Assembly (NCBI GenBank): GCA_977030845.1
Contig: OZ365113.1
Coordinates: 39,556,001-39,620,000, forward strand
Length of the DNA: 64,000 bases
From: Fimbriosthenelais zetlandica
Taxonomy: Eukaryota
Direction of reading: 5' to 3'
The position numbers and the translations under genes were made by a program. This document shows, piece after piece, positions 1 through 64,000 of this stretch (position 1 is the stretch's first letter; the number at the start of each line of letters is the position of its first letter). The notes under the pieces were generated by a model. That model saw only the letters and a list, made by a program, of their open reading frames with translations. It was not told the origin of the DNA and searched no databases.

Positions 1-710
1 TATTATCGCCCGACTAAAACTTCAGCTGACATGATCAACAAGTTGTCCACTCAAAACAAATCTTAATTTCAAAATTATTTAAGTATCAACGGGAATATGC
101 CGATTTTTGGAAAGAAGTAGTTCTAATTCACCGGATTGTTAACTTTCAAATGTGAAATTGAGCGAAAATTTGGGATTCTGCAGTTTTCATATATCATAGC
201 GAAATATGAAGAATGAATGGTTAAATATGTGACGCTATGTCACTGTAAGAGAAGAATACCCCCTTTCACCGTAAAATTGCACCTGCCCGTGCTCAACCAT
301 AGGAGCATCGCCATGTCGTTCCTATGGAAACCCGCAGTGACGTCAGAGGTAAGGAGGGATTCCCTGGTCTCGTGACCACTGCAATGGCTTGTCGTCGCGA
401 TGGACGCCATCTACCTGGGCAGGTGCAAAGTGTCAAGGTGACTTGGCAGGGCCCTTCTGCCTGTGTTGGCATGCAGATGCTGGTCTACGATAGAGCTTGG
501 CCATCCTTATCGCTAAGATGGGTGTTTACCAATTGACCCTTGTTCAGGTGTCAGACGAGATAGCCCTTACGGCCTTATAGTCTGCTTATCGGTGAGTTTT
601 GATGGGCCAACTTGACTAAATGTCCTTTTGTTGTGCCCTGTGCAATATTGCTGTGGTGTGTATGGGCAAATTGGACCGTGGCACCATATACAGTCGGCAT
701 AGCTGGGCCA

Positions 711-747
711 GGGGAGGGGAGGAGGGGAGGAGGGGAGGAGGGGGAGG
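711..747 (+). repeat. (GGGGAGGA)n purine repeat
   Basis: ggggaggggaggaggggaggaggggaggagggggagg. Confidence 0.8.
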
Positions 748-1960
748 TGTATACAATTGAAAGTGGGGATTAAATATACTGAGAGAGTTAACAAGAAAAA
801 GAGCAGTATAATTGACGACAACCAAGATCGGCTTAGGCCTTGACAGTGTATATACAGAATACAATCATGATGTCAGTGAGCTGACATCAGGCCGTTTGTA
901 TCAGGCAAAGTCAAACGGTCCTTTCATGCCTCTGTAAAAGTTTCTCTTCACGGGAAAAAGTTTATTACGCTTAGAAAAAGTTCAATCATCGAAAGAGGGA
1001 GTCAACGGGGAAATCAAAGATGGTCGATGTGTTTTACCTTTTTCTCCGCATGCACGACGGCATTTGTCATGATTATATTGGTTTCTAACCAACTTTATGA
1101 GATATCATTTTTTTTGAAAGAGAAAAATATTTGATATACATGTATAACACATCAATTGTGTTTATATTCCAGTGCATACATAAGTCTACTATACATCCAT
1201 TATTTCCTTTGAATACCATATAACAAGTGCAAGAAAACCGTTATACCAATATACAATTGCAAATATTTGCTTGAGAAGTCATGCATTGCAATCATAAGTA
1301 AAGCAGTATGTATGTCGAGACCTTAACAACCCCTGAATACATCACATGTTTTATATATGCTCATAAAATATTCATTTAATGCCTTAAGAAGTTGTGAGTA
1401 ACAGTACATGGGTGAAATGAGCCGAGGGGTGTAAAGGGGGTGGGAGTATTCCACCTGTTCTCATGCGGCTATCGCCCAGGTAGCCCCCCTCTCTCCCCCT
1501 CTATATACTTGCATTATGACCTCTTGCCTTGAAAAGCACCTGTTCCGTTGGTGACACTATACCCTCTCCTTTCAAATCAGACGTAAACGAAACACCTTTA
1601 ATAATGCCACACAGCTTACAGTGACATGTCCGCAGCAACAGGTGCATGTCAGTGTTTTCAATGAGGGCTATGTAAACGTCCGTGTATAGGAATGTATTTG
1701 AATGGTCTAATCTATTCACAAATCCAGACGCAGCTCTCAGTGTTATGATATTTGTCTATTTTAAAGGGAACAAAATGGCCTTGCCCTGACTGGCATAAAA
1801 ACTTAACTAAAATCGGTTTGGTGTTTCTTCTAAAATACTATATCCACAGGTTGGTCGCCCAAATTGTATAATCTGGGTCGGTTAAGTTATTAATTTCAGG
1901 AAAAGGTGAACAGCTATCTGTAAGCTGCAAATCATTGACCTATTTGAGCTACTATCGAGG

Positions 1961-2145
1961 TTTATTTCTTGTTTAGTTATAGCATGCGAGATGAGCAGAA
2001 AACATGATAGTCTTGGAATGATTCTACTTGAATTTGTATTAATTAATGTAATTAATTTATAATATTGGCCGATAATAGGCAAAATTAATCGCGATTGACG
2101 TGAGGAAGTGACAGAAGCTGTAAATTCATTTCAATCATATTTATT
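1961..2145 (-). terminator. Candidate polyadenylation signals of paralog A (AATAAA at 2140..2145 and 1961..1966)
   Basis: TTTATT on the + strand downstream of the stop, in AT-rich 3' UTR-like sequence. Confidence 0.4.
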
Positions 2146-2850
2146 CAATGACCTTTTTGTATATCTAAAATAATTTACACTAAATATGTATGTACACTGT
2201 ACAAAATGTAAATACCGATGAGATCATGCAAAATATAAAGTCTTGGAATACGAGTGCAAGTAACCACGAAAATGCACAATGGTTTTCAACCTGAATCGAA
2301 TTCCCTTATTCCCCGGAGGTATGAACACATAAAGTATATATATTATATATTCCATTCGAAATGCAAAATATATTGAGGAATTATTAACATGAATCCATAA
2401 AATATCCTTGAGATCTGAAGATTCAACTCTTTGGTATACTCATTTGTATACATATTACCGATATCTTATTTCATAAATTAAACATGCATACGAGTATGAA
2501 TAGTTTTACCCAAATATTATGACTCAATTATCAATTGTCTTTTGATTCTGTTCATACATAAACGCTCACTGGTATTATGAGGGTAAACATTAACCCTACA
2601 ATATCTAAAATACATTATTTTCCCACCGAGTTTATAATAGTTTGAGATTGATATTACAACACTGGCATTACATAGCACCAATTCCCTGATCAGATGAATC
2701 AAATCAGCATATTTGCTGGTGTTCAAACAAAGTCCTCAAACTTTGAATGACACCAATGTCACGGTAGCACCCTTGGTAAGTTCATAGAATGTTCATATTT
2801 GGAAGAACGATAGTCTGTAGTACATACTGTCTTTGGTTTTGAAATATAGT

Positions 2851-4607
2851 TTATAAGGAACGATGGCAGAGAGGCGCATTTCCACATCCGCCTTCCTGAT
2901 GCTTTTGAAGCAGAGAGTTTCTAGAGAATGACTTGGAGCACACATGGCAGTTGTACTTCTTAATGTCTGTGTGTGTCTGGAGGTGAGCCCTCAGGTTGGA
3001 CCTGTCAGCAAATGACCTTCCACAGTGACTACACTGGAAGGGCTTTTCTCCTGTGTGCGTGCGCATATGACCCTGGAGGAGCCAGGGCCTGGAGAAGGCC
3101 TTACCACACAGGTGACACTTACAGGGCAGGGTGTGGGTGCGGATGTGCATCTTTAAGGCTCCCTGGCTGACGTATTTCTTGTCACAGTGTTTGCAGCTGT
3201 ATTCTTTCTTGATGAGGGCAGTACAATGGAACTGCTTGTGCTTAGAGAGACCACTGAATGTGGCATAGCTCTTGCTGCAAGCCTCGCATTGATACCTTGG
3301 TGGTTCGCCGTCCCTGCGCTTCCTTGGCGTCTCCATCTGCGAATGCATTTGTCCGTCCATTTCCATGGGTACTGGATAACGATCCTGATTCCATGGGAAG
3401 TTAGGGCTCTGGCGTGGAGTGACAGGAGTTGCAGGATGGGCGTGGGATGATGCTCTTGGATGGTGAACAGGACTCAAACAGATCTCTGATGGAGACCTGT
3501 CACTGACTGGAGACATGACCGGGGACACCGGCAAGCGGGTAGGCACCGGGGAAATGACATGAGGGGAAGTAGGTGAAGCTGGATGGTAAGGGGAAATAGC
3601 ACCGGGTGAAGTAGGAGTCGGAGGGGTTGCCATAGTAATCCCCTGAAGACGGGATTCAACAGCTTTGATGTGAAGGTCCTGAAGCCGCTTAAAGCTGAGG
3701 GCCAGGTAGGGGAGGTGCATCTCGGGGGAGAGACCAGTTGGGGCCCAGTGGTACTGTGCGTGGTGCTTGTGGTGGTGGCCTGGCTCAGGCGAGAGGCTGG
3801 GGGACCTGAGGGGGCTAGAGGAGGCATTGGAGGAGGCTGGTGAGGGGAGAGGAGCAGTGAGGGAGTAGTTGATGGGTTCTGGAGTAACAGAGCCATGGGA
3901 AGATCCCCTGGATGGGCTCCGGCTGTCGGTGTGGCTCCGTGAGGAAGGACTGGTACTGCAAGTACTCGATTCATCGTCACGGGAAGAAGCTTCACAAAGC
4001 TTAGCTGTTAAACAGAAGAAAAGAGAGAACATGAATATCAAGCTATTTGGATGTATTAACACACTATTATAAGGTAGATGTCCTGGTGAGGCAGTCCTGA
4101 TAACCAGCGCCAGGTACTGAGATGCAGACATATAGTGAACTAATGGGATGGTTACGCATGACGGACCACACCCACGCACCCGAAGAGGTGGACAAGAAGT
4201 GGGTTTGTTGGTATACATAGGCCCATCTTCAGCGATGCGGCAAGGCACCAATACAAACTTAATGATAAACTATTTTAACTGTTTAAATTAAAATAGTGTA
4301 TATAAAGCATTTGCTAATGTGTTAAGTGCAATGGTAAACATATGGGATAGCCATCACGGACCATGTCTGGTAAGACTTAATAAATGATAATGTAAAATGA
4401 TAATAAAGATTAAAGTGAGATAAAATGAGATAACTTACCAGGTGAGAATATGACTGGTGGAATGAGTGAGATCCTTGTATTGATGGAAGGATCCTGTATC
4501 TGTTGGGAGACTGGTGAGAGGAGGCCTTCCCGGCACTCCATATCGATAGTTCTAGGCATGCCGAGAACTGAGGCAGCCTTCTTCTTCACTAGAAAGGACC
4601 TTGGCAT
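2851..4607 (-). CDS. snail: Snail-family zinc-finger transcriptional repressor, paralog A; complement(join(2851..4004,4439..4607)), 440 aa
   Basis: Exon 1 starts AAAG-ATG at 4607 and encodes canonical [13 protein letters not shown]. Donor CCTG|GTAAGT (intron from 4438). Acceptor is a pyrimidine tract + TAACAG| ending at 4005. The phase-1 junction gives GCT (Ala), in frame with ORF 2851..4251. 169+1154=1323 nt, TAA stop. Five C-terminal fingers with Snail signatures ([44 protein letters not shown]2HC-type last finger). Confidence 0.95.
2884..3294 (-). other. Five-finger Snail zinc-finger array of paralog A (137 codons)
   Basis: YQCEAC..H..HC through ..KHQEGGC. Colinear without indels with 19894..20304 (offset 17010) and 40786..41196. 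Confidence 0.95.
4005..4438 (-). other. Phase-1 GT-AG intron of paralog A (434 bp)
   Basis: GTAAGT donor and pyrimidine-tract/CAG acceptor; removing it joins SNAG and zinc fingers in frame. Confidence 0.9.
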
Positions 4608-4830
4608 CTTTCTGTGATATCAATCCAGATTTGATTATAAAAAACACACAACAGGTAAAATCCTGATAAACACAAGTAAAATCAGTGTTGTGGTATTCCA
4701 CTGTCAAGTGTTCAGCACCAGATATGTATGAGGTATACAGACTGGTAGAGGTGGTATAAGATTCCAATACACAACAATGTGGGAGAATGCAGTTAAGAGT
4801 TCTGTAAAGGCACGTTGTGATGTTGGGATG

Positions 4831-4999
4831 TGAATGCCATAACACTGGACCCACGCAGCTTTAAATATCCCATCCCATACCTCGACACGCGTCCCAGACA
4901 GGTGCAAAAGAGTGAGTGACAGCGCGTCAACCAATCAGGGCCTGGTAGTGCTATAGCCACGCCCAGTGGAGAGGTGGGGGCTTAGTATCCAACCAATGA
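4831..4999 (-). promoter_or_regulatory. Probable core/proximal promoter of paralog A
   Basis: On the minus strand: TATA-like TATTTAAA (4860..4867) with Inr-like GCATTCA about 32 nt downstream (A at 4835). Also CCAAT boxes at 4931 and 4993, a KLF/Sp-type CCACGCCC near 4957, and E-box CAGGTG at 4899..4904. The TSS is inferred, not observed. Confidence 0.55.
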
Positions 5000-7337
5000 G
5001 AAGAGACGATGCCGATTACTATGGTGACGCTATAGAGGGATGGGGTTCTCAACAGGTGCTGGTGGAGGGGATGCCAAGTGCCAAGGGAGGAGGGGCCTTG
5101 TTTTACCCCCTCCCTTCTGTAGAGGTATGCCACCCTACCAATGTCCAAAGGTATTTCTAGGCAAGTGAAATCCAAGAATTTCTCTGAGGAAAACTTTAAG
5201 AATTACATGATTTTAAATTTCAGCAAGACTGTGTTATATCCTTCCCTAACATAGACTGTTATCTTTCACGCTTGATACTTGATAACGCTAGACAATTTTG
5301 ACTGTGTTTTGGCATTTCCCATACTGGCTTATCTCAAGCCTAAGTAGGCCTATGTTACTCCATAATGAACAAAGTCTTGTCAAAATGTATTCAAGTTTAA
5401 TTGCAATACATATCTACTGTTTTATATGGAATAGATTAAATATATTACAGTCATCGCATCAGAATGGTTTTGTACTAACTATTGGTAACTCGTCCCATCC
5501 CGATTAGCTTTAAAGTCTCATAATCAAGTCAAAGTCACAAAATACTAATTTAATGATGGAATGGATTCCAATTTCCTCTCCTTCAGAAACAAAACATTAG
5601 TTTTGGAACATATCACGCAACAGATGGCTTTGTACAAATATGTGCTTACACTTTGTGACATAGCTGTTAATGTGGAGACAACACCCAACACCCAAATCCA
5701 GGAAGTTGGGACAGCCACCTTTAGTTCGGGTTCTCGCCACTAAGCGCCGCCAGTGTGCCGTTGGTAACTGGTGTCTAGTGGAGACGGTCTCGCACCAACA
5801 CGGTATGTCACGAGCAAGGCAGTGTATATGTGAGAGCTCTCCCAGCAACCTCACCACTTCTAGGAAAGGCAAAGGTCGCCAAAACGCGCCATTCAAAAAA
5901 TGAATTGGTATTGATGGGGAGCAAATAGAAGTCATTCATGATATGAAGAAAATACGAGTGGCCTATAATATATGAGGATAGGTCCCTGTCATTTATAGTC
6001 TCGAGGCCAAGCCGAAGCCAAAAATGAACTGAACTAGGCTTATAGCAATAGCTAGCCTTTAGGAAAGTCAAGTAGCAGTAAATACGGAAACTGCTGTAAC
6101 ACTGGAAAATCATATATAAAGAACATAGGCCTATATACATATGGTCAATGGATTGGGTCTCCAGCATGTCTTGGAATAGGCTATTTATACTATAGACTTT
6201 TTTTGGCGTCAGAACATCCCTACAAGTGGTAAAAGGCAGATCAACAAGCCCAAGTCCCATAACCATCAAATAAAGAAGATATATATCATTCTGAAAAGAT
6301 CAAACATTGTTTATAGATCTCTGGATGCGCTTTTTCCATTGCCAGATCAAAAGGATCTAAAGACATAGTGACCTGCCACCTGTTGTTCCCTTTCTCTTCT
6401 TTTATTCCCACCCTGTCTGTCAGCGCCCACTCAGGAAAGCCTGGGGTTATAACTTTACCACCACAGCCCCCAGGGCCCCTTCTCCCGGAGCCAGTCCGGC
6501 GGACGGCGACACGGCCAGTGGTGGGGATGTGGCCGGGTGGCATGTTCCCGGCAGGGGGCGGTGTCGCGAGGAGGATGTGGGATGTATGGGGTGAAAGTAG
6601 CGTGAAACTAGGCCTATATGGGTAGATAAAATAAAAATTAATAATCAAGTGGATGGGTCAGTTTGCGCAGTAGGCTTGGCCATAGATGTTTCAGTTTCGG
6701 CAATGAAACCAAGAACAGCTGCTTCAGACGTAGGCCTAAACTTAGAATTACAAAACTAAAATCAGGCAGCCAATTTCATATTTCCCTGGATTATATTCAT
6801 TTATTTCCAAATGTAGGCCTATAGCACTATAGGCCTAAGAGATATTCCCACAAGCATCTTTGCATGAAAAGAGGTGTATCTTTTCTCCGCCTCTTGACGG
6901 ACGCTTCCTGTCTGATGACGTATCACGTCAACACAACGTCAACGAGGCCCGTCGTCATGGACGCTCCCCCTGGTTGCGTGGGTCGCCACCAGGGGTCCAA
7001 GTTCACATCAGATGTTCACGCTCGCCGTGGTGCATTATGGGAACAGTTGAAGACATATATATTAAACATAGCCCTGTTGTTACAATGTTCAGACGTTGTG
7101 AACCATGTTAAGTTTCGAGGCTGTAAAACAAAGCATTCAGTCCCGAGTAAACCATAGGCCGACTAGACCTATAAGATCTATAGGGCCTACATGTATTGGA
7201 ATAAAAAATAAATTTATGAGTAGACTAGAGGGTAGGTCTACGGTAACAGGGACTAATCTATTGATGGCCAGAAATATGAAAACAGTGCCACAGGTTAAGT
7301 ACCATTAACATGGAGAATGTCCCTATTTCCTGTGGAA

Positions 7338-7388
7338 TTTGGAGGGGTAAACTTTGGAGGGGTAAACTTTGGAGGGGTAAACTTTGGA
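7338..7388. repeat. 15-bp minisatellite TTTGGAGGGGTAAAC x3.4
   Basis: Three exact copies plus a partial one. Confidence 0.95.
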
Positions 7389-10300
7389 ATGATGTATCAG
7401 AGAGTCTGGTCAAAATAGGCCTATGAACACATGATATGGGGTACAGAAATAAATATAGTCCATATAAAAAAGAGCAACCATGGGACAAAATGTTCAAAGA
7501 CAATGAGCAGGGATGGCGAATGAGGTGAGGGGAAACAATGCGTATAGACCCTAATTAGAAACGAGATCTCTTAAAGGAACAGCGACCTCTTAAAGAAGCG
7601 GGCTGATAGATCAATCAAGAAGAAACATAGCGATGGGAAAGAAGAGGGTAAGGGGAAGGAGGCTAGCTTTACAGGGGAGTAAGTTGATTTTCCGTCTGAA
7701 GAAACAATAGCTAGACTAACGAGCTTCACCTCGGTGCAAGTATAGGGAAAACGTGCATAGTTTGTGAGTCGGGAGGAGGAGACGGGGCCGAGTTTGATGT
7801 TGCCGGCCACCGGGGGTGAGATAGAACGCCTTGTTTGTATTGGCGAGTCGGGGATTGACAGCAGCAGGCTCGGCAGGACGTGGCAGGTACAACGGGTCGG
7901 ATCTTTCCAGGGGCTACACTTGTTCTATGCCACTCTTACACTGTTTTCTTTCTCAGCTAAAATGTTGATTTAGCAGTTAAAAGTGGTAAGGCGATTCGCT
8001 AGTGGTGTGTGATGGATATAGCAAACATCTTCACACAGACTCTTTGTGCCAGGAACGACACGCGGGCGGGACAAACGAAACATCATTTTCAATTCTCCCT
8101 ACCGTCATGTTGATTTTTAAATTCAAATTTGAGCAGATAATTCCCAGACTATGAAAACATGATAAATCATGTATTGCCGAATCCATTGAAGTCAATGTTT
8201 TTTGGACCTATTACACATCGATAAAATTCATAGAGATATAGCTAAGAGATTATAGCCATCATGTTGATAAATAATGCTGATGATGTTTACCGTTCATACA
8301 TTCACTGATACACATTCATGCGCACTTATAATATAGGAGCTGAAGTACATGAATACAAGGTACTATAACACTGATTGCTGACAACACAGAGGCAATAGAT
8401 TCCCTTGTCTTTTTTTCTCTCCTCCACGGCTTACACCTGCCTATCTATATCATGGGTTTACATAGCCAAACTCATGCGACACTTGACGCCTGTGTTTTAC
8501 GACGACCAGCCCGATATCTGACTTGCTAATATTCACAAAAATGAACAATGGCTATCTTCAATGGCATTGGATTGAGAGCTTAATATTATTTCTGTATTTA
8601 AAAAGAATGTATACCCAATTCGTACACTAGTTGAGCATGTCTTCCTTTCTCAATCAATATGAAGACTATTAAACAGAAATCTTAAATAACTTCATTGTAG
8701 GCCTGTGTGGCAAGTCTTGTTAGCAAGCAGGATAACCCTGCCTCCCCAACATCCATCAACCAACTCCCCACGGACACCAAAGTCAAGAAGAAACAAGTGC
8801 CAACAACACAACCAACCGTCTGATTAAATTGAACACCTTTTACATAACAAAAATCCGACTGAGCCACTTGAACAGGTGTAAAATAAATTAACCCACCCGT
8901 CTGATGTATTCTCTTATAAATACTCCTTTTCCAAGATAAATTCCTCAGTATAATAGCTCATGAACAACTATAGAACATAGGGAATATGTTCCCTATTTCC
9001 CCACTATACCTGTTTTAAGGAGTTTACACGCACCTAAAAAAACATAAAAATAAATGGATCAATTTATAATTCAAGACAATAAAAGAGAAAAAGTAAAGCC
9101 AGCGCTAGCACGTGAGTAAAATGTCATGGGTTAGTGGAATAGTAAGTTTAGTGTAGTAGCTTTATTGCTTGAGAAGCTCGCTCTGTCTACACTTTTTTCA
9201 AACCGGAAGGCCAGGTGACTGCGCGCGCATCTGTAGGTTGTTAATATGGTGGGCGCGACCTCTCGCAGGGGCCCGTTTAACCTCTGTAGCCGTGGTGGTG
9301 GTGGAAAACGAGGAAAAGTTAAATATCTAGCTTCGAGTTGCATACACACACCTTTCCTGGTTTACTTGTATACGAGGTGGAGGTTGGGGGGTGAGTTGTC
9401 ATGGAGAGGGAGGTAAAGAACAGCTGGGATCAGCTCCAACTTCCTGCCGCTAGAATCACCAGGGAGGTTGACCTTCGGGACATGAGTGTCCGCAGAGAAT
9501 GGCTCACTGGATCTATGTCGCGGGTCTATGCTACATACATGTGTAGCATACTCTTTTGGAGGTATAACTTCCGGTTGGCATGCACTTCCGAGTTTTTTTT
9601 AAATATTTTTTTCCTCCGCACATGCCTACATCCCAATTCATTATGGGGCAGCTGCAAAATATCAAAGTGTGAAGAGGATGGTTGGCTATGAATGGATGGA
9701 GCAGGACTTTATGGTCCAAACTATTACAGGGTTTTACTTCCAGAAGCTATTGCCCATGCACCGTTAATGCTGCTCTAAATCCAGCGTTAATTAGCAGAAC
9801 ACCAGACCCCATCACCTTTCACCTCTGTCCTGAAATAACCCACATTCCAACAGTGCTAGAAATGATTGGCCTCAAAGATCTGGTCCTAGAATGTCTTGGA
9901 GCAGGTGAGATTATAGGTGTCAAATCTAGCCAATTTCATGGCAATCCACTTGATTGCTTTTAAAATTTCAAATTTATCAGTTTTTAAGTCAATTTGGAAG
10001 TGGCCTATACAAAACCAGTTATCATTGTCAACATTGTCCCATGGTCTTATATAGATTACTCTATCATTAGCCAGCCGATGAAAAATCAGTCAGTGTTCAC
10101 TGGCCTTAAGAAGACCTTGCATGAGGAGGTGGCCATCTGTCGGTGGAGATCGAAGAAGAAACACTGAGATTAGGTCTGGTGGAAGTAAATGGGTTTCTAA
10201 CCCTGCTTTGGACTGGTGCACATGCAGCTTGCCTCTTGCTGTGGCTACTGCCCCTCTTCGCCTGTTACTCGGGGCGCAAATTAAGCTCTGGTTTAGTAAA

Positions 10301-10636
10301 CTTACACTTTGGTATATAGAGTCAGGCGGGCTTGTTTCCGCCAGGAATCTAGCGAATGTTGCATGTAAATTGCACGTGCACATATTGCTGGATGGATGAA
10401 CCAACCATATGAACTCGCAGGCCACGGCTTCGTCTATAGTGCCACATCAGTTAAAATGAATTAAAATGCCCATTCTCATAATATTCACTAAAACGTCTTT
10501 CTTCGGATCTCTCCTTTCAACCACACTAAAAGTGTCAGACTTAGACAATTCACACGTGTTTAAAAATGTCCAAAATGAAAAACTTCCCACCACTTTACAG
10601 ATAGTCTTTTATCTGTGACCCTCCAAAGTTTAGATC

Positions 10637-10650
10637 GCGCCCCCTGGCGC
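10637..10650 (-). promoter_or_regulatory. CTCF-like motif GCGCCAGGGGGCGC
   Basis: Matches the CCAGGGGGCGC core; motif match only. Confidence 0.35.
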
Positions 10651-12452
10651 CAGTGTCGCGCCCCAACAGAAAGTTTACACCATGATTCGGAGCTCTCTAA
10701 TTGGAACCATGGAGACGGGCATGTTAACCCACGACCTGGGACCAGCCCACATGTTCTGCTTACAAGATACTATATTAAGAAAGATATTTATTTAGCAAAG
10801 ATTCGTGTCTGTATCAGATGGACTGTGATTGAAATTGAAACGTTGGAGGGGTTCCGTGGGAATGAGTGGCGACATCTTGTTCAAACTTGGGGTTTTAACT
10901 TTCACACAAAAGAGACGTGGGGGTTTGGCCTGACCTTGGCTGGATTTGGTGTGACAGACATCGATGCAGACTGCGGTAGAGCCCTCTGGGATGTTGCCTG
11001 ACTGTTTCTGCTCAGTTTCAAAGTTTTCGACCGCCCTCCAGGAGAGAATGGTTAGAAAAAATGTAATGAACATATGTTTCTGAAATGTCACGAACGCGCA
11101 TGTTTACATTGCATGGCTAGTTGTTATTGCACGCAGAAAATTAATTTTGTGACTTTTTGTGTATGCTGCATGGGGAACGGATGTCGGAGCTGGGTGATGA
11201 AATGGTGGGCAAAGAATAATTTCCTTACAATTCAAAGAAGAATGTAAGTCCTAGTAACATAGATTACAAGTATATACTACTTATTCACTGGGACAATTCT
11301 TTTACAAGTTTTGCACAAGCTTAGCACCACTACTCTCTTTTCTCATTATATCCCCGAAGTCAGTGATAGATAGTTTAAAAAAACATTAACCTATATACAA
11401 GTCAACTTTTCCTCAACTATTCCGGACCGAGCATAGTTATTTCTGGGTTCTCTTTTGGGTACATATTATATGAATGTCAAGTACCTATCCCTTCCACACC
11501 TGCCCTCACAAATAGCTAGTATCAATCACTCGTTGCAGGGCTGTTTATATTTGTGTCACCTTCCACCTAGCCAAACCATGACCTTCCATGACGTTCTGAC
11601 GTCACAGACACGTGGTGCGCGCATGCGTTCTGCTTCCTAATGGGAACCAACTCCCAACGTTGTTGTCGATCCCATAATCAATTAGGCAGAACTATAGATC
11701 TTCGCTTCAAAACCTACTCCCAGATGTTTGAAATATTTTCTGTCCCTTATTTTTCATACCCAAAGGGACTGAAGAAGAAATTGTTACGCCCCATGTTCAC
11801 TGAAAAGGTAATAAAATGTCGGTGTAACATTTTAGTTTAGGTATACATGTATGCGTTTAAGCTTTTGTAGACATTCAAATGTCGTCTCTATTGCAGGGTT
11901 TGGATTAAAATTTCCCACTTTTCCACTTGAGTTTATTTAACTGTTGTTTAGAAACTTTTAAAGGGGTCGATAAATCTATATATTAGCCAGTGAACTTGCA
12001 CTATCGCAAGCATTGAAGAGCAGATCTAATGTGGGTTTTGGCTCTGGAGTTGCATTCATTTGTTTATAAATGGTATTGTATATTTAGAGACTGAGTCAGG
12101 CTCTCTTGCCGCGAGGCTACTCCGCCTGTTTGTTGAATGCAGGCAGGTTTTGGCCATTTAGAAACAATCGCATTTGCAGCTCAAGCTCTCCCGAGCCCCT
12201 CACTTGACTGATTGGCTCATTGGCTAGCCTAAGCACCAAGAGTAGTACCATATGTTTTGCACAACTTGCATCACTTACTTCCTTAGTGTCCTAGCTACCT
12301 ACCCCAAATGTTATGTACATATACCCTTTTTGTTACCACCTAAAAAACCACCTAAGGTGCGGAGAGAGGCGGCGATATCGCATATTCAGGTGAGGTTTGA
12401 GACCCATTCACGTAGCCTGTATGTTTTCAATGATGAAGTGAATTAGTGTATA

Positions 12453-12716
12453 GAGGTTTTTCACGAGACGTCCCAGGCGTCATAATACGACGATCCGCCA
12501 TTTTGGACGTATAGCAATGCACGTCTACGACGTTGTCTACGTTCAAACAAACTGCCTTACAAAGTTAGAAATAATAGTAGACAACCCACTAGAAGTTTCC
12601 AAAGTACATGAATGGTGTTCGGACGTACCCTATGTACCCTATAGACGTGCAGTGCTATACGTCCAAAATGGCGGATCGTCTCATTTTGACGCCTGGGACG
12701 TCTCGTGAAAAACCTC
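12453..12716. mobile_element. MITE / non-autonomous DNA transposon, 264 bp, 75-bp terminal inverted repeats, TATA (or TA) target-site duplication
   Basis: TATA-GAGGTTTTTCACGAGACGTCCCAGGCGTCA... / ...TGACGCCTGGGACGTCTCGTGAAAAACCTC-TATA. The arms match at 71/75 by hand alignment. No coding capacity. Confidence 0.9.
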
Positions 12717-13710
12717 TATAGAAGACATTATGTCTGTGCGTATTATAGAGGTTATAGCTATGTGATGGTTGAGGTGTATGGCACGTGGAGATCCTCTATG
12801 TGATAATCCCCGGACTTTATTTAATTAATGGGGGCCTGCTGCGCTGTATACATTACCCCCTCCTAGAGTGGCTCACAGGGGTTCAATGAGAACCATTAAC
12901 TCCTTCCCCTGATGCACCCACTCAGTCCCATGTAAACAACTTTCATCTGCTCTAGTGTTATTCTGATTGGCGATGTGATTTTTTTAAATAAAGCGCGCAA
13001 ATGATTAGCTATAGTTTCCCAAGTTCAGAAGTTCGTTCATAAAGTTGCTTTATGCATATTTGACAAAAATACTGACATCTCCTTCACCTAAGTGACATAG
13101 GCCTCAGGTGGGGAAATCGACACCAAAAGGCACCATTCAAATGATCAGTTTTTTAGCAAGCCCCCATTCGTAAACAATGAAATTAATACAGCATTTTGAA
13201 ATATTTTATATTAAGGATACTGATATATTTAAAAGTTTCATGGTAGTTGCGTGAAAATCCACTTATCTTGGAAGTACAATTCCAATCACCTCAACTGATG
13301 CTCTTTAGACAGCAGTTGCAGGTACACATCCAGCAGGTATGCTGTTAACTTTGATGGTGTGGAATGGACGCCACTTCACATAAACACGGTACCAAGAGAA
13401 TATTAGCTCGAGAGTACTTTCAAACCTGAAGCCATCCACACCTACAACAAAGCTTTCCGACTTCCTCAAGTAATTAATGAATACGCCTGCTTGTGTAATT
13501 ACCCCAGGAAACATTAGAGGAACCGATCGGGGGCTGGCATCAAAAATATTTACCGCGATGCCAGGAGCACGTGTTGTGGTGACGTCATGAGAAATGTGGT
13601 CGCTTTGGCGGTGGTAAAAGGGCGACGCTTGGAAGAGTGTAATGGGTAAATAGGAGGGCGGGGTATTGCTGTTTGATGTTGAGTCTGCTGAAATAGACTT
13701 GCTACACCCA

Positions 13711-13758
13711 ATCTATCCAGATTTACCGCATGGATCTATCCCGATTTACCGCATGGAT
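13711..13758. repeat. 23-bp tandem duplication ATCTATCC(A/C)GATTTACCGCATGG x2
   Basis: Two copies, one mismatch. Confidence 0.9.
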
Positions 13759-14147
13759 TTAGTCCTCAAATGTTTGCTATAAATGGCGGGATGAATCTAG
13801 ATCCTAACCCAAGCAAGGCCCAAATAGATTTTACGACACTCACATTTTGCGACACTCGCTGCAGAGTAGAATGACAGACTTTGTGGCTTCACATTGCCAT
13901 GAAATAAACCGCCTTAATACTTACCCTCAGTTTCATACCCTCAATTTCAATATAATATTAATTCAACGCTTAAATATACAAAAGCTTCTGCTTTCTTCAC
14001 ACATTAAATTTTATGAACACAATTTTGAACCTATTCAAAATTGGAATTGGAAGAGTATACACAAGTCTATTTCTATTTCTCAAATGTGGGAGCAGAATGC
14101 TCATGGTATCAAGGAAGCACGTGCCCCCATGTAATAGTCACAAGCTG

Positions 14148-14161
14148 TGGCCATCTGGTGG
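14148..14161 (-). promoter_or_regulatory. CTCF-like motif CCACCAGATGGCCA between paralogs A and B
   Basis: 13/14 match to CCASYAGRKGGCRS; motif match only, no binding data. Confidence 0.4.
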
Positions 14162-16918
14162 CGATCCGAAGCGTATCAAAATACTATCATCTGATATAAA
14201 TCTTCATTGGATCCCCGAATGAGGCGTGCCTCATTTCCCTAACTGTGGTAGGAATGGAAAGTGTTTGATTGCCTACACCTCCTCAGTTTCAAGACAATAA
14301 TAAATCAGAAATCAGGGAAGGGTTCTATAATATACTTTCGATTTGATAGCAGCCAGGATTCTTTCTTGGTCTTAAGTTGACAATTTAATACCCATGGCTC
14401 ACCAAACTTTTGGGACCAAAATTGAAAGTCACGACTGCTGGTTGGGGCTCCACTGTTGATTCCATCTGTAAAGGAAACTCGTGTGTTGTCATGGCGACAC
14501 ACATTAACCAGACTTATCACTGTCGAGAGACTCATAATTAAAACTGGACTTCCTCATTCCCAACTGATGGCACACAAAAAAGACCTACACAGACCTATCA
14601 ATGATGATGCTATTAGAGTCTCATGCCACGAGGTTTCCGATAGATACCACTCTTTGCAAATAAGAAAGTGAACATTGATAAATGAAACATTAGCTGCCAT
14701 GGATGTATACCTGTCCACAATAAGCTATTTAACCTTTGTCAGGAGTCTGTGCCGGTAACCGGTCATTAGGTCAGGTAATTATATCCCTCCGTCCTGAGCC
14801 GTCTATAGGATCTCATGCTGAAGGTGATCAATCAGTGTTCTTGATACAATCTTAATTACTATGCAGGTGTAATTGGTGGACCCCACTATAGGCTGAGTGA
14901 TCCTCAAATAGCAAACCCTTCATTCTGCCTGTCTCAGATATATATGAAAAATGACGTGCCAAGGTAGTCATTGACCATGCCATGTTTTTGTACAGGGATT
15001 TTTTGTGTGTAATACTTTAGAATTAAAAACCTTAATAATGAACAATATTTGTATTGGGGCGGGGACATAACTCTTAACAAACAGGAGTGTCTTTCGAACT
15101 CACCTGAGAAAGAATGCTAAAAGCTGTGAGATCTGCCAGGAAATTGAGCGAACAATATCCTCCCTGTCAGGTCCACATAGCCTCCAGGCCTAACATGGGT
15201 GTCATCCATAGACGGGGAACAAGTCTTTATTATTTTATGAATATGATAAAACTCAAACACCCCCGCTTGAGGCTGATTAAGTTTAACCTTCAACCGCAAG
15301 AGTTGTCATGTTTCCTGACCAGCACGAGACTTGAGGGGCCACGCGCACAGACCTGCCCGTGTTCCTCATGCTATTTCCGCTTCCGGTTAGTACCGCGGTC
15401 GTCCGCCAGGGCAGGTGAGAGAGTGCCTGGAGGTGACGGGCAATGTCGGTGGGGTGGTATGCAGCAATTGACATATATGCTGTAATTTTGATATTTTCAC
15501 GTAGGGTTATTTTTAAAGACCATAATTTGTTGTATCATTTTATTTGTATACATGCACAAACTAAAACGAAGAAGATTGTAATGTGGTCTTTCGAAGCCAA
15601 TTGAATGAAGACTACATGTAGGCCTACCATAAAAATATAAGTATTGCATTAAAATAGGTAAATGGCTAGGTATATACCTCTATACTGTATAGACCTGTAT
15701 CACGAGACAGGTGACGCAATGCCAACTCAGACCATACCATCTCCTTCCCATGAGAAAAATCCTGCAAGGGAATCAGGGAATCTTCTTCCGACAGTAACTT
15801 TTTACACAATGCCCTTAAGAGTTTCTTGTTTCGGAAATCAGTGAAAAAAGTATAAATTTTAAGACACGATTTTATTATTCTCCCTTGTTTTAAAACGACC
15901 TCAACTAGTATAACAGACTATTTCAATTCAGAAGGATGGAAAAACCTATATGCAAAAGAAAGCAAGGCAAAAGTGGGTGATGCACGTGCATCCTCCTAAC
16001 AACCCTAGAAAAAACTCTGAGGGAAGTGTCTATGGATCTCCATTGTCAACATTTGAACTAAGCTGGGTGGAGAAGTACTATATCGGCATGGACACTTTTG
16101 ACAAATGTTCCTGGCGGCTAACTTCATCTGTCAAAATATACAGGTTAATCGCTTTACAATATTTATGTTCTTCCTTTTACTTTTCCATAAGTGAGTTTCC
16201 AGTCATCTAACATGTCACTGAGCCTCGCCTTCATCTTGCTTAGTGTTTACTACCCTTAAAGTCACAACTCAAGGGGGACGTCTCATGGAAAATAACAACA
16301 CTTGGCAGTTATTTGGGTTGAGAGATATCTCAGCAGGTATGTTTATGTCTGGTAGGCATGCTGCATTTTGAGACATGCCCCGGACTTGTACACGCAGCAG
16401 GGACTGTTTGGCGTCGCCACGTTTTCCCTCTTGAGAAAGGGCACCCTGGAATGAATACACGTGTCCAACAGAAACAATACTCATGAAGCCAAGAGAAAAT
16501 TAGATCTTAGTATTGTACATTCATTCCGTTACCCCTTCCGATGATAAGCATCGATGACGTGGCTCTATACATTTAAAAGTGTATTTCAGAGATGACCTTA
16601 GATACATTTAAAAGAAAAATCCTAATCTAAGCCCCATCCCACCACTCCAGCACCCCACCGCATCCCCGCCCAGCACCCCACTCGCCCGCCCGTGCCCCTC
16701 TTCCTGGACCTGCTGCACTTGTGCTTGGTTGCTTCACGGCCTCCTCCAGTGTGGTTGAGCAGCGCCCGCCTGGATGGACGCTGGCTGGAGACAGGAGGCA
16801 GCAGCTGGAGGGGGATGCTGCACTTCAAAGGCGGCCGCTCAGTCACACTTGTGGGAACTTAATCACGGCTACTGGCCCCAGATTAACCTCCCATCTTAAG
16901 TTAAAGAAACTACCCCAT

Positions 16919-17030
16919 CATCCAGCGTGCCCCCAGCCCCCATCCAGCGTGCCCCCAGCCCCCATCCAGCGTGCCCCCAGCCCCCATCCAGCGTGCCCCC
17001 AGCCCCCATCCAGCGTGCCCCCAGCCCCCA
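16919..17030. repeat. 22-bp C-rich minisatellite CATCCAGCGTGCCCCCAGCCCC x5
   Basis: Five exact copies; the minus strand carries ten G5 runs. Confidence 0.95.
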
Positions 17031-19401
17031 CCCACCAAGTTAAAGACGGTTTGTTTTTGAACATTCTATGGCGTGCATGCTTGGTGTTCTCATTTCAAAG
17101 CAGGAAAAACACATGTATGATATGGCCGCTATTTGCTCTGACCCAAAGAGATGGCGAAATATCTCCTCCTTCGCTTGGTAGGCTATGGACCTACAATTGA
17201 GAAACGTGTAAATATGGCGATTAAAACAAATATTATGTTTATTTTCACGATGAAGGTTGTCTGCCACGTTATGATTTCTAAAAGATTAAGATAAAATTTC
17301 TATTATATTTAATACATTCTAATGGCACATCACTATATTCCTACCTTGTTTGATAAGTCAGTGGATATATAGGATTGTCAGGACCAAAAAAAATGATGCT
17401 ACTTCTGAAGGAGCTCCTCTTAACAGCTTATACATTGTCAAGTCAGTATATACATCCATGCATGTCTAGCGTTTATGTAACTTATATCTGACATGTTTAC
17501 ATGTCAACAATCCCTGTGCCAAAAGTGTTTGCTTTCAAAAGGCACACGTGTCGAGTGGGAGTGAGTCAGACAGCATCATGCTAGGATCACCGTGTTTAAG
17601 TGGGGATCATCCCGATGGCTATAGGTACACTGGCCACATAGTCATAATCTTGTTATATATACCACCAACAACAGTATCTATGAAGCATTTAGACCCATTT
17701 ATATTTGGCCAGTGTTTAACATGTGATCAATTATTATGCATTCGACTAAAATGAATCCTAAATATGTTAAGTGCAGTTTTTACAGCTCTGAACACTAGAC
17801 TTCTTTATTTTGATTAAAATAGGAAATATGGTTACTCTGTCATATAGATGTATACTTGTCGGACCATGTGTTCACTGGTTCATGTTCACACATCTCATAC
17901 ATTGTATTTTGACAGGCTATACATACAACCAACGAGCTTCATTCTATACTCGTTGATCCGGCTATCTATAGGTTCTATCAGAGAGACTACACCATAGTAG
18001 TCTCTCTGGTACTATCTTTCTTGGCTATTTTCTTGATCCAAACCAAGTTCAGCCCTTCAATATACATTAGTACACTTTAATGAATACTGCCTACATTTTA
18101 TCTACCCAGAAAATATACTGTTCTTCCACGTCGATGAAAATAGTAATGGTAACTGAATTCAGGGCCTCATATCAGGAGTTTGAAGTTTGATGCTTATGAT
18201 TTTCATTGCTGATTGAAGACATTGTCTCACGCTAGAGTGATCGTACCAATTTTACAATAGCTTTCTTCATGTTATATTTATGTGTACCGCTAAATAAGCA
18301 ACATTAAGGAATACATCAAGAGAAATCTTCTTTTCTTTGAAGAAATTCTGATGTAAATTATGAAGATATTTGTTCAGCTGAGCACTCGGGAGTCTGGTCT
18401 CCAATTATGCGTGAAATTCCCGACCACTGCACTGGAATTCGCTACACAAAGAAAACAAAACAAGAATCTTGTTCCGGGGGTGTCAAATCGTTTAATCTCC
18501 CCAACCATTATGTTCCCCACTAAAGGTATGAATGCAGATTTGGAGAATTGCGAGGCTTAGTGCCAAAAGGGGAGGTTTTAAGGGAAGGCTTGATGGGGGA
18601 CCTTTTTTTGAGGTTGGTTGGAAAGTTCATCAAGGTTTTGGTTTGTCATTGACGAGGAGCTTTGGTACCTGCCCGGGACAGCATGCTTCTTGCACAAGAA
18701 AGTGACTGGTAGCTTTGCACTATTGCAATCAAAGTCCAGATACCGCCATTGCTGCAAGCAGCGAGACCCTTTGCGAGTAAACCAAGCAGAAAACTGCATC
18801 TACCTGCCAGGAATTGCCGATCGATTACTTCTGCGAGTTAAAATCACTTTCAAGCTCTCACGCCATGAACAATGTTACCGCTACACCTGCTCCCGATTGA
18901 AACATCTCTCACCAGGTAAGCTAAGTATGATTGAGTCTTATCATTTATCTAGCTAGAGAGCTCTTTATAGTCAGAGGTCTTACGGTAAAAATACTATGCT
19001 TCTTTTTCCCCGGGTATCTACACCTACATAAGTAAACACCCAACAAGTGGTTTGCACCTCTTGGGTATAGAAATACCTCAGGTGAGGAGCGGATTGGGGC
19101 GGGCTATAATAGGTGTGAAAAGGGCCCTTGTATCGCATCGAGGTCATTATGGTATTAAATGTATTGTGGTGAAGAATATGGTTCTTTTTATACCAAGGCA
19201 GATAAAGCACATCAAATATGGTTATCCCTTACGGAAGAATAGCCTAGCATAAATTGGTTGGAAGACATTATCTCGAGAGAGGATTAGGATGGAGGTATAA
19301 TTGCCATATCAGCATACATAAAATAGCTTTACTTTTCATGCATGTGTAGGAAGGACACTTAAAAAACGTTTTTTTATAATTCAAAACTCATAGCAGAAAG
19401 G

Positions 19402-19407
19402 TTTATT
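19402..19407 (-). terminator. Candidate polyadenylation signal of paralog B
   Basis: AATAAA on the minus strand about 470 nt after the stop. Confidence 0.35.
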
Positions 19408-19875
19408 TATGTTCAACAGATATAAAAGTATTAAAACGGCCCATAAATTCCAATTAAATATACGTTAAAATCTGATCATGTATAGGACAAGGTCATTGGT
19501 TCTATCGGCTACAAATCAAGTGTATATATATATGGTCCCATTCCAAAAATACAAAACACGCCAAGCGTACAGCATACAATCTTATTGCAGCAAACCTAAT
19601 TTTCCAGATGGGAATAGCAAAGAAAAACACAGGCAATCTAAACATTGGTAATATACACGTGTACTATATATTTAGAGAAGCAGATCAGGTTGATAATAGC
19701 ATAGTGAAATATCAGGATTTCAGAATTACTTGTATTATCCATTAGTTCAAGGGTTCAGCACCGGGATTTTCAAAGTCAGCTTTTGTAGCTGTACCGCATA
19801 CTATGTGCCATTAAATACACATAATTTTATAGAAATAAAATACACATAATTATTTTATAGAAATTCATATAATTC

Positions 19876-21982
19876 TTAAACCGATACACCCGGACAACCC
19901 CCATCCTGGTGTTTAAGTAGTAACGACATCCGAGAAAATGTTTTTGAACAGTTTCTGCAGTTGTACTTCTTAATGTCTGTGTGTGTCTGGAGGTGGGCCC
20001 TCAGGTTGGACCTGTCAGCAAATGACCTTCCACAGTGACTACACTGGAAGGGCTTTTCACCTGTATGTGTTCTCACGTGACCCTGGAGGAGCCAGGGCCT
20101 GGAGAAGGCCTTACCACACAGGTGACACTTACAGGGCAGGGTGTGGGTGCGGATGTGCATCTTCAAAGCTCCCAAACTCACGTAATTCTTCTCACAGAAT
20201 TTACAACTGAACTGTTTCTTTATTTGGGAGACACAATGAAACTGTTTGTGTTTGGAAAGTCCACTGAATGTGGCATAACTCTTGTTGCATGCCTCGCATT
20301 GGTATCTGGGTGGGTTCATCGTCCTTCTCGGAGGCTGTTCTTGGCTGAAGTCGATGCCTAGGAAAGTCACTGGTGCACGACTGCGATCTTCACCCCCAGT
20401 CTGTCCTGAATTGTTGCTCCAAGGTCTGCATAGGGATTTCTCCTCTCCCGACTTCACTTCCTTCTTCATTTGTGTGTTTTTCTCCCCATTGACTCCAAGC
20501 TGACCAAAGCCATTCATACCTTTACATTTTTGTGAAGGATCCACATTTGACATCAGTTTACTGATGCTAAACATACCTCCACTTTGGGTATTTGAACCAA
20601 TGTTTGGGCTAAACAGTGCCTTTGGGTTGCCTTGGGTCTTTTGGTTCATCAGGACAACATTTGAATGAGTCTGTTCCGCTGGAGAGGCATTTCTCCATAG
20701 AGCTGATTTGGTCGGGATTCCATTTATAGAGGCATGGGGAGAAGAAAACAAGGTTGATCTTCCACCATGGAAAATATCCACCATTGCAGGATGGGCAGGA
20801 ATAGGTCTAAACACCTGTGGTTTGTGGGGAATAACAGGTCCCCATTTTCCAATGGAATGAGGAGCTTTAATTGGACTTGTCCCAGCTCCTAAAGGACAAC
20901 ACCGACCACCGTGACTGTGGTAGCCATTAAGTTCCTCACCCACTCCGCTGTATGTCGTAGATAACATTGGGTTACTACACAGAGAATCCATTAGCAGTGG
21001 GCTTTGTTGCTGCTGTTGGAAATTAAAACCAAACCTTAATGCATCTTTGGGTATTTCTCCAAACCCAGATGACCTTTTCACGTCACTGATTGTTGGCTGA
21101 ATCCCTAAGAGTGTGGGTTCTCTTCCATTAAAACTTCTCATGCCCGTTGTTCCCCAGGACACGCTGGAGACTGGTTGATCCGTACTGGTCGGCCCTGGAG
21201 GGACACACGGCCTCGGTAAACCGAGAGCGCCGGGAGGAGGGGCCTTGGGATCCGGGAAAGCTGCTTGTGGTGGTGGTGGTGGTGGTGAAGGCGGGGAGGG
21301 AGGAGAAGCGATGGTAGCACCGGTACTACCAACAGGTGTGGCAGGTCTCTGGGGGATACTGGTACCCCGAGCAGGCAGATGTAGGTTACTGGGTTTATTC
21401 TGTGGCCCTTCTTCCTTCTCCTCCTTCATTTGTTGTCCTTGAGCTGAAACAAAAAATGCAATAAATGTATCTTACAAATCCAAGTGGATCACTAAGCTCT
21501 TTTACCTTTTGTTATGGAAGAAAAAATCGCTACTTTAATCATGTTGATTTTCTGGCCTAAAATTATTTGCACAAGCAGGCCTGACAAAACCTCCTCCATT
21601 ATAAGAGACCAATTAAGGTCTTTTTTTAACTTAACTTAGGTGTGCATGTACCCATTTCTAATTCGTGAAAATAATTAATTTTAAGACTGTCATTGAAATC
21701 TAAGATATTTTTTCAACAAATTTAAATAAAGAACTTACTTTGGGTTATACACTGATGGCTCAGTTCCTTCATGATGGCAACATTTCTAGCATTTTCACAC
21801 TCAAGGGTAATCAACGTGGGGACCGAGATTTCTTTTATTCCACTGTCTCCTCCTCCTCTGCCAGTATTTTGTTCTTCTCCAGGCTGCGACCCAACACTTT
21901 CCCCTGATGGTGTCACTGCTCCACCCCCGGAGATGCTGTTACTGCACTTCACCTTGTTCTTGATCAAAAAAGCTCGCGGCAT
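19876..21982 (-). CDS. snail: Snail-family zinc-finger transcriptional repressor, paralog B; complement(join(19876..21443,21739..21982)), 603 aa
   Basis: ATG at 21982 encodes SNAG-like MPRAFLIKN. Donor CAAA|GTAAGT (intron from 21738). Acceptor TTTTTTGTTTCAG| ending at 21444. The phase-1 junction gives ACT, then QGQQMKEE, in frame with ORF 19876..21429. 244+1568=1812 nt. Five Snail-type fingers at 19894..20304. Confidence 0.95.
19894..20304 (-). other. Five-finger Snail zinc-finger array of paralog B
   Basis: [24 protein letters not shown] ... [15 protein letters not shown]. Confidence 0.95.
21444..21738 (-). other. Phase-1 GT-AG intron of paralog B (295 bp)
   Basis: GTAAGT donor, T-rich/CAG acceptor, in-frame junction. 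Confidence 0.9.
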
Positions 21983-22629
21983 TTTTATCTAGACTCTCTC
22001 CACTGGTAAATAGAATGACAAAAGTCTATACTGGCAAATACCAACTGCAACAGTAACAACTGGTCGAGTCGTTGATGATGAGCTCCGTGCAGGTGTCTAA
22101 CAAAGTTTTTGGAGTGTTTCTGACTCCTATCAGGTGGTTTTCCATCTAATCCCTTGCGTCGTGATATACAAATAATGTTAGGAATCCTCTGCACAAGTCT
22201 TTTGTCCATATCTTATAAAATCCGAGTCATTTGATATTGATATCAATTGATATGGATACAATTTAAAAAACACATAAATATTCTGCTGACAATAATCCGA
22301 TCGAAATTATTTGATGCTTCTAGATGAATGGTTTCATGCCCTTTTCTTAAATGACGTTTGATATGATTCAATTTCCGATAATTAATAATATCATGAATGA
22401 GTGATAAAAGTTAGTAGTAGCGCAGTGTAGATGACCTATTTACACTGGATCCTGATAAGCAGTTCAAGCAGTGTTGAAAGTATTGAATCAATGCTGACAT
22501 TTCCCGAGCAGCTCCCACTTAAAGTCCCTGAGACTGAGCAACTCAATGAGCTACTTGATATGGTAATGAAGCCTGACTGAAGTTAAGCGAGCATGATATG
22601 TATATGACAGCAGAATGGGTGAAGAAGTA

Positions 22630-23060
22630 TCAGATCACCCCCTGGTGAGCTAAGGGGTATATACACCTCTAGCTCCCCTCCAGCTCTCAACCCTGGAGAG
22701 ATAGACACTCACACACACACCTCTCACCACAAAACCTCAGAAGAAAGCATCCCCTTGAACAGGCGCAGGTGTATGCCAATGAACAGCTACACTGACTCCC
22801 AACACCCCAACACACAGGTCAATATTCTTACATACATACTCACATCACCTGTGGGGGATAAGTCAAGAGCTTCAGTATATAGAATGTACTTTGTCCACAA
22901 ATCAATCCACCAATCCACACACTTAGATCTGTGCTTTGCCCCGCCCCCTAAACCATGCCCACAGCCACTCATTTTTGCTCGGAGCAGCTCTCCCCCTAAA
23001 CCCTCTGCCCTCCTCATCTTTTGAAGCCCTCACATTGCTGTCTCGACCAGAGCAGGTGCA
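22630..23060 (-). promoter_or_regulatory. Candidate promoter/proximal regulatory region of paralog B
   Basis: C-rich block with TATATA near 22658, GC box CCCCGCCCCC near 22939, CCAAT-like motifs and three E-boxes (22766, 22846, 23053). An alternative TATAAGA lies at 22211..22217, so the TSS is ambiguous. Confidence 0.35.
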
Positions 23061-26000
23061 TTGGCAAAAGATGGTCGTGTTTACGTTCACCCCCGACATC
23101 GCCAGAACAGACACCTCTCTGAAGTTTCACCGAAGCTAATTACTTTTTGGCAAAGGCCACCGAATACAGCCTCGGTCGCCTTGTTCCCTTCAAAATTTCT
23201 CCTCCATGGATACTGCTACATGTGCGGTGATAGATATTAAAAAACGACAGGCAGGGCATCGTTGACATGCTTTTACACAGTCAGGACCAAACGCTACGAC
23301 CTTAACATGTGAACATCTCTAAAAGATCGCTGCCACAAATGTTTTTTACGGTGGCAAGGATTGCATAGTTTATTACCTTGGGATTCGTGTACGTGTATAT
23401 ATTATGAGTCATTCATGACACAAAATTAGTATTTTGACTTGTGTCTGTCTCAGGAGCCCTGGTACGATTTTTGTTATGTCACCTGGGGACTATTAATCGT
23501 CCATGTGCACGTTGCGGATATTGGAAGAATTCCAGGTTACAAAACACCATTTCAAGTCCATTAAGGGCAGGGATGTAGGAGCACGCGGATGTTTAAGCAT
23601 AATGATATTCTCATATAAATATAAATATATCTGTATACGGACTTCAATATTCTGCAGATATATATATTTGATATTTGAAAATATGTAGTATAATGCATGT
23701 CTCTTAATTTTTGAGAATACCAAATTGCGATAAAAAATACTTTCTAGAATTTACAGCTCGACGTACGACTTTCATGAAATTGCAAACAAACGACTTAAGA
23801 TGTAATTTCCTTTTATTTGATAATGAAAAATTGGCATTTCTTTATAAATCTGATTGCATAATTGAGAAATATTGAAAAGTATTTGGAATTTGTAGATTCC
23901 TTTTGCATTTATTTTATACGTATATATGTAGGGCGACAACTCTTTAGGATTTCTGATCTTTCTTCAACAATGTCACTCTCTGAGTCTTCACAACCATTGC
24001 AATCTGATACACCCACAACCTTGTCTATATTTACAGGAAACCTCTACAACAATCTTCTCCATCCGCCACCCATAAAAACTCATGAGAATTACCACCCGAC
24101 TATTTATAATTAGTAGCTTGGCTAGAGCCCACAGCCAGCGGACCAGTGACTAGTCAGATATATAAGGCTGGTGGGGATTACTTAACATATATATTTCTTT
24201 CATATTTCCGGATAGATAAATGTCATTGTGATCATAGGATAGGACAACTTTTTAATCCAATCTAATCCGTTCTGAACATCCCTAATTTTATCCATTTCTG
24301 TATTGGAACCTGATGTTCATTCCCCTCCCCCCCCATCTTTTTCATGAAAAAATGTGTCAATTCCCTTAGCCAAAAAGGGACAACCAATACATCTACCGAT
24401 TATATTTTAGTATCAAACCCAGTTGACTTTTCCATTAGTACTTCCATTGCCTTTCCCTCACTTGCCTGAGGACAGCCATGCCCGAGGCTCCTCTGGACTG
24501 ATCTCCTGGCAGCTGAGTACTAGATGCACCGGTAGTGATAAAGACAATACCTCAAAATACCCACCACCTGCTGGACCTGCTCTAGCCCCTTCCCCTTCTC
24601 TCCCACCTCATCACTCCCTATAACTCTCATCCTCTCTTTTCTCCCCAACCACTACAGCATATCAACATTTATCATCTTTGCCATCTTTATTGCTTTTGAC
24701 GGAATTGCTTTAATTTTTAGCTTTTCATTTGATATCCTTACTCTGCTCTCTCTTCCTCTTCTGCTCATAATGACTCAGAGTCGTGCTGCTCACATTGTTC
24801 TATACCCGTCCCGTCTCCTGCTCCCCTCCCCACTCCACCTCGCTTGTTTTACCTGCCATGGAGCGACCAGCCTGTGGCATGGTTTGGTGGAGGAGGGGTA
24901 TAGTGGAGGAGCAGCAGGTCCAGCTGGCAGGTATCAAGGTGTGCTGCTTCCTCCACCAGTCACTGCTACAGGCCGTGTAGAATGTGATAAGGTGCAGGAG
25001 TCGTGTCTGTACTCCCTCAGATGGCCGGGGATAGGTGAGGGTGCAATGGCGGTGAAAGCAGGGTTGATGAGCCATTTAACTTTGAGTCAGTGCCAAAAAA
25101 ACAACTCATGAACCTGTTTAAGTTTTTACAGCGATGGCATGAAATTCGTTTGGGCGGCCTTTGTCCGGAAAGGGGATGTTTTTATTCGTGGCTTTTCCAA
25201 GTCCTAAAGGCAGGGATTAGTCATGGCGATAGTGAAAATGTTCAGGGAACTTGCAGGAGAGAGAATATGTGTAGAAAAGTCCCAAGGCAAATATAGTTCC
25301 ATCAGAGCGAGGTAGCCTACCCATCCATTATGTTACCAAATGCCGTATTGACAGCAATGTTACATATATAACTTCTGAATGGCAGCTTTAATTAGTATGT
25401 TTCAATGTACCTGTCTACACCAATGGCGTCCTGTTTGTGGTAAGTGGGGGTTTCCTGTGGATTCTACACTGAAGCAGATGTAATACATATCTGTAGGAAG
25501 GCCTTGATTAGCATATACCTGCACGTCAACATGTGGATGTCGGCATACATAAAAGACCAAATCTGCATAATCTTATTACACCTGAAATCCCGCTTCTTCT
25601 CATCTCTCCCGCCTACAGGCATGCCAAAACAAAGAATCTATACTGATTAACGGCTCTCATAATAGTTGATTAATTGCTACCTCCGGTTTCAATGTGGGTA
25701 GGAATAAAGGAAGGCCGATGGAAGCTGGGCTAGCAGTATGGAAATGAGAATTTCCCCCTCTCCCTTCCGTCCCGCTATATCAAAGCTATAGGTGCGGTGT
25801 GGGGAAGGTTTAAGACAGGTGTACTATTGGGCTGGTCTGATTATGTGGGTTTTTAATGCCCGCTCGCGATGTGGAAATCGCATATAAAACAGTTAGAACG
25901 GGAATTACAACAAAAAGTACCTCAATGACCCGCATCAATGGAATAATGACATGCTTAAATCGGGTGCTTTCCTCCCCTTCAAAGATGATTGAGTTACAAT

Positions 26001-29000
26001 TGCACATAATCACATTGTGCGCTCATTTCATTAGGTATGCTCAATCTAGCCCTCCCACTGGGATGGGTTTGCTTTGATTCTTTGGCTACCGAACGATTTC
26101 AAGGTATTTAACACCAATTATTTAGTTGTATGTAAATCTATCGGAGATTATTCAAGCATCAACTCCAGACTGGTTGATGGTTGTTGAAGGGGAAATAAGT
26201 ACCGATAGTCTAATTCAATGAACGCGTTTCATAGATGAATTAATTCCTATATGTTACCTCAATTGTTCATTTTGGAGTTTTTCTATGTACCATCAGGGTC
26301 TGAACAAAGTTTCATTACATAAAAGCTATATTTCTTACAATAACGGGATAATTCTCAGCATAATTTGAATTCCGACGTTCTACGAACTTGTCCGAATTCC
26401 CAAGCATTTCAGAAATACCATTGAATATTTTCTCAGATACTTTTTACTTCTTGAAGTAACAGAATTCCCAGAAATTCTCAAATAATTTCTGTCCACGTCT
26501 CGTGTTAAACAGCTTAAGTTATTGACAAACAGCAACAACTGATGATGAGAAACCTGAACTATTCACGATGAAAACAAGACTTGAGTTGAGAGAGTTTGGC
26601 TTCCCAGGCACGTGCTTGCTACAGGCTCCCCCTGCCTGATAGTTATTCCAATAGGAACAAGAAAGGCACCTAAGATATCACCATCCTCCTCTTTTCAACC
26701 ATTCAATCAGTTCTTTGTCTGTCCGACTGGTATGCCATTGAAGCGTGAGAAGATGCTTTGATGACAGAAATCAGAGAAGACAAAAATGGAAAACAGAACA
26801 TGTTATGTACACATACATGCATTCATCTTTCATTTGTGACATTTAATTTCCATGACTTCTTATGGATGCTTTTCCTATCTCTTGCGTGCTGAAACATGAT
26901 GCTTTTGTTATGAGGGAAAAGGCAAAGTGTTATGGTCTTGGAGGCATATGCTTTGAAGGTTTATGAATTGTCATTGGGCTGGCCTTTTCACACCTTTTCA
27001 TTGACTCGACAAAGACCTGCATGACAGCAACCTTTCTGTTTAACTGTTGAGATTGACGAATGGGTCAGAAATCAAATGGCTATAGATCTATAGCTCAGGC
27101 CAGTATAATTATATAAAGAGTTAAAACATCAAGGTTTTTACCTTTGGCCGATTATTCTTCAGCTGAAATTCCAAGCATATAGAAACATGGATTGTGTTAT
27201 ATTATTATCATTCCCCAGCCAGCATTCATTCCCCAACCTACTTCTCACTGACGTACAATTACTCCACACACGAGTTGACAGACCACCCTTCATCCCGAGC
27301 CTCACATCTTATACCCTCAAAGCACCCGTCCATGGAAAAAAAACCTACCAAAGACAGGATTAACTCCCTCTGTTTTGGTTAGCCTAATCCTTTCGTATTA
27401 TCACCGATAGCACCCTACACAATTTTTGCACATGCTTCTTGCCCTCAAAGCGTATTAACTGTGATTTATTTTGTTGTAAAGAACGAACCAAGAAGAAAAG
27501 GATGAAAGTTGGGCCACAGCGCCGCTCACGGGTTGCTATAGAACAAGTGGGGCGGATGTTTACTTTGACCTCATGTCAATCAACTTCCGGAAGAAGGTGT
27601 ATCACGTGGCCTTAGTCCCTGACAAGGATTTTACAATCTTTGAAGATACTAAAACAACCAACTCTCCGGGTAGATTTTATGTTCTCGACATCACCCGACA
27701 ACATCTTACATATTTCTCTGAAATATGGTTCCTGTCCCCGCCTTTCTCCCCGTCTCTCGGCATAAGGAGGCCATTTGTATTTTTGCTGTGAAAACATCGA
27801 AGTAAATATGATTTATAACTGTCCAGTTATACCTGTGATCGATAAGTATGTTTTCAATGCGAGCTCATGGAAATATGGAGCTAGTCACTTGTGTGCACTA
27901 ACTCGAGGTAAAAAGTCAACAAAAAAGAAAAATGTTCGTAACTTGTATCTTATATATCCTTGAAGTTTTTCTCTGGTTGTATAAACCTACAGGATTTGTT
28001 TAGGTTTTCCTCGGGAATAAGAAAACACTTTCAGGATATTCACTTGGTGAATATGGAATAGCTTTACAGTAACATATTGGGTGTGGACATATATTTATGA
28101 GTGTTAATTTCTTCCTTTGTGCATGACTGAGGCATTTTCATTCATATTGCCTATCCATACATGACAATACAAAGTAATATTCACAATCATTGAGGTACAG
28201 GGTGGCCTTCCCTGGGGGGATTACAGGGTCTTTATGTCACCCACTTGTCCTGATTTCACTATTCAAGAGAGAAAAACAAAAGACTAGATACATGTCAAGT
28301 GACCATATTTATAACGCATGCGTAAACTGTCCTGCAAAAAAGCTGCTATAACCTCCACATGACTGCTCAAAGAGAAACGTTCACAGGCTGGATGTCACAG
28401 CCATGCATAGATAGCATATGCTCGCCATGTCATTTCTACATGAGTATACATGTAGAACATGTGGTGTGGAACAGCAGGGAAGCGTGCAGTCACAAGCAGG
28501 TGCTTTGATTTCATTTTGAAACAAGTTCCCTTTAATGTTAATTGCTCAGTCAAAGTAACTAATTGCTACTTTGAACAAAGCATATTCCTGAATTATATCG
28601 ATAGTATAATATTTTCGTAGTAACCGATTTTATCGCAATATTACTGAAAGCAATACGTGTAACGCAATTGTGACTTAATGAGCTCTGGTCACAGATTTAA
28701 TTTTTCTCCCAAAAGATGAAAGTACCCAAAACTGATTAAAAATATAACAATAAAACATAAAACAATTATTATTATTCTACGACTGAGAACCCCCTGTTTC
28801 TGTCACATACAAAGTTGGTGTAAAGTCACCCGCTCCACTTGATTTATAAGGGTGCAGAGACTCTATCGGGGTTAAATGTTTACTTTAGTCCGAGGCCTTT
28901 ACCTTGCCACTTCCCACCCTGGGGTCATCTATACCTTCGCCTCAGTCATTGCCCTCAGGTGACAACAGAAGGTCCAATTATCATGTAATGACCTTCTCAT

Positions 29001-31599
29001 AGAAGAGTCACCTTATGTCTCAACTCCTCCTACCAAGACCTTCCATCTGAACTAAACCTGAACAAAAAAATCTATTAACAAACCTGAGTATCCTCAACTG
29101 TAACAGTTATGCAAGGATTATTTCCACAGCCAGCATGAGGTCTGCTTATAATTGACTAGCTAGAAAGTTAATCATGCCCAATGCTTTAAAATGTCTACAC
29201 CAAACACGCCTCTTGCACTGAGCTGCAGAGCACTTTGCAAAAAGGCTGGCAGTGAAAGACAATGCTTTACCTCTCCAGGCTAATTGAGTCTGACACGCAG
29301 GTCTGCCCACGTTTGGTCCAGGTGACTCTCCCTGGCCCTGGGCCATGTATAAGAAAGCCTCTGCTATGTGTGGCGGCACCTGGTGAGGCTTGACATCATC
29401 TCCGTCTTGGATCTTATCTTCTACTTCCTCACATAGAGCAGACCACAAGATTCAGGTAACAGGTTACCTTGAGTGCGATATCAACCATGCAAAGAAGGCA
29501 CTGATTGTGCGCAATATAAGAATGTGACCCTTTTAAGACCCTTTGTATATTGATGGGATGTCATTGATATAATGCACTGTGAAGACATCCCCATTAAGGC
29601 TGACATCCCCATTAAAGAAGATGCGAAGAGAACCCCATTAAAGCTACATGAAAGTACAAGTGTTTCGCAAATGTTTGAAGATACAATAAAGAGAAAAATG
29701 GGTACGTGTTTTGAAACCAGACTCATCAATTCCATCATAAGTCATTGACATTAAAGCCCACACAAACTCCTACTTGTCAAAACACAAACCATGTGCTCTA
29801 TGGGGTTCTGTTATACCGCCTGAGGACTGCGGCTGACCACGGGCATATTTAAACAGAGGGGCACCCTCACCACATTTACCTGACTGGCCATAATGTTCCT
29901 TTCAAACCCCCAAAATGACCGTATACAACCTTCACCATTCAAACACCCTCCACCATTCTCCCCTCTCCCTCTCTCTCTCCTCTCCCTGGGGCCTACTCTG
30001 TATGGACCAACAACTTCATGGTCGGCTGCACATCCCTATACCTACAGCCACGCGCTTTTCATTGTGGACTAACTTGGCACAGCTTAAAGTGCAGTCATTA
30101 CTGTCCAACCAAAACCTCTAAGTACTTATCCACACCAAAGGGAGCGTCTTAGGTTGTCAACACCACTTAGGCCAAGGTTTTGTCCATAGATATTAGCGAC
30201 TACCCTACCCTTCCATCGCCAGACAATGGGTCCATCGGAATTGATATCCTCAGCATTATTCCCACATATCCCATTCCAATAATCACTCCTTACTCCCTAC
30301 CTAGAAAATAATGGGCCATATGATACAAAGGGCTGATCGCCATACCCGGAACTGTCAAAAGGAATATTAGACATCATCTATACATTTCACCAGGTACATG
30401 TAGCAGGGTTGGTGAAAGGCCGACTTTTCCTTATCACTGTTAATCGATATACCCGTATTTGCAAGGTTTTGGAAACAGACAAATGGCTTTAAGATAAGGG
30501 AAAAGGCAGTTGTTGCATTATATTCTTTTCCATATTAGAAACATATAGATACAGCTGTGGTGCAATCTGCCTAAAGTAGTGGCAACAAAGCCACAAATTG
30601 TTGCAGATTGCATTTCGTAGTCAGAATCCATGGTCCAAGGCACGCGTTGTACAAAGAACATAAAGAAGGGTGCAATCACCAATTGAAAATGCCACTCAAA
30701 TCAGCTCTACACACATTGGTGTATGTCGTTCTTGTATCCTTTTGCCTATAGCCCCTGGCTCTTACCCCAGATTATGCCATCTGCAAAGAACCGACTTACT
30801 CTTTAAGCAGTGATTCCTGTTTGGGATAAAGCATGAGTGCAATACTAAACCTAAATCCCAAACACAAATATATGAAAGTTGGGGCTTTGTCAAGGCCACT
30901 ACAACTTGGGACATCGGACTTGGGGTTTTCGCCGCAGCATCGTGGTCATTGAAGACCCCACTGGTGCTTTAGGGATAGGACACTGCATAAAGGCATCAAA
31001 GGCTATCAAGGGTTTGTAGGAGTTGATTCTGTATTTACAATATTGACCATTATCAAAGGATTTGTCTCTAATAGGGAAGAGGGTTTTATAGGGATTCACA
31101 CCTTTAAACATCTGGGGTCTATAGAATATGAAACCCTCTAGATGGTGATTTCCCTTGTGTGCTTTATGAAGGTGATGGGGACGGGGATCTGAAGTGTCCT
31201 GCTGCACAGATGCATCACTTTCCTGTAGTTAGGTATCTCAATAGTGTCGTATATTACCTGGTGATTCTTCAATAGATTCTGTCAAACGGAAACATGAGAC
31301 CTTGCCCATCTCAACTGCCCGAGTTGAAACATTAAGAAATTCAACTTGAACACACGCTTTAGAAAGCCATGGAAAGAAAGATGTGTGTAATAACACTCCA
31401 CAAAAAAGGCTGTAACATGATACGAATCTGTAGTTCCTCATAATTCACTTTGAGACGTGTTGTTCAGATATTTTTTTTTAAAGAATTGCACAGTAGTGAT
31501 TTCATCCATATATTTTTTTTATTGGATGTAACTCTTTCAACTCACAACAACTGATAAATGAAGAGAAACCTGACAACAATCTGACCCCGTCCCTTAACC

Positions 31600-31720
31600 C
31601 GCTGACCTGTGACGTCATGATCCAGTGACGCCAGACGCTGGGCCATTTAGCTCTCGCGAGATCTCGCTGAGCTCGCCACCTGGTGCGCGTGAACAAGGCG
31701 AGCGATAATTGGGCTGATGG
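31600..31720. promoter_or_regulatory. CpG-rich candidate cis-element between B and C: CRE (31610..31617), CTCF-like GCACCAGGTGGCGA (minus, 31673..31686), overlapping E-box CACCTG
   Basis: Motifs read directly in a local CpG-dense patch; function inferred. Confidence 0.35.
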
Positions 31721-31991
31721 TAAGGATCGCTGACCCGGAACTTGAACCAGAAAAGCGTCGGAGTTGTCGAGCAGTGATTATATAACTCAGCAAGTCTGGG
31801 GGGTGAATTCTCACAGGGGTGGATCCCATTGAGGAGTCCCCGGGACCCCCCCTGGTGTGAGGAGCTGTAAATGGCACAGTTACCTGTACTCGCACCTGCT
31901 GGCTTCCCCTTGTTCCTACCTCGCCTGTATCAGTTTTCACCTGGTTGGGTCCCTAGTGGCCAGGTGAGAGAAAGAGAGGGCAGTATGAAGA

Positions 31992-32045
31992 GGTGGGGTG
32001 GGCAGGGTGGGAGGAGGGGGTGGGGTGGGCAGGGTGGGAGGAGGG
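31992..32045 (+). repeat. 27-bp G-rich tandem duplication GGTGGGGTGGGCAGGGTGGGAGGAGGG x2
   Basis: Two exact copies, multiple G3-G5 runs. Confidence 0.85.
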
Positions 32046-35000
32046 GGAGGGCCTGGGGAGAGCTCCCTAAAGAGTAACACTCTTATCCACACACCAACAA
32101 CCACAGTAAATTAGAGGTATTTACACTGCCGTATTATTCCCGACTAAATCTTGATAGAAATGGATGTGAATGCAACAGGGTCTTGTAAATAAAGGCGCCT
32201 GCTTTGTGGTGCAGGTAAATTAAATGTCACAGTGTTAAAAGAGCCCATAGAATGAAGGGACGCTGTAGAGGTGCATCTTTAAGGGGCTAATTCTTATGTA
32301 ACTGACACCTTTTATTTGCGTCAGAACTGGAACTTACATCCCTTTGCAATATTAGAATCTTTGGCAACCATAATACAACAGTACTAGCGATATATCTTGT
32401 ATATATACAAGAACACATCTTTCGCATATTAAAAACATTTATTCGCTTAGGAATTCATTTATTCCAGACTAATTTAATCCGAACTTCAAAAGTAAAAGGA
32501 ATGCTTCCAGATTTAAGATTTACATGTCATGAATATATGATGAGGCAAACCTATTTTTTTCTAGATGAAATCTACGTTCATTTGTTGGAACGATGCCACA
32601 AAATGCACAATACTATTCCCGGAATAATAGTCCCAAGGAAGTGTATAGGTTTAAGTAGGTTTCTCTATTATGGGAACCAACAATAATTCAAAAGATCCGC
32701 GAACTAGAATATTTAATGAAGCGTTCTAAACCTGTAGAATACCTGTAGATTGTTGGCAGGTTTAGCCTGTTGTACCCATTGACCCTGTGTACCTTTTTTC
32801 TACGGACAAAGCTTTAATCAGATTAGCCACAGAAAGAGAAAGATGCATAAGAATGTCCTTTAAAAAGAGAACCAAGCCTCCTCATCTTTTCAAAGAGTTC
32901 TGCTGAGGTATTGAGAAGTTCTGCTGGGTGGGGGTCAAACAATTGGGGGCGTTGACATGTCCATGTTGGACACGATGGTCAGTGATGCTTGGCGTGAGGA
33001 GTGACCAATACAACATGAGCCTGGTCATGCCTGATTAACCTTAACATGAATACATGCACCATGTTCATAGAAATCATGATTAGAGTGCGCTCCCTCTTGG
33101 CATGTTCCTGGTGGACAACTTTTCCTGAATCACTCAGGTGTTGGGCTTGAGGGCACTGACCTCTTATATAGCTCACTGACCACTGGTCAGCAGTGGACAA
33201 AGGCAGGCTTATTGCTGTTATGAAATCATAATGGGCCATACATATGTGCTTCATGGAAGGAATAATGTTCATTGCATGTGTGTCTGTGGCACTGGCCATG
33301 ACCAATGGTCAAACATGGAATCTCAAGGCAGTTTCCTGGCACTCCTTTGTGTCCAAGACATTTCCAGATGACCAGAGCTCAGACGCGTCCCGCCCATGAA
33401 ACACGAAGAGAAATATAATATGCGCGTCCATTAAATGAAGTATGAAATCATACACCAAGCAGTCCGTGAGATATGGACCTGTGCCTCTAATATTGACCAC
33501 TGCATGGAAACTTTGAACTCTGTTAAGGCCTCGATGGACGCAGGTATGCTGCTGAGACTATCAAAGGCCCTCCACAAACCCTGAACTCTGAATGACTGAT
33601 TGGAAGGGACCATAGGCCTAATTAATATCCTAATCATAATGCCCCTACTGAGTCAAAAACATCCGCGACCTTCTGTGTTTAAGGACTTAATTATATAATT
33701 TCAGTTGTTAAAGTCCCATGGAACTTTGAAGCCTACTTGAAAGGAAAGCACAGACTCTTTTAGCCTGCGGGGGATTTCAGGTTGATGATCAGCGCACTAG
33801 CATTAGGAAATAAGCTTTTCTAAAGCCCCCACATGGATATCTGACCATTAGGACCTTTTCGCTGTTTGTGGTCTGACCCTTCTGCCATAAACCACTGGTA
33901 TGCCAAACGCTCCGCATATAATTCACTAATCTGAGTATTAGCACTAATATATAGGTACATCGAGTGTAATCACTACCCACCAACTGTTACCCTCGCATGT
34001 TTCCTCCATGTTTAGGTGTAGGGGTTACCGCTATGGCCCTATACGGCACATGATGCATGAGCACGGAGCATGAGGGTATGGTCGACTATAAATGCAATAT
34101 TCAACCACTTTTCTCACTGAGAGAAAAAGTTTTGGACAATTAGTATAAGGGGAAATAAGAATTAAAAAATTTGTAATTGATGCAAGTTAACTGGTTGAAA
34201 TATATATTCCGAAGTCGGAGCAGAATTTATGCGCTGGGAATCATTTAAAAATACGGTACAGTAAAGCTTTACAATACCGAAATAATTTCTTCGATTAGAG
34301 ACATTATTAGCCCAGCCTATCCATCTATCGGGCAGAAATTAAATTCATAGACCACCATGCAATAAATCACGTTGACAATACAATGGAAATTAAAGATGTA
34401 ATCATACTATCAGTTTCAATGGCGATCTGAATTCACTGCGGTTCATAATGGACCACATCTATTGTAAGTGTCTCGATAAATCCGAGGGCTGAAGGGGAGG
34501 AGAAGGCCAGAGAAGGCAGAAGGGCTACTAGGAAACTTAAACATAGACTTGTGGTTTGGGGCTAAATTTCAGGTGGGACGGACCTGTGGCAGGGCCCACC
34601 TGCCCATGACACGCATCGTGCGCGCGCAGCTCCCCCACCCACCCCTTTCCATCCCTAAATTCTTATATTATCGCCCAACTTGCACGCTTCAGTGTACAAC
34701 AATGGGTAGGGAGACGCAGATGGCTAGGGCGCTTGCTGGAATGGTGCGCTTGCGCACTATACAACTTGTTGAGCGTCCAGTGGTTGCCATGGCACCTGCG
34801 TTTTTAAGGTGTAAACAGCCCAAAGAAAAACGAAAAAAAATATATTGAAGGACTCCAAACCCGCATCTTGTATAATAGGGCCATTCATACTGAGAAATGT
34901 GAGTGGAGATGATGTTTATTACTGTGTTATGTCGTTGGGTTTATCTGTAGGTGTGTGTTTACAATGGGTGTAGGGCTGTGCCAAAAAATCACGCCTCCTC

Positions 35001-37358
35001 TTGGGTAGATTGGTCTGAGCGGGAGAAAGGTGCATAGATTGCTATCCACCGCGGAACTGCTGTCGGCGGATAACTGGGCAGGCCTATGTTATATGAAGCC
35101 CCTATCGGTAGAACGAGGTTTCTTAATTTTAAAGTTCAGAAAAGCATGAAGCAGCATGTATAGGCGATATATTCAAGCGTTCTTTTTTGCATATCATTCA
35201 AAGATTTTGGTTTGGAAACTGAAATATCTTTTTGACCATAATATTTTACAGCTTCTATTCTCTTCTATTGTTAAATCTTGCAAAGTTCTTTTGTGATGCT
35301 TTTGTGAACATTTGTGGATTGAAGGGAATTACACACTGTCAATGTATGAAGGGTGATTATCAGGCAATTTAAAGGGATTGAGATTATAGGGGTATTATTG
35401 ACCCTCGTTTACGATTCCTCACTCCCGTCTCAAATTCATTTCCAATCCACACAAAAGACAACAGAAGAAGAGGAGTGTGTTAAGTAGGGAGGCCAAATAT
35501 GTACTTTTCTTTTCTCTCTCGCCGCAAACAACCTTGTAAACACCACCGAGAACAATTGAATTACGCAGAATATATCACAGAACCTGTTAGAATAGGCGGA
35601 CAATAGGCCGCTTAGAGTCCCATCTATTGTTACTCATTTCTCAGATGTAGACCTAACCATCGTTTGAAGTGGGGGAATGACGTAAGTGACAGACGCTATC
35701 TCCGCTGTCCGCTACCTCAGCAAAGCGACCTCTTGAAAAGATTAAACAGAGCTCGTTATTCCCACACCAAAAGACGAGCCAAATAAGGGGAAATAAATTG
35801 GCCAAATTATCTTCCTGTGAAGGATACCGCCTCGCTTTCGCAGCGCCTTGCCGTAAACCGGCCTGTTACGACACCAAAGTGAATCCGACGATTGTCAACA
35901 GGTGTCGCGACAGTGTGCGCTGCAAGGCCGGGAGAGTAGTATACAGGAAAGGGGGGTTCGGGGTTCAGTTTGGGAGGGAAGGGCCAGATGCCCTCTTTCT
36001 TTTGTAGGCCGTCTAGACTCCGCCCCTTTTGTATAGATATAGACGGGGGTAGATAGGGGTGAAGGCTATATGTGGGGTGTGGGTGGGGGCTAGGGAGGTA
36101 GTAATCCTGGTAGAAAGTCTGGGAGGAGTGCAGGTTTGGCAGTGACCACCTGCCCGGTTCCACACCTGTGCATATATTAGCCAGGCTCCGAGGCCCTTTG
36201 TACCTGCCAAACAATGGAGGTCACTCATGTGGAACTGGCGCCGGCAGGTTTTCATGGAAGGCCAGGAAATGCCAAGAAATGCGCCAAAACATAACGATTT
36301 TTCAGTCCCGCAAGACCGCTTCTCCCTTCCGCGACAGATGACTGCACTACATAATATTGAATAATAATGAATGCAATATTCCCAAGGAATGAGAATATCT
36401 CATTAAAAGGGCCAATTGGTGCCAGAAAGTAGCTCATGCATTGCTCAATAGTAACCAAATAATGTCACTTACTTATGGAAATTGAAGTTAATGTGTTGGT
36501 TTCGAAATACAATTAAGGGATAATAAGTAAGTTGAAAACTATTATAGAAATATTAGTTTCGTCTCTCATGCAATCCTTATTATACCATCATGGCAAACAT
36601 ATGTATACTAATTGCAGTAAGTTTGTAATATTGAAATTATTAGAGCTACAAGGCTCCCACATAAGCCATATTTCCGCAGTATCCGAGAAAAAACAGCAAC
36701 TTATTTACAGGTATTTAGATATCCTATCCGTTTAAGGAAAACTTCAATGATTACAGCCTTAAAGATTAAATATTGACATAAGATAAATGAACAAGTTTGG
36801 ACCTTATCAGGGACAACCAGCTATAGCACAGACAGTCGATATCAGCTGGCAATACTTAAGCACTTGAACCATTCTCAATGTCAACATACTGAATAAAGTC
36901 CTTCACACGGGAACTAAATGTGCGTTCAGATCCCAAACCATTAAAAGGCAAGCAGGTGATGTGATTGGAGAGAGAGTGGGTTTTATACTTTATCAATTGA
37001 GGCGCGTCGGGTGGTGGGATATAGTTCGGGGCACTTCGCGGCCCGGCCAGATGATGTGTATCGAGGCTGGTGCCAGCCTTTGTTCCCCTCTACTTGTTGA
37101 TATTTGGCATGACACGCACCTGCCTATTTCCTGGATGCCTGATAAGCCCAAATGCATTCTCATATATAAAGTGGCATTATAACACACACAGGAGGTGTGG
37201 TTTAGTGATTGGAATGATATATGATTGTACATGGCAGCAGTGTATTATAATGTACGTATAGGGGAGGGGTGGGGTCCCGGGGTGGGGTAAAGTGGGCGGG
37301 AATGATCACCATATCAATACCTATGCATCATTGCATGGGGTAGGAAGGGATAGTGGGT

Positions 37359-37379
37359 GGGGGGGGGGGGGGGGGGGGG
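37359..37379 (+). repeat. Poly-G tract (21 G) in a G-rich block
   Basis: Direct count; homopolymer length may be uncertain in the assembly. Confidence 0.85.
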
Positions 37380-37936
37380 ATGGGTGTGGGTATTGGCACG
37401 CGTCAGGTGGTCACAGATCATTAGTATGAACTTGGCACGGTCCTGTTGATTATCAGGTGCTTATTAGCCTGGAAATCTACCCTCCTTATCTACCTTATCT
37501 ACCTTGTCTTCCAGGTATAAGAGGTGATTATATTCCCCGCCCTTACTGCCCACCTCTCACGAACGTCCGGGCTCGGGTCGGTACAAGTCTCCAGATAGGC
37601 CGGCCTACTTAATTGATTTGAAATATATTGAGCACTTTACGCAGATATGCGGGTGTTCAAAAAGTCTTTCATTCAGACTCATTGATTTTCCGTCTTTCAC
37701 GATATGAAATGTAGAAGAATGTAGGCTTTCTTTAGTTGTACGCTCCAATAATTATATATACCCCCATGTGACAGGGAATCATTCTGCAATTTAGGCCAAA
37801 TATCATGGAAAATTGGCCTACATATGATAATAAACAGGGCCAAATGGGAAGTCCGGGATTCTTTTTTTTTTGTTCACAAGGCGAATAGGCCCAACTTGAT
37901 TTAAAAGGAATTTTAAAAGACGTCTGGCTACATGTA

Positions 37937-38016
37937 CAGTCTGTTCACTCTAAGTTGATCCGAAACCACAGTAAATGCATGGTGGTTTCGGTAACTTAGA
38001 GTGAACAGCTAGACTG
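37937..38016. mobile_element. 80-bp Tc1/mariner-type mini-element (TA-CAGT...ACTG-TA)
   Basis: Left arm CAGTCTGTTCACTCTAAGTTGATCCGAAACCAC pairs with right arm GTGGTTTCGGTAACTTAGAGTGAACAGCTAGACTG, with two small indels. Flanked by TA at 37935-36 and 38017-18. Confidence 0.7.
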
Positions 38017-40005
38017 TATAAACTTCAATGCCTACACATATTGTCCCATTTATATACTACATGGGAAAGTCTCTTTGAATTTCAATATGCATCTGGCACG
38101 TCGTTACGTTGCTACCGTTGACGACGTGTATCCAGGATGCGTCCAGTGATTGTTTTTCACGCCGTCACGGCCCGGCGTCAGGCGTATCGCTAATCCCCAA
38201 ATTCCGCTCCAATTTTCCCCGCGAAAATGTTGTCCCAAGTTATAGAAAACGAAGGCAATCCAATGTCCCATTGAAGGCAGGGGGTAAAAGTTTTGAACTG
38301 GGCAGAAAGCTTGGTTAGAATGACAAGATAACAAGATGTAGGCCTTTAAGAATTACGCACGGCATTGATTCAGAAATGAAAATCCAATCCACTTGGAAGA
38401 TCGTGATTGAGGCTATTTTTTTTCATTTTCTAAGCCCTCACTTTTCAACATTTAGGTTGAAATGTTGAATAAGTTTATTCAGGGTAATTTAGTGTATATT
38501 TGATTGTTGATAAAAGCACAGATTTATTTCGTCCCTATATATAGGCCTATATATTGAACAGACGCAGTAAGTATTTAACTCTATTTTATTTAGGCCTAGA
38601 TATATATATAGGCCTATATTTGTATCCCTTGAATTAAATGGACTTTTTAAGACATGAGTTAGACATGAGTTCCAGGTGCCGGTGAACTTGTCACCAACAA
38701 GTGTTTTATCAGCCTCTCGTTGGCAGAAGGCGGGTATCAGCATTTGGTGCCTTATGGCACTTCCCCTTCCATAATGCCGAGAAATGACGTCCCTAGAACA
38801 ATATGGCTCAGCAGAAGGAATTCTGACATCGCTGACACGTCATCAACATCGTCGCGCGCACACACAAGCGAGTGTCATCCTTCTTCCCGGCAGGTGAGGA
38901 ACGAGATGCCATGAAATGCCATAGAAATCCGAGAAGTGCCCAGCCTGACGGCAGGTCATCGGCACGCGAGCTCCCGTTGTCTCGCGAGAATCCAAGCGAG
39001 ACCTCCGGTCATCAAAGTACATCATCTGGCGTTGGTCTCGTGCCGCTCTACTGCGCAGGCGCGGCCGCACGTGCCACAATACTTCCGTTCAGGTCTGCTG
39101 CGCGCGCAGTTTGAAAAAGGGGCCTGGGAGAGGACACAATAGAAAGCCCCCATCGGGGACAGGGGGGCAACTGGCTAACAAGAAGTGGGCGCTATATATA
39201 CATATAGGGGTATTAGAAAGTGGGGTGCGAGGCACATGCATTGCTTGTATCGAAGGGTGAGAGAAAAGGGGGTGATACTTAGTGGAGGGCTTCGCACGAC
39301 AAGGGGGATGGTAAAGACATATACACACCAGCTGGTTATTCACCCAGCTGGATTCTAGTCAACCCAAAGCATAATAAAAGTCCCGTTGTCTGCCCCTATG
39401 GGGTGTCAACCCACCCCGTTATCATGGATTGTCTCCATATCAATCAGTGATAAAGTTCCCACACCCCGTCACCCACCAAAAGGTCACAGTCCCATAATGG
39501 TTGTATATAAGTCTTTCTAAAAGCCTTCTATTGTTCGTATTGTGTGGCGGTCATTAAGACAATGCCTATGACATCCACATGTTTCCCTTATACCTCTATA
39601 AGTAAATTAAAAGCGCGTGACACGATGGCTCGAGGGGCCAGATGATAAACTGAAGGGAGGTGTCATCATTCTGATACTGCCTTAAACCAATACCCCTCCC
39701 CATCCCCATCCCCGGCAGCATCACCCCCTACCCAGCATCAGCAGCAGCATCTCTCCCATCTCCCCATAATAATTGTTCCACACAAAAATGTCAACTGAGA
39801 CAAAGCAACCTTATAGTGGAAGGTTGTCAGGTGTTATGAGCTATTGCCAGGTGTAGCTCCTGCTTGACACGCGCCACTCTCCCGTTTTGTATCCTATGGC
39901 TTATCTCTCCACTCAATGAAGCTTACTGACTAACCTCTGGCATTGTCATATATATGGCCATTAACCCCAGAGTTAGGGGTTAATCTCTTGGTTAAAGGGT
40001 ATATA

Positions 40006-40718
40006 TTTATTTAGGAATACGGGAATACCAAGATGGGAATGCAGAAGTACAGGAGAACAGGCCTTGAAGGCATGCCCTTTGTATGGACCTGAATTATTCA
40101 ATTGGCATCGATTAGAGTAAAATGGTTTGGGTAGATGAAGTAAGATCGGGCAGTTAATATCAACAATGGTTCCCATTAAAGTAATAAGGCGCGGAAATTC
40201 TTTCTCAGAGAAAAGTACTTTTATTCTCCTGTTATATAAATATTATTTTATAACTACACCATTTGGAGGATGTAAAGAACTAATGAGATCCTTAACAATG
40301 ATAACTTACAACTTTTATCAAAGAATATATAACTGTATGCATGTAATGTGCAAAACAGCCAAACCGATCTAAAATGTAGCACGTGTGAGCATAAAACAAT
40401 CATAGCTTTGTTTTATATTTAATCAAAGGTACATTTAGTGTTTTCTCAGTGTGTATTATCATATAATTAGTGTACATATGACCAAACATATAAAACGATT
40501 GCTTCCTATAGAGCAGGAAAAAACAACTTTTCACGTCAACAGAGAACATTGCCTGGCTTACCCAACCATAACAATCATAAATATATGTGTGAAAACATAT
40601 CAAACACAACTTTGTAACTTGTTCCTGTTAGGTATTGTATAGTTTTTGTTAATGATATGTGTGATGTGTTGTGGAAGGTTTGCGTCATTCCTTTAATAAT
40701 GTTTGTTTGCAGTTTATT
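40006..40718 (-). terminator. Candidate polyadenylation signals of paralog C (AATAAA at 40713..40718, 40220..40225, 40006..40011)
   Basis: Three AATAAA hexamers on the minus strand downstream of the stop; which is used is unknown. Confidence 0.3.
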
Positions 40719-40770
40719 TGTTGGAAATGGTACACAATTTAAGTGTTCTTTGGCACGTTAATCACGTGGA

Positions 40771-43700
40771 TTACATGCTGTTAACGCATCCACCATCTTC
40801 ATGTTTCAAAAGCAATGAATTCCGTGAGAATGACTTTGAACAGTTTCTGCAGTTGTACTTCTTAATGTCTGTGTGTGTCTGGAGGTGGGCCCTCAGGTTG
40901 GACCTGTCAGCAAATGACCTTCCACAGTGACTACACTGGAAGGGCTTTTCACCTGTATGTGTTCTCACATGACCCTGGAGGAGCCAGGGCCTGGAGAAGG
41001 CCTTACCACACAGGTGACACTTACAGGGCAGGGTGTGGGTGCGGATGTGCATCTTCAAAGCTCCCAAACTCACATAGGTTTTGGGACAGTACTTACAGCT
41101 GAACTCTTTCTTAATAGTAGCTGTGCAATGAAACTGCTTGTGCTTAGACAGACCGCCATGAGTTGCATAACTCTTTTTGCATGCATCACATTGATATCGT
41201 GGTGGGTCATTTTCCCTGCTCTTCTTAGTAACCACTGCTCTGAAATCTGCCATATCCAGTGGGACATTCTCAATGCCCCAGGGGATCTTCGGCTTGATGC
41301 GCTCTCCATCTGTATCATCATCTTTCCATGATTTACTACCATTGCTGTCTTTGATGGCAGCCATATTGATGTGCGAGTTATGGCCGACATAGCCAGGGGC
41401 TACTGCATGGTACCTGCTCTCATATTGTCCTTTCTGGTAATCAGAGACCCGTGGTTCACTGATTTTCTGGGCGAGGGGAGCATTGGTGGAGGGAGACAGA
41501 CGCTCTGTGAGGAAGGATGGGATGGGTGGTGGAGGTTGGGGAGGAGATGGAGGAGACAGTCTTTGGTATCCTGGAGAAGAAGCTGGATCCAAGTCAGGAG
41601 ATGTCATTGCCAGGAAGGCTTCTGACCCGACAGAGGACGAGCTTCTGTGTGGTGTGTGTGGGAACCCCGGGGCCATTCTTGAGGCGTCCATGTATTGTTC
41701 TTTGGGAGAAACCTGTCGGTTTTGATCAAAAGGATAGGGGATAGACCGAGAAGGCTCCCGGGGCAATGAAGCTTCCTGAGGCAGAGCGGATTCTTGTTTT
41801 ATATCACGTATTTTGTAATGACCTGCAGGGGAAAACCTGCTTCGGTCCTGATGTGGAGGTAAATCAGGCGAGAGACTGAGCATGTTGTGATATGAAGGAG
41901 GGCTAGGGAAAGGCCTGTAGGATCTCTCTCCATAGAACCTTTCCTCATATGTCCCACTAGTGCCATAAACGTCTTCAAAATGAAGAGGTTCCATTTCCCT
42001 GTGTGGGGCCCATATTCTGGATCTGCCATACTGGGCATGGGTAGTCGAGTAGGGAGGAAGTCCATGAGGGGAACGCGTTTGTGGTATCGGCCTGGATGTT
42101 GTAGGTGACCTTGGCCTCAGTGGTGATCTTGACCTCAGCGGAGACCTTGACCTCAATGGTGACCTTGTGAGAGATGGCCTTGACATTAGAGGTGATCTTG
42201 ACCTTGGTGGGGATGAATGCCTTATTGGTGACCGTGAAGGGAAACTTGGTTGAATGCCTTGTGAAGGGAAACTTGGTTGAATGCCTTGTGAAGGGAAACT
42301 TGGTTGAATGCCTTGTGAAGGGAAACTTGGTTGAATGCCTTGTGCTGGGGGCGGGGATGGATAGTGAACCACCTCCCCGGGTGTTTTCTCAATGGTGATC
42401 TTAGTTCCATTCCTGGTAGATGTTATGTAACCAATAGCTTTCAGACCACTGGAGGCAGGTACTGCAGGTGACCGGTAACAGGCCATTTTCTCTGGCTCCA
42501 GGGCAGCGTCCGGAGATGTTTTTCCCATGCCTTGGATGCTGAAGGCTGCAGGTACAAGCCCCTGAGGGGGCGTTAACTTCAGGTTCACGCTGTCGTTCCC
42601 ATACCTTCCTTCTCTGCTTTCCTCTGATCTTCCACCTGAAAATCACAAGAACAAAACCATCAGGTGAGTCAGTACAAAGGACGGGACACTTGTAACAAGG
42701 CTTGGCAGGTGATGCCGTCAAAGACAAGGCCTCTTGGATGGAGGCTATGCTTCCAGCCATTAGCATTATTAGCGCCTCGAGACCTTTCTCAAATTTGTGA
42801 ATTTTCTTCAGGCACTTATTCAAGGAATTTCGGCATCGGATTCATTGTTGTTTCTTTTGATGATCTAATTTGCATTTATTTTTGCCAATGGGTACTACAA
42901 GTTTCTCTTGATAGTAAAAGATTTTAAGATGCTTGAAGGACTCTGGTTTTATATGAATAATTAATGGGAAATAATGTGATTTGATGAAATGGTCAAATGC
43001 ACTTAAAGTTGACCTACGTAGGCCTGCCTACTAAAAGAGTTGAACCTTTTCCATTTTAGTTTGGCTCATAACTACTTAAAACCCAGATATTATCAAATCA
43101 GTGTATTTTATGAGTGATCTATGGAGAGTTTCCAAGTCTACTTGGTTCAGACCAACTACACTAGGTGGCAGGATGTGTCCGCGGAAGGCTAGCCCTCCAC
43201 CTGAATGTAAATGAGTGAGGGATACTCGGGTAGTCGGTGAGGAAGGGACTGGGAGCCAGGTCTCTGCAATGTTATGTTCTAAATACCACCCCCCCCCCCC
43301 CTCCTATCAAACCCCATCCCCTCACTCCACCACCCTCCCCCATCACCTGACGGGGTAGGGTAGGAAATGGTCACACTTGAGCAATTTTATCCCCTGCTTA
43401 AACCTGGCGTCAGTCAAGAGGAACCAGACAATGGGGCCTGGAAATAGTAATGACCGGTCACTGAAAGGGCCAGGAATAAACCAGGAACAGTGGTTTTGTT
43501 ACACCGGGGGAACCCTATAAGCCCCTTTACTGATCTTTGTAATACAAAAATTATGGCATAAATAATAAATAAAATAAAAAATGAAATTATTTTTTCCTAT
43601 ACAGGAGAGAAAGTTATCATATAGATTGAAGCTGGCTCTATAATGACATTACACATGTAGTCTCAGGGATCTCCGCCCCCCCCCCCAACCAGTAGGCCTA

Positions 43701-44203
43701 CAAATGTCTTTTTTCAGTGACTGTTGTTGACTGTGTATTTGAATTTGAATCACTTTCATTACTTTGAAAAATCTTGTTTAAAAGACATTATTATGTTTTG
43801 GCGAATATGATCATCAAGATTTGAAAAGTATGATTATGGAGTATAATGCATTATGGATTTAAAATCAATGGTATAAGGGAATAAGCTCACCTTGAATTTC
43901 TCGGGGATCCCTGTTCTCTACGTCCCATGACTGGTTATAGTCTGTCCAGGTTTTCGCTGCCACATCTGTCTCATCATATCCATGTATGGAGGGCCCTGAC
44001 TTCATACATAATGGTGAATCAATCCTAGATTCTTCCTTAACTTCTTCACGTGGAGGCGATGCTGGGGGTGGGGTGGATGGTTCTATAAGAATCACTTTGT
44101 TTGGCACCTGATTTTCAGTAATCACTCCTGTATTCTGTCCTGGAGGTGAGCCCCCAAAGCCACGCTTTGGTCCACGCTTCTTAACAAGGAAGGCGCGTGG
44201 CAT
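40771..44203 (-). CDS. snail: Snail-family zinc-finger transcriptional repressor, paralog C; complement(join(40771..42635,43891..44203)), 725 aa
   Basis: CAAG-ATG at 44203 encodes [13 protein letters not shown]. Donor CAAG|GTGAGC (intron from 43890). Acceptor TTGTTCTTGTGATTTTCAG| ending at 42636. The phase-1 junction gives GGT, then [19 protein letters not shown], open and in frame with ORF 40771..42588. 313+1865=2178 nt. Five Snail-type fingers at 40786..41196. Confidence 0.94.
40786..41196 (-). other. Five-finger Snail zinc-finger array of paralog C
   Basis: [24 protein letters not shown] ... [15 protein letters not shown]; offset 20892 from the paralog B array. Confidence 0.95.
42234..42344 (-). 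repeat. Coding 27-bp minisatellite x4 in paralog C, encoding (QGIQPSFPS)4
   Basis: Four exact GTGAAGGGAAACTTGGTTGAATGCCTT units, frame-preserving. Confidence 0.95.
42636..43890 (-). other. Phase-1 GT-AG intron of paralog C (1255 bp)
   Basis: GTGAGC donor, TTTTCAG acceptor, in-frame junction. Confidence 0.88.
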
Positions 44204-46892
44204 CTTGACAAATTATAATTCCTAATGAACAACAGAATAATTATCACTGGTTCTCTCGTTTTCCTGTAAAATGTCCATTTACCTAAGTCTGTTATTAAGA
44301 GGTAAGTCCATTGCTTTGGATAGTAGTGGAGATAGGATGTTTTCTCGGAAGATGTTGAATACAAGGAGCGAGGAAGCCATTAGATGAATTGGTGTAAAAT
44401 GGGAAGACTCATCAACTCTCTTAGGTCCTCCCTCTCTCTCCGAGTCCTTCGATCCTGGTAGTGCCTGTGGCTCCAGGTGTGCAGGTCGGTCACCGGCTTG
44501 ATATACTCCTCCTCTGCGGTCAACTTCTTTCATACATCATCCAGAGAGTGACCACTCAAAACTGACTATCACTCAACTTAACTAATAGAGCTCACACACG
44601 TCGCGCCTTAAGTTCACTATATGTGACTTTACTTTTTTGTGTGTGTCCGAGCAAAAGTAACTTTGCTTATGATATAGACACTCAATTTCTCTGGAAAACT
44701 TAATGAGGAATTGGGATATCAAAGAAGGTCCTTTCACTCCGAATATGAGAAAATGAAGATATCCAATCAATCCAATTGATGGCTATTGATTTGTTGACTA
44801 AAACAAATAAATCCTTCTGATGTTATTCCCGACGTATAGCTGTTTCCTATCAACATAGACCGTTGCCACTGATTTGGTTAATAATTAGCTAGTAATTAAC
44901 AAGGGAGAAGACGGAAGCAGCACCTCTCCATATCACGCTTCATCGCGACTGAGGGCCACTGCCACCATATCTCAACGTTAAATTAGTGTCCCCGCCACTT
45001 TCCTACATCTGCCCTCCTCCCAAACCCAATCCTGCTATCTCAGCCTTAAAATCGATAGCCAAGACCGACCGATCAGCCAATAGGAAGGCTGCTTACATTG
45101 GGTGCGGGGCATGCACCAGCTGGCATGGCCCGTGGACCAGAAAGTTTTGCACAATCTGAGGCATTGTGTTCCGCATGGGCAGATGTTGTGATCGGAAATT
45201 GGGGTGTGGTGGGGGATGAGGATGGGGAGTTCAGTAGTTCTTGTGGTGTGAAGGGAGAGCTTTCAGGCATGCACTGGTGAACTTGCAATGAACTGACGCT
45301 AATTAATGGAGTTTTCCTTCTTAATTGGCTTATGAGGAAGTTTTATTTATATAAATTTATATCAGAATAACGGAATAATGAAACAATATTGAAAGAATAT
45401 TGAAGCTCCTTGCATGTACTCATGGTACAGAACCAGTCAAGGATCATATGCGAAGGTATCCGGATAAACTTGCCATTATTTCCAGCCATATATGCAGAAA
45501 TTTCTTTTCTGGTCACATTTGCAGGCCTAGATATATAGACGTAAATAACCAAGTCTGTCACATGTAACAAAATGCCATTAGATCAATATTACAACTTCGC
45601 ACAGCTCAATTCCGCAATGAAAAAGGACGAGGAGCGCAATAAAAAAAGAAAGAGGCGGGCGTTTTCCCGTGAAGCAAGAGGCTGAGAGGCAATGATGCCA
45701 GACCTGCCACTAGACCTGCCAGTGCCACCGCCTGGCCGACCCAGGCAGGTGCTGGAGCCGAGATACAACAGTTGGGAGGGAGAAAAGCAAGGTTCCATTC
45801 GATGGCATGTGCAATTCCACCCAACCATGCCGTCTGCCGATACACGTGCCGCGAAACCTGGCGCTCTATTGTTTGTTCCTGGCATTCCTCGAACCCATTG
45901 TGTACTTTCCCCATCACCTGGCTCCCATTGCCTTATCCCCCCACTCTTATCCCCTACCAGACCCTGCCTTTGCTATGGCCCTTTCTTCATATACTACACC
46001 CTAAACATTGCATTTAGCTCCACAAACGAGCGAGTGCGTGTGTGTGCATTGATACTATAGAGGGCTCTCTTTATCAGCCAAGTCAAAACTATAGGAGATT
46101 CTCCATCCAATTCTTTGTCTTTCAAATTCTGACTTCACATATTTGAGCATACAAAGATGAAATGTCACAAGTCACCCATATCTGATGCCATGTAAGTCAT
46201 ACAGTTGATAAATGGAGGAGATATCTCTTTGAGGTTTTCATATTGAAAGGTTAGGTGCATGATAAGGTGATAAGGTTTTAATGAAAAACAAAAAGCTGAT
46301 TGCATAGTCAGATCATCAAAAGAGAAGTATGTATTGCTCAAAGGTTTAAAAGTCAAATGGTATCTACAAAGGTCTTTCTTTTAAACATATTGTTTGCTAT
46401 TGCTCAGTTTGTTTGTCTCAAGCGGTTAGGTAAAAAGACATTCATCCCCCGTTTGTCGGAGGAATAGGGCATTTTCAATCACTAAATTTTCTCTATTCAG
46501 TTCTTTTGTGTAGCACATATGGCCCTTTCAAGTCAGCCGGGATGCACGTTCATGTATGTATTACACACGAGGCGATATATTTCACTTGTATGAAAATGCC
46601 TCTCTAGATCGAAATGCAATATACATGTATACTGCCTTAGATCCTTTCCTTGTAGTAAAACCAAGATATTTGGGCGTAGGATTAAAGATTTGTAGGATGG
46701 ATCTTTTTAGAATCATCAGAATCCTCTCGCCTTTAGAGAAGTGTGCAAGAAATGTAAGAAGACCATTCCATGATAGAGAACCAACAAACCTGTCTGGAAG
46801 TTTTAATTGGGTCTCTGATGTCATTCCTCTGGTGGCCAGTTAGAAACCTGTTACACAGGCCTGCACGCTTTTCCGGGTCACGATATGGGAAA

Positions 46893-46999
46893 ACCTCCAT
46901 GCAGCCATGCCAGTGACACCTCCATGCAGCCATGCCAGTGACACCTCCATGCAGCCATGCCAGTGACACCTCCATGCAGCCATGCCAGTGACACCTCCA
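46893..46999. repeat. 25-bp minisatellite ACCTCCATGCAGCCATGCCAGTGAC x4.3
   Basis: Four exact copies plus 7 nt, about 2.7 kb upstream of the paralog C start codon. Confidence 0.95.
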
Positions 47000-49900
47000 G
47001 TTTTTGATGGATCTGTATCCTTCATGGTTACACACTCCATGCAATAAAATGAAGGACTCAAAACTCATTGCAGCAAAAAAAATATTGCCTTGAAAAAACA
47101 CAAAAATTATCAAAGAATGACATAAGCAAAAGAAGAAATAGTCAGTATGTGGGCCAAGCAATAGTACTTTGCGAAAGGTCGGAGACAGTGAAAATTGGAC
47201 ATAATGAATGAATGAAGTTTCCTCTGATTGTTTAGAAGCTTGAGATGTTCGTGTAGCTCTGTCTCTATTTCTCTTCTTGGCTTCCTTTAAATCTCCCAGA
47301 GAATCAATCACTCTGCTGATTGCATCTTGTTGAAGCTGTCACCTCTAGTGTCGGTGACAGGCACTAGAGGTCAGGAGTGTTGCTTCCCAACATGCCATGA
47401 GATCCACATCAAAGCTGATGTCCTCTGTTTATGAAAAGGGAGAGAAGGACGTGTGGGCTCCTTCTACAACCCTCACACATCTACCCAAGATGTGGCCTTC
47501 AGTAAGGCAGGCGAGGGAGGAGAAATTCAAGGAATTCTCTCTAAGGCATGTTTGGCTTATCTGGCTAACAAAAGTAAATGCTGACGACCTGGCATTGCTT
47601 TTAGCGCCAAAGCAATATATTTTGTTTTCTGTTCATAAATTCAAGTCAGGTTGACATGATAATAAATGTTTCAAGATCAGGTTACCACTGGCAATCAATG
47701 GATGGGCCTTTACTAATGGGTTAGGCAAGAGGCTGCTGCCATCCCCTGATATAGTTAACTTGATGCCGTGATGACACCTTGCTCATCAGGAAGAGTACAA
47801 TGGCCTGTGATGATCGATAACATCACGACAATTAGCACTTCTCTATAATTGATTCATCCAACTTGGTGGGATGCGAAAAGCCTATGATTAGGCTTTGTGT
47901 ATGTTTGTAACGTAATCATGTGTGTAGGGCTATTGATTTATAACTGATCATGGTTTTAGTAACAGCTGATTGGAAATGAAGGCAAGGTGATTGCTGTTCA
48001 TGAAGCATGGTTCTATATGTATAAGTAGGAAGACAAAACGATGGTCAGCTGGACTTACATTCCATTGACTGAACCATTAACTGTCTGTCAATGTCAATAA
48101 AGGTGAAATAGCATATTATAATGACATTTTGGAGACTACCTACATGGTTTTTCTAAATTTCCCTTGACTGTGCATAGTCTGAGACATTCTCTATAGACTG
48201 CCATGTAGAAAACACCATTGTCACTTGTTAAGGGCGAACCTAAACAGGTTGTGACAGAATATGACAGGGATCGATACACTAACTCAATCACAAACACTGA
48301 CAGTTGGTCTCCACCCCCAACCTCCTCTCCCCACCCCACCCAGCCAACATAATCAGCTCTCTGCAGCTTCCCTTATTTAGTGCCTCATTACATTATCTAA
48401 CAATTACATTAACCCTAAACTTAGTTATTAGTAAATATGGGTAATGAATGGCATGTTCTCTCTCCTTTTGGGTCTGTCATCAGCGAGACGACCTAGAATG
48501 CAGGAATGTTTTCTGATGAAGAGAAAGCAGTGGGGTTACTAATAAAATGAAGATACTTAAGAAACGTGCAGTCCATTGACATTTATTGCAAGAAAAATTA
48601 TCAATTTGACTTTGACTTGCCAGTACAGGTATTCCAAAATTGCCATTGCTCTACTTGAATAGTTCAGGCAGTGTGGTATAGATGGCGAGGGAGGGGTGCC
48701 ATTCGCCTCAGGGAGCTCATTGGTCCGGTCATCTATTTTTTGTCTTCGGGCAAGAAACACATGCTTTAATAGTGGTTCCTGGTGCTCCAGGGGAGACTGA
48801 GAGACAGCCGAGACGCCAGCTGGCTGGAGAATGATGTCTTATAGACAACCATCTGCAACTTACTCTATATTTTGCGCAGTGAAATTTTGGCGTCATGATT
48901 CTTTCCATATTCCCCAATATTTATTTCAATTTCATTCTTATTTCAACTGGTTAATATGTAACAAATGGAATGGCGAAAACAGACTTTTTGAGAAACAACT
49001 TATTTTGGTGTAACCATTTAAGTCGGAAGGGAAATCACCAAAATTACGATGCCAGACGCACCTTATCTTTAAACACATTTCCCCTATTAAAAATCTTCCC
49101 TGCTACCTGGCCAGGAACAGAAGGTGCATGTCCGTGCAGTCTAATTAAGGTCATTTATATTAGGCGGGAGCTGAGGGCACTTTATCAAAATAACACTGTC
49201 CCCACACACGTGCCATACCTGTAGAATATGACAAAAACCTCCAAGGCATTACAGATTTGTGCCAAGATATTACTAAATAATAAATCAGGATACCTTTATT
49301 ACGATTGTTGATTTAATACTATATCGGTTGGCCATTTTTACAAAAGTCTTATGAAACATTTTTAGTATTAGTAGGCCTATATAATATTGGAAATATTAAA
49401 TCTGTCGCCTGGATCATTCGTCATTTTCTATACTACTAATATATATCAACCTCCAATGAAAGTCTAGATTATGTAATACAAAACTAGCTTATTCAAGGTT
49501 CCCTTGAGGAATTTGACATAACAGTATACAGGACTTGCCCAGGGGAAATACACAGGAAAATAAAAAAAAATCTTAGAAGAAAAACATTGTATATTAATTG
49601 TTTGATTTAAGATTTTAGGACGCCTTTTATACATTTACATAACCTTTTTTTTCATAACTAAAATCTGCATATCTTAAACAGGCTCCGACCTCCAGGTGTT
49701 CTCACACTTGTTTAAATACTTCACTGAATCTGAATTTAGAAATATTGTCAACAATTATATTGTTAGTAACCATAGATTTAGTTGTCTGAGATGGTGGAAA
49801 AATGGCAAAGATAGACGCGCACGCGTCGGTGGCCGGGGGGCAGGTGAGGCAGACGTTTCACCGGAACACCACCTTACACACGAGGGGAAGCTTTATCTTG

Positions 49901-52900
49901 AATCAGGTGAAAACCCACCACCCAGTGTATGTATACACCCAGGACCGCCTACAGCCATGAACCGTCTTCTTTGTGGACGAGTCGAGCTTTATGCTAATTT
50001 ATCAATGAAATCAACTCAAAATGGAGAGAAATCAGAATAATGTCTATTCCTTTCAAAAGCCAGTTCTTTGACTTGTAATTACATCAGGTATTCTGGACCC
50101 ACCTAGGAATGAAATGAACCTAAAAAGGAGTCATTCTGATACTCTGCAGTATCAATATTATTGCTTTTATTATGGATGAAATTGTTAGTATGGCATTTAA
50201 TATTAGTAAAGTTGAATTCCAGTTCTTCCAATGATCATTTGGCATTTGGGTTATTATAAGATCAGTTCTAATTCGTATGATCAATCCATTGTATCACATT
50301 TATTTTTAGTCCCAAAATATTTATTTTCGTTAACAAGAGAGAAGAAAGGGGAAAATTTACATTGGCATTGCTGTCTTCCTCCCATAGCCTGAGGAGAAGC
50401 AGTTGGTGTATCTCTTCCCTGTGGGAGAGATGATAGGCCCACATCTCCATATCTTGACGCAGGATAGACCCTGGAGGGAGCACGGTGTTGATGGCCGGGA
50501 GGAATACCTGCGTACCGTCTCTACACCTCACCTGTCCCTTTACTATGCATATACACGACCATAGCTTCCGCCCATCAGTCTGTTGAGGGGAATTTATAAT
50601 AAATTCCTTTAAATAAAGGGACACACACTATTGTGCCTTAGAATAAGGATGAAGGGAGGAGTTGGCGCCTTGCTTTGCTACCGTAAACGCTAATTTCCCC
50701 GCCCAAGGGTTATTATGTGCATTTGGTCGTCTATGTTTTCTGTGTTACACAGGTGTATGCTGACAGAAAAACTCAATGTTTCTTAATGTTTCCCCCTGGT
50801 GTTAAATGCATATTCATGCAATGTTATTTGGTTGTGTTTGCTGTGCACTTGCCACCTTGATCAACTGCAATACAAAAAATAATTAATCGGAAATTTATGA
50901 TAATGACGGTATTTCTTTTAGCAGAGGTGGATCTTTTGTAGGCACCTAATGACTTTATTCTGCTAGGGATTTGCCTAGGAGGATTTCTTGTACATCTAAA
51001 GTCATCCACGAATTTCAGATTTCCGCTTATCTTTCCCTTATTGTGGGAATAAGATTTAATTGTTTGGCGATTATGAGAAAGATACTTGATGAACTTGATT
51101 ATAAGACAGAGATTACATTGCATGTCACTGCCACTAATTTTTGCATGTAACACCGTCGTAAATTGAGATCCGAGTTCATAATGGTTCATCCATATTTCCC
51201 CAGAATGATTTATTATCTTTATGGTCATTCCTGATCTCATAATGTCATATTTTTGTCCACAGACATGTTTGATTTGGATGAGACCTGTGCCACCATGGTT
51301 TGAGTTTGAGGAGAGCATTTGGCAAGAGATATAAACATTTATTTGGCAACTGGTCTACGGACTCTTCCGGTGGCACATTACCAGTGGCGCCCCCTTACAA
51401 TGACGTCAGTAAAAGTAGCGTTGTATCGGGTTGCACCTGATGGTGGAGTTCTGCTCGGACAACAATACACCTGACTTGACCACAGCTTTGTTCTCTCTGA
51501 CCTCTGGTCAAGAGAGGTCAGTGGACAGGACCTTGTCCACTCAACATCATAACCCTTGGATCCTCAGCAGTTTGGCCATGGGGACAGCATCCTAGATTGG
51601 GTTGATCTAAAGCGATTTCTTGAGACTTCCATATTGACATTTATCTGGGCGTGAGGTCTTATTCATTAGTATATCTTCTCATAATTATTTGACTTACTTC
51701 TAGTTATAATAGTGAATTAAAAGGCCTTATGAAAGTGAAGAAGACATTTCTTACTACTTTTATATCGATATATACATGCTTGATGTAGTTTATCGGTAGC
51801 TTATATAATTATAGGCCTAATTTAAACAAAATTAACTTAAACCAGGGAAGTAACCCCCTACTGATCCAGACAGAACACAGAGGGGACATTAAAACATGTG
51901 GAAAGTCAGCCCTGAGGAGATCACAACATGACATCAATGACATAGTGTCGCCGGTCGAGAGAGAAATAATCGCTTTTTATATGGAAATGTTGGGCACTTT
52001 GTATCTATGGGCCATAAATCATCTTATGATTATGAACAATGTGGGGATTGTTCAGCCTCAGACATGCCTCTTCATATATATGTATTCAGCTTGGCACATG
52101 TATCTCTGTTCAATCACAATCACAAATGTTGGGTGGTCCGTTTTCAGCTAACGTGCGCTTATAATTTTAGTATTATTTCACACTATATCCCATAACTGAC
52201 GTATATTAATTATACCTGCACAGTGAAAAATATGTAAGGTGTAAGTGTAAGGTGCATACATCATATTCAAAATTATATGTTTATGAAATCAGGTTACTGA
52301 ACCAGAGTGTGCACCATTAAGACTGTATGAAGAAAGTTTAAAATTAGCATTTGCAATTCAAGCAAAATGTTCTAATAACACCCCAAACCACAAAGCCCTG
52401 TTTTATGCACCTTTGCAGCTTCTTTGTGGTACATAGAGCCAGCCTCCAACAAAGAGGGGAATCCCGGCATTTCTCAGGTGCTGCATTCTTTTGATGCCTT
52501 TTACCTTATCTTGCCTTGGGCAAAACAACCGCAATGTCAACAAACCAGGGTCTCTATCAGGCAGAGAGAAGCATTGGAGCAGAGGGCTTGATATTGAAAC
52601 ATTCAATTAGAAGCCCCACAAAAGGGCCACCTATAGGACCTCGTAGACCACAATTCTCAATTGCTTCACAGAGTTTGCTCATGTAGGGCCCAAACCTATG
52701 ACAATTATCAGATTAGTGCCCTTAACACCAGCCAAATCTGAGAGAACTTGCCACTTAAAAGAACTACTTCAATATGAATATTATATACGCCACCGCCCCT
52801 AGGCCTCCAAATCCTTTGTAGATGACCCCTATTGCGTCTCTTTTAAATGGTATGCGAAAAAATAATCCAAAGCGATTCAGACGCGCTTGATTTAACACCC

Positions 52901-55900
52901 CATCTTGAAGGCTGCGACATGCATGAATTGATCAGGCCCTGTGAAAAGGAAAAATTCTGTGTTTTTTTCTCATCCTGCCGACAAGCTGGGGGTTTGTAGT
53001 TATAAAGATTGGCAGCATGCCTAGTTTGGCGAGTTTGCATCAAGGTAAAGCCGACATTGTATCATTTTCCTTCATGAAATCGCATGAAAAGTCCGCCCCA
53101 GTGGATACCACGCATGACCAGCATTTACAGCCTGGTTTCCTTTGTGTCATACGCTCCGCATCAAGTCCTAGAAGCGACCGTCCCCCTACACTCCAACATA
53201 TCAAGGCACAACAAGACCCTAAATATCTGAAATCCGTCCAAAAGCAACACTTGTTTCATAAACAGTTGAGCCACATTAGAGATTCAGCTGTTTCTGGTCT
53301 CAACGGTAGTGGACAAGAGCCAAATTTCAAAGCTGCATGCATAGGATGAAAGTCAGGCCATCCCAGAAGAATGTTTGTTGCATCTTGAAAACGGAAGTGA
53401 GGTTAGTCAACTTCTGTGCTGTTATGACTTGAGGATAGAGGTTCCATCATATACAAGCATGGGAACATTACATGTACATGCACGTGCATACATGCTCGCA
53501 CGTGTTTTCATGCTAATTTAATCCACCTTTACATGGCTCGCATCAGCTCCCCGTCTCTCAATCTAAGAGAGAACATTTAGTGGTTCTTCCGGATGGTTAC
53601 CTCCTCCCGGCCCATGTGTAAAACTAAAAGGTTAGAGTACCATAGTACACACAGAAAAAGACATAATGTTATATATAATATGTAGAATTAACGACAAGGT
53701 AGGCTACATTATAAGCATCCCATAACCCAGGAAATTAAAAATATTAATTATACAATATACAATAAAGTATCTTTCGGCCAATTCATAAAACATTATTACC
53801 GTCGGGAATATTAGATGAGAACAGATGTGTGGAGATGGGAGAAAGGCGACTAATTAGAAATAAGGGAGAAGTAGCAGAAAAGAACTAAGAGACACTGGTT
53901 GTTATTTGGTGTATAGTTGAGGGAGGTTCCCGGTAGGAGGAGCATCTGTCGAGCACCACGTGGTGGCCTTCTCATGCCTGCCGACAAACAGACATGCCGG
54001 CACACAGACAGACACACCTCACAGAAATCCCTATGAAATCCTTACCATCCCTATGATGTGGGCCTACCCAAAGCAGGCACCTTCATATCTAGTGACAGCA
54101 TATTTTCATCGCACATAGATTTCTGGCTGATTCATCCATTGTGTCAGTATATTTCTGCAAAAAAATCAGGAGATTTACACAAAATACCAATAGACTCATT
54201 GGTTGATGAGTATTCCCATCCCACTCTATTCCCCAGTTTCCCTATTGAACCGCAGCCCTCCTACACCCCGTTGAGATGGCTTCACTGGTCCAGCCGTCCG
54301 GAAAATCTACAAGCCCTATGTTCTGCCCACCGACACCTGTATTGGAAAAAGGTGGACAGCAGTGGTAAAGCTTTGAAGTAGAAACAGACCCACTAGCAGA
54401 TTATTCCACCTCGCCAGATTGGGATACCACTAGAGAAGGGCGAATACTCTCCTCTGTCGTGTATTGCAGGCTAATGGGCTTTGACAATAGGGTTTCAGGG
54501 ATGCGGAGGATCAAATGGGAAACTAGAGGTAGTAGTGCATGTGTTATTGGGTGATCTATTCAGGGTTCCGGATTTGGATTTGGGTTTATAAGGGAACGTG
54601 ACTGTATGAAGGTGAAATGCTGGATGCATTGTCCAATAGTGGGCACTACTTTGCTTGCCTCACGGCCAGAATACTTTCTGCAAACAAAATATTACTTCAT
54701 GGGGCTGGAATGTCTGGTCCTTTTTGATTAAGATCCCGTCTGCTGACAAAGAAGGCAAGGCATTGTGTTCCTCTGCAGGTTCGTCCTTTGTAAGGATGCG
54801 CAGAACGGATGATAAGTCACTCATGCGAGACCCTCACAAAAACGACACCCTCATGCCGGATCGCCATGTCTGGATCATTCCAGAATATTACACTTGTTCA
54901 ATTAACATCTCCTGAGAGGGTAACAAGTTGACCACACATCCGCCTTCCCAAACACGGCCACTGCTCCACTGGGTCTTTTGTCCTCTCGGGTGGAGGAAGA
55001 AGGCTGTGGAGGAAGATGGCCGATAAAATCGATGAATGGTAAAGTGGATGTTGTGTGAGAAGTAGCCAGCAATGATGGCTCAAGGCAAGAGGATGGCAGC
55101 CGTCCCTGGCTGACAAAGACTGACACATGTCACTGCTATCACCCACCACCAAGAAAAGCATGTCCCTTTCAGATAAAAATTACCATATGGGAAGTAAATA
55201 TCAACCTTGGTTTGGCCACAAAGCCTATCTTTGTAATGGATTTATACTTTATAACTAATCACTCAATGGTCAGCATAATATCAGTTAAATAAGGGTACAA
55301 ATTTATCATTCGTGCCATGCACTTGTTTGAAGAAAAGGCAGCATTTTCTCCAAAGGTCTACTAAGTTAAAAAAACTAGTGAACTAAAACTAGTGAAAGGT
55401 CCACTAAGTTCAAAAAACATACATATAGCCCTATACATCTCGGCCCACCTATTTCATGTTTTTCCCTTTTGGGTTGAATGAGGTTGGGTTAGAATGCCAC
55501 ACTTGGCTTTCCATAATGTTTATTTTTTCTAAACAGAAATATCTAACAGGAAGTGAGAGGCAGGTGCCTGGATCCCTTCTGATATTTTTGGAGAGAGACC
55601 TTCACGCTTCATTTAACACTTACTCCATTAATGGCAGGTTCACAGGCCAATGTGGGCAAGATTCCTTTCAACATGTCCTCAGCCTCAATAGCAACGGACA
55701 AACACCTCAAGAACGGCCTTGCATTTATGTTTGGACTTATGGGACATTCGGGTATCCAGAAGGATCAGACTGTGTGAGACTGAAGTGAGCAAAACATATT
55801 TGCCCAAGACGACAAAAAAGTGTGCTTACACATCGCAATAAATATATGGATGCCAGACAAAGTGGTCAAAGCACAGATGGTAGCCTAACTAAAGACTGTC

Positions 55901-58900
55901 AATAAGCAAGCATGGAGGCACAAGAACCTGTGGTTTACACATATCTTCTAGGGATCACAGGTAAGAAGATGGCCAAGTGCCAATATGTGTTTCAGGGATT
56001 TGTAGCACACCAGCATGTCCAGTATGAGAGGTGAACAGGTGGGCATATTGCTTGACTTGCCAGAGGTTTGAACTTGTTAGTAAACATAAGCATGCAAAGG
56101 GACCCCTGCGAAGGTGTGATGGACTATGTTTTACTTGAACTCTATACCTGCCAATGCATATACAGAAGGGTGGAGAGGGTGGCAACCTTCCCCTGCCACG
56201 TGCCTTCAGAAAATACCCATAATGTCAGTAATAACTCTAAAGTACCTATAATGAGTGAGCCGCTTGGCGTGACAATGGTAACAGTGTGGGAACGTGTCAG
56301 TATACCTATTATATTTACACGTTACCCCGATGCTAAATCACATTGAGCTCATCTTCGGTATTTGCCCAACTTTAAATTTTATTACTGAAAAATATCCAAT
56401 ACTGAACCATATGAATGAATATTATATACATTGCGGAAGAGTCATCAAACCAGAAAGCTAACCCTTCTGCATGAGAGATACCATTTATGACCGCGTCTTT
56501 AACTATATCCCACGCTTCCCTGAACAGGTGTGGTTTATTTCATGTTGTAATAACTGCATGTACCTTGATCCTGCTTCATGGAGTTTAAAACCGATGAGGT
56601 GAAGGGGAGGGGGCACCGATATACCCCTGAGAGTGACTGGTCAAGCAGAAGAGGGGTCAGTCCAGGTTGACCGCCCCTCCGGGGTGCCAGTAGTCATCAA
56701 GGCAGTGGACAGAGCATGTTGGTACTACTCCTCTACAGCCTACCCTTTTGTCTGACCCTGCACCCAAGGCTTTCCTTGGAAATCATATTTGCTTGACCTG
56801 ACAGCGAACCCCTTCAAGACATAGAGGCAGAGAAAAGAACCTGAGGAAGGATTCTCTCAATTAGGGGCCTTTATATGACCGCTAATGCCTCACACGGCTA
56901 AAGAAGGCACTTACCGTTGGGGCGTGGCCGTTTTTTAACACAGATATCGGTGTGGTATAGACAATCATAGTGTGAGAACCACAAACACTGCTTCCATATG
57001 GACACTTTTATCCTCCCCTTCAGGGTATCGGGCCAGTTTCACTCAGTATCAAATCTGATTATCTATCTAACATGCTTCAATCTCTCCACTCAACGGAGCA
57101 AGGTCCCTACAGACCCCCTATTGATCAAAATACTTTATTTGAAATTTAATTAGGAAAATAAATTTCCATTATAAATATATGGAAAAATATTTGATTAATC
57201 ACATAATCATTGATCGATAAATTGCTTTTGTATGGTAGTCAGTGTGAAACGAGCAATTTAAACTCCTCTCAGGGGATTTTCCCCATACAAAAGGTAAAAT
57301 CAAACATGGCTATTGATATGTCCAGTGTGTTGGAAGATAAGGACCAGCATGTTCCGTTAGCCTAAGCCCAAATAAAGCCCTTGTAGATTAGGAGGACAAT
57401 GGCACAGTGGACATGAATGGTCAGCTAATGGCTGGGAGGCTGGAATGAAAATGTACTTTTAGGTCAAGGCTAGCTTGAAGAGCTCCTTCAAGTTTACATT
57501 GGTCAGCATGAGTGGTCTGCTAGTACGGTCATCGTAAGCTGGACATAGAAGGAATTTCTGGCTTTCTGGATATGAATAGAGGGTCATTTAGGTGTCAAAT
57601 TATTGTGAATAGGGAAAGAGCCATACTTATTGGTCCTATGGGAAACACTTCAATTTTTTTTATAAATCATTTGTAGCAATATCACTGCCAATTCCAAACA
57701 GATTTCAATTTTGTGATCACAAATGCAGGAGTGCATTCCTGGGGGCATGATCTAAACCAGTGGGGAAGTATATTATTAGATCCTGTTGATTTATAATTCA
57801 ATTGATTAATTGTCACCTATACATCTTTCATATTAACAACTCAGAACTTAAGGTCAGTTGCTGGGAACCCCTGCCTCCCACTTTCCCACTCAGGGTCTTG
57901 ACAAGTGATACTTCATTCTGTCAATCAAACCAAGGTGACCCCAGCTAGCCCAGTCAAACTTCTTTTCTTGACAGGCGCGTTAGTAATTATACAGGGAGGT
58001 ATACATACTATGAGTAGTCTATTGTTATGACCTCATGTATCCAAAACCTCCATTTAATGGTAAAACAACCCCTGTGGAGTAAATTGGGCTTTGTCAAGAA
58101 ATAATAACTGTTTCTCTCAGGTAACACCTCAATTTTGAACGTATAGGCATAAATTCCCTCTCGGAGAGCAAATTAATCTGGACTGATCTACCAAAATCTT
58201 GAAGTATGCACCTAGAGACTTGTCATAATAGTATCCCACATTCATAATACAAAAGCATATCCATTGTTGAAAGATCCTAAAAGAGGATTTGAATTCAAGT
58301 CCCCAAAGCTGTTGTCCCTTGGGAGAATCATGCACCTACCTGATCTGGAACAATTACCATTGTGACATCCAGAAATTAAAATGGCAGCACTTTGGGAATA
58401 GTAGCATTTGGAAATTTGCTTTATCTCGAGCGACACATTATCGCCTCATTTCTAGGAGAAACACGCGAGAGAATCATCCACCGACGATCAATACTGACGC
58501 CCCTACAGCGACTAATGACGGTAATCACTAGTCATTGAGATGTATATCTCATAGGATGATTCTCCACCCTTTCCTGATACCAGCAACTTCTGGCCATTCA
58601 CCAAACCACCGATGTCCAGACAAGAGCATCTTAAAAGCCAGGTATTTTAACACCTGCCAAAGTTCTAGCCATTGGACTGGGCGTCGAAAATGGCTGAAGC
58701 TCGTGCAGTTGATGGTGGACACGAGCACGAGTTATGAAAAGGCTGCGTGATGACGCGTCCAGAGTCTGACCTCTCGTTCGACCTCTCGTGTGACCTTGAC
58801 GAGCCGAGAAGAGGTGACGCCGACTGCAAAGCTATAGAATAAGCTGCTTAGATAATTGTAATTTGCTTTGTGGCTTGTTTGTTTTTTTATGTTATTTCAG

Positions 58901-61900
58901 AAATTAATCATGTCTTCGTAAATCTGAGGGATGCATGATAAAGTAAATTGCTTTACTTTGACAGGTATCTTCATTCCTTTTTAACAGAAAAGCAATCTGT
59001 TCCGCTTGTGTTTATCAGTAGAAGTTCCATCTGTCATAAACATTTTAATGACTTTACCAATCTGAGATGCTATATCATGATCATGCAAAACATGAAAGGC
59101 AGATGATCTGTCCAAATAAATGTCTTGTTTTAAGAATTTTCAGAACAAGGAAATCCCAATCCTCATGAAAATAAGAAAGGAATTAGAATGAAATACATGT
59201 ATGTGTGCAACTTTACGAAAGTCATTCATCTATGAGCCACTTTCGAAATCTGGCAAGAACAATGTTAAAACCAGGCAGGTGACACACTCGTGCAAGTAGC
59301 GATGGCTGTCTTCCACTTCGCATGCTAATTCGTGATTCAAAGTTGTATCATTTACTCCTTAACACTCCGGCTAACAAGAAAGCTGGGAAGATTACACCAA
59401 TAAGTGACAAGTGCCATGATATAAACCCAACAGCAAAAGGGCAAACGTGACATAAGTGTGTCCCCCTGAGCTTATAAAAACCCAGAATATGTTTGCCCTT
59501 TGACTTGGACCACCTGTCATGTGTAGCAGTATACATAGACTTTGGTGTTTTTGCCTTGGGTAGGAGGGTAAGGATGCACACTGGTGTCTTAACATCTAAT
59601 GATCACCCTTCCGTGTCAGGACACACTTAATGCACGTGGACCCCTCAAGGTACTCTCTCTTCTGTGTCAACAAAATTATCACAAACTTAAGACTGCCATC
59701 TATAAATCAGTTTAAGGAAGCTTTTTATTTTGTTTCCTCATGCAAAGACAGCAGGTTTTTTCCCAAAGCATGTCTGGGATTTTCTTTGTTTTCAGAAGAT
59801 AATCTATTGGCCTATATCGGATCTTGGGAGTGGAAATTGAAATGAGAATTAAAGTCATCATTATTTTGTCGAACACTTCTTTCCTTTCATGAACTTTGCG
59901 TCACTTGATTAAGTAAAGTTTAATGAGTCATTGTCACAGAGTAGCGGTATTATACTTCTTAATTGGTAGCATACCAAGTAAACTGTACATTCTTGGTGCT
60001 ATCTTCAAAATTACTGGCATGAGTCCAACTTACATTCTGACACTTGTGGCCTTATTCACAGAGATCCTCTCTACCAGCTTGGGTTGGGATCATGAACATG
60101 TATTGCCGACTATCAATTAAAATGCCCCCATCCTGCCAGAGGTCTTTAATCCTCCATGGGCCATTGTATGCAAATGCATGAAAAGGTCATTTACAAAGTG
60201 TTCGTGTGAGTTTGGCACAGCGCTCTGTTGATTTTAACCTGCTGTGTTTGCCAGAGCGAAAGAAAATGGGAAGAAAGCATTGTAGGCAGTGCAAGGTACT
60301 TGTAACATGATCGGCAAGACCAGCCTGATTCACATGAGTGCTGACATGCTGGTCTTACAAGTAAACGTTGCCATGGAAAGCCATGCTTGACAATGGGTGA
60401 AACTAGGGGACACTGGACAGGTGGCCAGTATGATGGCATGCCACTATAGGTGGCCCCACCTCCGATAGTCTGAGATCCCGTTCTCCATTGTTGTTCCAGG
60501 CTCCCAGAAAAACAACACTCAAGGCAGCAAGGGGAAGTGGGCAGGTCCTTGAGTTCAATGGATAGCAGTGCCAAAGATCATGGCCATTCAACAGGTGCTG
60601 GAAAGCCTTTCCTCTGAAGTATTGCGGCCGCAATTTCCCACACAATAGGTAATCATATCTGCATGTAATAAAGGAAACATTTCTGTGAATTATGTGTATG
60701 ATTATTTGGTGCAGAGGTGATTTTAACCATAGCATCTCTTGTTTCAAGCATTTACTGACCTCCTCTATCCCTTAACTGTACCCTTCATCGGTCATGTACC
60801 CTTCACAAGAGTTGGGTATTTCTTCCAGAAGGTATCCCTGAAATTGGGATAAATCACTTACTGGGCATTTTATGCATCATTTTTGTTCGTTGTGCATTCC
60901 TGACACCAGTCAAAATTGGCCAAGTTAAGTAAGTTATTCACCTGCCTTTTATTTCATAATATTATGAATGACTTTGGAGGGTGATATGTTGTCATAAACT
61001 CCCAGAGACCTGCGTTAATTGCCCTTGGGTGTACTTTTGCAATGCGAAAGATCAAAGTTGGGTTTTGTTAAGTGATATGATCTAAAGGTGTCACTGAAGT
61101 GTAAAAAGAGTCAGGTTAAGTCAACAGTATACCCTTACATAAAACCCCCATGGGCAACCTGTAAAGGGTTGACATGCCCGATCTCATTAGCACACACATC
61201 AGTCTACCTGATACTAGGAAAGAATAGGGGTTTCTATTGTTGTGAAACCAAAGGCCTCCATGTTCGCCATTGACAATTGAATGTGGCACATGATGAAGAC
61301 CAAACCCCATGCAGTCATGTCAGAAATACTTAGGTAGACAGTCCCCTTTCCATAGTTTTCTATTTCATCAAGTCGGGGGAAATTATCATTCCATTCTCAC
61401 TATTTTACATCTTTAAACTTAAACTTACTGACGTCCTGATGTGATTTCCCGGTGGTCCATACTAGTCCCCATAGTGAGGACAATAACCCTGATAAATCCA
61501 TTGTTTCCCAATTGCCCACCTGCATCAACAGTTCCGAAAGGGCTTCATCGAAAAACCTGGCCAAACATAGGGGGTGGGGGACTTACATTCAAGAGAGTCA
61601 TCTCTTCTTTGATAGTTTGAACACCATCTTCCTTTTGTTATGGTTAATGAATAGAGAATATTATAATGTCCTAACAAAGCAAATTACTATTATAGGTTCA
61701 ATGCTTTTATAGTCACTTTTGTGAAGAAGGGGGTATATTCTTTAAGTCCTCAGGTATGACGATGCTCTTGGCACTTACCCAACAGATCAACAGGTACTAA
61801 ACACGTGAGAAATGACCAAATCACGTGACCTGTCCAGTTAAATGAGTGTCAGCAGCACTAATGACCCCTTAATTGGAACTATCGTGACGGTGGCAGAGAA

Positions 61901-62289
61901 TAACTGTATTATTCCAGTAATGGAACAATCTACAAGCATTGCCCACATAAGGGGTCAAAGATTCATGCATGTTAATATCAGAAAAACAAAATTATAATGT
62001 TGTAGGCCTATCTTAAGGCCTTTATTGCAACAAGCCCACATTGATAACCCACAGCTAGGGTACTGACTTGGGGGTTGTCTCTTTTTTTGTGTCTTTTTTG
62101 TAATGGCGATTTGATAATCTATCCGTCAAACTCTGTCTGAAGGTTTGACACTCAAGATAATAAAATATCATAATAATGAGTAAGACTTTAAGCCATGACC
62201 ATGAGGCAATTATATACTGAGAAAAGTACAGGGACCTGTGAACGAGGATTAAGGTAACCTTCTCGGGTGTCACCTCGAGTCCAACCTAG

Positions 62290-62312
62290 CATCATCATCA
62301 TCATCATCATCA
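62290..62312. repeat. (CAT)7 microsatellite
   Basis: Direct reading. Confidence 0.9.
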
Positions 62313-64000
62313 GCTGGGAGATCCTGTACCACATAAAACAGGTTGTGTTGATGATCATTGTAAAGAGTCAGTAAAATTGGAGCCAACAGCCTGCTCCCAC
62401 CAGTGAAAAGATCTTATAATTATGATCAAGGTGGAAGGCATAGACTTGTCCGAGACTAGGTACATAGCGAAAATATTATTTCCAAAGCAATGCCATGGGT
62501 GGTATCCCGAGAGGCAAAGTTAGTAAACTCGATAATTAAGGGTTGATGACATCTATGATGACACTCTATAAAATCAGAATAAGGTTGTACCTGAGGCAAT
62601 TTTATAAGGAGACATGAGCAACTGGGGATCATTCCATCGCAGAATTATCATAAACCCCAGTCATGCACTTTTTAACTAGTTTGTTTCTTGTATTGATGGT
62701 CTTAGACCAATCTAAGCTGGCGTGGTGTCAGAGTTGTAGTGAGCACATGTTGTAGACCCTGGAGTTGGGTTCACTGTGTAGATGATGCCCAGTGACCACC
62801 TGTGCCGCTATCACGCGACCAGCCACTGACCACCACGCGGTGGATATGTGCAGGTAATAGTGACCATCTCAAGACTGGTCTGCAAGTTCACTTAAATGGT
62901 CACAAACACGCTATATATGTATAGACCTGCTGGTCACTTCCATATGTACTCATTAAATCTTAAATACATTGATGTCAAAAGGTAGTATAAAAGACTAGAT
63001 TGTCTCACTATCCTGGTCAATTGATTTCCGTTCGGATTGCTATGCATGTATGGATCCTGCAGGGTGTAAACCAATGGCAGCAGGAAATGCCTTTTGACAG
63101 TAATTAGCTGTGATTAGTATAATTTTATCCCAGCATTTTATGTTGGCTTCGATATGCCAAGTCATCCTTTATGACAACCAGAATAATAGTTACAATAGCT
63201 GTGAGGAATTAAGTTTCTAATTCGCAGTAACATTTTTAAGCAAACAAATTGTGAAAAATATGTACAATATTGAAGATAAATTGTGACAGGTGAAAAGAAG
63301 GCATATTGTTAGGCCCAAGCACGTATCGGACGTTGTTTTTGATCCAGACATAGTTTCATTTCTTTTACAGACAATTTACAATTTCATTGGAAGACCTCTA
63401 ATTGAGAAATGAGCAGATACATTATTGGCCAATTTTATACTGTGACGACTGACATTGCCCCAGGTCATAAGGCGCGTGTCCATGTGCCCTAAACAACCCT
63501 TGTGCCGAGAAGAGTTGAAATTTTCCTTGTTGGCATCTTTGCTTCTGGCACTTCAAGGATGAACTTTTCACCCAAAGCTACACCATTGCACCCACAAACA
63601 AAAGGCAGAGTGATAACTGAAGCAGGGGGTCATGGTGGGCTGGGTACAAAAGTTAAACTTCCGTGCGTTCAGGTAATTAAGAGGAGCTGGTGCTTGTGCT
63701 GCTTTGACCATCTTACCTGAAAGCTTCCCCTGTGCTCGGGTAAAGGGTATTTAGCGCTCAGTATATACGCTACAATATTATTAGGCTACATTTCAATGTG
63801 TATTACTGAATTGAACCAAGCACGCTTAAAACGAATTGTGGACTTATTCCTGGCCATTCAGAGTATAGGGATTAGTTAGAAATGGACGAACAAGCGAACG
63901 ATAACGGTAATCTACATATGTCGCTTGGTCGATGCTCTGGTGGTAGCCCTTCTCTAATATAATTTAGTAGTAAACTTACCTTCTATGTTCTACATGTAAT

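What the first reader, a model, noticed from the sequence alone, without database searches (positions are those of the whole stretch)
2851..44203. Three-gene head-to-tail Snail cluster with shared two-exon, phase-1 architecture
Seen: three intact Snail genes on the same strand, with 3' ends 17.0 and 20.9 kb apart. Each has one phase-1 intron (at codons 57, 82 and 105) separating the SNAG exon from the finger exon, and no other gene lies between them. Protein length rises along the array (440, 603, 725 aa). Known: snail, escargot and worniu are linked in Drosophila, and many invertebrates have one or two snail genes. Inference: this is a local tandem triplication old enough to erase N-terminal similarity, possibly independent of the fly cluster. 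The long gene-free spacers suggest a shared regulatory landscape.
Basis: partly seen in the sequence, partly recalled or inferred. Interest (0 to 1): 0.75.

Follow-up and report, generated by a model that had tools for sequence, protein, structure and literature searches.

The report
Four-gene Snail cluster with converted fingers
A probable annelid genome carries four (not three) head-to-tail genes for the developmental regulator Snail. The duplication is old and separate from the fly's, but a 200-base stretch encoding the DNA-reading fingers has been copied between the four genes and is now almost identical. This is a tidy but not unprecedented case.

Summary
Three intact Snail-family genes lie on the minus strand, with stops at 2851, 19876 and 40771 and ATGs at 4607, 21982 and 44203. 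Each has a SNAG exon, one GT-AG phase-1 intron (codons 57, 82, 105) and a five-finger exon, giving 440, 603 and 725 aa.

The cluster is larger than the window. A fourth same-strand Snail gene (D, 620 aa, same architecture) lies 46 kb upstream of C, 26 kb past the window end. These four are the only Snail-type genes found in the 447-Mb genome.

All four have 1:1 orthologs in a second species, with A, B and C on one 581-kb contig. So the duplications are old. Dipteran escargot/worniu sequences form a separate clade, so the duplications are independent of the fly cluster.

The two-exon phase-1 structure also occurs in relatives' Snail genes, so it is inherited.

About 200 bp encoding finger 2 (end) to finger 4 shows 1-2 synonymous differences in 66 codons among B, C and D. 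The flanks show about 50%, and so does the same core between species. GC3 is raised in the core. This indicates recent GC-biased gene conversion, probably from D.

No RNA runs were listed, so splicing and expression are unconfirmed. Linked snail paralogs are already known in Capitella, Lottia and Drosophila. I class this as a new member of a known kind, of moderate interest.

The parts
4439..4607 (-). Gene A exon 1: ATG at 4607, SNAG (MPRSFLVKK), 56 codons plus 1 base, donor TG|GTAAGT
2851..4004 (-). Gene A exon 2 (coding part, stop at 2851-2853): Ser/Pro-rich region, YLALSF motif, five C2H2 fingers; protein 440 aa
   Evidence: similarity to ortholog P0001 starts at the exon edge
21739..21982 (-). 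Gene B exon 1: ATG at 21982, SNAG (MPRAFLIKN), 81 codons plus 1 base, donor AA|GTAAGT
19876..21443 (-). Gene B exon 2 (coding, stop at 19876-19878): five fingers; 603 aa, or 601 aa if the second tandem acceptor at 21437 is used
43891..44203 (-). Gene C exon 1: ATG at 44203, SNAG (MPRAFLVKK), 104 codons plus 1 base, donor AG|GTGAGC
40771..42635 (-). Gene C exon 2 (coding, stop at 40771-40773): five fingers; 725 aa; contains a perfect 27-bp x 4.1 repeat at 42234-42344
2972..3171 (-). Conversion core in A (end of finger 2 to finger 4). A is converted in patches: identical to the other paralogs at 3153-3068, 3048-2987 and 2985-2947, with an unconverted 19-bp island at 3067-3049
19982..20181 (-). 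Conversion core in B: 1 synonymous difference in 66 codons against C and against D
40874..41073 (-). Conversion core in C. The matching tract in D is at window-relative 90211-90410, outside the window
44204..64000 (.). First 19.8 kb of the 45.9-kb spacer between gene C and the fourth Snail gene, D. D lies OUTSIDE the window on the same (minus) strand at window-relative 90102-94530 (G000:C19:39646102-39650530). In D the ATG is at 94530, exon 1 runs to 94002 (176 codons plus 1 base, donor AG|GTACGT), exon 2 starts at 91435 and the stop is at 90102-90104; the protein is 620 aa.
   Evidence: D's donor and phase-1 acceptor are conserved in the ortholog locus L027; spacer ORFs have no Pfam match

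Best explanation
This is a four-gene, same-strand tandem cluster of Snail-family transcription-factor genes. It spans about 92 kb near the end of a 40.7-Mb chromosome of a probable annelid, and the window holds three of the four genes (A, B, C).

Each protein begins with a SNAG repressor peptide, which by homology is expected to recruit co-repressors. Each ends in five C2H2 fingers of Snail type, which by homology are expected to read E-box-like sites. The middle parts are long, low-complexity and unrelated between paralogs.

The gene structure is a SNAG exon, one phase-1 intron and one large exon. It is inherited from the ancestral Snail gene of this clade.

The duplications predate the split from at least one other sequenced species, which has one ortholog of each of A, B, C and D. 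They are independent of the dipteran snail/escargot/worniu cluster.

On top of this old divergence, a roughly 200-bp segment encoding the end of finger 2 through finger 4 has recently been homogenised among all four genes by GC-biased gene conversion. Conversion is complete in B, C and D and patchy in A. D was most probably the source. The four paralogs therefore keep an identical DNA-reading core while everything else diverges.

Shown here: gene positions, reading frames, splice-site consensus, orthology, the conversion signature and the separate fly clade. Inferred: splicing in vivo, expression, repressor function, E-box binding and the direction of conversion.
For: Genes and structure:
- Pfam finds zf-C2H2 in all exon-2 products.
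- The finger block matches human SNAI1 (3W5K) over 130 residues as a single stretch, E 1e-56.

Fourth gene and family size:
- Only four finger hits are at least 82% identical to A's block, and all lie at C19:39.56-39.65 Mb on the minus strand.
- The next hits, at 54-57%, are Scratch-type.

Inherited intron:
- The D ortholog in L027 has the same donor (GTGAAG|GTACGTTT) and a phase-1 acceptor. Protein similarity starts at both exon edges.
- Phase-1 donors after the SNAG exon are also the best-scoring solution in L024 and L026.

Orthology:
- Pre-finger similarity links A to P0001 (E 8e-25), C to P0008 (8e-19), and D to P0009 and P0015 (2e-24).
- B aligns with P0021 from 60 residues before the fingers through the C-terminal tail.
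- P0001, P0008 and P0021 share one contig tag and one sample. P0015 is from the same sample.
- Trees recover {B, sp2_B, P0045} at 99/94, {A, C, sp2_A, sp2_C} at 97/92 and {D, sp2_D, sp3_D} at 98/96. The dipteran clade (100/99) sits outside a spiralian group at 88/88.

Conversion:
- Synonymous codon differences in the core are B-C 1/66, B-D 1/66, C-D 2/66 and A against the others 9-11/64. In the flanks they are 26-32 of 52-60. Fisher p is 4e-10 to 4e-12 for the B, C and D pairs.
- The same core compared between species differs at 31-39 of 60-65 codons, so the nucleotide sequence itself is not conserved.
- GC3 is 0.65-0.70 in the core against 0.42-0.58 in the flanks. Relatives' cores have 0.30-0.52.

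Direction of conversion:
- D orthologs in two species carry CHLC and GHV.
- The A, B and C orthologs carry CQLC/CQMC and GHI/GHL.
- Here A, B and C carry the D-type H, and B and C the D-type V.
- All four share a lineage-specific Ser in CSHC.
Against: - No RNA run was listed, so the junctions, the transcription starts and expression of each copy are unconfirmed.
- Acceptor sites for A and B are not unique by consensus score alone.
- The order and orientation of the orthologs in the second species could not be read, because no DNA was served.
- The direction of conversion rests on two or three residues.
- The age of the split between D and A/B/C is unresolved, because the trees show a polytomy.
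'Annelid' rests on best named hits and on other agents' unchecked notes.
Confidence: 0.85

Rival explanations
1. One reading: the cluster is a complete three-gene local triplication, and its shared intron phase and rising protein length reflect that triplication.
For: Three genes with the same architecture lie in the window. A, B and C form one clade apart from D, so A/B/C may indeed be a sub-triplication.
Against: A fourth same-strand Snail gene lies 46 kb upstream of C. The phase-1 two-exon structure also occurs in D and in other species' Snail genes. D is 620 aa, which breaks the length trend.
Confidence: 0.08
2. The near-identity of the 200-bp core is due to selection on the nucleotide sequence itself (an RNA structure, a microRNA site or an exonic enhancer), not to gene conversion.
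For: Fingers 3 and 4 are the most conserved protein part of the whole superfamily (Kerner 2009). Strong constraint is therefore expected there.
Against: The same codons are saturated at synonymous sites between species, including between D and its own ortholog at 39/65. Three paralogs in another assembly differ at 23-36 of 65-66 core codons. Lineage-specific residues (H, V, S) are shared by all paralogs of this genome only. GC3 is raised only here.
Confidence: 0.03
3. The genes are recent duplicates whose non-finger parts diverged very fast, so the identical core is simply what remains of a young duplication.
For: The middle regions are low-complexity and evolve quickly. One of them carries a perfect 27-bp repeat expansion.
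Against: Each paralog has its own ortholog in a second species. Synonymous sites in finger 1 and finger 5 are saturated between paralogs, with NG86 dS undefined. There is no intergenic or intronic DNA similarity between the copies.
Confidence: 0.02
4. One or more of the four copies is an unexpressed or decaying gene, so the functional cluster is smaller than four.
For: There is no expression data. B has lost the YLALSF motif that its ortholog keeps. A carries several private substitutions in fingers 2 and 5.
Against: All four have intact ORFs of 440-725 aa, all zinc ligands and an N-terminal SNAG. Their orthologs are intact. Flank dN is 0.13-0.19 with saturated dS.
Confidence: 0.1

Closest known systems
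Capitella snail1/snail2 and Lottia snail1/snail2 linked pairs (Kerner et al. 2009, PMC2688512)
   Same: These are spiralian Snail-family paralogs lying next to each other, interpreted as small-scale tandem duplications. They have a SNAG domain plus five fingers. Capitella Snail1 falls in the same spiralian group in the tree.
   Different: Those are pairs; the Capitella genes are 6 kb apart and divergently oriented. Here there are four genes, all on one strand, 17-49 kb apart, each with an ortholog in another species. No gene conversion is mentioned in that paper.
Drosophila escargot / worniu / snail cluster on 2L
   Same: It consists of three linked Snail-family genes within about 144 kb, with divergent N-terminal parts and similar fingers. 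Function there is partly redundant, as established in the fly literature (for positions).
   Different: The origin is independent. Dipteran sequences form their own clade, and other insects have one snail gene. Orientation in the fly is mixed.
Human SNAI1 (structure 3W5K)
   Same: The finger block aligns over 130 residues in one stretch, E 1e-56. The SNAG N-terminus is of the same type.
   Different: Per Kerner 2009, the first finger has been lost in human SNAIL1. The proteins here are two to three times longer, with unrelated middle regions.
Concerted evolution of tandem paralogs by tract-limited, GC-biased gene conversion (a general phenomenon, cited from my own knowledge)
   Same: A short tract is identical between otherwise saturated paralogs. 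The tract sits in the most conserved segment, and GC3 is raised.
   Different: I found no report of this for Snail-family genes in the searchable library. Here it spans four genes over 90 kb and covers only the DNA-reading core.

Membership tests
Snail family (sensu Kerner 2009: snail, as distinct from scratchA and scratchB) | N-terminal SNAG-1 peptide (MPRSFLVKK-like) directly after the initiator Met | tested here: met
   MPRSFLVKK (A), MPRAFLIKN (B, D) and MPRAFLVKK (C) at the first ATG of each exon 1
Snail family (sensu Kerner 2009: snail, as distinct from scratchA and scratchB) | Five C-terminal C2H2 fingers, with Snail-type first and last fingers | tested here: met
   There are five C-x2-C...H-x3-5-H/C units per gene and Pfam zf-C2H2 matches. 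The block gives a single-stretch match to SNAI1 3W5K. In the tree they group with Capitella Snail1, Lottia Snail2 and Crepidula Snail2.
Snail family (sensu Kerner 2009: snail, as distinct from scratchA and scratchB) | Not Scratch: the fingers differ from the ScratchA and ScratchB signatures | tested here: met
   The genome's Scratch-type loci (L005, L006, L007) are only 54-57% identical to A's finger block. They match Capitella scratch 1 and 2 signatures instead. Presence or absence of the SCRATCH domain itself was not searched.
Snail family (sensu Kerner 2009: snail, as distinct from scratchA and scratchB) | CtBP-binding motif (P-x-D-L-S type; present only in some Snail proteins) | tested here: inconclusive
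   D has PLDLD about 18 residues before finger 1. C has PLDMA, A has PMEMD and B has GIDFS at the same place. Binding is not testable here.
Snail family (sensu Kerner 2009: snail, as distinct from scratchA and scratchB) | Sequence-specific E-box binding and transcriptional repression | not testable with these tools
   Inferred from homology only.
Orthologs of the Drosophila snail/escargot/worniu cluster | Paralogs pair one-to-one with fly paralogs, meaning the duplication predates the protostome ancestor | tested here: not met
   Dipteran escargot/worniu-labelled sequences form one clade (100/99) outside the spiralian group that holds A-D. Apis, Tribolium, Anopheles and Daphnia have one snail gene each (Kerner 2009 Table 1).
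Gene-conversion tract between paralogs | Synonymous divergence is locally near zero within the genome, but normal in the flanks and in the same segment between species | tested here: met
   Core 1-2/66 against flanks 28-31 of 55-60 for the B, C and D pairs. Between species the core differs at 31-39 of 60-65.
Gene-conversion tract between paralogs | Lineage-specific substitutions are shared by all paralogs of one genome | tested here: met
   CHLC, GHV (GHM in A) and CSHC occur in the paralogs here. The second species has CQLC/CQMC, GHI/GHL and CAHC in its A, B and C orthologs.

The most novel reading that the evidence does not exclude
Paralog D acts as a master copy. Its DNA-reading core is repeatedly written into three old, otherwise unrecognisably diverged paralogs by GC-biased conversion across up to 90 kb. 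All four regulators are thereby held to one DNA-binding specificity while their effector and regulatory parts evolve freely. If such tract-limited concerted evolution is common in spiralian Snail clusters, some of the 'independent, recent' snail duplications inferred from finger-dominated trees would be older than thought.
Probability: 0.3. Interest if true: 0.6.

Novelty: new member of a known kind. Interest (0 to 1): 0.42.

Why it matters
Snail genes control mesoderm formation, neurogenesis and epithelial-mesenchymal transitions. Their repeated duplication is a textbook case for studying how paralogs are retained.

This locus offers a clean natural experiment. Four paralogs have one-to-one orthologs in a sister species, unrelated middle regions, and a DNA-binding core kept identical by conversion.

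It lets one ask whether subfunctionalisation acts only through expression and cofactor-binding parts. It also warns that nucleotide-level comparisons of the fingers would badly underestimate the age of such duplications.

The practical correction is that any study of this cluster must include the fourth gene outside the window.

Tried and rejected
- RNA support: the look-up of sequencing runs was busy three times. It then listed no run for gene C (kind any) or gene B (kind rna). Read laying was therefore never used, and the junctions remain predictions.
Gene order, orientation and conversion in that species could not be examined.
- Conserved non-coding elements: blastn of the sp3 D locus (L027, 10 kb either side of the gene) against 164 kb around the cluster matched only coding pieces. 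The test has low power because synonymous sites are saturated.
- Paralog self-comparison: no similarity outside the finger region. This rules out a young segmental duplication.
- Search with the pre-finger part of D: it returned only two orthologs. The middle regions evolve too fast to date the duplications more deeply.
- Other genes in the spacers: Pfam on ten spacer ORFs, Rfam and tRNA scans were all empty.
- Idea that conversion distorts protein trees here: rejected. The core is almost invariant at protein level, and both the whole-finger tree and the flank-only tree group the genes by orthology, not by species.
- Naming the organism: not possible with these tools. Origins for the related assemblies are blank.
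- First attempt at a solved-structure search failed on frame. It was repeated correctly.
D is now described under the spacer part and in the text.
Full report
**Observation**

The ORF listing and a six-frame motif scan find three long minus-strand ORFs ending in five C2H2 fingers, with stops at 2851, 19876 and 40771. They also find exactly three MPR[SA]FL starts in the window, all on the minus strand, at 4607, 21982 and 44203. Each lies 0.3-1.6 kb upstream of one finger ORF. The 3' ends are 17,025 and 20,895 bp apart.

A frame-constrained GT-AG search gives a single strong donor in each SNAG ORF:
- TG|GTAAGT after codon 57 position 1
- AA|GTAAGT after codon 82 position 1
- AG|GTGAGC after codon 105 position 1

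The first pyrimidine-rich acceptor after the finger ORF opens places exon 2 at 4004, 21443 and 42635. Consensus scores alone do not single out the acceptors of A and B, but orthologs help:
- Similarity of A to P0001 begins at the predicted first residues of exon 2.
- Similarity of C to P0008 begins 21 residues into exon 2.
- B has two in-frame acceptors 6 nt apart.

No RNA run was listed for this genome (after three busy answers). The junctions therefore remain predictions.

**The cluster is larger than the window**

I searched the whole 447-Mb assembly with A's finger block. Only four hits are at least 82% identical, and all lie on the minus strand of contig C19 between 39.558 and 39.647 Mb. 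The window is C19:39,556,001-39,620,000.

The fourth gene, D, lies at window-relative 90102-94530. I fetched the flanks and modelled it:
- ATG at 94530 with MPRAFLIKN
- donor AG|GTACGT after codon 177 position 1
- acceptor at 91435
- five fingers, 620 aa

So the architecture is the same, the array spans about 92 kb, and the 'rising length' trend stops.

The next-best genomic hits (54-57% identity) are Scratch-type fingers. They match Capitella scratch 1 (ScratchA) and scratch 2 (ScratchB) printed in Kerner 2009, Additional file 1.

**Family**

All exon-2 products hit zf-C2H2 in Pfam. A's finger block matches human SNAI1 (3W5K) in a single 130-residue stretch, E 1e-56. In trees the four proteins sit with Capitella Snail1, Lottia Snail2 and Crepidula Snail2. 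With the SNAG start, these meet the defining features of the Snail family as set out by Kerner 2009.

**Is the two-exon phase-1 structure special?**

No. The D ortholog in another species (L027, ENA ERZ25767047) has the same donor sequence and a phase-1 acceptor. Protein similarity begins exactly at both exon edges, and the intron is 7.1 kb instead of 2.6 kb. D-like genes in two further assemblies (L024, L026) also have a SNAG exon 1.4-1.7 kb upstream, with a phase-1 donor as the best solution. The structure is inherited from the ancestral gene of this clade.

**Age and orthology**

Paralogs share DNA similarity only over about 440 bp of fingers. Pre-finger BLAST links each gene to its own ortholog:
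- A to P0001, E 8e-25
- C to P0008, E 8e-19
- D to P0009 and P0015, E 2e-24

B aligns with P0021 from 60 residues before finger 1 through the tail, with paralog-specific residues in fingers 1 and 5.

P0001, P0008 and P0021 lie on one 581,644-bp contig of ENA ERZ26222911. P0015 is on a 316,481-bp contig of the same sample. All four genes therefore existed before these species split.

Trees gave the following:

| Group | Support |
|---|---|
| {B, sp2_B, P0045} | 99/94 |
| {A, C, sp2_A, sp2_C} | 97/92 |
| The two groups above together | 93/94 |
| {D, sp2_D, sp3_D} | 98/96 |

The relation of D to A/B/C among other spiralian sequences is an unresolved polytomy. Dipteran escargot/worniu-labelled sequences form a 100/99 clade outside the spiralian group. 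Kerner 2009 lists one snail gene each in Apis, Tribolium, Anopheles and Daphnia. Independence from the fly cluster is therefore supported.

**Gene conversion**

I aligned the 140-codon finger blocks without gaps. A segment from nt 132 to about 331 is nearly identical in all four genes, while fingers 1 and 5 differ at most synonymous sites. Counts of synonymous codon differences:

| Comparison | Core | Flanks |
|---|---|---|
| B-C | 1/66 | 28/60 |
| B-D | 1/66 | 31/58 |
| C-D | 2/66 | 29/55 |
| A against the others | 9-11/64 | 26-32 of 52-60 |

Fisher p is 4e-10 to 4e-12 for the B, C and D pairs. NG86 dS is 0.02-0.05 in the core and not computable (saturated) in the flanks.

The same core compared between species differs at 31-39 of 60-65 identical-residue codons. 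This includes D against its own ortholog at 39/65. Three paralogs on a contig of GCA_013332975.1 differ at 23-36 of 65-66 core codons. The nucleotide sequence is therefore not conserved as such; it has been homogenised in this lineage.

GC3 is 0.65-0.70 in the core against 0.42-0.58 in the flanks. Relatives' cores have 0.30-0.52. That is the expected mark of GC-biased conversion.

A is converted in patches: 3153-3068, 3048-2987 and 2985-2947, with a 19-bp unconverted island at 3067-3049.

**Direction of conversion**

Residues hint at the direction:
- D orthologs in two species have CHLC and GHV.
- A, B and C orthologs have CQLC/CQMC and GHI/GHL.
- The wider family has CPLC and GHI.
- Here A, B and C carry the D-type His, and B and C the D-type Val.
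- A's Met lies in the unconverted island, one step from the Leu of its ortholog.
- All four share a private Ser (CSHC).

D is thus the most likely source, with moderate confidence.

At protein level the core is almost invariant in the family. Conversion therefore does not distort the protein trees here, and I dropped the idea that it explains the species-wise grouping reported by Kerner 2009.

**Surroundings**

Spacer checks found the following:
- None of ten spacer ORFs of at least 120 aa hits Pfam.
- There is no Rfam family or tRNA.
- The nearest recognisable coding pieces are an HSP20-domain ORF at window-relative -22,865..-22,089 and a sub-threshold FERM_C ORF at 120,387-121,034.

The four genes thus sit in a gene-poor interval of about 140 kb. 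Whether it is one regulatory domain is untested. No non-coding block is shared with the sp3 D locus, but that test has little power.

**Comparison with what is known**

Kerner 2009 already reported genomic linkage of snail paralogs in Capitella, Lottia and Drosophila. The Capitella genes are 6 kb apart and divergent. The Drosophila cluster spans 144 kb with mixed orientation.

This locus is a larger, uniformly oriented example with demonstrable orthologs and a conversion tract. Two full-text searches found no paper linking gene conversion or concerted evolution with snail genes. Other searches found no description of a four-gene annelid snail cluster.

**Verdict**

The gene count is incomplete, and the architectural argument is not diagnostic. 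I class it as a new member of a known kind, with a neat conversion signature as the added value.

Noticed in passing
G000:C19:1558244-1558672 (+), 1668313-1668732 (-), 20383890-20384324 (-); loci L005, L006, L007: The whole Snail superfamily found in this genome sits on one chromosome: four Snail genes at 39.56-39.65 Mb, two ScratchB-type genes 110 kb apart at 1.56 and 1.67 Mb, and one ScratchA-type gene at 20.4 Mb. This fits the old snail-scratch linkage proposed from Trichoplax and amphioxus by Kerner 2009.
   Followed up: partly
L005:1498 (+) versus L006:1923 (-): The two ScratchB-type paralogs are 75% identical in DNA over finger 1, 88% over the core and 97% over the finger-5 part (2 synonymous differences in 22 codons). 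This may be a second case of 3'-biased conversion.
   Followed up: no
window 42234-42344 (-), inside gene C exon 2: A perfect 27-bp x 4.1 tandem repeat encodes QGIQPSFPS four times, followed by an RSP-rich stretch. It is a very recent in-frame expansion in a coding region.
   Followed up: no
window 3650-3720 (gene A) and window-relative 90963-91061 (gene D): A motif [FY]LA[LM]SFxxLQ is shared by A, D, the B ortholog P0021 and 21 of 109 Snail hits, all from unnamed assemblies. It was absent from the 14 named Snail proteins checked (Owenia, Capitella Snail1, molluscs, flies and others). Apart from the fingers and the exon-1 end, it is the only piece that DNA search links between species. Its function is unknown.
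   Followed up: partly
window 21437-21443 (-): Gene B has tandem acceptors 6 nt apart (TTTCAG|CTCAAG|G). Both are in frame, giving 603 or 601 aa.
   Followed up: no
window 20551-20571 (-): The eh1-like FSISKLM peptide noted earlier in B (s1-228885) is present there, but I did not see it in the B ortholog P0021 (by eye, no formal search). Its significance is therefore doubtful.
   Followed up: partly
window-relative 114884-119653 (locus L018): A roughly 4.7-kb tandem array with copies 91-94% identical is open in several frames on the minus strand. Its Pfam hits are low-complexity noise. It lies about 20 kb upstream of gene D.
   Followed up: no
window-relative -22865..-22089 (L020:7135-7911, minus strand): An ORF with an HSP20/alpha-crystallin domain (E 1e-15) is the nearest recognisable non-Snail coding sequence on the 3' side of the cluster.
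   Followed up: no
L023 and L024 (GCA_013332975.1, contig JAAUXT010109034.1, 52,580 bp): Another assembly appears to carry four Snail genes on one 52.6-kb contig in mixed orientation. Three finger blocks were read in the fetched loci. The fourth, P0025, is assigned only because it shares the listed contig length. The adjacent pair, 8.6 kb apart, shows only mild core homogenisation (23/65 against 40/65 synonymous differences, p 0.005). Dense Snail clusters therefore seem common in this group, and conversion strength varies.
   Followed up: partly
window 16919-17034 and 46893-46999: Two near-perfect or perfect short tandem repeats (22 bp x 5.3 and 25 bp x 4.3) lie in the spacers. Each sits inside a chance ORF with no Pfam match.
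   Followed up: no

Follow-up and report, generated by a model that had tools for sequence, protein, structure and literature searches.

Among paralogs that exchange sequence by gene conversion, islands of difference may be maintained by selection, as at the spectral-tuning sites of the primate red and green opsins and in the RHD/RHCE pair. Interlocus conversion and its requirements for homology have been reviewed (PMC3924818; PMC3966225), and exchange between sequences of about 75-80% identity is expected to be rare, an expectation framed by the MEPS and MESH concepts (PMC3966225). Discontinuous conversion tracts are also on record: experiments on interlocus conversion yield them infrequently (PMC3924818), and those found in human non-crossovers have been ascribed to patchy repair of heteroduplex or to template switching (PMC4404656).

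In the Snail family of zinc-finger genes, at least 10 independent duplications have been inferred from phylogenies by Kerner et al. 2009 (PMC2688512), a study in which conversion is never mentioned. For Snail genes, our search of the literature turned up no account of either gene conversion or concerted evolution. The locus described here lies in a 64-kb stretch of DNA from an animal assembly of 447 Mb (G000:C19:39556001-39620000), referred to below as the window. It probably records recurrent interlocus conversion among four old tandem Snail genes, in one of which, paralog A, a small island survives as a remnant that was never overwritten.

A tandem cluster of Snail-family genes

Three genes, A, B and C, lie on the minus strand of the window, each with one long coding exon that carries five C2H2 fingers at its 3′ coding end (Pfam; Table 1). 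A DNA search of the whole assembly (447 Mb) added D, a fourth copy, which has the same orientation and lies 26 kb past the end of the window (G000:C19:39646123-39646542). Judged from their sequences, A, B, C and D are Snail-family genes, arranged in tandem and all in one orientation. Snail proteins are characterised by four to six C2H2 fingers at the C-terminus, collinear among family members. The Pfam zf-C2H2 family is matched with E=2e-30, and all five fingers of A can be located by pattern, with their Cys and His residues intact. Human SNAI1 (chain 3w5k_B, residues 124-263) aligns to the finger region as one contiguous match (E=2e-57), and the named database matches comprise snail1 of Capitella, snail2 of Lottia and Crepidula, and escargot and worniu, from lophotrochozoans and insects. 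An N-terminal SNAG repressor motif (MPRSFLVKK-like), which is a criterion of the Snail family, is present in both A and B, where it lies in short upstream ORFs, at 4607 in A and, as a stretch of ten residues, at 21982 in B. The motif recurs over 11 residues in the ortholog of B (locus L019) from a related species, hereafter species 2. The ORF that encodes SNAG is presumably spliced onto the main exon, and the 5′ portion of the long frame of A may be intronic. Three Scratch-like genes (L010-L012) share the chromosome, far from the Snail cluster.

Table 1. Coordinates of the genes, fingers, tract segments and island, numbered from the first nucleotide of the window
Feature	Position	Strand	Basis or remarks
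Paralog A, main coding exon	2851..4251	-	ORF, including stop at 2851-2853
Paralog A, putative first exon with SNAG repressor motif at its start	4410..4607	-	ORF; motif of ten residues
Paralog A, five zinc fingers	2884..3294	-	Pattern positions and Pfam zf-C2H2
Paralog A, ZF1	3223-3294	-	
Paralog A, ZF2	3133-3201	-	
Paralog A, ZF3	3055-3123	-	
Paralog A, ZF4	2971-3039	-	
Paralog A, ZF5	2884-2955	-	
Paralog A, conversion tract	2947..3153	-	69 codons; ZF2 end through first Cys of ZF5; common to B, C and D
Paralog A, gene-5′ converted block	3068..3153	-	86 nt; A = B = C
Paralog A, divergent island	3049..3067	-	19 nt, codons H-M-R-T-H-T-G
Paralog A, gene-3′ converted block	2947..3048	-	102 nt, one synonymous mismatch at 2986
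Paralog A, alternating pyrimidine/purine run	3052..3069	.	18 nt, perfect; nearly coextensive with the island; A only
Paralog B, main coding exon	19876..21429	-	ORF; species-2 ortholog L019/P0041
Paralog B, conversion tract, B-C extent	19943..20181	-	239 nt, 1 mismatch; includes A-matching 19957..20163
Paralog C, main coding exon	40771..42588	-	ORF; P0006 (species 3) matches its N-terminal region with E=2e-18
Paralog C, conversion tract, B-C extent	40835..41073	-	Includes A-matching 40849..41055

A near-identical tract and its island

Over the 207 nt that A shares with the other copies, A and B differ at positions 2986, 3049, 3055, 3058, 3061, 3063, 3066 and 3067. A and C differ at 7, one below the A-B count because the CAT at 3067 is common to A and C. 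The first-pass annotation had reported 8 mismatches with B and 7 with C, and a recount by alignment agrees exactly. Its description of their layout also stands: seven of the eight fall inside 3049..3067 and the eighth at 2986, leaving perfect blocks of 39 nt (2947-2985), 62 nt (2987-3048) and 86 nt (3068-3153). The island had been placed at the end of ZF3 and in the linker, with a Met/Val difference, and this too agrees with the codons found there, H-M/V-R-T-H followed by the T-G that opens the TGEKP linker. In the finger-coding flanks adjacent to the tract, A and B differ at 34/150 and 26/63 nt, against 8/207 within it.

With alignment codons numbered from the start of PPRYQC, the island occupies codons 78-84 in gene orientation. 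Its coding strand reads CAT ATG CGC ACG CAC ACA GGA in A and CAC GTG AGA ACA CAT ACA GGT in B and D, while C has CAT first. Between A and B this amounts to one amino-acid change (Met/Val) and six synonymous changes. Elsewhere in the tract differences are few: the codon at 2986 is GCT in A and GCC in B, C and D, and D has one private change in the gene-5′ block, adjoining the island.

Gene conversion between old copies

Only the finger DNA can be aligned among the copies in the window; the rest of each gene has passed beyond DNA alignment. Synonymous differences are saturated in the finger-coding flanks (pS 0.77-1.1) and fall to 0-0.06 in the tract. Third positions tell the same story for A and B, differing at 1/62 in the tract minus the island versus 40/71 in the flanks (Fisher P=4e-13), and B and C differ at just 1/239 nt.

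The copies are much older than the tract, since outside the fingers each has an ortholog of its own in other assemblies. For instance, the non-finger region of A matches P0001 of species 3 (E=3e-28), that of D matches P0008 and P0010 (E about 1e-25), and B matches both P0019 of species 3 and L019/P0041 of species 2, with a context of 18 residues in common. The species-3 orthologs of A, C and B (P0001, P0006 and P0019, respectively) all lie on one 581,644-bp contig.

Ortholog DNA was taken from one related species, species 2, and comprises L019 for B and L020 for D. These two have not been homogenised with each other in the tract region, where their pS is 0.64-0.78; compared with each other and with the tract, they give pS values of 0.64-1.1 even as the protein stays almost the same. 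In the flanks, maximum-likelihood trees built with these two ortholog DNAs of a single species place D beside its ortholog (97/95) and do the same for B (73/70), whereas in the tract the four own copies form one clade (98/99).

Individual residues and base composition accord with this. All four own copies have Ser in QCSHC, where 6/6 orthologs examined have Ala. The His in KCHLC and the Val in GHV are states of the D orthologs that now occur in B and C too, at sites where the orthologs of B and C have Gln and Ile. GC3 reaches 69% in the tract and so exceeds the 47% of the flanks of these copies and the 48% of the orthologs from species 2 (P=0.004-0.04), a usual trace of GC-biased conversion.

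In essence, synonymous sites are near-identical inside the tract and saturated outside it, and the trees switch from grouping by orthology to grouping by species. This bears out the conversion proposed in the first-pass annotation, and recent duplication and uniform drift are rejected, as had been argued there. Interlocus (non-allelic) gene conversion of the tract is strongly supported.

The island as a probable unconverted remnant

A codon-aware null had been named at the outset as a critical test of the mismatch clustering, and against it the clustering is significant (P≈1e-5 to 3e-5). When 8 mismatches were drawn on the 73 sites at which a synonymous change is possible, at least 7 fell within a 19-nt span in 2/200,000 draws; drawing on any of the 207 sites gave 1/200,000. 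Drawing 7 differing codons on the 66 degenerate codons placed at least 6 of them within a 7-codon span in 29/1,000,000.

What, then, is the island made of? Its third positions differ between A and B at 5/7, a proportion like that of the flanks (40/71; P=0.69) and far from that of the rest of the tract (1/62; P=1e-5). Six of the seven changes are synonymous, as expected from long divergence under purifying selection; under a one-off random cluster of mutations this has P=0.0015. Elsewhere in the assembly, no match to the island and its edges that could represent a donor was found within 3 mismatches of 35 nt or 2 of 23 nt. The Scratch-like loci L010-L012, the nearest members of the superfamily, were rejected as donors with 8-11/36 positions different.

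Divergence at the level of the flanks, the clustering and the lack of a donor in the assembly together point to an unconverted remnant of A. On the simplest reading, the island is what survives of the old sequence of A itself, with a converted block to either side: a patch of seven mismatches, at markers that did not convert, lies between stretches of 86 nt and 102 nt whose markers did.

Two further approaches to the island were tried and set aside. Comparison with the species-2 orthologs places the island of A at 18/21 to the D ortholog and 15/21 to the B ortholog, and the B ortholog agrees at 17/21 with the island found in B and D; such polarisation is not relied on, given how close to saturation synonymous sites are when the two species are compared. 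Simple GC-biased patch repair was rejected as the cause of the hole: at four of the differing sites A carries G/C, as such repair would predict, but at three it carries A/T.

Several exchanges and the origin of the hole

The limits of near-identity differ from pair to pair among the four copies. A runs with B and C over alignment nt 150-356 (the 207 nt), B with C over 132-370, B with D over 132-331, and C with D over 122-331, so that several events must have taken place. After codon 110, D keeps S-D-V-K-K-Y-S-C, as does its ortholog, where A, B and C have T-D-I-K-K-Y-N-C. Since D retains its own type there, the gene-3′ block of A was exchanged with B or C and not with D directly. The His in the gene-5′ block is ultimately of D type. 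At the nucleotide level donor and direction are obscured by the near saturation of synonymous sites between the species. Possible hints of endpoints at the gene-5′ edge of the island are confined to single sites, namely the CAT common to C and A at codon 78 and the private GGG of D at codon 77.

The most probable history has four old tandem genes on the same strand swapping a short finger-coding stretch by recurrent interlocus conversion. Exchange is limited to some 200-240 nt, in which strict conservation of the protein preserves enough similarity for the copies to pair. At the first event the partners must have been only about 75-80% identical. On this account A took part on both sides of codons 78-84, the 19 nt between never being overwritten. 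The hole might have been left by two separate tracts that ended at the island, or by a single heteroduplex that was repaired discontinuously. Once in place, seven mismatches packed into 19 nt should in turn tend to halt any later tract, or the extension of heteroduplex.

The first-pass annotation had offered a similar choice, between two conversion events and one interrupted tract. A remnant between converted blocks is upheld, and on a single haplotype either mode would look the same. It is from one haplotype of one assembly that we infer both the mode of origin of the hole and its neutrality.

Alternative explanations

An island of this kind might instead have arisen after A had been converted completely, through a single multi-nucleotide mutation or through a micro-conversion that drew on another zinc-finger gene. 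Multi-base changes in clusters are a real phenomenon, and potential finger donors are plentiful, with more than 170 C2H2 finger matches in the genome that share the H-T-G-E-K-P linker. Nevertheless, the 447-Mb assembly contains no donor, the Scratch-like loci being as remote as noted above; the excess of synonymous changes sits poorly with a random cluster; and the island is as diverged as the old flanks, leaving a later origin very improbable. Nor does it seem that conversion can be dispensed with altogether and the identity of the tract put down to selection on nucleotides, be it for extreme codon preference, for an element in the RNA or for a second function that overlaps the coding one. 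The tract is indeed the most conserved part of Snail proteins, and its first 30 nt are identical in the species-2 D ortholog. Yet over codons 50-110 the species-2 orthologs show three amino-acid differences from the own copies while about 70% or more of their synonymous sites differ from the tract, and they differ mutually at most synonymous sites too. The own copies, moreover, form a clade in the tract only, and the derived Ser is common to all four, so nucleotide constraint in place of conversion is scarcely credible. An artefact of assembly or polishing, in which reads of one paralog were used to correct the others, appears unlikely in the extreme, by argument from the assembled sequence. 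The identical stretch is just 200-240 nt long and sits within unique, well-diverged flanks at four places; the tract limits vary by pair and single private differences remain, unlike the product of mis-polishing; and the raised GC3 and shared derived Ser are biological signatures.

Other explanations accept the remnant and concern what spared it. The hole may have been made in cis, by a run of a kind prone to form Z-DNA, which could stall strand exchange or the extension of heteroduplex and thereby end tracts arriving from either side. Alternating runs of at least 18 nt number three in the 64-kb window, the one in Table 1 included; at the island, none in B, C or D exceeds 9 nt. By our own count, codon choice would yield such a run by chance in about 1/12 of cases, given the peptide H-M-R-T-H-T. 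Gendrel et al. 2000 reportedly concerns CA/GT repeats and recombination, and is a lead only. An association of conversion with alternating purine-pyrimidine tracts is on record (PMC3966225). We consider a barrier in cis improbable; if true, it would mean that a configuration of synonymous codons shields one block of codons from concerted evolution. The hole may alternatively have been kept by purifying selection against tracts that replace the Met of A with the Val of B, C and D, such that only recombinants keeping A’s codon, with its synonymous neighbours hitch-hiking, became fixed. The residue in question is the ZF3 position directly after the first zinc-binding His, and the island holds the only amino-acid difference of A from the other copies in 69 codons. 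In species 3, within the 69-residue tract, the A ortholog P0001 (Leu) differs from the B ortholog P0019 (Ile) at this residue alone, a coincidence with the sole A-B difference that would suit selection better than neutrality. This is also the sole site at which P0001 stands apart from both P0019 and the C ortholog P0006 (Ile). With Met in A and Leu in its ortholog, the A lineage thus has an unbranched residue where a beta-branched one (Val/Ile) occurs elsewhere, and Met is rare at the site, found in 1/111 Snail-family matches. On the other hand, Met itself is neither conserved nor fixed, Leu being present in the only A ortholog found (P0001), and the site varies freely (I 83, V 15, L 12 and M 1 among the 111 matches). 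A Scratch-like pair of the same genome also has V versus M here, so the Met/Val change looks conservative. The residue after the first zinc-binding His is not among the base-contacting positions of the helix (-1, 2, 3 and 6). No further A orthologs came from a search confined to the part of A outside the fingers, and an exhaustive HMMER search with that region returned one unrelated repeat protein (P0121); a search seeded with P0001 found no further close relatives, and in species 2 the 28 kb that follow the B ortholog on its downstream side contained no A ortholog. Two species make up the sample, and a neutral remnant fits the data equally well. Selection for Met is unlikely, and the suggestion that Met is actively retained finds no real support.

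Comparison with known systems

Recurrent conversion that left part of A untouched calls on ordinary mechanisms, interlocus conversion and discontinuous tracts both being well known. As in other instances of interlocus conversion and concerted evolution, paralogs that are saturated elsewhere show synonymous identity within sharp boundaries, group by species inside the tract and by orthology outside it, have raised GC3, and lie close together on the same strand. The Snail cluster departs from those instances in the shortness of a tract (200-240 nt) shared by very old copies, in an initial identity that must have been close to, or under, the threshold of roughly 92% that is commonly taken as a requirement, and in the participation of four genes with nested tract limits.

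The island also resembles discontinuous tracts, having converted markers on either side of unconverted ones within a short distance. Here, however, the pattern is a fixed evolutionary outcome and not one observed event, the hole measures just 19 nt, and the direction of the retained alleles misfits simple GC-biased repair. As such, the island may serve as a small natural case of discontinuous or abutting tracts fixed in evolution. Islands maintained by selection offer a further parallel, in that a single amino-acid difference survives within a homogenised tract; unlike those islands, the one in A involves a conservative Met/Val change at a labile site, where the ortholog has Leu, and the analysis turned up no sign that the residue matters for function.

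The Snail families surveyed by Kerner et al. 2009 likewise include several paralogs in one lophotrochozoan-like genome, with SNAG and five fingers. In the present cluster, by contrast, the duplications predate the split between species, and the finger tract mimics a recent lineage-specific duplication. Snail phylogenies lean mostly on the fingers, and here the non-finger regions contradict the finger tract. Conversion limited to the DNA-binding domain can disguise old Snail paralogs as recent, lineage-specific duplicates.

A fourth Snail paralog and the extent of the shared tract

The tandem cluster of Snail-family zinc-finger genes A, B and C extends to a fourth paralog, D. D has the homogenised finger-coding tract over codons 41-110, counted in an alignment that starts at PPRYQC; past codon 110, D retains its own S-D-V-K-K-Y-S-C type, as does its ortholog in another species. 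The conserved N-terminal motif of A recurs in D and in the orthologs of A, B and D (proteins P0001, P0019 and P0010, respectively), and a pattern search returned no match for this motif in either B or C. The window holds two perfect direct repeats, and the first of them codes for the reiterated QGIQPSFPS units of C's N-terminal region.

In a related species, an A ortholog was not found in the 28 kb examined downstream of the B ortholog, and the arrangement of the Snail cluster there may therefore differ from that seen here.

Features of the Snail cluster and of other loci
Feature	Position	Remarks
Snail paralog D (L004/L009), tandem	G000:C19:39646123-39646542	same strand as A, B, C; 26 kb past window end
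Conserved N-terminal motif of A	window 3637..3726	minus strand
Inverted repeat	window 12449..12527 and 12642..12720	79 nt, 95% identity; A-B intergenic region
Perfect direct repeat	window 42234..42344	57-nt match, offset 54 nt
Perfect direct repeat	window 46893..46999	57-nt match, offset 50 nt
Scratch-like gene L010	G000:C19:1558247-1558660	
Scratch-like gene L011	G000:C19:1668316-1668729	
Scratch-like gene L012	C19:20383914	third
Reverse-transcriptase (RVT_1) element	L019:14141-17723	related species; immediately downstream of B ortholog

The divergent island of A, and the Scratch-like genes

A perfectly alternating pyrimidine/purine run of 18 nt (window 3052..3069) is almost coextensive with the divergent island in A's tract. 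B, C and D lack this run, and the 64-kb window holds three alternating runs of at least 18 nt, starting at 3052, 26804 and 53469.

Elsewhere on the chromosome, the Scratch-like genes L010 and L011 lie in opposite orientation with 110 kb between them. Their finger DNA is 85.8% identical across 423 nt, and they show a Val/Met difference at the ZF3 residue where A and B also differ.

What the first reader, a model, noticed from the sequence alone, without database searches (positions are those of the whole stretch)
19943..41073. 238/239-nt identity between the finger DNA of paralogs B and C: gene conversion confined to the DNA-binding domain
Seen: 19943..20181 equals 40835..41073 (offset 20892) except at one synonymous site (20077 g vs 40969 a, His CAC/CAT). 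That is about 80 codons with one silent change. ZF1 and the ZF5 helix just outside differ at many silent and replacement sites, and the rest of the two genes does not align. The tract runs from the ZF2 recognition helix (VSLGALKMH) through ZF3 and ZF4 to the start of ZF5. Selection on the protein does not preserve third codon positions. Inference: recent or recurrent ectopic gene conversion keeps DNA specificity synchronised while effector regions diverge, i.e. domain-restricted concerted evolution.
Basis: partly seen in the sequence, partly recalled or inferred. Interest (0 to 1): 0.9.

Follow-up and report, generated by a model that had tools for sequence, protein, structure and literature searches.

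The report
Gene conversion between tandem Snail genes
Three neighbouring Snail-type developmental regulator genes have recently copied a 240-base stretch of their zinc-finger DNA from one another, a well-known process (gene conversion) that has not, as far as I could find, been reported for this gene family.

Summary
Window 19943-20181 equals 40835-41073 at 238 of 239 bases, and the only difference is 20077 G versus 40969 A, a silent His codon.

The window holds three head-to-tail Snail-family genes on the minus strand, called A, B and C here. Each has a SNAG first exon and five C2H2 fingers. Relatives carry orthologues of A, B and C, so the triplication is old.

- **B versus C:** silent-site difference is 0.02 inside the tract and saturated (0.97) in the finger DNA just outside it.
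- **B versus its orthologue in another species:** the same tract is saturated at silent sites (0.81). This rules out constraint on the nucleotides themselves.
- **Control lineage:** another Snail cluster keeps almost the same amino acids there at only 79-80% DNA identity.
- **Permutation test:** 0 of 20000 shuffles reach the observed B-C run.
- **Site patterns and trees:** they switch from orthologue grouping in the flanks to paralogue grouping in the tract.
- **Shared derived codons:** all three window genes share His CAC and Ser AGT where relatives have Gln and Ala.

Ectopic gene conversion is well supported. The idea that it serves to synchronise DNA specificity is not supported, because purifying selection already does that. 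No reads were available, so the assembly could not be checked. This is a new member of a known kind. The scan's first readers noted similar domain-restricted tracts elsewhere in this genome; those notes are untested.

The parts
19943..20181 (-). Conversion tract in Snail paralogue B (ZF2 helix, ZF3, ZF4, start of ZF5)
   Evidence: 238/239 identical to 40835-41073. Silent-site difference pS 0.020 inside versus 0.97 in the finger flanks. Permutation 0/20000.
40835..41073 (-). Conversion tract in Snail paralogue C
20077..20077 (-). The single B/C difference (silent His CAC in B, CAT in C). Paralogue A agrees with C here.
   Evidence: the A-C identical run extends one base further than the A-B run.
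3067..3153 (-). Paralogue A, 5' sub-tract: 86 nt identical to B and 87 nt identical to C
   Evidence: Permutation: A-B 6/20000, A-C 3/20000.
3049..3066 (-). Divergent island in A (about 18 nt, several silent changes plus Met versus Val) between the two sub-tracts
   Evidence: A-type residue differs from B/C-type in the relative too (Leu versus Ile).
2947..3048 (-). Paralogue A, 3' sub-tract: 102 nt with one mismatch (2986) to B and C
19876..21429 (-). Paralogue B, main coding exon (open frame, 517 aa, five C2H2 fingers at the C-terminus)
   Evidence: Best named homologues are spiralian Snail proteins.
21722..21982 (-). Paralogue B, first exon with SNAG motif ([10 protein letters not shown]). 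The splice donor was not mapped.
40771..42588 (-). Paralogue C, main coding exon (open frame, 605 aa)
   Evidence: N-terminal orthology to P0006, E 9e-30.
43865..44203 (-). Paralogue C, first exon with SNAG motif (MPRAFLVKK). The lower bound is the end of the open frame, not a mapped donor.
2851..4251 (-). Paralogue A, main coding exon (open frame, 466 aa)
   Evidence: N-terminal orthology to P0026, E 5e-42.
4410..4607 (-). Paralogue A, first exon with SNAG motif ([10 protein letters not shown])

Best explanation
Three old, head-to-tail Snail-family genes lie 17.0 and 20.9 kb apart and have exchanged finger-coding DNA by non-allelic (interlocus) gene conversion. By inference, a break or heteroduplex in one copy was repaired from a neighbouring copy. 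This overwrote about 240 bp in B/C and two shorter pieces (about 87 and 102 bp) in A.

The tract sits where it does because ZF2 to ZF4 is the most strongly conserved protein segment. There, paralogues never drift beyond about 20-25% DNA difference, so homologous pairing remains possible. Outside it, the divergent ZF1, ZF5 helix and unalignable N-termini stop the heteroduplex.

Once started, the process reinforces itself. It has carried near-neutral substitutions (His CAC in the ZF3 knuckle, Ser AGT in the ZF4 knuckle) into all three copies.

Shown: the identity tract, its statistical significance, the freedom of the silent sites between species, the topology switch, and the shared derived codons. 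Inferred: the molecular route (break repair or meiotic heteroduplex), the donor and direction, the number of events, and that conservation causes the tract placement.
For: -: 238/239 identity with sharp edges.
- B-C pS is 0.020 (1 of 50.7 silent sites) in the tract and 0.97 in the flanking finger codons. B versus orthologue B'' (L001) has pS 0.81 in the same tract.
- permutation gives B-C 0/20000, A-B 6/20000 and A-C 3/20000. In the tract, A=B=C differing from B'' occurs at 38 sites and B=B'' alone at 1 site. In the flanks, B=B'' alone occurs at 18 sites and B=C alone at 5.
- the DNA tree of the flanks joins win_B with sp2_B (82/91) and win_A with win_C (92/94). In the tract, win_B and win_C are identical and the foreign orthologue sits on a long branch (0.42).
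- N-terminal orthology A-P0026 (E 5e-42), C-P0006 (E 9e-30) and B-B'' (E 4e-12), so the three genes predate the species split.
- all three window genes carry His CAC and Ser AGT where B'' has Gln CAG and Ala GCC (three base changes for Ala to Ser), and where the relative's A', B' and C' have Gln and Ala.
- in a control cluster, near-identical amino acids in the tract (2-3 differences) go with only 79-80% DNA identity.
- GC3 is 0.65-0.71 in the tract versus 0.36-0.55 in the flanks and 0.53 in B''. This is weak support for GC-biased conversion.
Against: - No sequencing runs were listed for this DNA, so read support for the two copies could not be checked.
- Only one foreign orthologue (B'') was available as DNA. 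The relative that has all three genes gave no DNA.
- Tree support is moderate (82-94) because the segments are short.
- The GC-bias signal is not significant (21 strong versus 17 weak differences against B'').
Confidence: 0.85

Rival explanations
1. Assembly or polishing artefact: reads from one copy were used to correct the other, which erased real differences.
For: Read support could not be examined because no runs were listed. A 239-bp shared stretch is the kind of place where short-read polishing can mis-assign reads.
Against: Polishing can only homogenise copies that are already nearly identical. It cannot turn the 20-28% difference seen between other Snail sequences with conserved protein in this tract into 0.4%.

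A silent difference survives at 20077. Paralogue A shares the tract but keeps an 18-nt divergent island with sharp edges. The amino-acid states His and Ser are shared by all three copies with identical codons, and they differ from every relative.
Confidence: 0.05
2. Nucleotide-level constraint: the tract carries an overlapping element (RNA structure, regulatory site or antisense frame) that freezes silent sites.
For: An antisense open frame of 75 codons runs across the tract in B and C, and one of 65 codons in A. Silent sites are identical between copies.
Against: B versus its orthologue B'' is saturated at silent sites in the same tract (pS 0.81). A differs from B and C at about 13 silent changes within the tract. 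A control Snail cluster shows free silent-site variation with almost the same protein (2-3 amino-acid differences). The antisense frame follows automatically from the identity.
Confidence: 0.03
3. A recent segmental event other than conversion, such as a double unequal crossover or a chimeric partial duplication, replaced the finger segment of one gene in frame.
For: It would give the same identity tract with sharp borders. The genes are tandem and in the same orientation.
Against: Gene spacing and colinearity are intact. There is no duplicated flank and no junction. Three copies are involved, with different tract edges and an internal island in A. Short repair tracts explain that more simply. 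A reciprocal double crossover within 239 bp is mechanistically much rarer than a non-crossover conversion; this last point is established knowledge, not tested here.
Confidence: 0.05
4. Selection for synchronised DNA-binding specificity maintains the conversion. This is the adaptive form of the first reader's idea.
For: The tract coincides with the fingers that carry most of the DNA contacts. Paralogue A keeps its own residue (Met here, Leu in the relative) in an island that escapes homogenisation. That hints that selection shapes which pieces are accepted.
Against: Across more than 100 spiralian Snail proteins the tract differs at only a few positions. Control paralogues differ at only 2-3 residues there while showing many silent differences. 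Specificity therefore stays synchronised by purifying selection alone. The residues homogenised here are outside the recognition helices, which can be read directly from the sequence.
Confidence: 0.02

Closest known systems
Gene conversion in the homeobox of the linked Dlx pair of the annelid Capitella teleta (McDougall et al. 2011, PMC3199776)
   Same: Linked paralogous developmental transcription factors in a spiralian. Near-identity at the DNA level is confined to the DNA-binding domain. It was detected as a tract of about 150 bp by GENECONV, while other species' pairs show no such identity.
   Different: There it is two genes in inverted tail-to-tail orientation, a homeobox, and a tract that extends into an intron. 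Here it is three head-to-tail genes 17-21 kb apart and C2H2 fingers within one exon. The tract is longer (239 bp), a third copy is mosaic, and there is an orthologue-based test.
Interlocus gene conversion between tandem duplicates in general (globins, opsins, Hsp70, poly-zinc-finger clusters). This entry rests on established knowledge, plus PMC2724270 and PMC2604467, which were listed but not read.
   Same: Short tracts, dependence on proximity and on pre-existing similarity, patchy mosaics, and paralogues that look younger than they are.
   Different: In poly-ZF and PRDM9 arrays, conversion shuffles repeated fingers within and between arrays and changes specificity. Here the fingers keep their positions and the protein is unchanged.
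Snail family duplications in Metazoa (Kerner et al. 2009, PMC2688512)
   Same: Linked snail genes are reported in Capitella, Lottia and Drosophila and are read as relatively recent tandem duplications. ZF3 and ZF4 are the most conserved fingers.
   Different: That paper does not mention gene conversion or concerted evolution (0 occurrences). Here the triplet is older than a deep species split, yet its finger DNA looks new. At the protein level the full finger-domain tree still separates B-type from A/C-type genes. The effect on protein trees is therefore small in this case.

Membership tests
Snail family zinc-finger transcription factors | N-terminal SNAG repression motif (MPRSFLVKK-like) | tested here: met
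   [10 protein letters not shown] (A, from 4607), [10 protein letters not shown] (B, from 21982) and MPRAFLVKK (C, from 44203), each upstream of its main exon on the minus strand. Splicing of these exons to the main exon is inferred, not shown.
Snail family zinc-finger transcription factors | Five C-terminal C2H2 fingers with the Snail-type ZF3/ZF4 sequence ([18 protein letters not shown]) | tested here: met
   (Pfam zf-C2H2, E 1e-23 to 1e-27). One search aligns the fingers with Capitella Snail1, Lottia snail2 and Crepidula snail2.
Snail family zinc-finger transcription factors | Closest named relatives are Snail rather than Scratch proteins | tested here: met
   named hits at 78-86% identity in the finger domain are Snail1 (Capitella), snail2 (Lottia goshimai, Crepidula), SNAI2-like and escargot-like. 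No Scratch protein is among the 120 best.
Interlocus (ectopic) gene conversion | A tract of identity significantly longer than the surrounding divergence allows | tested here: met
   0/20000 permutations; pS 0.02 versus 0.97.
Interlocus (ectopic) gene conversion | Phylogenetic incongruence: paralogues group within the species in the tract, and orthologues group across species outside it | tested here: met
   site patterns; trees; N-terminal orthology; shared CAC and AGT codons. Only one foreign orthologue was available as DNA.
Interlocus (ectopic) gene conversion | Silent sites of the tract are free to vary where no conversion acts | tested here: met
   B versus B'' pS 0.81; control cluster.
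Interlocus (ectopic) gene conversion | Both copies are real in the organism (read-level support) | not testable with these tools
   no sequencing run was listed for this DNA.
Interlocus (ectopic) gene conversion | GC enrichment of converted DNA (GC-biased conversion). This is common but not obligatory. | tested here: inconclusive
   GC3 is 0.65-0.71 in the tract versus 0.36-0.55 in the flanks. Differences from B'' are 21 strong against 17 weak, which is not significant.

The most novel reading that the evidence does not exclude
Conversion among the Snail triplet may be long-running and recurrent in several spiralian lineages, with different partners and tract extents.

- In the relative, A' and C' differ at only 3 of 54 flank residues, against 8-11 for other pairs.
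- In a control cluster, the adjacent pair has patchy identity in the tract.

It may also be one instance of an unusually high rate of domain-restricted conversion across this genome. First-reader notes mention the SoxB2 HMG box, ABCE1 cores and PepT. If so, DNA-level dating of duplications of developmental regulators in this clade would be systematically too young, and some 'independent' snail duplications would be older shared ones.
Probability: 0.25. Interest if true: 0.55.

Novelty: new member of a known kind. Interest (0 to 1): 0.35.

Why it matters
This is a clean case of concerted evolution confined to part of a DNA-binding domain in an old triplet of developmental regulators.

It carries a practical warning. 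The finger DNA of linked Snail paralogues can look recently duplicated when the genes are ancient. Silent-site dating and DNA trees of this family should therefore exclude ZF2 to ZF4, or test for conversion first.

Protein trees are little affected here, because the tract is almost invariant in protein.

The case also gives a small natural experiment on how tract limits follow sequence conservation. The island that paralogue A keeps may mark a residue under copy-specific selection.

Tried and rejected
- **Read-level check of the assembly.** Two searches for sequencing runs (window 19500-21500 and 20200-21000) listed none, so read laying could not be used.
- **DNA of the relative that has all three orthologues** (contig of 581644 bases, proteins P0003, P0006, P0026). 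The look-up returned gene positions but no DNA.
- **The A and C orthologues in the second species** (contig of 804952 bases). I walked the contig to about 28 kb downstream and 11 kb upstream of B'' and found no further Snail gene by tblastn. A word-based search with the C N-terminus found only P0006. The same search with the A N-terminus found nothing. An exhaustive HMMER search with the C N-terminus found only P0006, plus hits to the proline/serine repeat.
- **Nucleotide-level constraint.** Rejected on the orthologue and control comparisons.
- **Codon bias as the cause.** Rejected because the flanking finger codons of the same genes are saturated.
- **The idea that conversion makes finger-domain protein trees group by species.** Tested and not found. 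B-type and A/C-type genes still separate.
- **Literature.** No paper in the searched library links gene conversion to snail, escargot or worniu.
Full report
**Observation**

On that strand the difference is His CAC versus CAT.

Identity in 50-nt bins at the fixed offset of 20892 is 1.0 inside the tract. It is about 0.7 in the adjoining finger-coding DNA and about 0.25 elsewhere.

A repeat search of the whole window found a third copy of the same 300-nt segment at 2885-3184, 86% identical to the other two.

**What the genes are**

The window carries three genes in the same orientation on the minus strand:

| Gene | Main exon | Length |
|---|---|---|
| A | 2851-4251 | 466 aa |
| B | 19876-21429 | 517 aa |
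| C | 40771-42588 | 605 aa |

- Each ends in five C2H2 fingers (Pfam).
- Each has an upstream open frame starting with a SNAG motif, at 4607, 21982 and 44203.
- The best named homologues are spiralian Snail proteins, including Capitella Snail1, Lottia and Crepidula snail2, SNAI2-like and escargot-like.
- The N-terminal regions of the three genes do not align beyond low-complexity matches.

**The triplication is old**

A related assembly (ENA, contig of 581644 bases) encodes three Snail proteins.

- Its N-termini match A and C one to one: A with P0026 (E 5e-42) and C with P0006 (E 9e-30).
- B is matched by P0003 through the B-specific linker and ZF1 ([21 protein letters not shown]). Its best N-terminal match is the B-type protein P0004 of a second species (E 4e-12).
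- N-terminal identity between orthologues is only 22-38%, so the species split is deep.

**Silent sites**

I aligned 138 codons from PPRYQC onwards and counted by the Nei-Gojobori method.

| Comparison | Region | Result |
|---|---|---|
| B versus C | tract | 1 silent change over 50.7 silent sites (pS 0.020), no replacement |
| B versus C | flanking finger codons | 33 silent changes over 34 sites (pS 0.97, saturated), 21 replacements |
| B versus orthologue B'' (L001) | tract | pS 0.81 |
| B versus orthologue B'' (L001) | flanks | pS 0.92 |

The silent sites of the tract are therefore free to change between species.

A control Snail cluster from an unrelated metagenome contig (L002, L007) makes the same point. 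Its paralogues differ at only 2-3 amino acids across the tract, yet two of the three pairs are only 79-80% identical in DNA. The adjacent pair is 88% identical, with patchy runs.

Across all pairs with 0-4 amino-acid differences in the tract, DNA identity is 72-80%, apart from the window's own paralogues and that adjacent control pair.

**Significance and phylogenetic switch**

I permuted the order of the 141 variable sites of A, B, C and B''.

- The longest B-C concordant run is 37 sites, and no shuffle out of 20000 reached it (the largest was 26).
- A-B and A-C reach their run of 17 in 6 and 3 shuffles of 20000.
- Inside the tract, the pattern A=B=C differing from B'' occurs at 38 sites, and B=B'' alone at 1 site.
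- In the flanks, B=B'' alone occurs at 18 sites and B=C alone at 5.
- A maximum-likelihood tree of the flank DNA joins window B with the foreign B (82/91) and A with C (92/94).
- In the tract tree, B and C are identical, A sits next to them, and the foreign B is on a branch of 0.42.

It rests on one foreign orthologue at the DNA level and on short segments.

**Derived states shared by the paralogues**

| Position | Window A | Window B | Window C | Relatives |
|---|---|---|---|---|
| ZF3 knuckle | His CAC | His CAC | His CAC | Gln in A', B', C'; Gln (CAG) in B'' |
| ZF4 knuckle | Ser AGT | Ser AGT | Ser AGT | Ala in A', B', C'; Ala (GCC) in B'' |

Ala GCC to Ser AGT is three base differences. 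Three parallel origins of the same codon are not credible, whereas one origin plus copying is.

**Paralogue A**

A matches B and C perfectly over 86-87 nt (3067-3153). It also matches over 102 nt with one mismatch (2947-3048). The two pieces are separated by an island of about 18 nt with several silent changes and Met in place of Val.

At the single B/C difference, A agrees with C. The B base is therefore probably a later mutation or lies at the edge of an event.

In the relative, the A-type protein also has its own residue at the island position (Leu against Ile). The island may therefore be kept by selection, or it may simply separate two events.

**Mechanism**

The best reading is non-allelic gene conversion among tandem paralogues. 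The tract length of 239 bp at most, bounded by mismatches on both sides, is in the usual range for conversion tracts (established knowledge).

Its placement follows protein conservation. ZF2 to ZF4 varies at only a few positions across spiralian Snail proteins. Only there do paralogues stay similar enough for pairing, and the divergent ZF1 and ZF5 helix end the tract.

The adaptive claim, that conversion synchronises specificity, is not needed. The control cluster argues against it. So does the position of the homogenised residues outside the recognition helices.

GC3 is higher in the tract (0.65-0.71) than in the flanks (0.36-0.55) and than in B'' (0.53). However, the direction of the differences is not significantly biased.

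**What could not be done**

- No sequencing runs were listed, so an assembly or polishing artefact is excluded only by argument. Polishing cannot create identity from 20-28% divergence. One difference and A's sharp island survive. The shared codons differ from all relatives.
- The three-gene relative gave no DNA.
- The second species showed no further Snail gene within the 40 kb I could reach.

**Comparison with what is known**

Conversion confined to the DNA-binding domain of linked developmental regulators has been described in a spiralian. The Capitella Dlx pair has a 150-bp tract (PMC3199776).

The main survey of the Snail superfamily reports linked snail genes. It infers at least ten independent duplications and does not mention conversion (PMC2688512). 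I found no paper in the searched library that links conversion with snail, escargot or worniu.

A protein tree of the whole finger domain still separates B-type from A/C-type genes. Conversion here misleads DNA-based dating more than protein trees.

First-reader notes on the same genome mention similar domain-restricted tracts in other gene pairs. I did not test them.

**Verdict**

The feature is real, the conversion reading is well supported, and the functional gloss is not supported. It is a new member of a known kind and of moderate interest.

Noticed in passing
window 12449-12527 and 12642-12720: Inverted repeat with 79-nt arms, 95% complementary, 114 nt apart, in the A-B intergenic region. 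It may be a small foldback or MITE-like element.
   Followed up: no
window 42067-42236 and the adjoining coding DNA of C: The N-terminal region of C holds short tandem coding repeats. One is an 18-nt period giving SPLRSR-type repeats, and the other is four copies of QGIQPSFPS. These repeats drew the spurious hits in the exhaustive protein search.
   Followed up: partly
proteins P0026 and P0006 (relative, contig of 581644 bases): In the relative, the A-type and C-type proteins differ at only 3 of 54 residues in ZF1, early ZF2 and the ZF5 helix, against 8-11 for other pairs. This could be conversion with a wider tract in that lineage or slow evolution there.
   Followed up: partly
L007 10001-11221 and 15528-16748; L002 10001-11056: A control Snail cluster from a metagenome contig (GCA_013332975.1). 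The two adjacent genes, 5.5 kb apart, are 88% identical in the tract with runs of perfect codons. Pairs with the third gene are 79-80% identical. This may be an older or patchy conversion.
   Followed up: partly
L001 14141-17723: A retroelement (reverse transcriptase RVT_1 plus a CCCH-finger frame) sits about 2 kb downstream of the B orthologue in the second species. A second contig (L006) carries a 99% identical copy of that gene with a 3-residue length difference and is probably the other haplotype.
   Followed up: no
window 19983-20210, 40875-41102, 2973-3170 (plus strand): An antisense open frame (75 codons in B and C, 65 in A) crosses the tract in all three genes. It follows from the identity, and there is no sign that it is used.
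   Followed up: no
window 20551-20571: An earlier first-reader note points to an eh1-like motif (FSISKLM) in B only. The peptide is present in the B open frame, but I did not examine it further.
   Followed up: no
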